Shown here: one piece after another, positions 1 through 41,691 of the stretch
How positions within the stretch are numbered: the first letter of the stretch is position 1
Layout of the letters: each line of letters begins with the position of its first letter
Virus record (IMG/VR): IMGVR_UViG_3300031983_000005
Location: 1-41,691 of that record
Direction: 5' to 3' (one strand)
Source: a virus
Length of the DNA stretch: 41,691 nt
Made by a program: the position numbers and the translations under genes
Notes under the pieces: generated by a model
Database searches by the model: none
Told to the model about the DNA's origin: nothing
Seen by the model: the letters and a program-made list of their open reading frames with translations, nothing else

Positions 1-55
1 GGCGGCCAGTCGAAAGCGATCGCGACCGCGTTGTAAAATTTTCCTTTCTCGATTT
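1..55. repeat. Terminal direct repeat, copy 1 (assembly overlap of a circular or circularly permuted genome)
   Basis: Bases 1-55 are identical to 41637-41691; unique length 41,636 bp. Confidence 0.9.
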
Positions 56-503
56 CGTTCGCTACGATCAAGCGCTTTATTCTGTCGTCGCCCAGGTTGT
101 CGAGGAACATTTTGCTGACGTTTGGATCATCGTCTGCAGCGCGCCGCAAAGCGCCGACGAATTTCTTGCCGTTCTTTATGAAATAAAAACCGTTTATTCT
201 GCCACTTACCATTTTACCCTCCAGTGCTTTTAAATCTTTGATAAAATAATCTATTATCTTTCTAACATCACCAGTAATTTTTATAGACTTTTCAAAATCT
301 AAATCACTTAGCGTATCATAATCCCTTATTGTATTCCACTCTGTAATCATTCCATTAATCCCACCTTCTAGTTGTTTGATTCGTCGCTGACTTTGCTCAT
401 AGTCCCTCGCTGTTATTGCTCTGATCTCTCCATTGGGCAATGTGATTACTATTGAGTTTTCATCAATCATAGATTCGATTTCTTCTATTGATTTTTTAGC
501 CAT
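1..503 (-). CDS. Hypothetical protein; ORF crosses the circularisation junction (3' end at 41612..41636). AT-rich N-terminal half is fused in frame to a GC-rich half
   Basis: Manual translation. The frame from ATG 503..501 (MAKKSIEEIESMIDEN...) is open to base 1 and continues through the repeat to TGA 41614..41612 (175 aa). An internal GGAGGG plus in-frame ATG at 212..210 (MVSGRINGFYF...) coincides with a sharp composition change. Not in the ORF track because it is truncated by the window edge. Confidence 0.6.
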   Translation of the reverse strand, partial: MAKKSIEEIESMIDENSIVITLPNGEIRAITARDYEQSQRRIKQLEGGINGMITEWNTIRDYDTLSDLDFEKSIKITGDVRKIIDYFIKDLKALEGKMVSGRINGFYFIKNGKKFVGALRRAADDDPNVSKMFLDNLGDDRIKRLIVANEIEKGKFYNAVAIAFDWP

Positions 504-678
504 TTTTATCCCCCAGAAATTTTATTATATCAGAAATATCCCCTATTACATTTTTTAAATGATATATTTTTGAATCCAATTTCTCAATTTTATTTTCCAG
601 TTGTTTGATTCGCTTATTTAACTTAAAATTCATCTCAACAAATATTTCGTTTTCTTCTTCTATGGATAAATTACCCAT
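496..678 (-). CDS. Hypothetical small coiled-coil-like protein (60 aa)
   Basis: Track ORF 496..741 trimmed to the ATG at 678..676 that follows GGAGGGTAAAG. Sequence is MGNLSIEEENEIF...KIEKLDSKIYHLK. The stop overlaps the next start. Confidence 0.55.
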   Translation of the reverse strand: MGNLSIEEENEIFVEMNFKLNKRIKQLENKIEKLDSKIYHLKNVIGDISDIIKFLGDKNG

Positions 679-832
679 CTTTACCCTCCAGTTTTTTGTA
701 TATATAGCCATTACCGTCACATAATTTACATTTAACTCCACGTCCTTTTGAGTATCTTCCTGTACGTCCTAAACGACCAAAATATATTTTACCTTTTCCC
801 CCACATCGAGGACACGAATAACTGTTACCCAT
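671..832 (-). CDS. Small zinc-finger protein with two CxxCxGxG units (DnaJ-type zinc-finger motif), 53 aa
   Basis: Manual ORF below the track cut-off: MGNSYSCPRCGGKGKIYFGRLGRTGRYSKGRGVKCKLCDGNGYIYKKLEGKDG. It overlaps its neighbours by a few nt. Confidence 0.55.
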   Translation of the reverse strand: MGNSYSCPRCGGKGKIYFGRLGRTGRYSKGRGVKCKLCDGNGYIYKKLEGKDG

Positions 833-1022
833 CTTTATTCCCCAATTTTTTTTGTGCTATCATATTTTTTATGTCACAATACGCACAGCAAAAAGCATTT
901 CCACAATCAATAATATCTTCAAGTTTTTTCTCTAGCTTTCTAATATGAATTTTAAGTTTCAACAAGCGTTGACTTTTTATATAACAGTCTTTACATATTG
1001 ATTCTTTTTCCTCTTTAGCTAT
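825..1022 (-). CDS. Cys-rich small protein (65 codons) with no canonical start; ATA sits where the cassette normally places ATG
   Basis: Open frame AKEEKESICKDCYIKSQRLLKLKIHIRKLEKKLEDIIDCGNAFCCAYCDIKNMIAQKKLGNKDG. A TAG lies 3 codons upstream. There is no ATG/GTG/TTG before the first CxxC. GAGGGTAAAA precedes ATA at 1022..1020. Confidence 0.35.
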   Translation of the reverse strand: MAKEEKESICKDCYIKSQRLLKLKIHIRKLEKKLEDIIDCGNAFCCAYCDIKNMIAQKKLGNKDG

Positions 1023-1320
1023 TTTTACCCTCTAAGGCTTTTAAATCTTTGAGTATTGTATCATAAAACCATTTATCATAATATTCTGAATCTTCATACG
1101 CTTTTTGATATGATTCAATTAGTTTTTCTATACCATCTTCTAATTGTTCGATTTTACTATAAATTTTACAGAATAATCTATATAAATTAGCTCGTAAAAT
1201 AACGTCGATCTCACACAATTCATCGGCATTTACAGCATCCGGCATCTGTTCCACTATCCATAATTCCCAATTTGCAAATGTTTCCCATGGATCATTTGTA
1301 TTCTTCCAAGGCGTACTCAT
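1015..1320 (-). CDS. Hypothetical protein (101 aa)
   Basis: Track ORF. Ends ...LKALEGKNS, with the cassette embedded at its 3' end. ATGA overlap with the upstream gene. Confidence 0.7.
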   Translation of the reverse strand: MSTPWKNTNDPWETFANWELWIVEQMPDAVNADELCEIDVILRANLYRLFCKIYSKIEQLEDGIEKLIESYQKAYEDSEYYDKWFYDTILKDLKALEGKNS

Positions 1321-1526
1321 TTTTTACCCTTCAAGGCTTTTAGGCATTTTTTACAATTAACTTTTTCTAATTCTTCTATTTCAGGGAAAAAAGTTTCTAC
1401 TGCAAGAATAATAGGAAAGCCACATATCGTGAAATTATCATCTTCAGTATAATGCCATTTTGTATAATCGGGATAATTTCTAACTCTCCTTCTTGCCCAT
1501 CGAACAGCGTGGCCTAGCAAATTCAT
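1317..1526 (-). CDS. Hypothetical protein (69 aa)
   Basis: Track ORF. Preceded by GGAGGATAA. Ends ...CLKALKGKK. Confidence 0.7.
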   Translation of the reverse strand: MNLLGHAVRWARRRVRNYPDYTKWHYTEDDNFTICGFPIILAVETFFPEIEELEKVNCKKCLKALKGKK

Positions 1527-1542
1527 TTATCCTCCAATGCTT

Positions 1543-1626
1543 TTACAGACTACCCGCAAGATGAATAAGCGCTATTCCTACAGCAATAACTGCTAAAACA
1601 ATAAGAACTACTTTCCACGTTTTCAT
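1543..1626 (-). CDS. Putative single-pass membrane peptide (27 aa)
   Basis: Manual ORF: MKTWKVVLIVLAVIAVGIALIHLAGSL. ATGA overlap with the stop of 1623..1841. Preceded by GGAGGAG. Confidence 0.4.
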   Translation of the reverse strand: MKTWKVVLIVLAVIAVGIALIHLAGSL

Positions 1627-1841
1627 TTCTCCTCCAAGGCTTTTTGCCAATCTTGCGCCAGTTTTACATTTGGTTCAAATTTATTAAACCATTTAAAAAG
1701 ATCATTTAATGCATGATTCAGTTTAACTTTATCCGCTTCCAATTTTATGATATATTTTTTAATTTCTTCAACTGGAAAACCATTGACTGTACAGACATGT
1801 GGATGTATTATTTTTATTTCATTTAATTTCAGTTCTATCAT
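1623..1841 (-). CDS. Hypothetical protein (72 aa)
   Basis: Track ORF. Ends ...WQKALEEK over the cassette. Confidence 0.7.
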   Translation of the reverse strand: MIELKLNEIKIIHPHVCTVNGFPVEEIKKYIIKLEADKVKLNHALNDLFKWFNKFEPNVKLAQDWQKALEEK

Positions 1842-1896
1842 TATTTACTCTCCAATATTCCAAATTTTTTCCACAGCTTTTTAATTATATTTTCTT

Positions 1897-2001
1897 TTAA
1901 GGTCCGTAAATTGTAACCCAAGGCCTTTGTTTTTCTTTTTTTGTTTTTTTAGATTTTTTGTTTAATTTTTTAAGAACTATTTTCCACCATTTAATTTTCA
2001 T
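1897..2001 (-). CDS. Possible very basic peptide (34 aa)
   Basis: Manual ORF: MKIKWWKIVLKKLNKKSKKTKKEKQRPWVTIYGP, directly after a perfect cassette copy. Low-complexity sequence. Confidence 0.25.
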   Translation of the reverse strand: MKIKWWKIVLKKLNKKSKKTKKEKQRPWVTIYGP

Positions 2002-2127
2002 TTACCCTCCAAGGCTTTTTTTATTATAAATTCCTTATCATTCGTTTTCGCTTAACATAGAATAACGATACATAAAAAAACAAAAAGGCCACCAATCCCA
2101 AATAGAAAAAGGCACAAATAATGTGAA

Positions 2128-2490
2128 TTATTCTATAATTTTTGTTTCTATAACGCATTTTAAAAATTCCTGCTCTGGTACAAGAATACCGCGAGTATGA
2201 TATGTTTCACCATTTTTTATATTTGGAATATCCCGGATTGGATATTTTTTTATCCATTTCGATAATCGAATTTTTATCATAGCCATATCTGCAATATGTG
2301 CATATTCCAAATGTTTTACATAATAAATTATTAATTGGGCCCATGAAGAATATGCCCATCCGATTTTATTTTTCTCAATAACAGAAATCGTCTCAACGAA
2401 AATATTCTTTGTTTTGTGTGTCTGATTATCAGATTTATATTCAACAGTAAAAATAATTCCATCCTCCTTAGATTTAAAAATCCTATCCAT
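2128..2490 (-). CDS. Hypothetical protein, possible small PD-(D/E)XK-type nuclease; start uncertain
   Basis: Track ORF. It has a D...VEYK segment followed by hydrophobic strands. The frame is open upstream to 2643 without any ATG/GTG/TTG. The ATG at 2490 has a Shine-Dalgarno only about 2 nt away. Confidence 0.5.
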   Translation of the reverse strand: MDRIFKSKEDGIIFTVEYKSDNQTHKTKNIFVETISVIEKNKIGWAYSSWAQLIIYYVKHLEYAHIADMAMIKIRLSKWIKKYPIRDIPNIKNGETYHTRGILVPEQEFLKCVIETKIIE

Positions 2491-2603
2491 TCCCTTTTGT
2501 TGTATACCATCCCAAACACTATACCATTTTCTAAAATAATTGTCTAGTATCTTTTCGTCAATTTCGGCTTTTTCGAAACTGTCGTCAAAATCATAATGTT
2601 GTT

Positions 2604-3362
2604 CTAATTGACTAATTGGTATACATCTCCTGTATCCTTCAGGCTATTTTTGAAACCATCAATATTTGGACCCATATAAACAATCATTGACGGAAACGGA
2701 GCACTATTTTCAGAATCTCCAAATTTCAATCGACCCCAAACAAATAAGCGGGGATAAATTCTCAATCGTTTAAACCACTCTGTATCAGTTCTTGCAGGAA
2801 CAAGCGCAATTGCTTCGATTACATTTCCATCTTCATATTCATCACAAAGTTTATTTATCCAATCACCAATTTCCCTACCGTATGGCGGATTCATATAAAC
2901 CCGGCCATTCCATGATTGATTTAGACCATCCTCTCTTTTTAAGAATTTTTCTGTTGCATTAATATCTGATTCTTCATTAGAACATGGGTCGAGGTCAATA
3001 TGTCCAAGTATGCTTACTACTTTTTTTACTATCTCATCTGGAGTATTCCATTCTGGGGTTTGGCTTAAAAAGTGGGGATTAATTTCAAATACTTGTAACC
3101 AACGATTGGCCGTACTCTTATTTATTCCGATTTCTTCGCAATATATTGACCATGTGCGTGGCGCATTTGCACCATGCATAATTTTAGCTGCCTCTGATGA
3201 TGAACAAGACAACTTTTTTCGCGCTATAAATAACTCCCTGAGTATATCCTCTGTTAGATTCTTCGCCTTAAATACAATTCCCTTAACAGTCGATACAGAT
3301 TCTTTATAATCCCATTCTTCCGGGATATTCGGTTTATCCAATTTCATTGTAATTAATTCCAA
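2604..3362 (-). CDS. DNA N6-adenine methyltransferase, phage Dam family
   Basis: Track ORF, 252 aa. Carries the catalytic NPPY motif (VYMNPPYGREI), an upstream DLDPCS segment and a downstream VPARTDTEWF segment, typical of the phage Dam (PF05869-like) family. Confidence 0.85.
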   Translation of the reverse strand: MELITMKLDKPNIPEEWDYKESVSTVKGIVFKAKNLTEDILRELFIARKKLSCSSSEAAKIMHGANAPRTWSIYCEEIGINKSTANRWLQVFEINPHFLSQTPEWNTPDEIVKKVVSILGHIDLDPCSNEESDINATEKFLKREDGLNQSWNGRVYMNPPYGREIGDWINKLCDEYEDGNVIEAIALVPARTDTEWFKRLRIYPRLFVWGRLKFGDSENSAPFPSMIVYMGPNIDGFKNSLKDTGDVYQLVN

Positions 3363-3376
3363 ATTTTAAATTTCCT

Positions 3377-3772
3377 TTAAGTGAGATCTATGAGGCGTCG
3401 AAATTCGATCCGCGCCTCGCCTTTTTTTACGTCAATTATTTCCCGTTTTTGCTTTAGCCATTTGTGAAATTGATCCGATTCCTCGTAATCCTCTTTTATA
3501 GCGGTCAGGATATACGCGATCGGATTCACCGGTTTCACCCTTGCCGTTTCGCGTTTGAATTCATAGAGAAATATTTTTCTCGCGATATATTCGGCATTGT
3601 GTTTTAAATATAACTTCTCGGCCACTGAGAATGGCACCCCGACCTTTTTCAAAGCATTAATAATAACGGTCGATTGATCGGGTTTGTCCTTGTAGCGGCT
3701 TTTTACGGTTTTTTTATCGATGGTTTCGTCGAGTTTATCAGCCAGGTTTCTAAGTGCATCGGATATTGACAT
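3377..3772 (-). CDS. Hypothetical protein in the replication module (131 aa)
   Basis: Track ORF. RBS is AAAGGGCTTAAAATG. Located between the Rep-O-like gene and the methyltransferase. Confidence 0.7.
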   Translation of the reverse strand: MSISDALRNLADKLDETIDKKTVKSRYKDKPDQSTVIINALKKVGVPFSVAEKLYLKHNAEYIARKIFLYEFKRETARVKPVNPIAYILTAIKEDYEESDQFHKWLKQKREIIDVKKGEARIEFRRLIDLT

Positions 3773-3795
3773 TTTAAGCCCTTTCTTATCTTATT

Positions 3796-3816
3796 AAAAG
3801 CCGGCGTTCCGCCGGC
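3796..3816 (-). terminator. Rho-independent terminator-like hairpin (minus-strand sense)
   Basis: GCCGGCG / CGCCGGC stem (3800-3806 / 3810-3816), 3-nt loop, then UUUU on the minus-strand transcript (3796-3799). A second small GC hairpin sits at 3817-3829. Confidence 0.55.
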
Positions 3817-3856
3817 GCGCGTAGCGCGCTCATTCTTTTCTTTATTGTTTCTTTTT

Positions 3857-3900
3857 AGTGTAGGTGAATTGCCTACACTTTGTAGGTGTTTCGCCTACAC
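3857..3900. repeat. Two tandem palindromes, (A)GTGTAGG-N7-CCTACAC(T), centres 22 bp apart; candidate iterons or operator at the 3' end of the Rep-O-like gene
   Basis: AGTGTAGGTGAATTGCCTACACT at 3857-3879 and TGTAGGTGTTTCGCCTACA at 3881-3899. The second overlaps the TAG stop at 3895-3897. Confidence 0.6.
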
Positions 3901-4242
3901 TTTTAAATCAAGCGTCGTTTGAGGATCGTACCAATATTTATATATCTTCTGTAATTTATACCGCTGCCGGTAGCCGGTCCGGTCGACGAAAATTTGCTTG
4001 TTTTTCTCCATTTTTAAAATTGCTTTCTGAATATCGGCGCGGTGTAATCCCGTACATTCGGCTATATATCCGTAACCGACCGGCTTAGTCCATAACCGGT
4101 GAAAACCGTATGAATTCCGGATAATAAAAAAGACGATCGCATATTCTCGCGCTGAAAGTTTTGCTTTGATGATAACCTCAAGTAATTCGTTCGCTATTCG
4201 TGTAAAGCCATTTTCAACTTGCGGCTTTCCAATCTTTACCAT
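3895..4242 (-). CDS. Replication protein O-like N-terminal (winged-helix) domain protein
   Basis: Track ORF, 115 aa. ENGFTRIANELLEVIIKAKLSAREYAIVFFIIRNSYGF... matches the pattern of the phage replication protein O N-terminal domain. Confidence 0.7.
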   Translation of the reverse strand: MVKIGKPQVENGFTRIANELLEVIIKAKLSAREYAIVFFIIRNSYGFHRLWTKPVGYGYIAECTGLHRADIQKAILKMEKNKQIFVDRTGYRQRYKLQKIYKYWYDPQTTLDLKV

Positions 4243-4499
4243 TCGATTATATGTATTTTTTTACGATCGATTTCCTTCTGTTTTTTCGCCTCGATCCGTT
4301 CGTACCGTTCGCGCTGTTCTTTTTTATATTCATCACTCGACGTGCGTTTTTCAAACTCTGCGACGACCTTCGGATCAAGATCTTCCCATCGGACGATGCC
4401 CTTGTAAATTCGATAATAATTGACGCGGCTTAGATGATCCTTGACTAATTTTTGTGAACTGGAAAGTGTATTGTAATCGCGGTCCTTTAAACTTGACAT
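4236..4499 (-). CDS. Hypothetical protein (87 aa)
   Basis: Track ORF. Its stop overlaps the start of the Rep-O-like gene, which suggests translational coupling. Confidence 0.7.
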   Translation of the reverse strand: MSSLKDRDYNTLSSSQKLVKDHLSRVNYYRIYKGIVRWEDLDPKVVAEFEKRTSSDEYKKEQRERYERIEAKKQKEIDRKKIHIIEW

Positions 4500-4530
4500 T
4501 CGGTTCCTTTGGCGTTTGGCATACCAATAT

Positions 4531-4603
4531 AAAAAGGATCCGACTCGATTTCAAGCGTATACGGCTGCTGAAATACGCAAGGGTTAGAAAACCGAGTCGG
4601 ATC
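4531..4603 (-). terminator. Large-loop hairpin followed by a U-tract (terminator or attenuator candidate)
   Basis: 11-bp outer stem at 4537-4547 / 4593-4603 and inner 6-bp stem at 4555-4560 / 4573-4578. The minus-strand transcript then reads CCUUUUUAUAUU (4531-4535 are A on the plus strand). Confidence 0.5.
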
Positions 4604-4621
4604 GTGATAGAGGGAGCCTTT
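4604..4621 (-). promoter_or_regulatory. Conserved 18-mer AAAGGCTCCCTCTATCAC (gene sense), copy d
   Basis: Plus strand reads gtgatagagggagccttt. It overlaps the RecT stop codon and abuts the hairpin. Confidence 0.7.
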
Positions 4622-5600
4622 AATCTGGCGGCTGAGCGTTTTCGTCGCCGATTGATACGTTCGGATCGACGGTGCTGGCTTTAGTCGTCGCTTTTTTCTT
4701 TTCCTCGGGCGGTGGTGTCTTTGTATCTTTGAGGATATCGGCCTGAGTGCCGTTTTCCGGTGGCTTTTCCTCTTTTGCGACTGGTTGTGTGCCTTTCGTC
4801 AGGATCTTGCTAAAATCGATCTGACCGCCTCGATTATAATCTCGATAATCGACGACCTCGTCGTCTGCGGTCATAGCGGATTTAAAAGCGCGCATTTTCA
4901 TCGTCGTCGTCGGTACGTATTTCCGCGAGTGCCGGATCACTGTTTTAATCCACATATCATCCTCGTCGTCGGGGTTGTTCCATGGACTGAATTCCGACTT
5001 TGCCGCTGGCGATCTGCTTTTTGCGGCCATTACTTTTTGCTTGTTGAAAACCTCGAAAAACGTGCCGCCGTTCGTGAAATGCCAGACGCAATAAACCGCG
5101 ATTTTTTCACCGGCGTCGTTTAATAATGGTTCGTGGATAAGTATCGGAGTCAGGCCGTAAGCATATTTAAAATAGTCGTTTTCAAACACGACGCGACCGC
5201 TCACGCTGGCGACCATATCGGTATTAAATGCCATTGTGACAAATCCCTGGTAGCCGATTAAAAAAGTGCATTCTTTAGCCTTGATGTGCTTATTATACCG
5301 GGGGATTAAATAGCATTGACCGAGATCCGGAGCAAAGTCGAGGCCGAGGACCGTCGCGCGCATAATAGCGCCGAATATACTGGCCGGCGTACACTCGCGG
5401 ATCTCTGGGGTTCGGGTGATCACCGACGTGGCCAGCGCGATCACTCTGTCCGTCGTCTGGCCGGATGATACCGCTCTTTGGATATGCGACCGGTAGCCCT
5501 CAAAAAAGTCGGTGATGCCGTTGGTGTTGAGTCCTTGAAATGTTTCGAGGGGGTCATCGTCCGCTTGATTGTCGCGGATCTTGTCGAGATATTTAGTCAT
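4620..5600 (-). CDS. recT: RecT-family single-strand annealing recombinase
   Basis: Track ORF, 326 aa. The core IMRATVLGLDFAPDLGQCYLIPRYN...FLIGYQGF is typical of RecT. It lies directly downstream of a YqaJ-type exonuclease. Confidence 0.85.
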   Translation of the reverse strand: MTKYLDKIRDNQADDDPLETFQGLNTNGITDFFEGYRSHIQRAVSSGQTTDRVIALATSVITRTPEIRECTPASIFGAIMRATVLGLDFAPDLGQCYLIPRYNKHIKAKECTFLIGYQGFVTMAFNTDMVASVSGRVVFENDYFKYAYGLTPILIHEPLLNDAGEKIAVYCVWHFTNGGTFFEVFNKQKVMAAKSRSPAAKSEFSPWNNPDDEDDMWIKTVIRHSRKYVPTTTMKMRAFKSAMTADDEVVDYRDYNRGGQIDFSKILTKGTQPVAKEEKPPENGTQADILKDTKTPPPEEKKKATTKASTVDPNVSIGDENAQPPD

Positions 5601-5676
5601 AATTAAGCCCTTTCTGTGGTTGGTTAATGAAAATATACGACCGGATCACTGCCGGTTCAAGTGGCGAAATTTCGCC

Positions 5677-6603
5677 TTATTTTACTAAAAATTGGCGCGT
5701 TTTTGACGGATTGATCCACTTCTTATAAAGCGCCGGATGCGACTCTTTAAATCCGGAAGTGTTGAAGTCGGATCGATTAACCTGGTTCCATGTGATTAGC
5801 CTGGTGCCGCCGCGCTGCAATTCATTGTGGACGCCGAGCGATAATTTGAGCCGGTCTTCATAGGATTCTTTTTGCTCTGTCAGGGTTTTGATTTGAGCCT
5901 TGACGTTTTTTAATTCGATGTAATTTTGATAATCGTCGTCGGTGGCCGCTACGGGGTTGGTGTCGCGGACGGTGGCAAAGATCCGGTTTAAATCATCTTT
6001 GAGCGTGGGTTCCGGTTTGCGTTCCTTTTGAATATAGTCTTTCCAGAAGTCGGTTTCCACTTGCTGCAGGATCTTGATAAATGCGACCTCGGCTTGAATA
6101 TACCAATGTCTTAAAAACCGGTTGCCGATCAGCGCGGCCAGGTACGCCCATTTTAAGCCGGTGACCATTAAATAATGCTGAACCTGAGCATAATAATAGT
6201 CAGGAACTTCCTCGTGCCACATTTTGAAAGCAAACGGATCGACGGTTTTGATTTCGAGGATTCCTTTATCTGCAGGGGCAACATCGCCCTTAATCACTTC
6301 GCTACTTTTATAAAGATACCGATCGGGATTGCCGCCGATAAATTTTGCCTTTTCCATTGTGACGGCGCCAGGCGAATCGTCGATTGTGAGGCCGGTCCGC
6401 TCGCCGAATTCCTGCGCGATCATCGGTTCGGATAAACTGCCCCACAGTAGCCGCTCCGGATCTGCGTAGACGAATTCCTTGCCCTCGACTTTTGATTCAT
6501 AGACCTGCAGGGGCGTGAGCCAGGGATTTACTCCGAGGACGCCGCCGGCATCAGAGCCGCCTATAAATCCGCGACGCTGTTCAATTTGTTCGGTAGTGAG
6601 CAT
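5677..6603 (-). CDS. YqaJ-like viral recombinase-domain exonuclease (lambda Exo-type partner of RecT)
   Basis: Track ORF, 308 aa. The N-terminus EQRRGFIGGSDAGGVLGVNPWLTPLQVY is the YqaJ signature. Confidence 0.85.
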   Translation of the reverse strand: MLTTEQIEQRRGFIGGSDAGGVLGVNPWLTPLQVYESKVEGKEFVYADPERLLWGSLSEPMIAQEFGERTGLTIDDSPGAVTMEKAKFIGGNPDRYLYKSSEVIKGDVAPADKGILEIKTVDPFAFKMWHEEVPDYYYAQVQHYLMVTGLKWAYLAALIGNRFLRHWYIQAEVAFIKILQQVETDFWKDYIQKERKPEPTLKDDLNRIFATVRDTNPVAATDDDYQNYIELKNVKAQIKTLTEQKESYEDRLKLSLGVHNELQRGGTRLITWNQVNRSDFNTSGFKESHPALYKKWINPSKTRQFLVK

Positions 6604-6605
6604 AA

Positions 6606-6794
6606 TTAAACCGCCTTTCCTAATTTAGCGAGTTGCTTTTCAACTTCCTCGCGCGGTATGGTGATTCGGCCTTGATCAAAAAACTGGATTCCTTTCATTT
6701 TTCCCTGTTTGACCCAGACGCGGACCGTCGACGGCGTGACGCCTAATAATTTGGCGACTTCCGGAACGGTATAAGTCTTTGAAATTTGATCCAT
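6606..6794 (-). CDS. Helix-turn-helix DNA-binding protein (excisionase/MerR-like HTH_17 type); first gene of the early-left operon
   Basis: Track ORF, 62 aa. YTVPEVAKLLGVTPSTVRVWVKQGKM is a classic HTH. Confidence 0.8.
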   Translation of the reverse strand: MDQISKTYTVPEVAKLLGVTPSTVRVWVKQGKMKGIQFFDQGRITIPREEVEKQLAKLGKAV

Positions 6795-6826
6795 TTTTCT
6801 TATCCTTTCGGTTAATTGTATGCTTT

Positions 6827-6855
6827 AATATACGAAAAATGCGCAAATAAAACAA
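6827..6855 (-). promoter_or_regulatory. Sigma70-type promoter candidate for the early-left operon
   Basis: Minus-strand sense: TTGTTT (6855-6850), 17-nt spacer, TATATT (6832-6827), about 35 nt upstream of ATG 6794. Confidence 0.5.
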
Positions 6856-6878
6856 ATGCAAAATAATGCAAAAAAGAC

Positions 6879-6907
6879 TTGTATCATATACTGTTTAGTG
6901 CTATATT
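6879..6907 (+). promoter_or_regulatory. Sigma70-type promoter with extended -10 (early-right operon 1)
   Basis: TTGTAT (6879-6884), 17-nt spacer ending in TGC, TATATT (6902-6907). The promoter plus leader is near-identical to 34581-34643. Confidence 0.65.
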
Positions 6908-6940
6908 TCTATTAACCAATCACACTAAAAGGAGCCAATT

Positions 6941-7294
6941 ATGTATAATGCTGCACCAGGTTTAAATTCCTACCTCGATTCAATCGAGCGCGTCGAGCAA
7001 TTACAAATCGATGCCGAGCACGCATTCAACCTTTTAGACGACGATCAAAAAGTCGCCCAGTTAATCGAGTGGAATAGCCTCGAATCCATCACCGACGCCG
7101 CCGGTTTTATTTTCGCCAGAAAATTACAAGATCTTGATCCCGACTACCTCGAATTTTTAGAGGCCGACGAAGATTATGATTCGCTTTTCATTCTTATTAA
7201 AAAAACGGTCGGCTGCGACGAATATTTCGCCAGCGCCCTGCAGGAAAAATTCGACAAACAAATCATCGAAAAATATGAAAGAGGAGAATTTTAA
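6941..7294 (+). CDS. Strongly acidic hypothetical protein (117 aa); first early-right gene
   Basis: Track ORF. RBS is AAAGGAG. By my count it has 27 D/E against 10 K/R. Confidence 0.75.
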   Translation: MYNAAPGLNSYLDSIERVEQLQIDAEHAFNLLDDDQKVAQLIEWNSLESITDAAGFIFARKLQDLDPDYLEFLEADEDYDSLFILIKKTVGCDEYFASALQEKFDKQIIEKYERGEF

Positions 7295-7295
7295 A

Positions 7296-7559
7296 ATGAA
7301 AAAAGCCGAACGAAATTTCGACTCAAATCTCGCAGTTTTGCCGGTCACCGAAGCCGCTGCAATCATCAAAGCCAGCCGGATTCATAACCATATCACACCG
7401 CGCCTGTTTTTAAGGTTTCGCGAAAAATCATCCGGTACCCGATTTTATAATCTCTTTGTCGAACGGTGTGAATTTCCCGAATGGGAAAAAGCGTTTCACT
7501 GTGTCACTTTCGCGAGTGCCGCGTTTATGGCAAAAACGATTCTGCAATATCGACCCTAA
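7296..7559 (+). CDS. Hypothetical protein (87 aa)
   Basis: Track ORF 7176..7559 trimmed to ATG 7296, which is preceded by GAGGAG (7281-7286). Sequence begins MKKAERNFDSNLAVLPV... Confidence 0.65.
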   Translation: MKKAERNFDSNLAVLPVTEAAAIIKASRIHNHITPRLFLRFREKSSGTRFYNLFVERCEFPEWEKAFHCVTFASAAFMAKTILQYRP

Positions 7560-7585
7560 CGTATTCCTCTCTCCTTTTTAACCAC

Positions 7586-7616
7586 AAAAAAAGCCGGTTT
7601 TTACGCCGGCTTTTTC
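7586..7616 (+). terminator. Rho-independent terminator (A-tract / hairpin / T-tract, potentially bidirectional)
   Basis: AAAAAAAGCCGG-tttttacg-CCGGCTTTTT. Stem is 7592-7597 / 7606-7611, with a T-run to 7615. Confidence 0.7.
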
Positions 7617-7771
7617 ATGAACTCTCATTCACTACCAAACACTCAAAAGAAAGGAACCGCCGCGTATTTCGGTGAGGAAATAGGGGGGTTATCTTGTGAT
7701 GTTGCCCATAATTTACAAAGATCCGGACCATTGTCAAGTGATCATATTTCCGGATCTGCCTCCTGGATTCT

Positions 7772-7902
7772 GCGAAAAAAGCGCAAAAAACTTTTTTTCG
7801 GCATGGCATTTGCTACGAAAAACGCTTTTCACGCTTAGAACGAAAAAAGCGCTTAAATAGGCCGTCAGGCTTAAAAAAGCGCATCCGTAAAAAGCGAATG
7901 CT
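7772..7902. repeat. Cluster of (G/T)AAAAA(A)GCG(C) repeats in a gene-free region
   Basis: Plus-strand copies at about 7775, 7818 (ACGC variant), 7843, 7873 and 7890. Further copies at about 8124 (plus) and 8098-8108 (minus). AAGCGCTT palindrome at 7848-7855. Confidence 0.7.
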
Positions 7903-7920
7903 ATCAATCGTTGCACTTCA

Positions 7921-7957
7921 AGATCATCGCTTGAGGGCAATCCTCGCGCGCTGTTTT
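7921..7957. repeat. Dispersed 37-bp element, copy A (AGATCATCGCTTGAG-GC-ATCCTCG...GTTTT)
   Basis: About 30 of 37 positions match 40224-40260, including a perfect 15-mer, AGATCATCGCTTGAG. Confidence 0.7.
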
Positions 7958-8075
7958 CGCCTTACTGTGTCTGTGATGAATTTTCAAGCCGCTTTCTGTC
8001 GTCGCCTTGCCTGTGCCGCTGTAAGATCTCGACCTCAGTCGCGTACTATGTCGAATCGAGGATTTGAGGCCTTTA

Positions 8076-8131
8076 AATTGGCACTCAGAGCGTCGCTTTT
8101 TTCAGCGAGCAAATCAAAAAGCGTGCCAATT
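8076..8131 (-). terminator. Large-loop inverted repeat just downstream of the last late gene (weak terminator candidate)
   Basis: AATTGGCAC (8076-8084) pairs with GTGCCAATT (8123-8131). Small inner hairpin TCGCT/AGCGA. Only a short U-run follows. Confidence 0.35.
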
Positions 8132-8149
8132 CACAAAAAGTCTGCAGCT

Positions 8150-8593
8150 TTATCGAGTGAGTGGAATCGCGAAAAAAAGTTGATGCGATTTTGTGGTTCT
8201 TGATTTGTTCGTCGTAAAAAATTGATACGAATATCCGAACGTCGGACCATATTCCCCGATCACGCCACCGACCAAACTGTTTAAAGTCAGCGCGACGCCG
8301 ACCGATAATAAGTAAGTCGATTCCTCTTGAGTGAAAATCGCTGCCGGCATGATATAAATTCCTGTTTCATAGTCGGATTCTTTCCAAAAACTATACCCTA
8401 ATCCGACCGCTCCGCCGGATAGGATATAAACCTCGCTTTCGCTCAGGTTGAACGTCGCCGGAATGATCAGCGCGTCCGCCCCATGGCTGGTATCTGGCAA
8501 AGTTTCGTCATAGAGTTCATAAACGATTGTGGTGTCCTGCGCGACCGCTGAAAGGAATAAAATCAGAATAAAAAAAATCGTTTTTGCAAACAT
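8150..8593 (-). CDS. Secreted protein with features of a small outer-membrane beta-barrel (Lom/Ail/OmpX-like moron candidate)
   Basis: Track ORF, 147 aa. Signal peptide MFAKTIFFILILFLSAVA-QD. Alternating hydrophobic strands. A GYSYQF motif resembles an OMP C-terminal signature but is followed by 23 more residues. Confidence 0.5.
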   Translation of the reverse strand: MFAKTIFFILILFLSAVAQDTTIVYELYDETLPDTSHGADALIIPATFNLSESEVYILSGGAVGLGYSFWKESDYETGIYIMPAAIFTQEESTYLLSVGVALTLNSLVGGVIGEYGPTFGYSYQFFTTNKSRTTKSHQLFFAIPLTR

Positions 8594-8604
8594 AATTCAC
8601 CGCC

Positions 8605-8916
8605 TTAATTTAAAATGAATGAATAGCGTTTCGTTTGAACCTCGGCAAATGTGTTAAATGTTCCCTTGATTTCGGCCGTATACCGACCAGGGCGCCAGGT
8701 GGCCAGGGTTTGTAAATTATAAAACCATTGGCCAACGCCGGAATTTAACATTGTTTGAGCCGGTATGACCGGCACGTCGGAATCATCGAAAATTGTGACC
8801 GTCGGATCTGTATCTGGATTTGATAAATTACCTGGCGGAGTTCCAAAGGGAACATATAAATAAAACGACGCTTCCACGACCAGGGCGCTTCCTAAATCTT
8901 TGCTCACATCTGGCAT
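8605..8916 (-). CDS. Hypothetical virion-module protein (103 aa)
   Basis: Track ORF directly downstream of the fibre gene. Confidence 0.7.
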   Translation of the reverse strand: MPDVSKDLGSALVVEASFYLYVPFGTPPGNLSNPDTDPTVTIFDDSDVPVIPAQTMLNSGVGQWFYNLQTLATWRPGRYTAEIKGTFNTFAEVQTKRYSFILN

Positions 8917-8945
8917 AACTGCCCCCTTCCCCGTTGATTAACGGA

Positions 8946-11159
8946 CTAATTTTTAATATTGATATCGATCTCTGTCGCCGATCGGATCACGACGCCGGTG
9001 TCGGCCAGATCTTCGATATTGATTTCAGTATTCAACCTGTCCGCGATTGCGATCGCTATATTTAATAAAAGATCCGGATAAATGCGAGCGGTTGGATCGA
9101 CTACGGTGGCCACCGCTGCAGCGATCGCGTTGACGATCGTCGTGTGAATTCCTGTGACTTCCGGACCGACCACGTCGCAAACTGCGTCGGCGATCGCGTT
9201 GGCGATGGTGATTGAGGATTGAAACGTATAGGGATCAACCGTTTTCGCCAGGACCGTCGCAATTTCACCGCTGATTAAAATCGAGGATAAGCCGACCGTC
9301 GGATCAACCATTTCGGCCAGGGCTGTCGCGATCGCGTTGGCGACTGTGATATTTCCCAAAATTGGCGCCGGATCTACCGCCGCCGCGATTACTGTCGCCA
9401 GGGCATTCGAGATCAAAACCGACGGAAATACGACGTTTGGATCAATGACGCTGGCGATTGCGGTCGCGATTTCGTTCGCGATTATAATTGATCCGAGCGC
9501 GACGGCCGGATTTGCGCTGCTGGTGATAGTGGAGGCGATCTCGCTCGATATTGTAACCGCGCCCAGGTCGACGTATGGATTCACAGTGCCGGCCAGGGCG
9601 GTGGCGATTTCATTCGATATCGTGATGCCTTGTTCAAGCAAAGTCGGATCGACCACTGTCGCGATCGCTTCCGCGATTGCATTTTGTATGGTTATCGATC
9701 CGAGGATAGTTCCCGGGACGACGACTGCAGCGATCGCCGTCGATATTTCATTGACGATCGTTATTGATCCCTGGTGTGTCGTCGGATCTACTCCGCGAGC
9801 GATTGCGTCCGCTATTATATTGGAAATTGTGAGGCTGTTTAAAACAGTCGTCGGATCAATCGTTCTGGCGATTGCGACCGCAATATCCGGAATGACGATC
9901 ATGCTGCTCATGCCGACAAAGGGTTCAATGACGCCGCAAAGCGCTGCAGCGATCTGATTCGTGATTAAAACGTCACCAAGGACCGCCGTCGGATCAATCG
10001 TGGCCACCACCGCTGAGGCAAGCGTCGGGGTCAACGTCACAAAATTTATAATATTCGGCGGTTGCTGGTTTGTAATCGCTGAGGCTATCGCGTTTGAAAC
10101 TGTGGTGTCACCAAGGATCACCGTCGGATCAATGGACCGGCCTATTGAGGACGCGATTAAATTTTGAAGCAAAACATTATTAATCACAGTTGGATCAACG
10201 CCGGCGGCTATCGCGCTGATCGGGGGAGGAGTCACTATTACACCGCCTAAAACATATTCGTCCGCCCCGATATCCCAAATTCCAGAGCGGGTATCGCCGG
10301 CAATATCATCTGAAAAAAGTCCCGATCCCGGATCGGATATTCCGGCATCTTTTAAATCGGTGTCAGTAGATTTTAAAGAAAAATCCTCGTTTGCCCAATC
10401 CTCAAAAACCGTACTCCAATCAGAGGGTGTTACAGGATGATCTCCATCTCCGTCATCAGAGGCGCAATAATCGATATTGCTTACACTATCAAAATCGTCG
10501 GCATTATTAAATGAAACACAGTTAATACAAGTCATCGTACCCGATAATTGTTTAAAACCATCGACAGATGTCGCTCCTTCTATAACGATATTATAACAAT
10601 GGCAGGTGCTTCCGCTAAATTCAATTCCTCTACGCGGGAAATCATATATTATTGTATTCCATATCTTTATAATGGCGTTGGTATTGTTAATAATTCCTAT
10701 ATATTTAACCGTTCCAACTCCGGCATTACCTTTTAAAATACTATTTGAAATTCTTAATTCATTACCCACATCTAACGCGGTATGATTAATACAGGCGATA
10801 TAAGTATCGGAACTTGAAAAAGAAAGCGTAAGTTGAAAAGCATCAACTCTTACAAAATTTTCCCTTACAGCCAAAGCGGTTTCGTCGATCGTGGATAATC
10901 TATATTTTGAAACGTCTAGTTCGGCGCTGCCTAATCTCTCTCCTTTTATTTCTATATATCTCGTGGCATCCGTGGTCCATCCAACAAGATCAACGACCGT
11001 CGTGTCTGCGGAACCGGAAGATGCTCTGCAATTTGCTTGAGCGATTTCATCTGCGGCAGGCAGATCTCTTTGCTGTGCAACTTCCCAGGCATTAAGGGAA
11101 ATATAATCAGTACCTCCCCCATTGTCGGGGTCGATTATATGTGAAATTACACTGGCCAT
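8946..11159 (-). CDS. Tail fibre / receptor-binding protein: N-terminal parallel beta-helix-like domain plus about 400 aa of tandem 23-aa repeats
   Basis: Track ORF, 737 aa. The N-terminal part has pectate-lyase-like repeat texture (NAIIKIWNTIIYDF, GIEFSGSTCHCYNIVIEG, TCINCVSFNN). The C-terminal part repeats DPTxxLGSITIxNxIAxAIAxVV. Confidence 0.75.
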   Translation of the reverse strand: MASVISHIIDPDNGGGTDYISLNAWEVAQQRDLPAADEIAQANCRASSGSADTTVVDLVGWTTDATRYIEIKGERLGSAELDVSKYRLSTIDETALAVRENFVRVDAFQLTLSFSSSDTYIACINHTALDVGNELRISNSILKGNAGVGTVKYIGIINNTNAIIKIWNTIIYDFPRRGIEFSGSTCHCYNIVIEGATSVDGFKQLSGTMTCINCVSFNNADDFDSVSNIDYCASDDGDGDHPVTPSDWSTVFEDWANEDFSLKSTDTDLKDAGISDPGSGLFSDDIAGDTRSGIWDIGADEYVLGGVIVTPPPISAIAAGVDPTVINNVLLQNLIASSIGRSIDPTVILGDTTVSNAIASAITNQQPPNIINFVTLTPTLASAVVATIDPTAVLGDVLITNQIAAALCGVIEPFVGMSSMIVIPDIAVAIARTIDPTTVLNSLTISNIIADAIARGVDPTTHQGSITIVNEISTAIAAVVVPGTILGSITIQNAIAEAIATVVDPTLLEQGITISNEIATALAGTVNPYVDLGAVTISSEIASTITSSANPAVALGSIIIANEIATAIASVIDPNVVFPSVLISNALATVIAAAVDPAPILGNITVANAIATALAEMVDPTVGLSSILISGEIATVLAKTVDPYTFQSSITIANAIADAVCDVVGPEVTGIHTTIVNAIAAAVATVVDPTARIYPDLLLNIAIAIADRLNTEINIEDLADTGVVIRSATEIDINIKN
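9017..10217 (-). repeat. About 17 tandem coding repeats of about 69 bp (23 aa) inside the fibre gene
   Basis: The recurrent units VDPT..LGSITI.N.IA.AIA..V cover roughly residues 315-715. The DNA is rich in GCGATCGC/CGATCG. Confidence 0.8.
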
Positions 11160-11935
11160 TAGTCATCAAGTTTAGATTTTAAATATTGAATTAATTCTGC
11201 CGGTGTGGCTGTGATTATTCCTCCCCGGGAAATAACATTATCCACCACTGCCTTACCAAAATAATAAAGACGTTTGGCAATTTTCATACGTGCTAATTTC
11301 CTTTTAAAGTCTTCCTTAAACTCAGAAAAAATATTATTCCGGGTTATTGTAAATACTATTTCCCGATTTGAATGGGAAATAATATTATCAGCCTTTTCTC
11401 TGATATATCTTTCCACATAAGTGGGGTTTAAATTCAATGCCGAATAATCGGCGGTTACTTCATGGATACCGGTCACTTCGTTATAAATTTCAGAAAACAC
11501 CACATCTTCCAAATTAGACCGATCATCCCAGAATATAGAGGATTGAATTGCATTAAATATGCTGATATCAAAAACCACTACATTTGGGACCACTAAAAAA
11601 ATCGCAGCGTTCCACTGGTCCAGGTAATTTTCAATCTGGATCCTGGTTAAATAGCCTTTGCCGGAATTGTCCGCCATTATAGAAAAGGCCCTGATCCTGT
11701 AACTATCTAATTCAGCGTTATGGTTTACAATTTCATAATCAATAACAAGATCCCATCCGTTTTGGTATTCTTCCACCGGTGCTAATAATAATTCCGGGAA
11801 TTTGATCACTATAAAATCCGGCAATTTCTCCATAGCACTATACGGGGTATCATTGGCCCGTACTTCCACCACATCGCCCCTTTTTATACCGAATCCCGGT
11901 TTGTCCTCATTTGCCCAAATTAAAAATTCTGACAT
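11159..11935 (-). CDS. Hypothetical tail-module protein (258 aa), AT-rich
   Basis: Track ORF. Its stop abuts the fibre gene start. Same low-GC block as the fibre N-terminus. Confidence 0.75.
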   Translation of the reverse strand: MSEFLIWANEDKPGFGIKRGDVVEVRANDTPYSAMEKLPDFIVIKFPELLLAPVEEYQNGWDLVIDYEIVNHNAELDSYRIRAFSIMADNSGKGYLTRIQIENYLDQWNAAIFLVVPNVVVFDISIFNAIQSSIFWDDRSNLEDVVFSEIYNEVTGIHEVTADYSALNLNPTYVERYIREKADNIISHSNREIVFTITRNNIFSEFKEDFKRKLARMKIAKRLYYFGKAVVDNVISRGGIITATPAELIQYLKSKLDD

Positions 11936-12369
11936 TTATGCTGCTTATCCTTTCCCTTTCCGGACGTGATAGAGGGAGCCTTTGCCGGCTTGATCAGATC
12001 GTCAAATTTGCCGCCGGCATTTAACTGATTATAAATATGAACCGGATGGTTTAAAGGCCGGCCGGTTCCCTTGCAGTGGGTCAATTTCCAGGTGCGAGCC
12101 TTATCCGTCGTTATCCGGATTCGCATTTTTCCGTCCTCGCCGGCGTGTTTTTTGACCAGGCGGCGCTTTAAAAGCCGCGTCATTAAAAGCCGCGCGACTT
12201 CTACCTCGGCGGAACTGGCTTTATCCGGCGTGATCGGGGCGCCCATTATAGCCAAAAACTTCGGATAAATAAAAGTGCTGTCAACTTCTAAAATCTCGCC
12301 GACGTGATCCTTTGATAATTTAGTCCACGCCGGCAAGTTTTTTATTACATCTGGATGAAAAGTAAACAT
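11920..12369 (-). CDS. Hypothetical protein (149 aa)
   Basis: Track ORF. RBS is AAGGAGTTAAATATG. Its 3' end carries the conserved 18-mer. Confidence 0.7.
   Translation of the reverse strand: MFTFHPDVIKNLPAWTKLSKDHVGEILEVDSTFIYPKFLAIMGAPITPDKASSAEVEVARLLMTRLLKRRLVKKHAGEDGKMRIRITTDKARTWKLTHCKGTGRPLNHPVHIYNQLNAGGKFDDLIKPAKAPSITSGKGKDKQHKCQNF
11966..11983 (-). promoter_or_regulatory. Conserved 18-mer AAAGGCTCCCTCTATCAC, copy c
   Basis: Perfect copy inside the 3' end of 11920..12369 (codes AKAPSIT), about 30 nt upstream of ATG 11935 and at a GC-rich/AT-rich boundary. Confidence 0.7.
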
Positions 12370-12436
12370 ATTTAACTCCTTGCCTTTTAGTTTGATGGCC
12401 TAAAAGTACAAAATTACCAATGGATTTAAAACACTA

Positions 12437-12895
12437 TTATGTTTCGTCCAGACGGATTTCAGTATCTTCGAGGGTCAGAGATTGGCTGTCGGAAACGGTC
12501 CGGTCTGATCCCAAAGAAAAATAACAATAAATCAAACGTGACGCGATGGTGGCGTTATCATCCGTTAAGCAAGCCCAACGGGCGCCGCCGCCGGATGATG
12601 GGATCGGTCCGCCGGATGCGGTCCAAATGAGATCTTTCAACTGAACGAATGCGCGGTCGTTCGTGTCGTCCTCTGTCCAGACGTCAAAATCCGTCGAGTT
12701 GAAAGCGAGGATTAAGCCGCCGGTCGCATAACCGTTACCGGCTGCGATTTCCGTCAACTCTGAAAACGTGTTAGTATCAGCTTCCGGCGAAGTCGCTGAT
12801 GTGAAAAGTGCCATATACAAATTTGTGGGTTTCGTTTCCGCGCGAAAATATTGACCCAGAACTTCGTATTTGCCTCTGTTTGTCCAACCTGGCAT
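12437..12895 (-). CDS. Hypothetical virion protein (152 aa)
   Basis: Track ORF in the distal tail module. Confidence 0.7.
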   Translation of the reverse strand: MPGWTNRGKYEVLGQYFRAETKPTNLYMALFTSATSPEADTNTFSELTEIAAGNGYATGGLILAFNSTDFDVWTEDDTNDRAFVQLKDLIWTASGGPIPSSGGGARWACLTDDNATIASRLIYCYFSLGSDRTVSDSQSLTLEDTEIRLDET

Positions 12896-12911
12896 AATTG
12901 CCTCCTGTGGT

Positions 12912-13355
12912 TTATGGGTGTGAAAGTTCGTACTGAACGTATGTATTGCTTATAAATAAAAGAGTACAAAGATCCTTTGTCCACCTGCGTGAAAAATATG
13001 AGGGAGTCGCTTCCTCGAGGGTGAAAAAAGCGTCGACGCCGTCAACTTCCTCGATAAAATTCGCGTCACCCCACGTTTTGATTTTAAAATCATTATCGCC
13101 GATCCATCCGAGCCATTTATCCATTTGAGTACGGCGCGCGGTTTCGCTTGATAATTTATATAAATGGAGGATCACTTCGTATTCCCAATGATAACCGCGG
13201 ACGAATGACGTCCGGATTCCGTTCAACGGCGATTGATATGTGAGCGTGTCATAAATTGGCCGGTTGATGCTTTGTTCCGGAAAGAAAAACGTCTGACTTT
13301 CCGACGGTGTTACTTTGAGATATGCACAAAGCCTTGTTGATCCAAATGCTGTCAT
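12912..13355 (-). CDS. Hypothetical virion protein (147 aa)
   Basis: Track ORF in the distal tail module. Confidence 0.7.
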   Translation of the reverse strand: MTAFGSTRLCAYLKVTPSESQTFFFPEQSINRPIYDTLTYQSPLNGIRTSFVRGYHWEYEVILHLYKLSSETARRTQMDKWLGWIGDNDFKIKTWGDANFIEEVDGVDAFFTLEEATPSYFSRRWTKDLCTLLFISNTYVQYELSHP

Positions 13356-13367
13356 TTCTGCCTTTTT

Positions 13368-14651
13368 TTATGATGGGTTGACCGTTCGGACCGCTTCAAT
13401 CCGCGTTTTATTTTTCGTGTAATCCTTTTCGATCAACATCGGATTATAATTGACTGAATTGTGAGTGAAACTTTTGTCGATCCGATAATTGACACCAGCG
13501 ACGACGAAAGTGTCAACGCGTTTCCATATATCATAGGTGACCCCCGACTGCATGAAATACCAATAATAATCCCCTAAAAATTCGATATGCCAGTCTTGAT
13601 CTATGATGCCGATGTGTAGCGCTCTGAAAGATGATACCCAATAAGTATTCGGCGAAAAATATCCATGATGCATCCCACTGTAACCATCACCGACGTATGT
13701 CGCGACGTTATCCTTGACAAATTTCGCGCTGATTCCGGCGTTCTCCTCGTTGCCGACTTCGTAAGCCCCTCGGCCGTCGATCGCGGTGATCCGGATATAT
13801 TTTATTGCGTTAAGCCGGTATTCGTGAAATTCATTTAAAAGTGTTCCGAGCGTCATAGTATTTGAGGAATCATAAAGCCGGAATTCCTTAAAAAAAGCAA
13901 GGTCGTTTGAGATCACGCCAGCGATTTGCCCCCACTCGAAAGCCATTTTTCGTAAAACATTGGCGGCGGTTTTGATGCCAAGTTCATTCATATAACCCGA
14001 ACCTAAAAACCAATCGTTCGGCGCGACTTGATGTTCAATAAACGGAAACCAGCCAGGATCAAAAGCGTTATAACATTCAATATCGCTGAAAAAATTAATC
14101 ACAATCGACGAATTTATGAGGCCGAATATATCCTCGACGATTGTCTGGAGGCTGGGCCAGGCCGACGTTGGTGAACTGCTATAACCGAATGGATTAACGA
14201 TCGTATCGTCGTCTAAAAGCAAAACGGTTTCATTGATGATATCGACCTTTGGGATCGCTGTAAATCTTAAAATCTTCCGCGCTGCATCCCATTCGATCGT
14301 TTCGGATATAATATTGCCAAGAAATTCCTGAGTGGAGCCGTTTAATTGCATTTCAACGATGCCGTCTTTTTGTATATAGTCTGAACCTGGGGATGGGATT
14401 GAGCCAAATAATAAATTCCACAAAAACAGATCCCGATCGACGAATTCCATGCTGATCGCGCTCGGCACTATAAACGGATCATCCGGATCATATTCCCACG
14501 TCTGCTTGCCGTAATTATGAACGGTGAGCCCTTTGTCGGTTGCGTTATATGAACCGAATGGAACCGCGTGCATTTCGAGGGTTATTATAAGTTGAATCGT
14601 CGTCGTCGGGTTAATATCGTCGACTGGAAATGTAATTACGTGTAAACCCAT
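13368..14651 (-). CDS. Tail protein immediately after the tape measure gene (distal tail / baseplate candidate)
   Basis: Track ORF, 427 aa. Its start overlaps the tape measure stop. The function is inferred from position only. Confidence 0.6.
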   Translation of the reverse strand: MGLHVITFPVDDINPTTTIQLIITLEMHAVPFGSYNATDKGLTVHNYGKQTWEYDPDDPFIVPSAISMEFVDRDLFLWNLLFGSIPSPGSDYIQKDGIVEMQLNGSTQEFLGNIISETIEWDAARKILRFTAIPKVDIINETVLLLDDDTIVNPFGYSSSPTSAWPSLQTIVEDIFGLINSSIVINFFSDIECYNAFDPGWFPFIEHQVAPNDWFLGSGYMNELGIKTAANVLRKMAFEWGQIAGVISNDLAFFKEFRLYDSSNTMTLGTLLNEFHEYRLNAIKYIRITAIDGRGAYEVGNEENAGISAKFVKDNVATYVGDGYSGMHHGYFSPNTYWVSSFRALHIGIIDQDWHIEFLGDYYWYFMQSGVTYDIWKRVDTFVVAGVNYRIDKSFTHNSVNYNPMLIEKDYTKNKTRIEAVRTVNPS

Positions 14652-16834
14652 TATCTAAATCTTTCCAGAAAAGTATTTGATTTGTCATAAGCGAGTTTGA
14701 TATCTCGCCCTTTAATATCACCGGTCACTCTGATCGGGATCTCGTCCTGTGGTCCTCGACCTCGGCGACGTCCTCCCTGTGATGCTGCTATAATATTTTC
14801 ATTCAAAACTTGAACGGATTCATCTATATTCTGCAGGAGCGCATCCTGTGAAGATACTCGTCCGCGACTTGTCACGTCCACGCGCTCGCCAGTTTCGACG
14901 AATAGAGGGAACCGGTCATTTTGATATCCATAAGGAATGTCAAAAGATCCGCCGGTTGCTGCTTTTTTAACCTGGCCGGCGCCTGGTTGAAAAGTACCTC
15001 CATGCTGCCCTTTGCCGACTGAGCCGCCATGCTGAGCCAGGCCGATCAACGCGAGGATCTTGAGCGCTGCGAGCCTGGTTAATTCGGCGATCATAGCGTC
15101 GACCATCCCGATCACTATTGAAACGGCCAGATTTGCCTCTTTCCGGATGCCCTCAGTTAATTTGCCCCATACCTGACTTATTCCGGAACTGATAAAAGCG
15201 CCTGCAGCGGCGTTCCCTAAAGCGAGCCATTTTTCGCGGACCATCCCCTTTTCCCTTTGATCCCGTAACCTTTGAGCCTCAGCCAGTTCCGCGTCAAATG
15301 CCTCGGTGGATGCCATTGCTGCTTCCGCTGCTTCCTCCGGAGTGGGATAAATTTGCTCGGGTGTAGTGATTGCGAGCGGTTCAATTTTGGGCGCTGCGAT
15401 ATCTTTAGCCACTTCGCCAGGTTTGGCCAGATCCACGCTTGCCTTTGTTGTGATCCCGACGATCTGACTCGTCAACTGTGAAAATTCCGCGTTCAATTCT
15501 GCGAGCCTGGCGTTCCGTTCCGCCTGGACTGCAATGAGGTTCCGGTTTGCTGCATTAAATAAATCGACCGCCTCCTGAAATACTTTGGCCTCGGCACTGT
15601 ATTGGACGCCGACGATTTTCGCCCCTTCAAAAAGTGGACGTTCGCCGGCTTTCGCCAGTACGGTTAAACTGGCCGCGATTTCCTCGAACGTCTTTCCGGT
15701 GAACCGGTTAGCGATTCCGGCGTCACGCGTGGCCGTTGTCAATCCTTTTTGAGCCTCGCGCTGTTCGCGGACCGCTGCGGTATATTCTTCCTCGAGGGCG
15801 GCGATATCCTGACTCACCAACTGCAACCGGATGCGGTTTTCAAATTCCGTGTTTGCCTTTTGCATCGCCTTTTTTAAATCGTCGTTTGATACCGTTTCAG
15901 CGTTGAGATTTTTCAGGAAATTCGGGTATAAGGCTTGCATATCGCGGATCAATTTTACTCTACCCTCTTGCGCTCCGGTATATGAATAAATCGCGGTAGC
16001 CGCGTTATTCATTTCGATCGCTTCGTCTTCGACTGCTGTCCTGGTTTCGATCATAGCACTCAAAAACCCCCCGACCGATTTCGCGGCGGAAGTGAACGCC
16101 GGAATAAATGTCGATCCAATGCCGGCCGCAAAACGATCGACCGCGTCCATCATATTACTCATAGCGCCATCAAACGTCTGAGCGAGCAAGTTCGTCGAGC
16201 CGGCTATACCAGCGGCGGGATCAGAAATTGATTCAATCATCGCTTTTCTAAACTGTGGAAGCGTCAACTTTGTCAAGTCATCGATGCCTTTAAAATCCTT
16301 GATTAGTTGGAGGACGCCCCTTTCCCTCAAAACATCTGCAGCGCCAGCGCCGCCGGCGAATGCTCGACCCATCGCCTGGGCGGCCGTCACAATATCCACA
16401 CCCATAAAAGCCGCGAGATCCGCAACCGGTTTTATGGTTTCTGTTGCTGCCGTACCAAACGCTTTCAAAGTGGCGCCGGCCTCGACCACCTGTTTCACGC
16501 TGAACGGCGTGGTGGCCGCAATTTGGACGAATTCCTTGAATGCCTGGCCGCCTTTCCTCGCGTCGCCATATAAAGCGGTTAATCGGACGCGGAGCGTTTG
16601 AAAATCTGCAGCGGTCCGGATTGCCGCCTTGCCCCACGAAAGCAAGATCCGGCCTAATCCGAGCCCCAGAAATAAGCCGCCGATCTTCTTGAACGCGCCG
16701 GAAAATTTCGTTTCCATCGTTTTCGCGGTGTTCGCGCTCGTTTGCTCGGCTTTCTTGAGCCCCTGTTTTAACTCTGCGAGATCCGCTTTAATCCTGACAA
16801 ATAATTCGCCTAAACTTTCGGATGCTGTCGGCAT
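14651..16834 (-). CDS. Tail tape measure protein
   Basis: Track ORF, 727 aa. The Ala/Gly-rich helical N-terminal core (LTALYGDARKGGQAFKEFVQIAATTPFSVKQVVEAGATLKAFG) is typical of TP901-type tape measures. It follows the G/GT chaperones. Confidence 0.85.
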   Translation of the reverse strand: MPTASESLGELFVRIKADLAELKQGLKKAEQTSANTAKTMETKFSGAFKKIGGLFLGLGLGRILLSWGKAAIRTAADFQTLRVRLTALYGDARKGGQAFKEFVQIAATTPFSVKQVVEAGATLKAFGTAATETIKPVADLAAFMGVDIVTAAQAMGRAFAGGAGAADVLRERGVLQLIKDFKGIDDLTKLTLPQFRKAMIESISDPAAGIAGSTNLLAQTFDGAMSNMMDAVDRFAAGIGSTFIPAFTSAAKSVGGFLSAMIETRTAVEDEAIEMNNAATAIYSYTGAQEGRVKLIRDMQALYPNFLKNLNAETVSNDDLKKAMQKANTEFENRIRLQLVSQDIAALEEEYTAAVREQREAQKGLTTATRDAGIANRFTGKTFEEIAASLTVLAKAGERPLFEGAKIVGVQYSAEAKVFQEAVDLFNAANRNLIAVQAERNARLAELNAEFSQLTSQIVGITTKASVDLAKPGEVAKDIAAPKIEPLAITTPEQIYPTPEEAAEAAMASTEAFDAELAEAQRLRDQREKGMVREKWLALGNAAAGAFISSGISQVWGKLTEGIRKEANLAVSIVIGMVDAMIAELTRLAALKILALIGLAQHGGSVGKGQHGGTFQPGAGQVKKAATGGSFDIPYGYQNDRFPLFVETGERVDVTSRGRVSSQDALLQNIDESVQVLNENIIAASQGGRRRGRGPQDEIPIRVTGDIKGRDIKLAYDKSNTFLERFR

Positions 16835-17089
16835 TTATAGGATTCCTTTTTTCTTTAATTCCCGATATTGCGCTTTTAAAAGATCCATTTTATCGGACTC
16901 GGTTTGCATCTGCAAATGACCGGTTCCCCAAAAACCGCCGATATTGACGGCCTGGTTAATGAGGGTGTTAAATTCGGTGATCGGCAAATCAAAAACCTTT
17001 TCCCTTTCAATGTGAAACGTCGCGCTGACCAAAGAGGTCGCTATTTCGACGCTGATTCCTTCTTCACCATCACTTCCGGAATCTTTTTT
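16835..17089 (-). CDS. -1 frame extension of the tail assembly chaperone (T part of a G-T fusion)
   Basis: The -1 frame is open from the A9 run to TAA 16837..16835 (KKDSGSDGEEGISVEIATSLVSATFHIEREKVF...KKKGIL). Track ORF 16835..17032 is its 3' part. Confidence 0.7.
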   Translation of the reverse strand, partial: KKDSGSDGEEGISVEIATSLVSATFHIEREKVFDLPITEFNTLINQAVNIGGFWGTGHLQMQTESDKMDLLKAQYRELKKKGIL

Positions 17090-17451
17090 TTTATATCAAT
17101 TTCGAGATCTTCAAGTTTTAAGCCCTCGCATTTGACCAGAAAATCGACGGCCATTTCGCCCATTTCGCGCGGCGTCATAACCTCGATAATATTCTCGACC
17201 GTTGTGAGGCTTAAAATTTTCTGTTTCTGGAAATACTTCCAACGCGGCAAAGTTTCGACGTATGCCTTTGATGCGTCTGACAAAATAAGCGCGTTTGTAT
17301 ATACCGCGCGTACATAATCGGGTTGATCCCCTTGATGTTCGTCGTCGCCTTGCTCGTTTGCGAATTCTGTGAATGCGAAAACTTGCCTGGCGGATCTTTC
17401 CATTAAAATAATCAGACGACCATCGAGTTCGACCTCCATTTGATTTCTCAT
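17041..17451 (-). CDS. Tail assembly chaperone (gpG-like)
   Basis: Track ORF, 136 aa, between the tube genes and the tape measure. It contains the slippery site near its 3' end. Confidence 0.75.
   Translation of the reverse strand: MRNQMEVELDGRLIILMERSARQVFAFTEFANEQGDDEHQGDQPDYVRAVYTNALILSDASKAYVETLPRWKYFQKQKILSLTTVENIIEVMTPREMGEMAVDFLVKCEGLKLEDLEIDIKKKIPEVMVKKESASK
17083..17092 (-). promoter_or_regulatory. Programmed -1 ribosomal frameshift slippery site (A AAA AAG within an A9 run)
   Basis: Minus strand reads ATA AAA AAA AAG in the G frame, 13 codons before the G stop. The frame arithmetic fits a -1 shift into the T frame. Confidence 0.7.
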
Positions 17452-17465
17452 TTTAGCCCTTTATT

Positions 17466-17852
17466 TTATGGTACGGATGGAACAACCTTTCCGGTGAATA
17501 TAACGCCCATCGTCACCTTGACCGCGCCGTCAAAATTGGCGTCAATCGTGAACGCTTGAATAATACAAAGGCCGGAATAACGTAAAGCCTCCACGTCGAG
17601 TTGGATTCCGTGTTGATCGCCCCGCGCCGGATATGACGTCAATTCGTTCACTTCCATAAAACCCTCGATCGTGGCTCTTATAATTGCGTTATCCGTCGGT
17701 TCCCATGACGTAAAAGGGGGCACATAGCCGGTTCCAGTATCAAAAATATCGACCTGTTGCGCTTTGTGTTGCTCGTTAATCTTGACAGTCGTCGGATAAA
17801 TAGTATATCCGTCGATTATCGCCGTACCTGTTAAAAATACTGACTTCGCCAT
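17466..17852 (-). CDS. Tail tube protein paralog 1 (128 aa)
   Basis: Track ORF. Shares the M[AG]K..[FL]..G...Y...V....D.[ST]...G.F.G pattern with the three upstream genes. Size and position fit a major tail protein. Confidence 0.65.
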   Translation of the reverse strand: MAKSVFLTGTAIIDGYTIYPTTVKINEQHKAQQVDIFDTGTGYVPPFTSWEPTDNAIIRATIEGFMEVNELTSYPARGDQHGIQLDVEALRYSGLCIIQAFTIDANFDGAVKVTMGVIFTGKVVPSVP

Positions 17853-17917
17853 TATTCACCTTGTTTAAATTTGTGTAACCTCTCCGGATCCTCGGAGAAA
17901 TTTGTTTAAAAAAGTGA

Positions 17918-18286
17918 TTATGTTTCTGGCGTTTCGGTGACCGTTCCGGTGAAACGACCTGAAACAGTCAACTGCACTCCATTATCGATCGCGGCGCGCT
18001 GAGTAATTTCGAGCAAAATCGCGTCGCCGGCGTAGGAAAATCCCTCAAAATCGATAGTGGCGGCAATCGCTGAGCCGAGGGTTGGATCTGCTTCGGTGGC
18101 GTCTTTCCACATTTCGATGGAAAGGGTACGTTCCTGACGGCCGCCTAAATATTCGCGCTCGTTTCCGGCTGTTTTCGTGTCTGTCAAATCGACTTCGTCC
18201 GCCGATTTCGTAGTTTCCATATTCGTCACCCCATATACTACTGAATCATAGGTGAACGTTCCTGTTTTTAATACTTTTTTACCCAT
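17918..18286 (-). CDS. Tail tube protein paralog 2 (122 aa)
   Basis: Track ORF. MGKKVLKTGTFTYDSVVYGVTNMETTKSADEVDLTDT...VSGRFTGT resembles major tail proteins. Confidence 0.65.
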   Translation of the reverse strand: MGKKVLKTGTFTYDSVVYGVTNMETTKSADEVDLTDTKTAGNEREYLGGRQERTLSIEMWKDATEADPTLGSAIAATIDFEGFSYAGDAILLEITQRAAIDNGVQLTVSGRFTGTVTETPET

Positions 18287-18311
18287 TAGTTGAATCCTCC
18301 GTTAATTATAG

Positions 18312-19124
18312 TTAGATAAAATTTATAACTTTGCCTATTAAAACAAAATAATATCGGACTGCTGCCGGAAATGAAAGATCGCCCCATACAAGCAATTTAA
18401 GCCGATCCCATCCGGCTGTCGCGACGCGATCGGAATCATATTCGTATAACCCGACCGCATTGGACAGGGATATGAAAGCGGTGGGGCTCAAATATAAACT
18501 GTGAAACGAGGTCGTATTCTGGACGAAATATCGGATATAAAATCGGTATTGAGAGCCGCTTTTAAAATTCACGTCATTATATATCGCCGCGATCGGGCCG
18601 CCCTGTTTATTTGTGATAACTAATTGACGATGGTACAAATTTGACAGGATTGAAATTGATCCATCCGCCGGACTTCCTGAAAAAACCATTCCGTTTGGAA
18701 CGCCGTCATTATTGTCGTCCATCCATTGAAAGGAATCCACCCATCCGGTGGGTTGGCCGGCGTCTTTGAAAATCAGTTCCAGGTGACGAGATCCGGCTGT
18801 GAATTCGCCGGTTACATTGTAAATGACCGCGTTATCAATCTTTCCGACCAGGCTACTTTGAATAATCACCCCGGGACCGTACCAGGCTTGACCGCCGAAA
18901 ATAAGCCGAATGGCTGTGACGATTCCAGGCGGAATATTGATCGCTTCGTTTTTAAATATTGTCGCGGAAAATTGCCAGGTGCTTTTGCCGGTCATTATTT
19001 CATTATTGTTTTCAGGGTTCGACGTGTCGGCTTTGCTTTGCTGATCGAGCATATTGACGTCAGTCAAATAAAATCGCTTATCATTGAGATCTAAATATCC
19101 AAGATTTAATAATATTTTTCCCAT
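18312..19124 (-). CDS. Tail tube-like N-terminal domain with about 150-aa C-terminal extension (270 aa)
   Basis: Track ORF. The N-terminus MGKILLNLGYLDLNDKRFYLTDVNM...VTGEFTAG is paralogous to the tube genes. Confidence 0.6.
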   Translation of the reverse strand: MGKILLNLGYLDLNDKRFYLTDVNMLDQQSKADTSNPENNNEIMTGKSTWQFSATIFKNEAINIPPGIVTAIRLIFGGQAWYGPGVIIQSSLVGKIDNAVIYNVTGEFTAGSRHLELIFKDAGQPTGWVDSFQWMDDNNDGVPNGMVFSGSPADGSISILSNLYHRQLVITNKQGGPIAAIYNDVNFKSGSQYRFYIRYFVQNTTSFHSLYLSPTAFISLSNAVGLYEYDSDRVATAGWDRLKLLVWGDLSFPAAVRYYFVLIGKVINFI

Positions 19125-20626
19125 TAAAGCAAAATCTCCTTACAGATCACATTGTCAATCTGGCCGACCGGTGTCGGAAAGCCGAGCCGGTGATTAATCC
19201 GTAAAAATAATTGATGCGCCCAACTGTGAGGGATTTCCCCGATATATTGTTTCGAGCCGGTTCCGGTCAACCATCCGCCGGCCAGCGTTTGAGATTGTGC
19301 AAGATTTTCGCTCCAGATCTCGATTGTCCAGTTTACATTTGCTCCGTTCCAATGATCAAAGTCGAGTTGAAAGCGCATTCCTTGATATAAACCCTCGGCG
19401 GTTCCTATGAATTCGAGATAAAAATCAAAATTGGGGGTTCCGTTATGCTCTGCCCTGAAATTTAACGAATCCCATCGAAGCGCGATGCCGCCCCAGTCAC
19501 CGGTTCCGATGCTAAAATGCCGATTGTCGCCGGTTGTGCGGATTAAATCGCGATCTTCCGGCGGATCTACGGTTCTGATGATAGTGGAGGCAATTTGATT
19601 TGATATAACGATCGGTTCCTCGATTGCTGCCGGATCTAAGACGCTGGCGAGTGCTTCCGCGATTAAATTCGATAAAAGGACCGGATTTTCGACGTTTGGA
19701 TCTAAAATTGACGCGATTGCGGTGGCCACCAGGTTTGATAAAACGACCGGCTGGCCGATGCCTGGATCAACTGTTCTGACGATCACGTCGGCCAGTAAGT
19801 CGCTGAGTAATACCGGCGTGAGCGCTGTCGTATCGGCTGAAACGAGCGCTGAGGCAATCATATTGGAAATGTCCACGTTATTTATAATGGCCGGATCTAC
19901 GACGCCGGCGATAATATCGGCAATCATATTTCCGATAAAAACGGGCGTGAGGGCGGTCGTATCGGCGCGAGCGATCGCGCTGGCGATGATGTTCGTAAGA
20001 ATGACAGGGTTTAAAACGGTCGGGTCAAGGCTGGACGCTATCGCTGAGGCGAACGCTCCCGATATGCGAATAGTAAGGTCGATCCGTCCGATCGCGGCGT
20101 CAGCGATTGCTGAGGCGTTTAATCCGGCGATCAAAACGTTGTTTATGATGTTAGGTTCAACGGTTCTGGCGATCGCGCTGGCAAGATCCGGCGTCAATGT
20201 TACGTGTGAAATTGCTGTGACGTCTGACCGACCGACCGCTGCAGCGCTTAAATTGCTTAATATAACGTCCGTTATAGTGACTTGAGCCACTCCAACGAAC
20301 TGACCCTTGATTCCATAGGCGATTTTATCGTCTATTTGGCCGGAAAAGTTGATTTCCTTTAAATGAACCTGGCCTTCATACAAAATATTCGCATATTCGA
20401 GCGCCATAAGCGTCGGGGCCGGCTGTGGAGTTATTGGTGGCTTGTCGGCGTCGCTGAATATAGTGGCTGTAAAATTAATCACGTTTTTTCCGACCAGTTT
20501 TTCGTTATTATTTCCGGAATTACTCACATCGACCGCGTTGACAAATTCGTCGGTCTGAACATTGACCATTCCATAAACGCCGCCGTCGCGCGAAAGATAT
20601 CCGGTGTTAAATAAATTTTTAGCCAT
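19124..20626 (-). CDS. Tail tube-like N-terminal domain plus 21-23 aa repeat region plus C-terminal globular domain (500 aa)
   Basis: Track ORF. The N-terminus MAKNLFNTGYLSRDGGVYGMVNVQT...IKGQFVGV is paralogous to the tube genes. About 11 repeats follow, of the same type as in the fibre. Confidence 0.6.
   Translation of the reverse strand: MAKNLFNTGYLSRDGGVYGMVNVQTDEFVNAVDVSNSGNNNEKLVGKNVINFTATIFSDADKPPITPQPAPTLMALEYANILYEGQVHLKEINFSGQIDDKIAYGIKGQFVGVAQVTITDVILSNLSAAAVGRSDVTAISHVTLTPDLASAIARTVEPNIINNVLIAGLNASAIADAAIGRIDLTIRISGAFASAIASSLDPTVLNPVILTNIIASAIARADTTALTPVFIGNMIADIIAGVVDPAIINNVDISNMIASALVSADTTALTPVLLSDLLADVIVRTVDPGIGQPVVLSNLVATAIASILDPNVENPVLLSNLIAEALASVLDPAAIEEPIVISNQIASTIIRTVDPPEDRDLIRTTGDNRHFSIGTGDWGGIALRWDSLNFRAEHNGTPNFDFYLEFIGTAEGLYQGMRFQLDFDHWNGANVNWTIEIWSENLAQSQTLAGGWLTGTGSKQYIGEIPHSWAHQLFLRINHRLGFPTPVGQIDNVICKEILL
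19594..20275 (-). repeat. About 11 tandem coding repeats (21-23 aa) related to those of the fibre gene
   Basis: Units such as DPTVLNPVILTNIIASAIARA, DPAIINNVDISNMIASALVSA and DPNVENPVLLSNLIAEALASVL. Confidence 0.75.
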
Positions 20627-20631
20627 AAAAT

Positions 20632-22281
20632 TTAAAACCTTTTCAGCCTGACGCCGCCGTCGACTTGATTTTTCCGAACGTCATCGATCCAGAATTCGAT
20701 CGGTCCATTGTGATCAACCAGAAGATATAAACCGGTCCGCGCTGTTTGCTGTGTCGGAACTTTTGTTTCGAGATTTGACCAACTGACGCGATTCCATTGA
20801 CCGACGACCAGATTCATGTCGCCGCTTTGATAACTGGCGACGTCATTGTCGTCGTGCCACAATCTACAGCGGACAGTTGAGCCGACTTTTCTGTTGACAT
20901 TCGATTCAATAAAAACGTGCCAGAAAATTCTATAATGGTGGCCGCGCTGCCAGGGAGTCGGCGCCTGTGTGCTGGCGTGGCTGTTTAATATGCCTTGAAA
21001 GCGTTCGACAGCCGAAGTGATTCCGTGGAGCGCTCCCCATCCGCTGATCGGGGGATATATTGTATAGATGGACTCTAAAGTCGGGAGGTTTGCTCCAAAT
21101 GGATAATTATCCTGTCCCGACCAATAAGTTATGCCGCTTTCAAAATCACCGTTTGCCAAATATTGGATATTGTCGGCTTGCAGGAATTCGCCGTTGTAAA
21201 ATTCGGCCGAGATCCGAGCGCCGTTCTGGCATTCGATGAGATTGGAAATTTCTCCCACTTTTCGGCGGATCGTTTTGGCTTCGTCCGCGAAACATTGAGC
21301 AAAGTCGGGAGTCCAGGCGCCGCTTAAATTCTTTATCCGGACCCTGGCGCGCTGCGACGGATCAAGGGGATTATTCGGATTGCCATTTGTATTCCTGAAA
21401 GTGGCCATTCGATTTTGATTTGCGTTGTCCTGCGTCGCCATAAAAAGCCAGTTAAAATCCGGATTCCACCAATCAGACATTTGAGCCCCCGGGCCGATTG
21501 TATCGGTCCACGAATCATTATTCCATGTGAACACGACCGTCTGAGCGGTCAAATCCATTCTGATATTGATATGTGACCAATTATCAAAAATGGTTTGATC
21601 AAGGAATTGTTCATTGATATAAGAGTTGTTTGTGAGGAAAGTAAATTCAGCGCTTTCGCTTAAAACAAGTTCCATATATTCAACGTCGCCATATCCGCAC
21701 ATGATCACCAAATAAGAGCCGTCCACGATTTTATAATTTGTGATCCAGTTCGGTTTTGCCGGTACTTTCCTCCAGTGTGGAATCCAAATATCAAAATCGA
21801 GTTCCCAGATTGTGCCTGGCCAGACGGTCGACGGTGGAAACAAACTCGCCTGGCGAAGTTCTTGAATTTCAAAGCCGTTCGGCGGTTCGCTGTTTAATTC
21901 TAATTTATACCGGCTTAATAAATGCCAGTAATCTTTGTCATCGCGGAGTTGATCCCTATGCTGCCGGTATAGGCCGGCGATCTTATTATTTCCGTCAATA
22001 AGGTTTTCGAGCGCGTCGGTTTTCTTATCCCATAAACCATTGATCACCGCCTCAAAAGTTTCGCACTCCTGTAAATTTTTTCCGAAAATTGAGAATTGGA
22101 GAAACTGTTCATCGTGGTTCTGTAGCGTGTCACGGAACTGCGGATTTGTGACGATGGATATCACGATCACCGGATCGGCTGCGGTATCCTGCGGCGCCAA
22201 ATTCCAGAAAACATTTGAAGCGTTCAAGCCGGCACCGGTCAGCGTGTAATTATAAATTGCATCTCTGACTTGAGATTCCAT
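20632..22281 (-). CDS. Tail terminator-like (DUF3168-type) N-terminal domain fused to about 410 aa containing a CBM4/9-like sugar-binding-type module
   Basis: Track ORF, 549 aa. Positioned right after the gp10-like gene. The first ~130 aa have the tail-completion pattern. Later, ANGDFESGITYWSG is the typical start of a CBM_4_9-type jelly roll. Confidence 0.5.
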   Translation of the reverse strand: MESQVRDAIYNYTLTGAGLNASNVFWNLAPQDTAADPVIVISIVTNPQFRDTLQNHDEQFLQFSIFGKNLQECETFEAVINGLWDKKTDALENLIDGNNKIAGLYRQHRDQLRDDKDYWHLLSRYKLELNSEPPNGFEIQELRQASLFPPSTVWPGTIWELDFDIWIPHWRKVPAKPNWITNYKIVDGSYLVIMCGYGDVEYMELVLSESAEFTFLTNNSYINEQFLDQTIFDNWSHINIRMDLTAQTVVFTWNNDSWTDTIGPGAQMSDWWNPDFNWLFMATQDNANQNRMATFRNTNGNPNNPLDPSQRARVRIKNLSGAWTPDFAQCFADEAKTIRRKVGEISNLIECQNGARISAEFYNGEFLQADNIQYLANGDFESGITYWSGQDNYPFGANLPTLESIYTIYPPISGWGALHGITSAVERFQGILNSHASTQAPTPWQRGHHYRIFWHVFIESNVNRKVGSTVRCRLWHDDNDVASYQSGDMNLVVGQWNRVSWSNLETKVPTQQTARTGLYLLVDHNGPIEFWIDDVRKNQVDGGVRLKRF

Positions 22282-22282
22282 T

Positions 22283-22594
22283 TTATCGCTTTCTGCTCAA
22301 AATGTGTTTTATCTCGCGCCGGTTATCAATTAAGGCCGGCAATAAATACGGCCGCGCTGCCATGAACCTGGTGCCGAGTTCGATAAATGCCGCGTAGTTG
22401 ACGGTGGTTCCGATTTGTTCAGTAAATGGCGCGACTTTCCGGTGTGAAATACTCGCTCTTAAATTTCCGGTGTCAACTGCGACCAGTAATTTAGCGGCTG
22501 TTTCAACAAATTCGCCGGCTATGGATAATCGTCTTTTGAGATCTCTTTCAATCTGCTTTTGAACCCGATCCCTGTTTGATTTATATCGCGCCAT
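22283..22594 (-). CDS. HK97 gp10-family head-tail joining / tail component protein
   Basis: Track ORF, 103 aa. Carries DTGNLRASI and NYAAFIELGT...ARPYLLPA motifs. Confidence 0.8.
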   Translation of the reverse strand: MARYKSNRDRVQKQIERDLKRRLSIAGEFVETAAKLLVAVDTGNLRASISHRKVAPFTEQIGTTVNYAAFIELGTRFMAARPYLLPALIDNRREIKHILSRKR

Positions 22595-22613
22595 TACCTG
22601 TTCCTCTTTGAAC

Positions 22614-22631
22614 GTGATAGAGGGAGCCTTT
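22614..22631 (-). promoter_or_regulatory. Conserved 18-mer AAAGGCTCCCTCTATCAC, copy b
   Basis: Perfect copy that overlaps the TAA of 22630..22989 and lies 20 nt upstream of ATG 22594. Confidence 0.7.
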
Positions 22632-22989
22632 AGGCCGCCTTTTTAAATGGATTTGTCGGAAAAGTGACCATCGAGGGCGAATTCGCGAGCGCTTTCGCAT
22701 AACTAATGCCGGTCAACGGCGCGAATGCGATCATCAAGCCCTGAAATTGCTCCGGAGTGATAAATCCGGCGATCTGAGCGATCACCAATAAGCCGACGAC
22801 TACGCCGATCGTATAGGTGAGCCAGCCCTTTGAATCAATGAATTTTCTACCGGCTGCAGCGCTGCCAAATCCAAAAACCGCCGCGAATGTCCAGGCGACG
22901 GTCGAAATATCCGGCTTTAAAACGCCGAGCGCGATCGCGACCACGCAAAGGAAAAATCCGATATACGTAAAAATTGGTTTGTTAAACAT
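22630..22989 (-). CDS. Integral membrane protein (about 4 TM segments, 119 aa)
   Basis: Track ORF with four hydrophobic stretches. It lies inside the head-tail joining block. Confidence 0.7.
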   Translation of the reverse strand: MFNKPIFTYIGFFLCVVAIALGVLKPDISTVAWTFAAVFGFGSAAAGRKFIDSKGWLTYTIGVVVGLLVIAQIAGFITPEQFQGLMIAFAPLTGISYAKALANSPSMVTFPTNPFKKAA

Positions 22990-23010
22990 GAATAAGCCCT
23001 CCGTTTAGTG

Positions 23011-23409
23011 TTACAATTTAGACGCGAGTTTAATTAATTGCTCCGTCTGTTTTTCTAGTCTGCTGTTCGTCGCTTCGACTGTTTTCAGCACGTTCGCGCT
23101 GACGTTCTGCAGCGTGGCCAGGCTGACTATAAATTCTTCATAATGCTCTGTGTTTCGCTCGGCGACCTTGATTCCGCCGGCAATTTTATTATTCATATTG
23201 ACAAGAAATTCCTTGATATCGCCGACTTCCTCGTGTGTATTGGCGATCTGAGCCGTCGCTCCGGATTTGTCGAGCGAGCAAATTATAATTTTTTCCTGTT
23301 TCTCTGATGGATTTGACGGCCGGTTTTTAAGCCAATCAAAAACGATCTTTGAAATAATCGTACCCATGCCCAGGCTGAGCGCGATCGCTGAAATTATATT
23401 CGGATCCAT
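23011..23409 (-). CDS. Membrane-anchored coiled-coil protein (132 aa)
   Basis: Track ORF. N-terminal TM segment (IISAIALSLGMGTIISKIVF) followed by helical sequence. Confidence 0.7.
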   Translation of the reverse strand: MDPNIISAIALSLGMGTIISKIVFDWLKNRPSNPSEKQEKIIICSLDKSGATAQIANTHEEVGDIKEFLVNMNNKIAGGIKVAERNTEHYEEFIVSLATLQNVSANVLKTVEATNSRLEKQTEQLIKLASKL

Positions 23410-23417
23410 TTTCTGCT

Positions 23418-23615
23418 TTATCCCTCATTCACATTGTATTTTTTAACGCCTCTGAGCCGGTTCCAGATCTGCCGGCTTATTGCCCACTTGCGACGCGGAT
23501 CTTGCGGCGTCCTCGTACCGGTGAGGCTGTTTTCGACGGTATTCCTATAATACTCGTCATAATCAAAGATTTTTCCGTCAAATGAATCTTTGACCGGTGG
23601 TTGCTTGCTGCTCAT
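23418..23615 (-). CDS. Hypothetical small protein (65 aa)
   Basis: Track ORF. RBS is GAGAGGAAGGGCG before the ATG. Confidence 0.6.
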   Translation of the reverse strand: MSSKQPPVKDSFDGKIFDYDEYYRNTVENSLTGTRTPQDPRRKWAISRQIWNRLRGVKKYNVNEG

Positions 23616-23646
23616 CGCCCTTCCTCTCTCGTTTTAAACGTCCGGA

Positions 23647-23802
23647 TCACCACCGCGCGTGTGCTGCCTGTCCTTGTTTTCCGGCTTTCTTTTTAGCGCG
23701 ATCTCGCGCTTGTTTGTTGCCGCACTTATACCGATATTTTTTACCGGAAGATCCCCATCTTGCAAAGCAACCGCGCGAATCCTTACTTGTCCTTACTGGC
23801 AT
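23647..23802 (-). CDS. Small basic protein (51 aa), paralog of 23783..23962
   Basis: Manual ORF: MPVRTSKDSRGCFARWGSSGKKYRYKCGNKQARDRAKKKAGKQGQAAHARW. Shares a G..GKK.(Y/H).(Y/F)K.G motif with its neighbour. Confidence 0.45.
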   Translation of the reverse strand: MPVRTSKDSRGCFARWGSSGKKYRYKCGNKQARDRAKKKAGKQGQAAHARW

Positions 23803-23962
23803 TTTCCTTTTTCTCTTTTGCTCTGGCTTCGTGCATCTCTGCAGCGGCGGATCTCATCGCCTCGCCGCGTTCCCGACCGTTTTTAAAATAATGCTTTTTG
23901 CCAGTTTTCCCGAACCGAATAAACTCGCCGTCCTTGTCTTTTTTACGGAATATTCTGACCAT
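23783..23962 (-). CDS. Small basic protein (59 aa)
   Basis: Manual ORF just under the track cut-off: MVRIFRKKDKDGEFIRFGKTGKKHYFKNGRERGEAMRSAAAEMHEARAKEKKENASKDK. TAATATG junction with the upstream gene. Confidence 0.5.
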   Translation of the reverse strand: MVRIFRKKDKDGEFIRFGKTGKKHYFKNGRERGEAMRSAAAEMHEARAKEKKENASKDK

Positions 23963-23963
23963 A

Positions 23964-24170
23964 TTAAGGCGCCAGGGTGTCGCCGATATATCCGGCGTTT
24001 GGTGCGCTGATCATCGTCGTCTGTTTTCCGCTCGGTCCGTTCAACCTGCGGCGGACGCTTTCGAGCGGTCCGGGGATATCGCTCGCGCTGGCGCGGACGA
24101 CTGCCTTAAAAGCGCCTGGACTTGTGAAGCGCGCGCGCCTGGCGGTGGTGGTTAATTTGTATCGCGGCAT
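23964..24170 (-). CDS. Small basic protein (68 aa)
   Basis: Track ORF. GAGGGAG RBS 5 nt upstream of the ATG. Confidence 0.55.
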   Translation of the reverse strand: MPRYKLTTTARRARFTSPGAFKAVVRASASDIPGPLESVRRRLNGPSGKQTTMISAPNAGYIGDTLAP

Positions 24171-24172
24171 AA

Positions 24173-24529
24173 TTACTCCCTCAATAAAAGTTTTAAATCA
24201 AGGTGACTATTCGCGCCGGTCAGACGTGATAAAACTTCGATCACGTCGTATTCAGCGCCGTTAATTGTGAGGATATCGGAAAATATTACATCGCTTGCGG
24301 AAGGACAAAGGAATTTTTTAAGCGTTCGCCCCTCATACCGCTGCAGCAAATTAATCTCATTCGCGCTGACGGAATAAAGGTGGCCGCTTATTGTGGCGAT
24401 CGTGGACCGCGCCATTGTCTGGGCGCCGCCTGAATCAACTGAACCAGATAACCGCTCGACCGTTGCCGATGTGGTGAACCACTTTTCAATTTCGGACATT
24501 GACGAGATTCCTTCCCTTTGCTTTGACAA
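24173..24529 (-). CDS. Head closure / head-tail adaptor protein (start uncertain)
   Basis: Track ORF, 118 aa. Size, position after the gp6-like connector and sequence texture fit the Phage_H_T_join type. Confidence 0.6.
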   Translation of the reverse strand: MSKQREGISSMSEIEKWFTTSATVERLSGSVDSGGAQTMARSTIATISGHLYSVSANEINLLQRYEGRTLKKFLCPSASDVIFSDILTINGAEYDVIEVLSRLTGANSHLDLKLLLRE

Positions 24530-25127
24530 ATTTCGGTCGCATATAAGGGCGGATTTCAGACTTGTAAGCGTCTTTCCAGTCTTTCAGTTTATCAGATACT
24601 TTTCGATCGTATGTAATTGTATAATCACCGACTTTTTCGCTCTTTGTGAATTCAGCGGAATTGATATCCTCGGGTCGCTGAATCCTGTCGCCGATTATAC
24701 TGGCCGCCACGCTCTGTAGCGGTTTCGGCCATTTGACCAGGATCACGTAAGCCGAATATTCAGTCGTTTCGGGAATGATCAACGGGTTTCCGGCCAGGTC
24801 AATAATCGTTTCGGTGAGCGCTTTTATAGAGTAAAAGCCGTCATTATTAGCCGAGCCGGTGACGTAAAAATCCATATTAACGCCAAACCCCTCGGTGACA
24901 AATTGCGCTCCGGTGAGGGTTATTTTGGCCGGCGTCGTGGCGTCTGTCGCCGCTGTAAAAACTAACTGGCCGCCCTGGTTGATATGCTCGACTAAAAATT
25001 TATTATTTGTATAATCGGTGATCCATTCCTGAACGATCGGTAAATATTCAAGGATCTGATTGTCGTTTGTTGTGTCTGTGTCTGCGATTCCTAAAAGCGT
25101 CTTGACCTGTTTAAGCGTTGTAATCAT
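24486..25127 (-). CDS. gp6-like head-tail connector protein with C-terminal extension
   Basis: Track ORF, 213 aa. The N-terminus ITTLKQVKTLLGIADTDTTNDNQILEYLPIVQEWITDYTNN is the typical gp6-like connector signature. Confidence 0.7.
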   Translation of the reverse strand: MITTLKQVKTLLGIADTDTTNDNQILEYLPIVQEWITDYTNNKFLVEHINQGGQLVFTAATDATTPAKITLTGAQFVTEGFGVNMDFYVTGSANNDGFYSIKALTETIIDLAGNPLIIPETTEYSAYVILVKWPKPLQSVAASIIGDRIQRPEDINSAEFTKSEKVGDYTITYDRKVSDKLKDWKDAYKSEIRPYMRPKFVKAKGRNLVNVRN

Positions 25128-25129
25128 TT

Positions 25130-25561
25130 CTAAGCCTCCGGATCTGTTTTTGCATCCTCATCTTTGGCCGGATTTCCGTCGGCTGTTTTCTCGGTGTCGT
25201 CTGCAGGCGGAAGCGGTTCCTCGCCCTCGGTTTTCGTTTCTTCCTCGGTCTGTTTCAGTTCGTCTGCAGGCGGATCGATCGCCGCTGGATCTTCCGCTTT
25301 TTTCGCTTCCGGTTCTTTGCTCGCGTCTTTGTTCACCGCCGGATCATTGACCATATCGCCGAACGTCATCGTTGTCATTTCCAGTAATTGAGCGATCGTT
25401 TTCAGTTTCGGATCTGCGATGGTGATCCCTTTGTTCTTTTTTAGCCAGGCGATCAGTTCGGATTTGGTGTATTTTGAGAGCGGCTTTTTGCCCTTTTTCC
25501 TGGCTGCATCTTTTTTCTTTGCGGCGATCCGGCGCGCTCTGTTAAATGCTGCTAAACCCAT
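25130..25561 (-). CDS. Head-module protein with N-terminal basic HeH/Rho-N-like motif and acidic low-complexity tail
   Basis: Track ORF, 143 aa. Contains KYTKSELIAWLKKNKGI and then a Pro/Glu/Asp/Lys-rich tail. Confidence 0.65.
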   Translation of the reverse strand: MGLAAFNRARRIAAKKKDAARKKGKKPLSKYTKSELIAWLKKNKGITIADPKLKTIAQLLEMTTMTFGDMVNDPAVNKDASKEPEAKKAEDPAAIDPPADELKQTEEETKTEGEEPLPPADDTEKTADGNPAKDEDAKTDPEA

Positions 25562-25584
25562 ATTGATACCTCTTAATTTTAAGC

Positions 25585-25669
25585 GATAAAATTCAGGCGT
25601 CAGGACTTGGGAAAAAGTCGAATAAGGGCTTAATCAAAATCGACCTGGTGCTCCACCAGACGCCTGAAT
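25585..25669 (-). terminator. Large-loop hairpin plus U-tract downstream of the major capsid gene (terminator or processing candidate)
   Basis: 11-bp stem at 25591-25601 / 25659-25669. Inner hairpin CTGGTG-ctc-CACCAG at 25645-25659. The minus-strand transcript continues UUUUAU. Confidence 0.5.
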
Positions 25670-25689
25670 CAAGGTTTAAGATCCGCCGC

Positions 25690-26730
25690 TTAGTTTGTGA
25701 CAAGTGCGGCCAATCTTACATTTTTACGATCGTAAACCCGATCCCAGTTTGTAGCCAGGGCAAGATTTGCATTCGATGGGGTTGCGCCGGTGACGGTCGT
25801 ATCTTGCCATGCGATGCCGCGCGGATGGAGGACAATATGCCAACGATTTATGACCAGGTCGTCACCTTGCAGTGAATCCCTGTCCACTTCTGCCGGATAC
25901 TTGGGTTGTCCGTTACCGAGGGCGACCGCTCCGTTTCCGTACAAATAGGTGGTATATTTAAAACCGTCTGTCGATCCGGCCACTACCGGCATTGAATCAT
26001 CGACAATCACGCGACGGCCTAAATAGGTGGGAATAATCAGGGCGCCAGCGGATGCCGGTCCTTGACCTTGACTTAATCCGACCACGTTTCCGGCTACGTC
26101 TACATAAACGATTTGATCCTGTTTTTGTAACCTGGCGAACATGGCGGAGTGCATACTCATCGCGACGATTTTTTCCCATGCATCGCCCATGGTTCCGGTG
26201 ATTGCATCGATCACCGCGTTCGTACCCATTACGGTTTCATCCGTCTGTGATGCTATCGCTTCAACCGCGATATCGTTGACCATGTCGCCGGAATCATTCG
26301 CGACATTGTCGGCTATTACGCCGGCTAAAATATTAATTAAACTGGCTTGCATGGCACGACTGCGATAATCGGCGAACCGCTGGGCGATCACTTCAACCGG
26401 ATCTGATCCGGCGAATGCTGCCGCGAGATCGTTACCGCCGAACGCTTTTCCTCTGCCTAATAATACGGCCACGTCCTGACCAGCGATAATTGGATCAACG
26501 CCGAGCGGGGTCGTGTCGGATAAAACTTCATCGGGATAAGTTGCGATATCGAGGTCGTTCCAAAAGGGCATATTTATAGTCTTTCCACCGGTGGTGGCTA
26601 AGACGTCAAACTCGGGTGCGGGATTAACCGCTCCGCCCATCAATAAGGCGAATTTTTCCGTCGATAATTGCGTCACGTATGGCGCGAAAACTTCTGGAAC
26701 TATGACGTTGGTTACTCTTGTGGGAGGCAT
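25690..26730 (-). CDS. Major capsid protein
   Basis: Track ORF, 346 aa. Strong RBS AAGGAGTTAAATATG. It follows the scaffold gene. The sequence texture is typical of HK97-fold capsid proteins. Confidence 0.8.
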   Translation of the reverse strand: MPPTRVTNVIVPEVFAPYVTQLSTEKFALLMGGAVNPAPEFDVLATTGGKTINMPFWNDLDIATYPDEVLSDTTPLGVDPIIAGQDVAVLLGRGKAFGGNDLAAAFAGSDPVEVIAQRFADYRSRAMQASLINILAGVIADNVANDSGDMVNDIAVEAIASQTDETVMGTNAVIDAITGTMGDAWEKIVAMSMHSAMFARLQKQDQIVYVDVAGNVVGLSQGQGPASAGALIIPTYLGRRVIVDDSMPVVAGSTDGFKYTTYLYGNGAVALGNGQPKYPAEVDRDSLQGDDLVINRWHIVLHPRGIAWQDTTVTGATPSNANLALATNWDRVYDRKNVRLAALVTN

Positions 26731-26742
26731 ATTTAACTCCTT

Positions 26743-27438
26743 TTATTCTGTAAGTTTACCCCTCGCCACCGCTTTCTTTCTTAACTGCTTATATAATTCA
26801 TTATTTGCAGTATAGAGTTCCATTTGCTCGGTTACATTCCAATGTTCGTCGGAAAATGGATCTTTAAAATCGGGATCGCCGTCCGTGATCTTGTGACCAG
26901 GTTCGCGAGGCGTCAATTTTTCCTTGATCGCTGCCTCGACGATCGCGTTGATTCCGGTTTCCAACATCATAATATTTGCAAGCGTTTGTTCCTCATCGTC
27001 ACCGATAAGCCGGTCCGATAAGTCCACTAATGGATTAAATTTAGCGGCGCTCAGTTTAGTGACGACCACCTTTGAAAGGCGGTCTTTTTTGCCTTGTTTT
27101 TCGAGCTTTTTAATTCGCTCATCTTGTTCACGAATTCTTTTTTGCTCCGGAGTTTCTTCCGGATTCAGTTCCTTAACTTTGGCATCCACCTGTTCGGTGA
27201 TAAGCCCTGGCATGGTTTTTTCCTTAAACGTGTCGATTGCCTTGCTTGCGACGCGGTCGGTTTCCTTTTTATAAAGTGGTTTTCCGGCGTCTGACAATAA
27301 AAATGTGATCCCGTCCTCGGTCTTAATAAATTCGAGTGCGTAGTCCGATAAGTATTTTTTTGCATCCTTATCGTCGACCTTTGTTTTGAACCATTCCTCA
27401 ATATCTTTGAGGGTTAATTCTTTTAAATCGATGGGCAT
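26743..27438 (-). CDS. Scaffolding protein
   Basis: Track ORF, 231 aa. Highly charged and helical, located between the head morphogenesis and capsid genes. Confidence 0.7.
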   Translation of the reverse strand: MPIDLKELTLKDIEEWFKTKVDDKDAKKYLSDYALEFIKTEDGITFLLSDAGKPLYKKETDRVASKAIDTFKEKTMPGLITEQVDAKVKELNPEETPEQKRIREQDERIKKLEKQGKKDRLSKVVVTKLSAAKFNPLVDLSDRLIGDDEEQTLANIMMLETGINAIVEAAIKEKLTPREPGHKITDGDPDFKDPFSDEHWNVTEQMELYTANNELYKQLRKKAVARGKLTE

Positions 27439-27498
27439 GATTTTGTCCTCTTAGTTTTATGGCCTGAGAGTGTCTACTTTTCCGGAATATAATAAATT

Positions 27499-28476
27499 TT
27501 ATGCTGCATTAATGATATTTTTTTTCTTGAGGTAGTTTTTGAACGTCACATATTCAGTCGTCCGGTCCTCGATTTGAATCCTGCGTTTGTCTGGAATCTT
27601 GTCATTAATCCGGCTGCCGGTAGTGCATCTGCAATGAATATCCATCTTTGCGACGCCGAATAATCCAGGCGCCGGACCGATATATCCGCAAACGTGAAAT
27701 AAGCCGTCCGGTTCTTTATCTTCACCGTCCGCGTCGATATGACAGGACCGCGTCCGGTCGTCGATCGTGGAGATCCAAAATTCGATCATTTCGATTCCGA
27801 ATTTCTCGGCGGCTTTTGCGGCTTTTTCAAAACTGACCAGGCGACCGGCGGAGAACGCCCGATGTGCCTCAGTGCGGATCACTCGATCTGCCTTAAAACT
27901 GGCTTTTTTCGTCGTGTCTTTTAGCGCTTTCGTCATTTGTGGATAGGAATCACCTTGAGCAATGCCCCGGGTGATAGTGGAACGAGTGTTGATTAAATAC
28001 CGTGCGATATTGTTTTTATTATTGTCGCGCCAGCCGATCAAGTCATATTTATTACTCACCGCTGCAGCGAGCGCCTCCCGTTTGATCTGAGTGAACCCTA
28101 AGTCGATACCGAACGACGTTTCGCTTTGCCAACCCAGGCCATAATAGCCGATTGTGGCCGCGTCCGCGTTTGCCTTTGTGATCAGCGTTGACGTTCCTGG
28201 TACCAGGGAACCGACGATTTTCGTCATTTCCTTTTGAACCCTGATAAGCCTGTTATACCGGAACATTTCCGCGACCGTTAATTCATCGCCAAAATCGCGG
28301 AAGATCCGGGCGATTATTTTATCGATCTCGACATAACTGGCCACATAAGCCGCTTGAAGCCGGCGCCGGTGTTTATTAGTTATCGCCTCATAAAAATTAA
28401 AATTTGTATTGCCCAGGCGAATTAATGCGTCATTAATTGCTTGCAGTGATGCCAAGTTTTTGTAACTCCTCGTCAA
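27499..28476 (-). CDS. Minor head / head morphogenesis protein (SPP1 gp7 / Mu F family)
   Basis: Track ORF, 325 aa. Has the RVIRTEAHRAF motif and a C-terminal Cys/His cluster ending in HCRC. Confidence 0.8.
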   Translation of the reverse strand: MTRSYKNLASLQAINDALIRLGNTNFNFYEAITNKHRRRLQAAYVASYVEIDKIIARIFRDFGDELTVAEMFRYNRLIRVQKEMTKIVGSLVPGTSTLITKANADAATIGYYGLGWQSETSFGIDLGFTQIKREALAAAVSNKYDLIGWRDNNKNNIARYLINTRSTITRGIAQGDSYPQMTKALKDTTKKASFKADRVIRTEAHRAFSAGRLVSFEKAAKAAEKFGIEMIEFWISTIDDRTRSCHIDADGEDKEPDGLFHVCGYIGPAPGLFGVAKMDIHCRCTTGSRINDKIPDKRRIQIEDRTTEYVTFKNYLKKKNIINAA

Positions 28477-29857
28477 ACATTGTGTTCGCTTCCTCGTTCA
28501 TCCGGATTATTTCGTTGATCGGATTGTCTACAAATGACAATAATCCAAGGCGTGTTTCCTCGCTGACGTTGCCCTTTAATTTCGATGTAGTTTCAGCTTC
28601 ATGGAGTAAGTCGGCTGGTAGATTCGGGGTGAATTGCATCTTTAGGAATTCGGGTTCAAACTGAATGGTGAACATTTTCCAGTGGGTATTTATGACCTCA
28701 AACATCTTTTTTGTAGCGAGTTCAAATTCGCGTTCCTTGTTCATAGCGTCGTCGGTGAGCGTTTTCAGTTTCCACTTGCGCGATTCGCCGCTTTCTCCGG
28801 AACCGCTGAATTTCTCGTCACTCATATCGACCGCTTTGGCGAAGCGATAAGCGTCATTCCTGAGCCTGTTTAAAACATTTTCCACGAATTCGGATTGCAT
28901 CTCTTTTGTAAGCCATTCGGCTTTGCCCTCGGCGTCCATTTCGAGGCCGCCTTGCTCTTTCATTTTCTGCAGCGTGTCGTCGTCTAAACTGACGCCATAA
29001 AATATCAAATATGCCAGGCGGAAAGCCTCCAATTCGTCGATGTTATTCGATTGGATCAGATCGTATGAATTTACAATTTCGCGGACCTTTTCAAAATCGC
29101 CTTGCCGCTCCGGCTTGTTCGGGAATTCGAGCAAAGGAACCATTTTAAAATGATGCTGCTCTTTTGGCTTTTCTTTGTCTAACTCAAAAACCTCGTTCAC
29201 TTCGTTATAAAAATAGACGAATTGATCATCGTACCATTCGACGCGAGTGTATTCGTCCTCGACTGATCCGTCGGTCGCCATGTGCTGCATTTTATAATAA
29301 ATCATAGCAAAAACGACGGTATCGATCGTCGCGTCTTTTATGAAAATCGTTTCCCATGGATCATAGTGCATCGTTCGGACTTCTTTATTTCCATCGATAT
29401 ATAAAAGCCGGCTGGCCGATCCACAAATTGAACCGATCTGGCCGGTCCTGTTATCGAGGGATTGAAGTTGATTCTTTGTGACGAATTTGGCGACGTTTTT
29501 GGTTGCGGTTTTCCAGGCTTCGGTTTTCTTGCCTTTTTCTGGACTCTCGTCCTCTGCGTAGGGCGCTGAATCAACTGTGTACGTTATAGGATTTCCGAAC
29601 GAATAGCCGGTTTTCTGATCCACAATTTCGCCGCGAAAATCATGAGGTAGGCAATTATTGACGCCGTCGTCGGCTGCCGGCTTTTTTTCGAGGATGGGAA
29701 CCCGACCTTTATATTCGCCATAAAGTTGTTTCATTTTTTCATGCCGGTCATTATGGGTAGCGATTAAATCCTTGATCATCGAGGACGCGACCAGGTCCTT
29801 CGATTTCTGCAGGTGTTTTAAAATCGCCTCTTTTGTCCAGGTTAAAGTTTCAGCCAT
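28433..29857 (-). CDS. Portal protein (SPP1 Gp6-like)
   Basis: Track ORF, 474 aa. Position after TerL and an N-terminal region typical of SPP1-type portals. Confidence 0.85.
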   Translation of the reverse strand: MAETLTWTKEAILKHLQKSKDLVASSMIKDLIATHNDRHEKMKQLYGEYKGRVPILEKKPAADDGVNNCLPHDFRGEIVDQKTGYSFGNPITYTVDSAPYAEDESPEKGKKTEAWKTATKNVAKFVTKNQLQSLDNRTGQIGSICGSASRLLYIDGNKEVRTMHYDPWETIFIKDATIDTVVFAMIYYKMQHMATDGSVEDEYTRVEWYDDQFVYFYNEVNEVFELDKEKPKEQHHFKMVPLLEFPNKPERQGDFEKVREIVNSYDLIQSNNIDELEAFRLAYLIFYGVSLDDDTLQKMKEQGGLEMDAEGKAEWLTKEMQSEFVENVLNRLRNDAYRFAKAVDMSDEKFSGSGESGESRKWKLKTLTDDAMNKEREFELATKKMFEVINTHWKMFTIQFEPEFLKMQFTPNLPADLLHEAETTSKLKGNVSEETRLGLLSFVDNPINEIIRMNEEANTMFDEELQKLGITASN

Positions 29858-29870
29858 TTTATAAGCCTCC

Positions 29871-29975
29871 CTAATTATTATAAATATTGATTACAAAAGT
29901 GATGCCGGTGTGAGGATCTTCATAAACATATCTTGAGATCTCAAAAATTGCATAGAAGTCAATTTTGCCGTCCAT
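29871..29975 (-). CDS. Possible small protein between TerL and portal (34 aa)
   Basis: Manual ORF: MDGKIDFYAIFEISRYVYEDPHTGITFVINIYNN. Its ATG overlaps the TerL stop (TAATG), and it ends just before the portal RBS. Confidence 0.35.
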   Translation of the reverse strand: MDGKIDFYAIFEISRYVYEDPHTGITFVINIYNN

Positions 29976-31447
29976 TATATGAACCTCTTGAACGCTTTAG
30001 CGGTCCGCTTGCCAGTCATTTCCTCGGCCACCCCTGTGAGTGCATCCGGAGCGTCGTCGCGTTCGTTCTTTTTTTGTTCTTCTTTGGTGTATGCTGTCAG
30101 ATCCGCGTAAAATCTTGACCAGCGACTTTTCCAGTCGACCGGCATTATTATATTTTCCTGGCACCAGGCCGACCAGGTGAAGATCCGGACCTCTTTATTC
30201 ATGGATTGATGGAACCATTTTATGACGGTGGAAGTGTGGTGGAAAACATCTTTTAGGATTCGTTTGACGTTTCGCGCGTACCCTCGGCCGGCGCCATTTG
30301 ATTCAAATTTTGCGATTTTGACGTCGTATTCGACCAGTTGTTCGGCGTTTCTGGGTTCGGTGACTTCCATCGGTTCGCCCGAATAATAGACGTCCAGAAT
30401 ATACGCCTTTCCGGAATAGGTTCCATAAATTATTGAACAAAGCCAGTCGTCGCCGGTGTCGGCGCTGTCAATATAGGCCGCGACGCGCTCGAAAATGACG
30501 CGTCCAGCGTCGTCGGTGGGAAAGGCACTATATGTATTAAAGTGCTTAAATAGGCTGCCAGTTTCAGTTATAGCGCGCTGGTGGTAGTTTGCTGAGAATA
30601 TCGCGGGGTCCATGAGGTGCTTGATCTCGAAATATTTCTTTTTGCTGAGGAAATGAGATTCGAGCATTTCGTCAGTCGCTTCATCATAAGCCTCGCGTGA
30701 AAATGTGTACCAATCTTTCGCGCTTTCCTCGTCGTCGTCCAACCGGCCGCAAAAATCGAATTTTGACCAGCGCGTCATTACAATAATATCAAGCCCCTCG
30801 TCACCTGGCTCGATGCGGCTTAAAAATGTCGACGTATACCACAACCACAATTTATCAAGGTGTCGGGTGTTGTAAGCCTCGAAAGCGCCTTTGACCGGAT
30901 CGTCGATCATCCGGATCGTGCCGCCTTTACCGGTTATAGATCCGCCGATGCCAGCCCCTAAATATGAGAAATGTTCACCGGCCAGCGCCCACTTTTCATA
31001 ACTGGCCTGGCCGCGTTTGATTTTAGTGCCTGGAAAAATGTCGCTGAATACGATATCATAGGGATCGTTTTTTGTGGCTGTGATCCCATCTCTGGCGAAG
31101 CGACTGAATTCGTGAGCAGTATCATCGTTATAGGATGCGGTGATTATTCGTTCGTGATTGTTGATTCCGTGGCACCAATTACAAAAGTGAACCAGCGTCC
31201 GCGTTTTGGAGTGGCGCGGCGGCATATTGATTTTGATTTTGGTGTATGGATCGCCGTTGTCTTTTAAGAGTTTCCGGAAATAGAAATTTTCGAGGGTATT
31301 ACAAAAATCGACCAGGAGCGGACGTTCCTCGATATACCATCCGGGATCAACCGCTCTGCAATAATCAAAAAATCCGGATCTCGCGAGTTGGATCTTCGCG
31401 ACGGTCCGGAATGATTCGAGTTCAAGGGGTCTTAGGCGTGTTGTCAT
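29975..31447 (-). CDS. terL: Terminase large subunit
   Basis: Track ORF, 490 aa. Walker A-like PPRHSKT, Walker B-like IRMIDD, and an MTRW coupling motif, followed by a nuclease domain. Confidence 0.9.
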   Translation of the reverse strand: MTTRLRPLELESFRTVAKIQLARSGFFDYCRAVDPGWYIEERPLLVDFCNTLENFYFRKLLKDNGDPYTKIKINMPPRHSKTRTLVHFCNWCHGINNHERIITASYNDDTAHEFSRFARDGITATKNDPYDIVFSDIFPGTKIKRGQASYEKWALAGEHFSYLGAGIGGSITGKGGTIRMIDDPVKGAFEAYNTRHLDKLWLWYTSTFLSRIEPGDEGLDIIVMTRWSKFDFCGRLDDDEESAKDWYTFSREAYDEATDEMLESHFLSKKKYFEIKHLMDPAIFSANYHQRAITETGSLFKHFNTYSAFPTDDAGRVIFERVAAYIDSADTGDDWLCSIIYGTYSGKAYILDVYYSGEPMEVTEPRNAEQLVEYDVKIAKFESNGAGRGYARNVKRILKDVFHHTSTVIKWFHQSMNKEVRIFTWSAWCQENIIMPVDWKSRWSRFYADLTAYTKEEQKKNERDDAPDALTGVAEEMTGKRTAKAFKRFI

Positions 31448-31871
31448 TTTTGCTTTTTGGCTTTGGCTTCGTTTTCTTTTTTACATAGCCAGCCAGCACT
31501 CGCAATTCATCGAGTGGAAGCGCGTTCAGTTTATCCCAATCCACCTCAGAAAATGGACTGACCTCGATCGGTTGCGTGATTTTGCCCTCGGTCCGCTCGG
31601 CTATAAATTCGATTGCCCAGGCGCCACCTTTCAGGGCGTGGACGTATGTCATGCGGATTGCTGCCTCCAACATTGTCATGTTTGCCGCTTTCGGAAATAT
31701 CTCTGCAGCGCTTTCGACGATGGATTTCGGTAATTTTTCGGCGCCGATTTTCCGTAAGATATCCCCGATCGTTTTAACCTTGGGTGGCCGGCCTTTTGGA
31801 TTCCTCGATGGTTCGCCCTTTTGCGCCGGTTTCAAATTGGCTAAACTTTTCGGATTCATTTGTTTCGCCAT
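31422..31871 (-). CDS. terS: Terminase small subunit
   Basis: Track ORF, 149 aa. The N-terminus NPKSLANLKPAQKGEPSRNPKGRPPK is typical of small terminases. It overlaps the terL start. Confidence 0.75.
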   Translation of the reverse strand: MAKQMNPKSLANLKPAQKGEPSRNPKGRPPKVKTIGDILRKIGAEKLPKSIVESAAEIFPKAANMTMLEAAIRMTYVHALKGGAWAIEFIAERTEGKITQPIEVSPFSEVDWDKLNALPLDELRVLAGYVKKKTKPKPKSKNDNTPKTP

Positions 31872-31892
31872 CTTAAATCCTCTTAGTTTATC

Positions 31893-32072
31893 TTAGACTT
31901 TCGCCGGTCCGGTGATCACCGGTTTGATCTCTTTGTCCTTTTTGAGCCGCTGTTTGACCGTATCAACGTCCTTGAATTTCTTGTCAGAATAGTCGAGGAT
32001 CTTACCAAGATCGCGGTCGATCAGCGTCCACCGCTTTGTTTTCGGGTTTTGTAATTGAACTAAATCAGCCAT
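31893..32072 (-). CDS. Hypothetical small protein (59 aa)
   Basis: Track ORF 31893..32117 trimmed to ATG 32072 (MADLVQLQNPKTKRWTLIDR...), which sits 2 nt after the stop of the preceding frame. Confidence 0.55.
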   Translation of the reverse strand: MADLVQLQNPKTKRWTLIDRDLGKILDYSDKKFKDVDTVKQRLKKDKEIKPVITGPAKV

Positions 32073-32073
32073 A

Positions 32074-32288
32074 TTAACTTCCATCTGGTGCTGCGTGATA
32101 AACCTTGAACATTTCATCTCTTTCGCCTCGTACCCATTTCGACCAGTCTGTCGATCTCAAAACGATTAAAACCTCATTAAAATCGGTTCCCTCGATCGCG
32201 GCAAAAAGTAATTGTTCAACTGATAAATCGCCAAAATCCTCGCATTTTTTTCAAGATCCTGAACTTCTTTAATACAATCTTTAGTCAT
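32074..32288 (-). CDS. Hypothetical protein needing a -1 shift (or one extra A) in an A7 run to be read as 71 aa
   Basis: ATG 32288 overlaps the rSAM stop (ATGA). Frame 0 gives MTKDCIKEVQDLEKNARILAIYQLNNYFLPRSREPILMRF. After a -1 shift at GAAAAAAAT (32245-32251) it reads ...EKKCEDFGDLSVEQLLFAAIEGTDFNEVLIVLRSTDWSKWVRGERDEMFKVYHAAPDGS and ends at TAA 32076..32074. Confidence 0.45.
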
Positions 32289-33571
32289 ATCAAGCTCCTT
32301 TGTTTTAAAACGGTTTGTTTTTTTTGTTTTTTATCGTCATGTGGGAATGTAATATCGAGCCGGTTAAACTTTCCCCTGAGCAAGTCGCCGAGTCCGAGTT
32401 CGTCACACCGGTCAATGTAAGTTTGAAAACCGCCGTCCAGGTGTGGAAATACTTCTTTTTCCAGGACGAAAATCGCCTCAAGTTCCGCCGCGCTGCTTGC
32501 TCGCTCTTTTAGGGTTTGTTCAATTTTCGAGTACGGTTTCAGGTTATTCGATTTATAGATCCGGAGCCGGCTATTAACCCGACGCCAGTGAAATAGCACT
32601 TTCTGAAAATCGACCACCTTGATTTTTGTCAGGTCGAACCGCTCCAACGGCGTGTAAATATTCGGGTTGAAATAATTGATAATAAGATTTAAGCGTGGTT
32701 TTCTGTTTATGGAGTCCGGCTTGACGATTTTTTCCGCGAATTCGATCCACTGATCAGTGGTGTCTATGCCAGCGATAAAAAATATATTGCATTCCTTGTG
32801 ATGTTCAAGCGTTTTCTGGACGAATTCGGTGATCTCTTTATCCTTGATATGCTTTCCGAAAAAATAGCGTCCTTCCTCGGTGACTGATTCCACGCCGGCG
32901 CGAATTAAATTGAGTTTGGCATAATCGAGGGGCGCTTTATTGTATTCCTTGAGCATCACGTCGCTGACTTTTCGGCCGATATTCGATTTTGAATAATCGT
33001 TCGTGACCACGTTCAACATTTTTCCGCGCGTTTTTTCGTATGCCATTTTAAGGTGCATCGAGTTCGGGTTCCGTTGATATGAATTGATCCAACTTGTCGC
33101 GCAAAAATTACATTTGAACCGGCAGCCAGTTGACCAGAATATCCCGAACGTGTTTTTTCCGGTCTGTATCAGTGGGATCATTTCCCAATCAATAAACTGA
33201 TTAAACTCGAATTGGCCGGTTTTATCTTTATGATAAATATAGGGTTTATCCGCCAGCGCGTCGAGCGATCCGTCCAGATCTTTGAAAAACTGAAAGCCAT
33301 GACCCAGGTTGACAAGATCCGCAAATTCCGCGATCGCGAGGGGCGCGTATGTGGCATGACCGCCGGCGACGATTGGCCGGTCCGTCATTTTCCGGAGCCG
33401 TTTTATATCTTTGATTTCTGAATGGTGTGCCAGGCTGATCGTGGCAAAATCACAATCGGCCGGATCTTCGACGATTTCGTGACCGTTCTTTTTCGCGATG
33501 TGTTTGATTAATTCCTGCGTGTAAAAAGTGACTTCCTCGCGGTCGTATTTATTATAATAGTATACCTTCAT
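32285..33571 (-). CDS. Radical SAM protein with N-terminal B12-binding-like domain (class B-like)
   Basis: Track ORF, 428 aa. Has the CRFKCNFC (CxxxCxxC) cluster motif after an N-terminal Rossmann-like domain (PIVAGGHATYAPL), and later FFIAGIDT... and NYFNPNIYTPLER segments. Confidence 0.8.
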   Translation of the reverse strand: MKVYYYNKYDREEVTFYTQELIKHIAKKNGHEIVEDPADCDFATISLAHHSEIKDIKRLRKMTDRPIVAGGHATYAPLAIAEFADLVNLGHGFQFFKDLDGSLDALADKPYIYHKDKTGQFEFNQFIDWEMIPLIQTGKNTFGIFWSTGCRFKCNFCATSWINSYQRNPNSMHLKMAYEKTRGKMLNVVTNDYSKSNIGRKVSDVMLKEYNKAPLDYAKLNLIRAGVESVTEEGRYFFGKHIKDKEITEFVQKTLEHHKECNIFFIAGIDTTDQWIEFAEKIVKPDSINRKPRLNLIINYFNPNIYTPLERFDLTKIKVVDFQKVLFHWRRVNSRLRIYKSNNLKPYSKIEQTLKERASSAAELEAIFVLEKEVFPHLDGGFQTYIDRCDELGLGDLLRGKFNRLDITFPHDDKKQKKQTVLKQRSLI

Positions 33572-34202
33572 TTTTCTTGACTATCCCCATCAATTTGGTT
33601 CCAAATTCATTGTATTTCTTTTGATCGGTGTCGAATACGTCCAGTAATTTGTCGCTCAAATCGGTGATATATTCGCAAATATCCGGATCGTCTATAAAAC
33701 AAACGATATTATGGATCTGCAGCGCGAGGGCATTTCCGGCGTAAATATGCCCTTTGGCGGAATTGGCTTTCAGATCTGGGTTTTTGATGATATCGAAATT
33801 GAACATTTCTTTTAGTTCCGGACCGCTGTAAATAAAATCAGTTTTCATCTTGCCGATGATCTTTTTCATTTCCTTTTCGAGTAATCCATAATCCCAATAT
33901 GAGCGTTCACCGAGCCGATTGTCCGCAATCCGGTACGCCGTCTTGTGATCCTCTTTCATGCCTCGATGGATCACGACGGTGACGGAGCCCATCTTTAATT
34001 TTTTCGCTGCTTTTAGCGCGGTGTGTCCATACAATAAAACAAGATCCTCATCCACGCCGATCGGCCGGATGAATCCGAATTCCTTAATCGAGTCAGCAAT
34101 ATACTGGACCGCGTCGTCATTTACTCGCGGATTATCCTCGTAGGGAACGAGATCCGTGAGGACGACTTTTTTTAATTCCTGTTTGACGTCGGGGATCTTC
34201 AT
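33552..34202 (-). CDS. ParB N-terminal (ParBc) domain protein
   Basis: Track ORF, 216 aa. LVPYEDNPRVNDDAVQYIADSIKEFGFIRPIGV...LLYGHTALKAAKKL...YRIADNRL is the ParB-like nuclease-domain pattern. Its 3' end overlaps the rSAM start by 20 nt. Confidence 0.8.
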   Translation of the reverse strand: MKIPDVKQELKKVVLTDLVPYEDNPRVNDDAVQYIADSIKEFGFIRPIGVDEDLVLLYGHTALKAAKKLKMGSVTVVIHRGMKEDHKTAYRIADNRLGERSYWDYGLLEKEMKKIIGKMKTDFIYSGPELKEMFNFDIIKNPDLKANSAKGHIYAGNALALQIHNIVCFIDDPDICEYITDLSDKLLDVFDTDQKKYNEFGTKLMGIVKKNEGILL

Positions 34203-34438
34203 TTTATGAGGCCCATAAATTCAAATGCGATTTGTTTGGCCTCGGCTTTGGTTTTTGCGATCTTTGTTATTTCTTTTCCGTCCGACCATTTACTGATCAC
34301 GTACCCATTAGAAACGTGTTTGATGCTGACGTCTGTCGAGTTGGGCTGGACCGCGCGGAATACGCTGACTGCTTTTTTGATTTTGCGCTTTGGAATCTTA
34401 CCTTTTTTTGCTGGCGTTTTTACTTTTCGGGTAGCCAT
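34199..34438 (-). CDS. Small basic protein, DUF2188-like (79 aa)
   Basis: Track ORF 34199..34534 trimmed to ATG 34438, which follows GGAGGG. Sequence is MATRKVKTPAKKGK...VSNGYVISKWSDGKEITKIAKTKAEAKQIAFEF. Confidence 0.6.
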   Translation of the reverse strand: MATRKVKTPAKKGKIPKRKIKKAVSVFRAVQPNSTDVSIKHVSNGYVISKWSDGKEITKIAKTKAEAKQIAFEFMGLIK

Positions 34439-34461
34439 ATCAAAACCCTCCATTTTTCCGG

Positions 34462-34470
34462 AATATAACA
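34462..34470 (-). promoter_or_regulatory. Extended -10 promoter candidate (TGtTATATT, minus-strand sense) for the packaging/late operon
   Basis: The reverse complement of 34462-34470 is TGTTATATT, about 25 nt upstream of ATG 34438. I see no clear -35. Confidence 0.3.
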
Positions 34471-34508
34471 AATTTTTGACGGTTTTTTCGCTTTTTTTTC
34501 GATTGAAC

Positions 34509-34523
34509 GTGATAGATGGAGCG
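34509..34523 (-). promoter_or_regulatory. Conserved motif, degenerate copy e (CGCTCCATCTATCAC, 13 of 15 core positions)
   Basis: Lies in the divergent intergenic region, about 70 nt upstream of ATG 34438. Confidence 0.5.
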
Positions 34524-34580
34524 ATCGAGATCAAAAAAGTTACCGGTAAGTGTAAAAAGTGCGAAAAAAGAAAAAAAGAT

Positions 34581-34609
34581 TTGCATCATAAGGTCTTTAG
34601 TGCTATATT
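34581..34609 (+). promoter_or_regulatory. Sigma70-type promoter with extended -10 (early-right operon 2)
   Basis: TTGCAT (34581-34586), 17-nt spacer ending in TGC, TATATT (34604-34609). Near-identical to the 6879-6907 promoter and leader. Confidence 0.65.
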
Positions 34610-34640
34610 TATATCAACCAAACAGAGAAAGGCACCAATC

Positions 34641-35171
34641 ATGTTAAGTTTAAAACTTTCAGATCTTCCCGAAGGAATCGAAATTTATTATCATGGCGAT
34701 ATGGCCAACGATTCAGGGTTCGGCGTCGTGTCCGGTCATAATGTCGATAAATTCGGTCACTTTGTAAAGGTCACAATGAACGACGGCCGCCGGTTCACCT
34801 TGCCGGTGTCCAACTTTTCAAGCGAATACGCCGGAAACGGCCTCACGCGTTTCGTCACTCGCGCCGCCTATAACGATTATCAAAAAGCGTGTCAATTAAA
34901 TTTCGCCAAAACTTTCGCCAGATCCCAAAATAAAAAATTCGTCGCTGCCCTCTGCGATCATCCCAAAATGAAAGTAATCGAAAAACAGTATTTTTACACA
35001 AAAGCCGAGGCTGTCAAATGGGCTCGCGATCAAGTCGAGGGTTATTGTCAATGTTCCGATGCGATCGTTTCCGAGGAACGCGATCAAAACGGCGTTCAAT
35101 GGGTCGAATATATAGTTGAAACCGAAACCGGAATTTTAGATTTTTATGTCGAAATCCATCCAATAAATTAA
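34641..35171 (+). CDS. Hypothetical protein (176 aa)
   Basis: Track ORF 34206..35171 trimmed to ATG 34641 downstream of the promoter and RBS. The longer version is antisense read-through of the neighbouring gene. Confidence 0.7.
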   Translation: MLSLKLSDLPEGIEIYYHGDMANDSGFGVVSGHNVDKFGHFVKVTMNDGRRFTLPVSNFSSEYAGNGLTRFVTRAAYNDYQKACQLNFAKTFARSQNKKFVAALCDHPKMKVIEKQYFYTKAEAVKWARDQVEGYCQCSDAIVSEERDQNGVQWVEYIVETETGILDFYVEIHPIN

Positions 35172-35187
35172 CCGAAAGGGCTTAATC

Positions 35188-35457
35188 ATGTCGATTTTAT
35201 TATCCGAATATTTAAAGATCCTCCAGACCGGTGAAAATCCGGTCGTCTATATTGCCGCGATGTACCAGGCTTTTAGAGTCACCGGTATGGCGCCCAATAT
35301 GTGGGTCGTAACCGGCTCCGATTTATCTCAGCGGTCCTGGTGTTGCCATTCCGGAACGCCGCTTTTTTATACTCGCGAGGAATGCGAGGCTTATATCAAA
35401 TTATTGCAAGCCACCGATCAGCGGATTCAAGAAAAATACGGCGGCGTCAGATCGTAG
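35188..35457 (+). CDS. Hypothetical protein (89 aa)
   Basis: Track ORF. RBS is AAAGGGCTTAATCATG. Confidence 0.7.
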   Translation: MSILLSEYLKILQTGENPVVYIAAMYQAFRVTGMAPNMWVVTGSDLSQRSWCCHSGTPLFYTREECEAYIKLLQATDQRIQEKYGGVRS

Positions 35458-35477
35458 CCGCCTCCACTATCACATTC
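35457..35477 (+). promoter_or_regulatory. Conserved motif, degenerate plus-strand copy f (GCCGCCTCCACTATCACATTC)
   Basis: Same orientation relative to its gene as the minus-strand copies, 22 nt upstream of ATG 35499. 11 of 15 core positions match. Confidence 0.4.
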
Positions 35478-35498
35478 ACAAAACGAAAGGGCTTAAAT

Positions 35499-35804
35499 AT
35501 GCCAAAATCAAAAACAAATATGCCACCGAAAGACGAACGCGATCCACTCGCGTTTCAGTCGAACGAAACGGTGAAATTGATCAAGATTGAATACGTCGAT
35601 TCAATGGGGCGGCCGACCGACTGTTATTTCCGCGTATCGCTCAAATGTTACAAATTCCTGACCTTGATGTACGACCGGAAATATTATCTCAAATCGCTCG
35701 ACGTCTTATTTAACGACGGAACCCTTCACACGCGGACCGACGAAACGGACGCGATCGCTGTCGTGCGCGGTCTTTTAACCGAGGCCGAAAAAATTTATTT
35801 TTAG
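35499..35804 (+). CDS. Hypothetical protein (101 aa)
   Basis: Track ORF 35301..35804 trimmed to ATG 35499, preceded by GAAAGGGCTTAAAT. Confidence 0.65.
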   Translation: MPKSKTNMPPKDERDPLAFQSNETVKLIKIEYVDSMGRPTDCYFRVSLKCYKFLTLMYDRKYYLKSLDVLFNDGTLHTRTDETDAIAVVRGLLTEAEKIYF

Positions 35805-35831
35805 TTCAACCAACCAAGAAAGGGCTTTATT

Positions 35832-36434
35832 ATGTCAGTAGAATCCACAATCACCAAATTCAAAGCGACCGGCGAAGATCTTGAAAACGCCGCCTATGCG
35901 TTCAAGAAGATCGCAACAAAACCCCAGGTCGAGGCTGCCGGTTTGATCCTCGGTCAGATCTCACAGAGCATCAAGGATCTTGAGGCTCAGCGCTTCAGTT
36001 ATACCGGTCCGCTGAACGCATCCTTAGACAAAATCAACGAGGATTTTCGCGTCGTCGCCGATCCGTTCCACCAGGCGAAAGCATATTTAAACGAAAAGGT
36101 CGCCGACTGGCACACCGCCGAACAAGATCGCATCGATGCCGAAAATGAGAAGATTCGGAAAGAGGAAGAACGCCGCCGGAAAATTCAGGAATCACACAAA
36201 GAACGCGGCCACGAAACGACCGAGGAAATTCACCTGCCCCAAACGCCGAAAAAATTGAATAAAATCGGCGGCGCCTATACTCGCAAAATATGGGTTTTCA
36301 AGGTCATAAACATCAACCTGGTTCCCCGGAAATATTTGCAATTAGATACGACGATCATCAATAATGAGATCCGCGAGGGCGTCCGCAATATCAAAGGTAT
36401 CAAGATTTATCAAAAAACGACGGTGGTGTCCTAA
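35832..36434 (+). CDS. Coiled-coil protein (200 aa), possibly Gp157/DUF1351-like
   Basis: Track ORF. It has a long charged helix and a C-terminal W.FKV...VPRKYL...IKGIKIY segment seen in recombination-module accessory proteins. This family call is tentative. Confidence 0.6.
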   Translation: MSVESTITKFKATGEDLENAAYAFKKIATKPQVEAAGLILGQISQSIKDLEAQRFSYTGPLNASLDKINEDFRVVADPFHQAKAYLNEKVADWHTAEQDRIDAENEKIRKEEERRRKIQESHKERGHETTEEIHLPQTPKKLNKIGGAYTRKIWVFKVININLVPRKYLQLDTTIINNEIREGVRNIKGIKIYQKTTVVS

Positions 36435-36724
36435 TGGAAAAGACAAGTTATCACTGTGATCAATGCAAGAAAAAAGTCGAGAATGCCAAAGATTTAGAGT
36501 ATGTTTCATACGGAATCTATGATTATAATCGCGGCTTTGATTCGCGATATCCTAAATTTAAAGTCGATATGTGCCAGGCGTGTCGCGTCAAAATCGGCTT
36601 AACTGAGATCGTTTTAAAAGATAACAAAGCCGAGGAACGCGAGATTAAAACGACCGCCGAGGAATTTTATCAGATCGTCGTCAGGATCTTCGAGGAAAAT
36701 TTCTTAGGTCAGGAAGGTGAATAA
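36434..36724 (+). CDS. Zinc-ribbon protein (96 aa)
   Basis: Track ORF. CDQC...CQAC pairs. ATG overlaps the preceding stop. Confidence 0.7.
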   Translation: MEKTSYHCDQCKKKVENAKDLEYVSYGIYDYNRGFDSRYPKFKVDMCQACRVKIGLTEIVLKDNKAEEREIKTTAEEFYQIVVRIFEENFLGQEGE

Positions 36725-36933
36725 TGCCAAACGAAAAACGTCCATATAACAAAGATCAGAATATCAAGGACCGGCCGTTCAAAGAATACTGTTTAAGGGT
36801 GTACGTGCCGCCGTCCGATCGCGCTGAATTCGACGCTATGATCGCTAAACTCATGCTTGAATACAACGTCCGGAGCGTGTCAGCCGTCATACGACTGGCC
36901 ATTCGAGAGGCTGCCGTTATTTCCGGCGTGTAA
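36724..36933 (+). CDS. Ribbon-helix-helix-like DNA-binding protein (69 aa)
   Basis: Track ORF. CLRVYVPPSDRAEFDAMIAKL...RSVSAVIRLAIREAA fits a CopG/Arc-type strand-helix-helix. Confidence 0.55.
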   Translation: MPNEKRPYNKDQNIKDRPFKEYCLRVYVPPSDRAEFDAMIAKLMLEYNVRSVSAVIRLAIREAAVISGV

Positions 36934-36941
36934 CCAAAACC

Positions 36942-36976
36942 AGCCCCCTATTTGTTTTCAGGTAGGGGGCTTTTTA
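36942..36976 (+). terminator. Rho-independent terminator
   Basis: AGCCCCCTA (36942-36950), 12-nt loop, TAGGGGGCT (36963-36971), then TTTTT. Confidence 0.75.
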
Positions 36977-36980
36977 TATT
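36952..36980 (+). promoter_or_regulatory. Sigma70-type promoter candidate embedded in the terminator
   Basis: TTGTTT (36952-36957, in the terminator loop), 17-nt spacer, TATATT (36975-36980), about 35 nt upstream of ATG 37016. Confidence 0.4.
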
Positions 36981-37015
36981 ATTCGCAAATAACCAAACCG
37001 AAAGGAAGGAACAAA

Positions 37016-37144
37016 ATGAATTTTAACCAACATTCAGAGGACCATTTCACGCGGTCAAAGGGAAGTTCCCTTTTTTACACCGCCCTATTTTACTTTATTT
37101 CAGCCGCGATTGTTTTTGTCCATATAATCGCGATCAATTATTAA
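37016..37144 (+). CDS. Small membrane peptide (42 aa)
   Basis: Track ORF 36857..37144 trimmed to ATG 37016 after AAAGGAAGGAAC. Sequence is MNFNQHSEDHFTRSKGSSLFYTALFYFISAAIVFVHIIAINY. Confidence 0.5.
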   Translation: MNFNQHSEDHFTRSKGSSLFYTALFYFISAAIVFVHIIAINY

Positions 37145-37154
37145 GGTGGAAAAT

Positions 37155-37316
37155 ATGGAAAATTTATATGATATTTTAATCATGATCGTCGCCCTCATTC
37201 TGCTTATTTGGCTGTTTTCCTTGCTGCATGGAATATATAAGCGACTCGGCATAATTGCAGGAATCAAACCCAAGCCACGACGCGAGGGTATGTTTGCTCC
37301 TATTCGTGAGAAATAG
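37155..37316 (+). CDS. Small membrane protein (53 aa)
   Basis: Manual ORF after AAGGTGGAAAAT: MENLYDILIMIVALILLIWLFSLLHGIYKRLGIIAGIKPKPRREGMFAPIREK. Confidence 0.5.
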   Translation: MENLYDILIMIVALILLIWLFSLLHGIYKRLGIIAGIKPKPRREGMFAPIREK

Positions 37317-37329
37317 GTAAAAAACCATA

Positions 37330-37719
37330 ATGGAAAAAAATAAATCGCTTGGTGAAATCGCATACGACAGAAAACGCAGAGGGGAAAATTTAATAAATTA
37401 CAATTATCAGAAAAACGGCAGATGTAAAATAACCGTACCAATTCCGATTGCAAAACAGGCAAATATAGAACCCGGAGTAAAAGTATTAATCTTGTGGGAT
37501 GGGGACATAAAACAATTTACAATCAGATTAATAACAGATTCAGATCAATTAAAATTTGGTTATACCGCTCAACATCGAAAAGCAGAAGGGGGTTGGCGAG
37601 TATACTTCACTTTCAAACATTACCCAAACTTACAAATGCCAAAAGCGAGTTATAGAATTTATGATTATCAAATAAGCAACGGACTTTGTTTTCTAATAAG
37701 AGGAGAGGAAAGAGGCTAA
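37330..37719 (+). CDS. Hypothetical protein with possible AbrB/SpoVT-like N-terminal segment (129 aa)
   Basis: Track ORF. KITVPIPIAKQANIEPGVKVLILW resembles the looped-hinge-helix pattern. AT-rich. Confidence 0.55.
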   Translation: MEKNKSLGEIAYDRKRRGENLINYNYQKNGRCKITVPIPIAKQANIEPGVKVLILWDGDIKQFTIRLITDSDQLKFGYTAQHRKAEGGWRVYFTFKHYPNLQMPKASYRIYDYQISNGLCFLIRGEERG

Positions 37720-38078
37720 GCGGCATTTTTAACGAGGGTTTGCCAGCGTAGTATTTGAAGCGCTCTGAATCCTTCTGAATTCGTCAATAAATTTACCACA
37801 TCTTGAGCCGTCGCGACTATATAAACGACGGCTTTTTGCTTTGAATTCCAGGCGATTTCCTCGTCCGTTAATTTTTGCGCGCTCTTGCATTTCTCGCCGT
37901 CCTTAATCTCGATCATAAACCATTCATTCCGATAACTGACCACAATATCAACAAAGCCGTCACCGACGCCGCTGGTTACAGTGACGGCCGCCCCAAAATC
38001 CCGGAATGCCTTGACAATATCCTTTTGATTGCTGTCGGTATTTCCGTGTTTTCTCAATCGGTGATCCTCCGAATCCAC
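37716..38078 (-). CDS. PD-(D/E)XK nuclease, VRR-NUC / Hjc-like (resolvase candidate); GTG start
   Basis: Track ORF, 120 aa. GFVDIVVSYRNEWFMIEIKDG provides the D...E.K catalytic pattern. Confidence 0.6.
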   Translation of the reverse strand: MDSEDHRLRKHGNTDSNQKDIVKAFRDFGAAVTVTSGVGDGFVDIVVSYRNEWFMIEIKDGEKCKSAQKLTDEEIAWNSKQKAVVYIVATAQDVVNLLTNSEGFRALQILRWQTLVKNAA

Positions 38079-38548
38079 GAATATAAATATTTCCGGCGCG
38101 TCTTATTTCTGGCCAGTTTTCTATAATAGCAAAGCCGCAAATAATTATAATAAGCCGCCAGCGGTTTCGCCTCAATCGCTTTCACTCGCTGCAGCGAATA
38201 GCGACCGATAATTCCGTCTATTACCAGGGGTGTGAACGGCGATTTATTGAGCGCGTTCGCGGCAATTTGAAGATATTTCGACGCTCTCCGGACGCCGGCA
38301 TTTACCGCAAAATCAAAAACGGTGTGAGCTAGATCTTGATCCCGTATATCAGCGCAACCGGACCGGTTTCAGTAATCGCGCCAGTATATATTGCGGACCT
38401 GTCGATCGGTTATATTTGGGATATCCAGATCCGGATAAGCACGTTTTGAGATCCCGAAATTCGTTTCGCCGCCTGGGTCGTCCGGATCGTTGACATACCC
38501 GCCCTCAAAAACGAGCGTCTTTTTAAGTGCCTGGTTAAAATTCGCCAT
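38054..38548 (-). CDS. GH108-type lysozyme (endolysin) with PG_binding_3-like C-terminus, interrupted by one in-frame TGA
   Basis: Manual translation, absent from the ORF track: MANFNQALKKTLVFEGGYVNDPDDPGGETNFGISKRAY...RNIYWRDY-TGA-NRSGCADIRDQDLAHTVFDFAVNAGVRRASKYLQ...VIDGIIGRYSLQRVKA...SWIRRITD. The EGGY catalytic motif and FDxAVNxG are present. Confidence 0.8.
38369..38371 (-). other. In-frame TGA inside the endolysin gene, at the position of the family-conserved Trp
   Basis: Plus strand reads tca at 38369-38371. It is flanked by TAC (Tyr) and AAC (Asn) codons in the lysin frame. Confidence 0.85.
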
Positions 38549-38557
38549 AAATGCCGC

Positions 38558-38971
38558 CTAAAATTCGAGCATCAAAACCTTGAATTTACCCTTTGAAATG
38601 CTGGCCGGTGGCTTTGCCCTGAAATATTCGCCGACTGTATCACTCGGCGCGCTTTCATAACTGAATAAACTATCGATCGGGGCGTAAATATCCGGCCCGT
38701 TGTATTGCACCGCCGTCGCGAAAAAATCGCGCTCAATAAAACTATAAAGCGAATCAAGCGCCCACAAATCGAATTGCAACGCGTTCGCCGCCGTCGTGTC
38801 CAGTATCCCGAATGACGTGTCCGCGGCGCTTTTTTGATAAATAATAATATGGATCGTGCTGTCTGGGTATGGTGTAAAATCATAATCCCACATCAGCAAA
38901 CGCGGCGCCAGATTTTGAGCGCATCCGGTCACCGCGAGAATTAAAATAAATAAAAGGATTAAAGTTTTCAT
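38558..38971 (-). CDS. Lipoprotein (137 aa)
   Basis: Track ORF. Signal peptide with lipobox (LILAVTGC). Located immediately upstream of the lysin gene. Confidence 0.7.
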   Translation of the reverse strand: MKTLILLFILILAVTGCAQNLAPRLLMWDYDFTPYPDSTIHIIIYQKSAADTSFGILDTTAANALQFDLWALDSLYSFIERDFFATAVQYNGPDIYAPIDSLFSYESAPSDTVGEYFRAKPPASISKGKFKVLMLEF

Positions 38972-39318
38972 TTTGGAGCCCCTTTTTTTATGAATATATA
39001 CTTAAAAAACAATTCATGAAAGATTAAAATTTCGACCGGTAGCGCTGGCAGCCACAAATAAACCGGCATCCCACTTTTGCAAAATAATACGATCGACGTG
39101 ACGATGAATAATTGTTTCAGTTTTTTGGCGTCGTGCCAGGCATCTCTTCCGAAAATCTTCCGGTACCAGGGAAGTTTTTGATAATCCGTTGCCAGCCTCC
39201 AATAATTAGTGGCCGGAAAAATCATAATATGCCGGTGGAATAAAACAGTGTCCATAACGGCGTCGAGAATGTAAGCAACGCCGAATGATACCAATCCAAA
39301 AACATAGAGCCAGATCAT
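38968..39318 (-). CDS. Integral membrane protein (116 aa)
   Basis: Track ORF 38968..39366 trimmed to ATG 39318 (MIWLYVFGLVSFGVAYIL...), which directly follows the stop of the zinc-ribbon gene. Several TM segments. Confidence 0.6.
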   Translation of the reverse strand: MIWLYVFGLVSFGVAYILDAVMDTVLFHRHIMIFPATNYWRLATDYQKLPWYRKIFGRDAWHDAKKLKQLFIVTSIVLFCKSGMPVYLWLPALPVEILIFHELFFKYIFIKKGAPK

Positions 39319-39320
39319 TT

Positions 39321-39506
39321 TTACTTCTTTTGAATTATTGGTGATATTTTTAGGGGTGCTCCGCAATGGCTGCAGCGGAACCGGAAAAGCCGTTCATTCC
39401 GCCAGAGCCGGCCTTTACATTTATAGCATGGATAATTGATAAGCCGGAACGGCGTTTGATATTCGACCGGTATCGTAAAATTATAGTGGAGTTCGGCCGG
39501 TATCAT
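39321..39506 (-). CDS. Zinc-ribbon protein (61 aa)
   Basis: Track ORF 39321..39584 trimmed to ATG 39506 (ATGA overlap with the upstream stop). Sequence is MIPAELHYNF...CYKC...CSHC. Confidence 0.55.
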   Translation of the reverse strand: MIPAELHYNFTIPVEYQTPFRLINYPCYKCKGRLWRNERLFRFRCSHCGAPLKISPIIQKK

Positions 39507-39799
39507 AAAAGCGCCCAGATTAAAAATCGAACAAGCGCCAGGCCAGCGATCGCGCCGACCATATTCGCACCCATATCTTCCCAAAATTCGGTCGGATCTT
39601 TATCCCTGTCGACGACTTCGTTTATATAGCCGATCGCCATGACCGTCAAAAATGATAAAACGGCGGTCCAGGCGAAGATCTGTCCGAGCCATTTAGTATA
39701 TAAGCCAAAGAATAGGATCGCGAGGATTGTCGCGAGCCATAAATGCCAGGGAAAGCCCCAGTTCTTTTTTGTCAGATTGCGAAAAAATTTAACGATCAT
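39503..39799 (-). CDS. Integral membrane protein (98 aa), holin candidate by position
   Basis: Track ORF. RBS is AAAGGTGG. About 3 TM segments. First gene of the membrane/lysin cassette. Confidence 0.6.
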   Translation of the reverse strand: MIVKFFRNLTKKNWGFPWHLWLATILAILFFGLYTKWLGQIFAWTAVLSFLTVMAIGYINEVVDRDKDPTEFWEDMGANMVGAIAGLALVRFLIWALL

Positions 39800-40071
39800 T
39801 TTTTGCCACCTTTCATTTTTTTGTGATTACGTCGTGTCGCGAATTCATCGCGGTACGCGCGGATAAGTAATTTTTTCCCGACCTTTTGAAATATAAATAA
39901 ATGCTGCAATCCACAATCACAGCATATAATATTATAGATCTACTCGTTCGGACCGATCTTCTCGGTGAACATGGGTTCGCCGCTGAGCGCTGATTTCATT
40001 TTGAACCCTTTCTTTCGGGAGGCGAAAGATCCATGAATTCGGATAAGTATATTTATAAATTATTCGGCTGA

Positions 40072-40194
40072 TCAGCCTTTCATTTTCCGGCGTTTGAATA
40101 TATTATCGAGGACGGCTTTTTCATATTTCCGTTTTTTATATAGATAAATAATTGCTGCCGGTAGTTCTCGAATAATGCCTAAAATACGCCTCAT
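40072..40194 (-). CDS. Possible small basic protein (40 aa)
   Basis: Manual ORF after AAGAGG: MRRILGIIRELPAAIIYLYKKRKYEKAVLDNIFKRRKMKG. Confidence 0.3.
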   Translation of the reverse strand: MRRILGIIRELPAAIIYLYKKRKYEKAVLDNIFKRRKMKG

Positions 40195-40223
40195 TTCGAC
40201 CTCTTAGGTATAAGGCCGCCTTG

Positions 40224-40260
40224 AGATCATCGCTTGAGCGCGATCCTCGACGGCCGTTTT
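40224..40260. repeat. Dispersed 37-bp element, copy B
   Basis: AGATCATCGCTTGAGCGCGATCCTCGACGGCCGTTTT matches about 30 of 37 positions of 7921-7957. It is flanked by GGCCG/CGGCC arms and a plus-strand T-run. Confidence 0.7.
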
Positions 40261-40261
40261 T

Positions 40262-40492
40262 TCAGTATTTACGCCGGCTGCCCTTTTGCCGGTTAGTTTT
40301 CCTTGATACCGCGCGTAAATTCGATTTTCTATTTGATCCGCCTTTACTGAGCGACCGTTTGTGATCGACTTCGCGCCTGTCTGTTGGTTTTAAACCGAGG
40401 ATCCGCCGCGCTTTATTCCGCATGGACCGGAGGCGGCGCTGCTTTGGTTTTCCGTGAAAATCTCGATATTCCTTTTTGTAGTTTCGCGCCAT
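40262..40492 (-). CDS. Small HNH endonuclease (76 aa)
   Basis: Track ORF. REVDHKRSLSKGGSNRKSNLRAVSRKTNRQKG carries the DH...N...N core of HNH nucleases. Confidence 0.65.
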   Translation of the reverse strand: MARNYKKEYRDFHGKPKQRRLRSMRNKARRILGLKPTDRREVDHKRSLSKGGSNRKSNLRAVSRKTNRQKGSRRKY

Positions 40493-40795
40493 TTAAGCCG
40501 TCGCCTTTTGTTTTTTGGGTTCCTTTTTCGGTGTTTCCATGTTTTCAATTTGCTCGATGGTGAGCAAATCAAGATCCAGTTGACCGGTCCGGATCTCGTT
40601 CCACTTCTTTTTGACCTCGAATTCAAAATCGCGGATGGTTTCTTTATAGCCGGCAATCACTTTGGCGATCTCTGCCTCATACTCGGCGAGTTCCTCTTTT
40701 TTCGTGTCGCGCTGATCTTCAATTTCCATTATCTGATTCATGACGGCCAGGTATTCGGTTTTTTCCCGATTGGTTATAGAATAGAGTTGTATCAC
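40493..40795 (-). CDS. Coiled-coil hypothetical protein (100 aa)
   Basis: Track ORF. Abuts the HNH gene start. Confidence 0.7.
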   Translation of the reverse strand: MIQLYSITNREKTEYLAVMNQIMEIEDQRDTKKEELAEYEAEIAKVIAGYKETIRDFEFEVKKKWNEIRTGQLDLDLLTIEQIENMETPKKEPKKQKATA

Positions 40796-41112
40796 TTTAT
40801 TTTCCTCCTTTTAAAATAGTGGCAAAATTCTGCGGCCACATCCAATGATGTGAGTAAAAATTCCTTGCTATCGGCGCGGTCAAAATCAAATAATCCGCTG
40901 GCGCTATCAAAGTTCCTCTTAAAAAAACATACATTGGAATGCTCGCATTGAAAACATGAATTATATTCCGTGAAACTGCTTTTATGTTGGTTAATATTTA
41001 GCCTCCTTTTCAAAGCGTACAGGTTTGCGGTCTTTGAAGTTTTCCGGACGGATCGGCGAAAAAAAGAGATCCCGGGGATAGCAACTCGGCGCGCTGGAAT
41101 CTTTGATGCCAT
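40792..41112 (-). CDS. Hypothetical protein; 5' extent doubtful (overlaps 40991..41314 by 122 nt)
   Basis: Track ORF, 106 aa. There is no internal ATG after the upstream stop. Cys/His-containing segment CFQCEHSNVC. Confidence 0.35.
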   Translation of the reverse strand: MASKIPARRVAIPGISFFRRSVRKTSKTANLYALKRRLNINQHKSSFTEYNSCFQCEHSNVCFFKRNFDSASGLFDFDRADSKEFLLTSLDVAAEFCHYFKRRKIK

Positions 41113-41314
41113 ACATGACCGCAGCCGGAAAAAATACGACGAAAACGAATTTATCGTTTTTCGATTTTACGACGCCGAATTCAACGTCGGGGTGTTTTTT
41201 GAAGATCAGATTTTCGACCTGAACCATCGTCTGACCGTCCGCGATGTGGCTCGGTATATAGGCGACCGGCTGGCCGATATAAAAATCCTTTGATTCCTTT
41301 CCTTTGATGATCAC
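40991..41314 (-). CDS. Hypothetical protein (107 aa)
   Basis: Track ORF. ATGA overlap with the upstream gene. Confidence 0.65.
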   Translation of the reverse strand: MIIKGKESKDFYIGQPVAYIPSHIADGQTMVQVENLIFKKHPDVEFGVVKSKNDKFVFVVFFPAAVMYGIKDSSAPSCYPRDLFFSPIRPENFKDRKPVRFEKEAKY

Positions 41315-41532
41315 AATTCCCCCTTATCTTTTAGATGTTCGATCATTGCTTTTTTTAGCCTGTCCTCTTTGAGATTCATTAAAAAGTGAACCTTTGAAGA
41401 TACCAGTTGAGCAATAATTTCCGCCTTGTTATCTCTGATCGGAAATTCAAGATCTTTTAATTCAATGGGTTTGGTGTGAATTTCGACGGTGTTTTCGTCA
41501 CAATCAATAATTATTGTCGCTCGATTATCCAT
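41311..41532 (-). CDS. Hypothetical protein (73 aa)
   Basis: Track ORF. RBS is GAAAGGGCTTAATATG. First gene after the conserved 18-mer, copy a. Confidence 0.7.
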   Translation of the reverse strand: MDNRATIIIDCDENTVEIHTKPIELKDLEFPIRDNKAEIIAQLVSSKVHFLMNLKEDRLKKAMIEHLKDKGEL

Positions 41533-41558
41533 ATTAAGCCCTTTCCTATTCGATGAAT

Positions 41559-41576
41559 GTGATAGAGGGAGCCTTT
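41559..41576 (-). promoter_or_regulatory. Conserved 18-mer AAAGGCTCCCTCTATCAC, copy a
   Basis: Perfect copy 26 nt upstream of ATG 41532. Only this copy has a TTGATC hexamer 17 nt upstream of TATCAC. Confidence 0.7.
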
Positions 41577-41611
41577 GGCTCGATCAATTTAAGTTCTTTT
41601 GCGACTTTTTG

Positions 41612-41691
41612 TCAGAATTCTTTGCCCTCGGGTGCCGGCGGCCAGTCGAAAGCGATCGCGACCGCGTTGTAAAATTTTCCTTTCTCGATTT
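41612..41691 (-). CDS. 3' end of the junction-spanning ORF (same gene as 1..503)
   Basis: Same frame through the 55-bp overlap; ends ...AFDWPPAPEGKEF then TGA at 41614..41612. Confidence 0.6.
   Translation of the reverse strand, partial: IEKGKFYNAVAIAFDWPPAPEGKEF
41637..41691. repeat. Terminal direct repeat, copy 2
   Basis: Exact copy of bases 1-55. Confidence 0.9.

Follow-up and report, generated by a model that had tools for sequence, protein, structure and literature searches.

Several described systems come close to the repeat studied here. In the nut sites of lambda and the boxB-boxA elements of rrn operons, a hairpin and a conserved linear box are read on the nascent RNA, and such sites stand after early genes directly before a terminator or in the leader of a late operon. 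RfaH ops and the class I (his/trp-type) pauses are short, orientation-dependent signals within transcription units, serving as loading sites for elongation factors. Promoters of the T7, T3 and SP6 type are built of about 23 contiguous, near-identical bp, with several gene-co-oriented copies and a purine at +1. Stoperators of Cluster A mycobacteriophages (L5, Bxb1, TipsytheTRex) are asymmetric sites in short intergenic spaces, often on stop or start codons and with an orientation tied to transcription, while the SAS/ESAS of Cluster K are dispersed asymmetric repeats that precede start codons in one orientation and sometimes absorb the upstream stop. Finally, PeSL cassettes of T4-type phages are short regulatory repeats bordering variable gene modules. 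The motif described below shares some of these traits with each system, and most likely controls the passage of transcription from one gene block to the next.

The window, that is, the whole stretch of 41,691 nt analysed (IMG/VR record IMGVR_UViG_3300031983_000005), which belongs to an uncultivated tailed phage, is a circular assembly with a terminal overlap of 55 nt. A pattern search of its full length found four exact copies of AAAGGCTCCCTCTATCAC, all on the minus strand. The sequence-only reading, which had reported this repeat, held that four could not be chance; its observation is confirmed, as shuffled controls gave a mean of 0.03 matches and at least four in 0/100 shuffles. No other site in the window has three or fewer mismatches to the 18-mer. 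The two degenerate copies also proposed there (e, 34509-34526 on the minus strand, with four mismatches, and f, 35456-35473 on the plus strand, with six) are nevertheless genuine, since they contain an exact 12-mer, CTATCACRTTCA, which is also present in the exact copies c and d. Because this 12-mer extends 5 nt beyond the 18-mer, the full consensus is about 23 nt, AAAGGCTCCCTCTATCAC followed by RTTCA, a contiguous conserved block in which the 3' half is strongest, with a purine directly after. Look-alikes of CCTCCACTATCA at 9523 and 19578 were rejected as sites, being coding repeats (IASTI) within fibre-like repeat proteins. The copies are the following:

Copy a, 4599..4633, minus strand: 5' arm AGCC (4633-4630), 11-nt loop, exact 18-mer (4621-4604), then GATCC; pair probability 0.62-0.70, dG -4.6 kcal/mol; the recT stop TAA (4622-4620) overlaps the motif start, and replication genes lie downstream.
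Copy b, 11961..11990, minus strand: 5' arm AGCC (11990-11987), 6-nt loop, exact 18-mer (11983-11966), then GTCCG; pair probability 0.80-0.87; inside the 3' end of ORF 11920-12369 (AKAPSIT), 30 nt before a 258-aa gene (11935), the first of the low-GC fibre block.
Copy c, 22609..22636, minus strand: 5' arm GGCC (22636-22633), loop UAAA, exact 18-mer (22631-22614), then GTTCA; pair probability 0.92-1.0; gene 22630-22989 ends in a TAA that overlaps the motif start, and 19 nt downstream lies a gp10-like tail gene (22594), so assigned from 56% identity to a protein with PF04883 in relative L050.
Copy d, 41554..41581, minus strand: 5' arm GAGCC (41581-41577), loop AAA, exact 18-mer (41576-41559), then ATTCA; pair probability 0.98-1.0; 35 nt past the stop of a wrap-around 175-aa ORF and 26 nt before gene 41532, whose block holds HNH, holin-like and GH108 lysozyme-fragment genes.
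Copy e (degenerate), 34504..34526, minus strand: GATCGCTCCATCTATCAC and GTTCA, with no hairpin partner; in the divergent regulatory region before the packaging/head operon (start of its first gene at 34438 or 34453).
Copy f (degenerate), 35440..35478, plus strand: 5' arm GGCGGC (35440-35445), 11-nt loop, AGCCGCCTCCACTATCAC (35456-35473) with the 3' arm GCCGCC (35457-35462), then ATTCA; pair probability 0.99, dG -12.9 kcal/mol; in a plus-strand operon, the stop TAG of gene 35188-35457 overlapping the motif start and gene 35499 lying 25 nt downstream.

All six copies are located at boundaries between genes and read in the sense of the local genes, as had been noticed, including the single plus-strand copy f, and the fact that its orientation flips with its operon favours a transcription-linked role over one linked to replication or packaging. 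Distances to the start codon (104, 30, 19, 26, 70 or 55, and 25 nt for copies a to f) agree with the earlier estimate of about 20 to about 100 nt. The absorption of an upstream TAA, claimed for two copies, was found in a and c, and extends to f with TAG, at an identical position of the motif in all three. Also reproduced were the location of one copy inside coding sequence, the TTGATC 17 nt before TATCAC in one copy only (41559), the lack of homology between flanks, seen here on alignment, and, broadly, the coincidence of three copies (a, b and d) with composition steps. The motif does, broadly, head the replication, lysis/HNH, head/packaging, gp10/tail and fibre blocks, but the statement that it always marks module boundaries was overstated, as copy c is internal to a conserved head-tail operon, where a two-gene insertion ends.

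A new result of our analysis is a hairpin at the motif. Motif bases 4-7 (GGCU) form the 3' arm, and an RGCC placed at a variable distance of 3-11 nt upstream, often in the last codons of the preceding gene, forms the 5' arm. The RGCC/GGCU helix is predicted in all five full copies (a, b, c, d and f) and in a further copy on a bacterial contig (L027, see below), with pair probabilities of 0.62-1.0 and dG of -4.6 to -12.9 kcal/mol, and is absent in copy e. The stem is only 4-6 bp long. RGCC is present in only 5.5% of 12-nt windows, and when the motif was fixed and random genomic 25-mers were placed upstream, a helix formed in only 10%, so that 5/5 gives about 1e-5; at arbitrary genome positions such a helix was found in 7% of 48-nt windows, so that 6/7 gives about 1e-6. 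Copy c and the L027 copy share five flanking bases and may not be independent. In copy f both arms are changed together (GGCGGC/GCCGCC), and a helix of this kind forms in only 2% of random upstream 25-mers. After the stem-loop comes an unpaired, C/U-rich box of 11 invariant nt, CCCUCUAUCAC, and after that a purine. This predicted anatomy points to action on the nascent transcript and not as a double-stranded promoter, and the best explanation of the data is a cis element that is strand-specific, spans about 30-40 nt and has the 18-mer as its core. That it acts at the RNA or single-strand level we consider somewhat probable.

Several features of the locus can nevertheless be read as a phage-specific middle or late promoter, with the 18-mer at about -18 to -1 and initiation at the purine in a T7-like layout, or, in a variant, with CTATCAC as an unusual -10 element, recognised by host RNA polymerase with a putative phage sigma factor or activator. 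We hold this for possible, though doubtful. The 23 contiguous conserved nt with their stronger 3' half and following purine would suit it, the leaders would be 19-30 nt, comparable to those of the sigma70-type early promoters, and no TTGnnn-N17-TATATT promoter was found at the motif-headed head, tail, fibre and lysis blocks. In standing at block heads, the motif is reminiscent of P2 or Mu with their four late promoters, and its CCCTCTATCAC superficially resembles the T3 promoter CCCTCACTAAAG. Copy e stands where relative L050 has a near-consensus promoter before the same operon, and at L027 the copy could form a small-RNA unit by itself. On the other hand, TATCAC is missing the final T that is critical in a -10 element, no fixed -35 accompanies it, and copy a would fire directly into a terminator. 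A double-stranded promoter starting at R19 would also leave the variably spaced 5' arm untranscribed and its covariation in copy f without reason; T7-type promoters have no such co-varying arm, and the single-subunit RNA polymerase that they require is not encoded here. Moreover, the early genes have a canonical promoter class of their own, TTGnnn-N16-18-TATATT, at six places, with no such elements within the motif. This shows that ordinary promoters serve the host polymerase and that the motif is a different kind of element. Among the options named earlier (promoter, antiterminator, processing site or linker), a transcription- or RNA-linked signal is supported by the anatomy, while the hairpin with its compensatory change in copy f argues against a plain double-stranded promoter and favours the antiterminator or RNA-site options; the earlier interpretation is, as a whole, partly supported.

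The surroundings of copy a bear on this question:

4603-4538, minus strand: intrinsic-terminator-like hairpin with an outer stem of about 16 bp and an inner stem, starting at the base directly after copy a.
4537-4527, minus strand: U-run of this structure.
4554-4526, minus strand: sigma70-like promoter TTGAAA-17-TATATT, overlapping the terminator 3' arm and U-run.

The hairpin at 4527..4603 has a z of -3.38, with an equally good fold in 0/200 shuffles. At the same place after recT, relative L051 has terminator hairpins without the motif. About 45 nt after the L027 copy come a 9-bp hairpin and a U7 run, so both copies are predicted to stand closely before intrinsic terminators; immediately downstream of copies b, c, d and f there is none. 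We tentatively propose a nut/ops-like pause or antitermination site. The element would be read single-stranded, as nascent RNA or as the non-template strand of the transcription bubble, while RNA polymerase crosses between gene blocks. Elongating host polymerase would pause there, the predicted hairpin ending 10-11 nt before the C18-R19 step (C18-G19 in 5/7 copies, the window copies and L027), which is the geometry of hairpin-dependent class I pauses with their pyrimidine-purine step. The paused enzyme would be modified by a putative phage or host factor, and transcription from the few sigma70-type early promoters would thereby pass terminators and extend over the blocks for replication, lysis, head, tail and fibre.

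Copy a, which follows early genes and immediately precedes a terminator, and copy e, in the leader of the long late operon, are placed like nut sites, and the order of hairpin and box is that of rrn leaders. The box begins with GGCUCC, similar to the boxA GCUC core, but CCCUCUAUCAC is a poor match to the gamma-proteobacterial boxA consensus GYTCTTTAANA (PMC5725501), agreeing at only about half its positions. Unlike boxB bound by N, the hairpin has a variable loop, and unlike nut and rrn sites, the six copies are in part operon-internal. The motif is unrelated in sequence to RfaH ops (GGCGGTAGnnTG), lacks a G at -10, and the phage encodes no NusG paralogue. When about 75 ORFs were scanned against Pfam, PHROG and NCBIfam, no RNA polymerase or sigma factor was recognised, in agreement with the sequence-only reading, nor was any NusG/RfaH-like, N-like, Q-like or other antiterminator; the missing antiterminator is weak evidence, since most early proteins are ORFans. 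No known protein partner for the motif was found, and fibre- or tail-like repeat proteins account for the largest ORFs without an assignment. Since a sigma70-like promoter of their own serves the genes downstream of copy a, these do not strictly depend on read-through, and an extended -10 (TGTTATATT) at 34470-34462, downstream of copy e, means that this copy may precede the late transcript and not join it.

The same hairpin and unpaired box, located between cistrons, could also mark an RNA processing or stability site, in which an endonuclease cuts in or beside the box, or an RNA-binding protein sits there, the hairpin protecting the upstream mRNA 3' end and the next cistron receiving a defined 5' end 19-30 nt before its start codon. 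RNase E prefers RN↓WUU, which CAC↓AUUCA of copies d and f fits, and a second short helix often begins at R19. We regard this as unlikely, as exact conservation over 18-23 nt far exceeds the requirement of known bacterial endonucleases, the motif has no nuclease candidate associated with it, the hairpin is missing from copy e, and processing before the terminators that follow copies a and L027 has no obvious point.

Less likely still is translational control, by which a ribosome-binding site 10-20 nt downstream would be paired with the anti-Shine-Dalgarno-like, C/U-rich box (CUCCCUCU) until translation of the upstream gene through or to the element opened the structure and coupled both genes. 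In four copies the motif ends 19-30 nt from the next start codon, the overlaps with stop codons (a, c and f) and the placement of the 5' arm in last codons would fit such coupling, and minimum-energy folds of c and d do pair the box with the ribosome-binding-site region. Yet leader fold z-scores are not significant (-0.5 to +0.5), no ribosome-binding site lies near copies a, e and L027, and the role needs no exact conservation of 18 nt. SAS (GGGATAGGAGCCC) differ from the motif, lying 3-7 bp from the start codon and containing a Shine-Dalgarno sequence, whereas the motif ends 19-104 nt upstream and has none on its sense strand; the resemblance of its reverse complement to SAS is taken to be a coincidence.

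The asymmetry, location and orientation of the motif match the description of stoperators (PMC9283540), at which a phage repressor on an asymmetric site stops elongation in one orientation. The location in short intergenic spaces, over stop codons, and the orientation following transcription in both early and late operons would agree with such a roadblock, which we nevertheless consider very improbable. In Cluster A, stoperators are 13 nt long, loosely conserved and more than 20 in number, against only six copies of 18-23 nt here. A true operator is missing, because no copy overlaps any of the six sigma70-type early promoters; the ORF screen found no repressor or integrase homologue, the hairpin and its covariation are unexplained, and a roadblock directly before the terminator at copy a would be redundant.

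Comparison with other genomes bears mostly on the view of the motif as a conserved linker, or as the boundary of a mobile regulatory cassette, PeSL-like (precedent in PMC2839356), promoting modular exchange by homologous recombination, so that its location at mosaic junctions would be cause and not consequence. In its favour are the composition steps, the position of copy c exactly at the end of an insertion that is absent from relative L050, the RecT and YqaJ encoded by the phage, and the L027 copy, which sits in strain-specific DNA. We think it improbable, as 18-23 nt is short for efficient homologous exchange, PeSL consist of a sigma70-type promoter and a terminator stem-loop while the 18-mer has neither, and the hairpin and strict sense orientation are unexplained; it is also compatible with a regulatory role and not exclusive of one. 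Searches of IMG/VR, INPHARED and PLSDB found the motif in no other phage, leaving no visible exchange partners, and the only other non-coding copy found is that of L027, a KSB1/Calditrichia-like bacterial metagenome contig. Absence from relatives with the same gene order, named earlier as a ground for refutation, was found for the two nearest in the TerL-centred segments retrieved (about 21.5 kb each, about half of each ~41-kb contig), but is not decisive, as 57-61% TerL identity is too distant. As a separate observation, two genuine terminator-plus-promoter composites are present in the phage, at 4527-4603 and 36942-36980.

The 18-mer AAAGGCTCCCTCTATCAC is a real, strongly non-random and strand-specific regulatory repeat. 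It has four exact matches in the window, all on the minus strand, a number reached in 0 of 100 dinucleotide shuffles (shuffle mean 0.03), which confirms the sequence-only reading that four identical copies lie beyond chance and rules out a chance origin. Relaxed scans also recovered the two degenerate copies reported there and, besides the four exact copies, the window holds no site with three or fewer mismatches to the 18-mer.

Copies of the repeat in the window, with the genes that they precede
4604-4621, minus strand: copy a, exact 18-mer, before the replication block after recT
11966-11983, minus strand: copy b, exact 18-mer, before the low-GC fibre block
22614-22631, minus strand: copy c, exact 18-mer, before gp10-like/tail genes
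41559-41576, minus strand: copy d, exact 18-mer, before a block with HNH, holin-like and lysozyme genes
34509-34526, minus strand: copy e, degenerate with four mismatches (relaxed scan), before the packaging/head operon
35456-35473, plus strand: copy f, degenerate with six mismatches (relaxed scan), before gene 35499

Copies e and f are genuine, because c, d, e and f each contain the exact 12-mer CTATCACRTTCA, which occurs nowhere else in the window. This 12-mer extends 5 nt past the 18-mer, and therefore the full element measures about 23 nt, AAAGGCTCCCTCTATCAC followed by RTTCA. CTATCAC is invariant in all copies, and the base after C18, the last base of the 18-mer, is G in five and A in two of seven copies, namely a-f and the sole non-coding copy outside the phage, on the bacterial metagenome contig L027 (SDBT01014465.1). 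Outside the element, alignment and repeat-family comparison revealed no sequence relation between the copies, as had been stated of their flanks. Copies d and f have a downstream GAAAGGGCTTAA ribosome-binding block in common; as a translation-initiation block, GAAAGGGCTTAA(T)-ATG is found at five or six genes (3774, 5603, 35174, 35485, 41534 and 35818), often preceded by the leader (T)TAACCAAYCA.

Several trivial origins were rejected. An assembly artefact is ruled out by collinearity of gene order with relatives, the 18-mer being moreover too short for a k-mer misjoin in a k=55 assembly, and adapter contamination was likewise dismissed. A CRISPR-repeat mimic, attP, iterons and Chi were all discarded as identities of the 18-mer, as was a parS for the ParB-like protein, the motif being non-palindromic and a relative with the same ParB-like gene lacking it. 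Neither the window nor L027 gave a match to Rfam or in a tRNA scan. Matches to CCTCCACTATCA at 9523 and 19578 were not accepted as sites, since they sit in 69-nt coding repeats of two fibre-like proteins. These 69-nt (23-aa) tandem repeats (..VDPT.. ..SN.IA.AIA..) lie at 9094-10165 and 19563-20193, in proteins of 737 and 500 aa, the latter having a tail-tube-like N-terminus in common with a 270-aa protein.

The five full copies (a-d and L027) have a single trinucleotide in common within the 12 nt preceding them, GCC, always as part of RGCC, which is complementary to motif bases 4-7 (GGCT). When 48-nt windows were folded by partition function, the GGCU/RGCC pairing probabilities were 0.62-1.0 in these five copies, with loops of 3-11 nt, each ending in AAA, and a dG of -4.6 to -7.9 kcal/mol for the isolated hairpins. 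Copy f has AGCCGCC as the diverged 5′ half of its motif, and pairing with GGCGGC upstream gives a 6-bp helix again (probability 0.99, dG -12.9 kcal/mol), a compensatory change that affects both sides. The hairpin is present in 6/7 copies, copy e having no partner upstream. As the floating 5′ arms could not be aligned by MAFFT, pairing was assessed by folding and random-flank controls: with the motif fixed and random genomic 25-mers upstream, the background was 10% against 5/5 observed (~1e-5), at arbitrary genome positions it was 7% against 6/7 (~1e-6), and for copy f with random upstream 25-mers it was 2% with the helix present, all these figures concerning short stems in a pattern noticed prior to testing, with five flanking bases common to c and L027.

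The helix is followed by 11 unpaired invariant bases, CCCUCUAUCAC, and then by the purine R19. The loops vary. Pairing extends to position 7 (to position 8 in d), and the hairpin ends 10-11 nt before C18|R19, a geometry known from hairpin-dependent pause sites. Often another short helix starts at R19; that of copy a has a 16-bp stem and then a U-run (z = -3.4), a terminator-like structure directly after the motif.

All six copies are oriented like the genes around them, and this applies also to copy f, the sole plus-strand copy, which sits within a plus-strand operon; the claim that the copies have the downstream-gene sense thus holds for 6/6. The proposed distances of about 20 to about 100 nt to the start codon agree with the measured 19-104 nt (19-30 nt in b, c, d and f, 55-70 nt in e, 104 nt in a), with separate Shine-Dalgarno sequences downstream of the motif. 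The first motif bases overlap the upstream stop codon at the same position in the two copies described as absorbing a TAA (a and c) and additionally in f (TAG); the copy reported inside coding sequence is b, which falls in the final codons of the ORF upstream, and the three composition boundaries correspond to GC steps at a, b and d. A GATC is found no more than about 25 nt from 6/7 copies (background ~37% per 50 nt, P ~0.01), and a Dam-like methyltransferase is encoded at 2604-3362; a link of the copies to methylation is possible.

The start-associated sequences (SAS) of Cluster K phages lie 3-7 bp before the start codon and contain the Shine-Dalgarno core (PMC3203893), an identity excluded here by position. 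Copy c marks the end of a two-gene membrane-protein insertion that is absent in L050, one of the two nearest metagenomic relatives. With such mosaic junctions a PeSL-like recombination linker (PMC2839356) would agree, but no exchange partners are visible, and we consider this explanation improbable. The T4-type PeSL is a sigma70-like promoter with a terminator stem-loop, neither of which the 18-mer has. PeSL-like cassettes of T4-type phages are instead resembled by two terminator-plus-promoter composites at 4527-4603 (minus strand) and 36942-36980 (plus strand), both with the -35 in the 3′ arm of the stem-loop and CTTTTTATATT as U-run and -10 together. Two further explanations make use of the hairpin-plus-box architecture, namely RNA processing or stabilisation, which is unlikely, and translational coupling through anti-Shine-Dalgarno pairing, which seems still more so; neither needs 18 exact bases, and both misfit copies a, e and L027.

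In regard to ordinary transcription signals, the host polymerase would use standard -35/-10 promoters, judging from their sequences. A 61-nt repeat at 6862-6922 and 34564-34624 (80% identical) represents two homologous divergent early control regions, each with an A-tract and a TTGyAT-N17-TGCTATATT promoter into a plus-strand operon. Six canonical TTGnnn-N16-18-TATATT promoters, intergenic and in sense orientation, precede genes 6941, 34641, 37016, 6794 (HTH), recT and 4499, and an extended -10 at 34470-34462 precedes the first late gene.

Promoters of this class besides the two in the 61-nt repeat
6855-6827, minus strand: promoter
5660-5632, minus strand: promoter
4554-4526, minus strand: promoter
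36952-36980, plus strand: promoter

No copy overlaps the six canonical promoters or the extended -10. The motif itself has no promoter elements, its TATCAC lacking the final T, and the earlier observation that no conserved -35 accompanies the copies was borne out, none occurring at a fixed spacing. The spacing does not fit sigma54, sigma28, sigma32 or ECF-type bipartite promoters either. A phage-specific late promoter could nevertheless account for the block-head positions, the purine and the 19-30-nt leaders; the tail, fibre and lysis blocks have no TATATT promoters, and copy e lies where L050 has a consensus promoter. T7-type promoters are likewise contiguous blocks of about 23 bp with a purine at +1, and the gene-sense orientation in 6/6 copies resembles them, but they need a phage single-subunit RNA polymerase (~800 aa or more, Pfam RNA_pol), and none was found with Pfam, PHROG or NCBIfam. 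A late promoter would leave the hairpin unexplained, and copy a would fire into a terminator. The 5′ arm floating 3-11 nt upstream and the co-variation in f are hard to reconcile with double-stranded recognition of a fixed promoter; a transcript beginning at R19 would not include the 5′ arm. We regard the late promoter as a possible, though somewhat doubtful, explanation.

The stoperators of Cluster A phages are asymmetric, with an orientation that follows transcription, in short intergenic spaces (PMC9283540), and this outward anatomy is matched by our repeat. However, at least one stoperator acts as operator on the early lytic promoter, whereas here no copy lies on any of the promoters named above. 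Cluster A phages are also temperate, their immunity repressor combining an HTH with a stoperator domain, and the scans here matched neither a repressor nor an integrase family; a divergent repressor is conceivable, but a stoperator is very improbable.

The evidence leans towards an element that acts at the RNA level, whatever its role. The helix, the pause geometry and the position of two full copies (a and L027) directly before intrinsic terminators favour a nut/ops-like pause-and-modify site, which we propose tentatively by analogy. The element would be read on nascent RNA or on the non-template strand; polymerase that has set out from the early promoters would pause near C18|R19, become modified, and then pass terminators to reach one block after another. 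As in nut and rrn boxA sites, an RNA hairpin adjoins a linear box (6/7 copies, with the compensatory change in f), its 3′ arm here overlapping the box, and the nut/boxA-type position before a terminator is seen at a and L027, but b, c, d and f have no adjoining terminator. Class I pauses, with a hairpin 10-12 nt before pyrimidine(-1)/G(+1), are matched in geometry alone, the consensus pause having a G at -10 that the motif lacks.

Several points run counter to pausing and antitermination. The box fits the gamma-proteobacterial boxA consensus, GYTCTTTAANA (PMC5725501), poorly: about 5 of 10 specified positions match in GGCTCCCTCTA, which has C in place of the functionally critical T6, although this consensus may not be that of the host lineage. 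No antiterminator was recognised: RfaH, which acts at ops, is an encoded NusG paralogue, whereas the scanned ORFs gave no NusG_N or KOW match and no recognisable N homologue. N-like proteins are small and poorly conserved. Copy e forms no hairpin and possibly precedes the late -10, in which case it would not be transcribed, and the genes that follow copy a are provided with a promoter of their own.

The exact 18-mer had no match in IMG/VR and one match each in 29 metagenome and 20 genome loci. In 48 of these 49 loci it occurs in recurring contexts that read as coding sequence, such as AAA GGC TCC CTC TAT CAC CAY TTY CC (KGSLYHHFP, presumably TetR-like) or one Ellagibacter gene; none is related to the phage, and these 48 matches are due to chance. 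Variant patterns in IMG/VR gave only chance matches, several apparently coding (e.g., tail-fibre-like 'APSITF'), and motif scans of INPHARED and PLSDB gave nothing. The remaining locus is L027, whose non-coding copy matches copy c with its flanks at 28/29 bases and has a GGCC/GGCU hairpin with a GAAA loop, and a 9-bp hairpin with a U7 run about 45 nt beyond. L027 carries cellular genes, among them a Rho ~70% identical to proteins named KSB1 or Calditrichia. Its copy, in the stretch 1-420 of the contig, lies 130 nt from the contig end, adjoining a penicillin-amidase gene that is truncated to its C-terminal third, and is absent from the syntenic region of a relative with 83% Rho identity, and therefore lies in strain-specific DNA. 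The truncation points to a junction made by insertion or rearrangement in a KSB1/Calditrichia-like organism, such as the end of a prophage or island, and the strain-specific DNA may be the border of a mobile element in the host lineage of the phage. Between the flank of L027 and the P1 A-tract, a match of 15 nt was judged chance.

Genome-wide oriented repeats such as T7 promoters, nut sites and stoperators are the punctuation of phage transcription programmes, and each known system has revealed a new way of steering RNA polymerase. Our repeat is best classed with these phage-specific signals, from which it differs in its co-varying mini-hairpin and its second home on putative host DNA. A more speculative reading, which we hold to be rather unlikely, is an undescribed co-transcriptional RNA signal (mini hairpin, free-floating 5′ arm, 11-nt box) read by an unrecognised phage or host factor, be it an antiterminator, a pause factor or an mRNA-delimiting RNA-binding protein. 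The phage would then infect an uncultivated FCB-type lineage (KSB1/Calditrichia-like), with the signal also on strain-specific chromosomal DNA of the putative host, e.g., a satellite or island heeding it. The signal is unusually long and exact, with statistical evidence of a small RNA helix, in a phage for which no polymerase, sigma factor or antiterminator was recognised and whose host lineage has no genetics. If the cognate factor can be found, elongation or mRNA maturation would gain a new regulator, and the motif would be a handle tying the phage to its host and to responsive chromosomal elements; even as an ordinary late promoter, it would yield a regulatory map of an otherwise unannotatable genome.

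That genome is circularly closed at ~41,636 bp, as seen from the identical 55-nt overlap of 1-55 and 41637-41691, with a 175-aa ORF spanning the junction (503 -> 41612). Recognised products include an SPP1-type portal, TerL, gp13-like capsid protein, tape-measure protein, RecT, YqaJ, O-like replication protein, Dam-like methylase, ParB-like protein, HNH endonuclease and a GH108 lysozyme fragment. ORFs of at least 400 aa encode the tape-measure protein, TerL, portal, a radical-SAM-like protein and others without assignment at fibre/tail/baseplate positions, fibre-like repeats being present in two of the latter (737 and 500 aa). Scans with Pfam, PHROGs and NCBIfam covered about 75 ORFs, not every ORF in every library, without a match to an RNA polymerase, sigma, NusG-like, Q-like, repressor or integrase family, in agreement with the earlier failure to recognise a polymerase or sigma factor. 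The early proteins are mostly ORFans without matches in phage records or PDB; candidate PDB/tblastn searches gave nothing useful, and a single-sequence AlphaFold model of a 176-aa early protein reached a pLDDT of 43.

No cultured or close phage relatives were found, locus searches with a 549-aa protein and with RecT gave no related loci, and for the window's own TerL there was no existing record. The nearest metagenomic relatives, L050 and L051 (61% and 57% TerL identity), are both syntenic. The expectation of the motif in related phages with the same gene order was not borne out over the stretches compared: in the 21.5-kb TerL-centred segment of each, about half of the ~41-kb contigs, not even CTATCAC occurs. 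L051 has terminator hairpins at the same place after recT, without the motif. Relative to L050, the 549-aa protein is a 131-aa head-tail protein lengthened by a 415-aa extension. Directly upstream of the small terminase, 32285-34202 holds a 216-aa protein with a ParB-N domain and a radical-SAM-like protein of 428 aa, an arrangement kept in L050.

Small paralogous genes cluster at 400-1530 in very AT-rich DNA (27-35% GC), with repeated ribosome-binding-site regions and products ending in ..LKALEGK.. / ..LEGKDG. The match of a 59-aa ORF at 38369-38548 to a GH108 lysozyme domain is confined to the N-terminal part of the domain (E = 1.7e-14), and the endolysin gene may be split, contain a frameshift, or go on in a different frame towards 37700. 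Over the whole window AGCT (11 observed/157 expected), CTAG (7/157) and GTAC (51/157) are depleted, and 12 palindromes of 6 bp are absent (AAGCTT, ACTAGT, AGTACT, CACGTG, CAGCTG, CATATG, CCTAGG, CGTACG, CTATAG, CTTAAG, GAGCTC, GCATGC). Enriched words are GATC (393/157), CCGG (334/105), GCCGGC (46/5), CGATCG (57/8), TCCGGA (53/8) and the HIP1-like GCGATCGC (15/0.4). This extreme bias suggests heavy restriction avoidance together with host-type word enrichment, and part of the pattern is found on L027, namely CTAG depletion and the enrichment of CCGG, GCCGGC, TCCGGA and GATC.

Follow-up and report, generated by a model that had tools for sequence, protein, structure and literature searches.

An opal codon in place of an invariant tryptophan interrupts the GH108 endolysin gene of an environmental phage

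The window, the whole 41,691-nucleotide stretch of viral DNA analysed here, carries a 55-bp terminal direct repeat and hence represents a circular assembly, with 41,636 unique bases. Its minus strand encodes a predicted lysis cassette in which the last gene, an endolysin, is divided by one in-frame TGA. The features of the locus, from upstream to downstream, are as follows:

39503..39799, minus strand: 98-residue class I holin-like candidate, with three hydrophobic segments and no family match; ends on TGA.
38968..39366, minus strand: 132-residue protein with two hydrophobic segments, a lysis-cassette membrane protein as judged by hydropathy; ends on TGA.
38558..38971, minus strand: 137-residue predicted lipoprotein with a signal peptide and an LAVTG/C lipobox (MKTLILLFILILAVTG/C).
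38372..38548, minus strand: endolysin codons 1–59, which encode the N-terminal portion of GH108, with the putative catalytic Glu15 in its EGGY motif.
38369..38371, minus strand: in-frame opal codon that replaces the codon for Trp60, in the context UAC UGA AAC.
38054..38368, minus strand: endolysin codons 61–164 and the terminator TGA, covering the remainder of GH108 (FDFAVNAG) and PG_binding_3.
37716..38078, minus strand: gene for a 120-residue endonuclease-like protein (phrog_93, E = 9.6e-5), beginning within the 3′ end of the lysin gene.

The lysin frame opens with the ATG at 38548..38546, runs for 59 codons to the TGA at 38371..38369 and continues in the same frame for 104 codons to a second TGA at 38056..38054; re-translation of the minus strand returned exactly the coordinates and protein sequence first described for this gene. 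A conceptual product of 164 residues, in which tryptophan was placed at the stop codon for profile matching, aligns through residues 9–85 with positions 2–85 of the 85-position Glyco_hydro_108 profile, PF05838 (E = 1.8e-24; 86.5 bits, gathering cut-off 21.2), and through residues 90–162 with PG_binding_3, PF09374 (E = 2.5e-6; 28.0 bits, gathering cut-off 24.6). Both matches exceed the gathering scores, so the profile comparison proposed with the original prediction upholds its assignment of the gene to these two families. The EGGY, PGGxTNxGI and FDxAVNxG motifs are all present in the interrupted lysin, Glu15 of EGGY is a glutamate in 119 of the best 120 homologues, and the 22 invariant columns of a 30-sequence alignment (A1) are all kept, on both sides of the stop. 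The encoded enzyme is a predicted muramidase of the GH108 plus PG_binding_3 type, with which it shares the two domains, a length of ~160 residues, the Glu15 of EGGY and the invariant columns; the lysin gp61 of phage N4 is of the same type. Solved examples are Neisseria NMB1012 (PDB 2IKB/2IS5) and TtsA-type proteins of Salmonella (6V3Z/6V40). Where the gene departs from its family is in the continuity of the GH108 and PG_binding_3 frame, which is broken at codon 60 by a TGA that is found only here and is absent from the other members examined.

As the PF05838 match spans residues 9–85, the stop falls within the catalytic domain. The 59-residue fragment alone matches PF05838 (E = 1.7e-14) over model positions 2–60 of 85; it lacks model positions 61–85 and the whole of PG_binding_3. 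Re-initiation was rejected as a source of a C-terminal fragment, as the first in-frame start 3′ of the opal codon, a GTG at 38185 (residue 122), would yield 43 residues only. A frameshift that bypasses the stop need not be invoked, since homology in frame 0 carries on past the TGA. In the other frames and on the other strand no ORF of at least 50 residues was found over the mutated base.

The lysin gene starts 9 nt downstream of the lipoprotein gene and is the last of the minus-strand cassette, in which the 98-residue protein with three predicted transmembrane segments, the 132-residue protein with two and the lipoprotein directly upstream of the lysin reproduce a holin–endolysin–spanin layout of the Gram-negative type. 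As the evidence for the cassette consists of hydropathy and a lipobox, with no family matches, the roles of its members are predictions: the 132-residue protein may be a holin, an antiholin or an i-spanin, while the lipoprotein, which gave no match to PHROG or Pfam profiles, is a candidate for an outer-membrane spanin-like component. The ATG of the lipoprotein gene overlaps the TGA stop of the preceding two-segment gene in an ATGA junction; start/stop overlaps of this kind are typical of translational coupling. The N-terminus of the lysin is without a hydrophobic segment, from which, given the established lysis model, we infer a canonical cytoplasmic endolysin that would need a holin. Homologues of the 132-residue protein lie upstream of the lysin in the related loci L141 and L001, and the endonuclease-like gene is a conserved neighbour of the lysin in L001, L141 and L142.

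Other genes of the phage encode RecE/RecT, an O-like replication protein, Dam, a ParB-like protein, a terminase, an SPP1-type portal and MuF, together with further tailed-phage functions (scaffold, major capsid, adaptor, tail completion and tape-measure proteins). PHROGs and/or Pfam profiles were run against every ORF, including one of 175 residues across the window junction. Neither a second lysin nor an integrase was matched in any ORF, the junction ORF included, and the GH108 gene is, as had been claimed, the only recognisable lysin. About 60% of the ORFs carry no annotation, so the lysin is the sole one within the limits of detection. The circular assembly and the lack of an integrase match argue against a decaying integrated prophage.

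The opal codon occupies a column that is otherwise invariant. In an alignment of the best 120 homologues drawn from 5.8 billion protein clusters, the position is tryptophan in all 120, and it is likewise tryptophan in all 81 loci confirmed by local tblastn (80 IMG/VR loci and the closest relative), not one of which has an in-frame stop anywhere in the gene. Tryptophan is also found at the equivalent column of the solved homologue NMB1012 (PDB 2IKB). These data substantiate the view, taken at the outset, that the stop stands at a conserved tryptophan. The lysin of the closest relative, L001 (Logan SRR28147574), is 83% identical in amino acid sequence, and its gene has GAC TAT TGG AAT at the position of GAT TAC TGA AAC in the window. 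Lysin–endonuclease synteny is kept in L001, L141 and L142, and the lysins of these three relatives, a comparison suggested with the original prediction, all have TGG at codon 60 and in no case TGA, showing that the TGG-to-TGA transition is confined to this genome. In plus-strand terms, an ancestral C has become T at 38369.

No intact allele of the same lysin was found among the 5.8 billion protein clusters, the best match being 83% identical; exact-pattern scans for identical or near-identical DNA with TGR at the site gave 0 matches in viral and metagenome contig collections, and blastn against GenBank phages returned nothing beyond a 56-nt match at chance level. Relatives of the capsid protein reach at best 53% in IMG/VR and those of the terminase 61% (family-level relatives at loci L143 and L144), while among genome contigs the capsid relatives, at only 37–39% and from Alphaproteobacteria and an Anaerolineales MAG, are uninformative on the host. 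The lysin locus is also a point of module exchange: L142 has 96% nucleotide identity in the adjacent lipoprotein gene and carries a swapped, intact GH108 allele and an extra 77-residue gene.

The truncated 59-residue product is recorded twice, in the 41,691-bp JGI/IMG contig, which is the window, and in Logan SRR1964816_1262 (41,666 bp). It forms a singleton cluster from one sample only. Over 20 kb, TGA included, the Logan locus and the window are 100% identical, and the two assemblers, which left overlaps of the k=55 and k=31 styles, give the same base and the same flanks. The mutated base directly adjoins a 13-nt palindrome, AACCGG-T-CCGGTT.

The phage uses the standard genetic code. Its 50 confidently delimited genes contain 165 TGG codons and no in-frame TGA, the lysin TGA thus being one of 166 tryptophan positions; in-frame TGA is absent from the structural genes, and of the ten longest stop-to-stop frames no more than one or two lengthen, and then slightly, when TGA is read as sense. 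At least ten genes terminate on TGA, several of them with ATGA start/stop overlaps. The six TGA terminators listed originally (1317, 1623, 32285, 38054, 39503 and 40262) were verified, that account being broadly right, and four more lie at 24486, 31422, 38968 and 41311. Proteins that end on TGA, such as the head–tail adaptor, are full length against their profiles. The GC content is 44.9%, and 39 of the 50 genes have a Shine-Dalgarno-like motif upstream. Genome-wide use of code 4 or code 25 is therefore rejected on TGG/TGA usage, the ATGA overlaps and the full-length profile matches; the earlier dismissal of genome-wide code 4 is borne out by the 165 TGG codons against 0 other in-frame TGA and by the TGA terminators.

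Searches for elements that might direct decoding of the stop were negative. ARAGORN found 0 tRNA genes in the window, hence no phage-encoded suppressor tRNA, and for the phage the suggested tRNA with a UCA anticodon is left without a candidate. No release factor or TrpRS was found among the phage ORFs with PHROGs/Pfam, and Rfam returned 0 matches over the whole window and none in 38000–38700 at E≤1. Downstream of the stop, the predicted RNA fold is no more stable than those of shuffled sequences (z = +0.89), on which ground a stimulatory downstream structure was discarded; a small hairpin that spans the stop is marginal (z = −1.68). Selenocysteine insertion was likewise rejected, as there is no Rfam match to a SECIS element, the downstream fold is unremarkable (z = +0.89) and the homologue column is Trp, never Cys. 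The stop lies in the context UAC UGA AAC, that is, Tyr-UGA-A. The tyrosine is ancestral in the family, in which it forms part of a DYW motif, and A follows 5 of 10 genuine TGA terminators, suggesting that this context is not special in this genome. Efficient suppression of TGA would add 50 residues to the holin-like protein and 25 to the lysin.

Comparison with L001 informs on the age of the mutation. The dN/dS of the lysin gene is 0.147 for codons 1–59 and 0.111 for codons 61–164, at a dS of ~0.5 to 1.3, and the two genes differ by no indels and no further stops. The low ratio after the stop indicates that purifying selection acted there for essentially all of the divergence, which leaves a very recent stop, or continued translation of the region beyond it, as the explanation. 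The same observations, a dN/dS of 0.11 beyond the stop and no indels, exclude an old pseudogene.

These data are best explained, we consider with somewhat better than even confidence, by a recent lineage-specific opal substitution that leaves a leaky, low-dose lysin, rather than by recoding or a programmed signal. The single G-to-A nonsense change, which was the first of two readings offered originally, fits all of the data. A C-to-T change at plus-strand position 38369 would, very recently, have turned the invariant TGG of Trp60 into TGA. Release factor 2 would then stop most ribosomes after 59 residues, giving a short product that has lost one-third of the catalytic domain and all of the wall-binding domain, and full-length enzyme would arise only where the ordinary tRNA-Trp (anticodon CCA) misreads UGA. 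As the lost residue is tryptophan, misreading of UGA as Trp would recreate the wild-type lysin, and the allele is thus most likely hypomorphic rather than a strict null. A hypomorphic allele is plausible and would account for a complete, circular, apparently non-integrating genome that dominates its sample. The upstream holin candidate would still set the timing of lysis. In the canonical holin–endolysin model it is the holin, not the dose of lysin, that determines timing, and a UGA in the lysin gene is consequently a mechanistically weak timing device.

Passive leak of UGA as tryptophan is plausible by analogy with known systems. UGA leaks more than the other stops in E. coli, where it is mostly read as Trp and up to 14% readthrough has been reported, with K-12 values that come from a strain with a weak RF2 (PMC11126739); the level in the phage host may differ. 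The coat stop of Qbeta, also UGA, is read as Trp about once in 15 in E. coli (PMC8067240). Conversely, one TGG-to-TGA change let the toxic endolysin gene of the Salmonella phage SPN9CC be cloned in E. coli (PMC5102678), and detoxification by one TGA implies that the leak can be functionally small. We infer that readthrough takes place in the phage host at a level sufficient for lysis.

The Qbeta coat/A1 stop resembles the window stop in that a Tyr codon precedes UGA and A follows it (UAU UGA ACA in Qbeta, UAC UGA AAC here), a match that spans only a few bases. In Qbeta, however, the stop is conserved and each of the two products has a function, the longer being essential, whereas the window stop is private to one genome and interrupts a domain, and its short product is almost certainly useless. 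Another parallel is found in the classical conditional-lethal nonsense mutants of phage lysin genes, lambda R and T4 e, where a single nonsense codon likewise makes function hang on suppression or leak. The SPN9CC construct has one engineered TGG-to-TGA change, as here (PMC5102678). These are laboratory constructs or selected mutants, whereas the allele described here is the consensus of an environmental assembly; it belongs to a familiar class of event, the opal nonsense allele, and the GH108 endolysin in which it occurs is new.

If the majority genotype does propagate with an opal lysin gene, it would be a natural case of UGA leakiness buffering a nonsense mutation, TGG-to-TGA being the sole nonsense change that misreading exactly repairs. 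It would also show, if true, that single in-frame stops can last long enough to seed stop-codon recoding. The most likely description of the allele itself is an ordinary recent mutation, seen in one sample.

Among the alternatives, all of them unlikely, the one that survives best is a strict null, in which the opal codon eliminates the lysin altogether and makes the genome a dead end, or a conditionally defective variant, that happened to dominate one sample. Such a variant might persist briefly through a co-infecting wild type, in a carrier or pseudolysogenic state, or because it arose recently in a bloom. The confinement of the allele to a singleton cluster from one sample, the very recent date of the mutation and the loss from the 59-residue product of GH108 model positions 61–85 and of PG_binding_3 are what a null would predict, as is the detoxification of an endolysin gene by one TGA in E. 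coli (PMC5102678). Against it, two assemblies close the genome into a complete circle and show no sign of a contig broken by a rival allele, neither an integrase nor a recognisable lysogeny module was found that could shelter a lysis-null genome, and UGA is intrinsically leaky, with the original tryptophan as the residue that would be reinserted (PMC11126739).

A sequencing artefact, or a mixed population, is quite improbable. The true codon would then be TGG, and TGA a systematic read error or a minor variant picked by the assemblers. The two assemblies probably derive from one read set, the palindrome AACCGG-T-CCGGTT lies beside the base, inverted repeats can set off strand-specific Illumina errors, and C-to-T is the commonest damage-type change. 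The agreement of two different assemblers on the base and its flanks over 20 kb weighs on the other side, as does the rarity of consensus substitution errors in Illumina assemblies that are covered well enough to circularise.

Very unlikely, too, is an unrecognised second lysin or other lysis route that renders the GH108 enzyme dispensable, the mutation being a first step in pseudogenisation. The large share of ORFs without a family assignment leaves room for such a gene, and the lysin locus is a module-swap point, as seen in L142. In L143 and L144 no GH108 gene was found within 10 kb of the terminase, although the endonuclease gene is kept, suggesting that this phage group can use other lysins or site them elsewhere. 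However, PHROGs and Pfam cover the known lysin families well and matched none in any ORF, and among the window ORFs of unknown function shared with L143 or L144 none was found in a lysis-like position. Decay of the GH108 gene is, in addition, limited to one codon.

Programmed readthrough, in which the UGA has been selected to throttle or gate the lysin through its leakiness or through a suppressor tRNA of the host or a co-infecting phage, is not supported, and nor is recoding. It is highly improbable that the TGA is maintained, that lysin dose tracks the translational state of the cell and that the codon is a one-codon first step towards the TGA-to-Trp recoding known from lysis genes of gut phages, here in a phage that encodes no suppressor tRNA. 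Recoded phages reassign TGA to Trp or TAG to Gln, with many in-frame stops in structural and lysis genes; that stop is depleted as a terminator, GC is low, and suppressor tRNAs, RF1 or TrpRS are frequent (Borges et al. 10.1101/2021.08.26.457843). The window resembles them (Borges et al.; Peters et al. PMC9523058) in that an in-frame TGA takes the place of a Trp codon within a lysis gene, with early genes in the standard code. That recoded phages favour lysis and structural genes, with TGA-to-Trp as one of their two reassignments (10.1101/2021.08.26.457843), would favour a programmed signal here, as would the position of the stop at a Trp codon, in the lysis cassette and in a Qbeta-like Tyr-UGA-A context. 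The differences are more extensive: a single codon is affected, one of 166 Trp positions, and the structural genes are untouched; TGA is a common terminator (10 genes) rather than a depleted one; GC, at 44.9%, is not low; and suppressor tRNA, release factor (RF1 included), TrpRS and stimulatory RNA structure were not found in the searches described above. None of the hallmarks of recoded phages, namely many in-frame TGA codons, terminator depletion with low GC, and suppressor genes, is present here. None of the 81 loci and none of the 3 syntenic relatives has TGA at the site, and a TGA that was efficiently suppressed would lengthen the holin-like protein by 50 residues. The second of the original readings, which tied the dose or timing of lysis to suppression of UGA, thus fared poorly, the TGA being private and unaccompanied by a tRNA gene, an Rfam match or a 3′ structure.

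Least probable of all is a host that reads UGA efficiently as tryptophan, through code 4 or a tRNA-Trp variant such as one with a 4-bp anticodon stem, and in which the codon would be silent: at least ten genes end on TGA, ATGA overlaps are present, homology-complete proteins stop at TGA, Trp is encoded by TGG at 165 of 166 positions, the GC content and the Shine-Dalgarno-like motifs before 39 of 50 genes speak against it, and Mollicutes, the main code-4 hosts, are wall-less and would need neither a muramidase nor a lipoprotein-containing cassette. [quoted passage not shown]

The interruption also bears on annotation. ORF calling yields only the 59-residue fragment of the lysin, so that the genome appears lysin-less, and a lysin hidden from ORF callers in this way is a warning for annotation pipelines.

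The lysin locus appears, from sequence comparison with the mosaic relative L142 (ENA ERZ26661968; L142 positions 1-1748 against window 37081-38871), to be a site of module exchange. The lipoprotein genes of the two share 96% nucleotide identity. In L142 the lipoprotein gene is followed by an additional 77-aa gene and a GH108 lysin, which is intact but divergent (56% amino acid identity to that of the window), and then by the endonuclease gene, the product of which displays 83% amino acid identity to its counterpart in the window.

A 13-nt palindrome, AACCGG-T-CCGGTT (window 38356-38368, minus strand), starts directly 3' of the in-frame TGA and is not present in L001, the locus encoding the closest relative of the lysin. 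The palindrome could be relevant to strand-specific sequencing error, or could be of importance as a cluster of restriction or methylation sites (CCGG, ACCGGT). The Logan contig L001 opens, at positions 1-19, with a Nextera mosaic-end adapter, AGATGTGTATAAGAGACAG, that was left untrimmed in the assembly.

L143 and L144 are family-level relatives, with terminase identities to the window of 61% and 57%, respectively, and genomes of similar size (41.3 and 42.0 kb). The endonuclease, the ParB-like gene and the head genes are retained in both phages. No GH108 gene was seen within 10 kb of the terminase in either genome, and their lysin is therefore located elsewhere or belongs to a different type. 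Three further genes of the window were considered:

32285-33571, minus strand: 428-aa protein whose gene is flanked by those for the ParB-like protein and the small terminase
34199-34534, minus strand: small ORF adjoining the ParB-like gene
8150-8593, minus strand: 147-aa protein at the distal end of the tail module

The 428-aa protein has a counterpart at the same position in L143 (45% amino acid identity), and its only family matches, to radical-SAM proteins, are sub-threshold (PF19864, E 2e-4). Homologues of the small ORF lie immediately after the major capsid gene in both L143 and L144; as the ORF is beside the ParB-like gene in the window, its location has changed between relatives. The 147-aa protein, for which a family search returned no match, contains a clear N-terminal signal peptide and could be the product of a secreted or moron-type gene.

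The ends of the window, 1-55 and 41637-41691, form an exact 55-bp direct repeat, which shows the window to be circularly assembled, with 41,636 unique bases. The junction is crossed by a 175-aa ORF that returned no match in a PHROG search and is intact in L002 at 6410-6937. An imperfect 99-nt repeat (77% identity) occurs at 6850-6948 and 34554-34647, both copies being in, or adjoining, intergenic regions that separate divergently transcribed gene blocks. One copy neighbours an HTH/excisionase-like gene and the other the ParB-side block, and the repeat may represent a promoter or operator region common to both sites.
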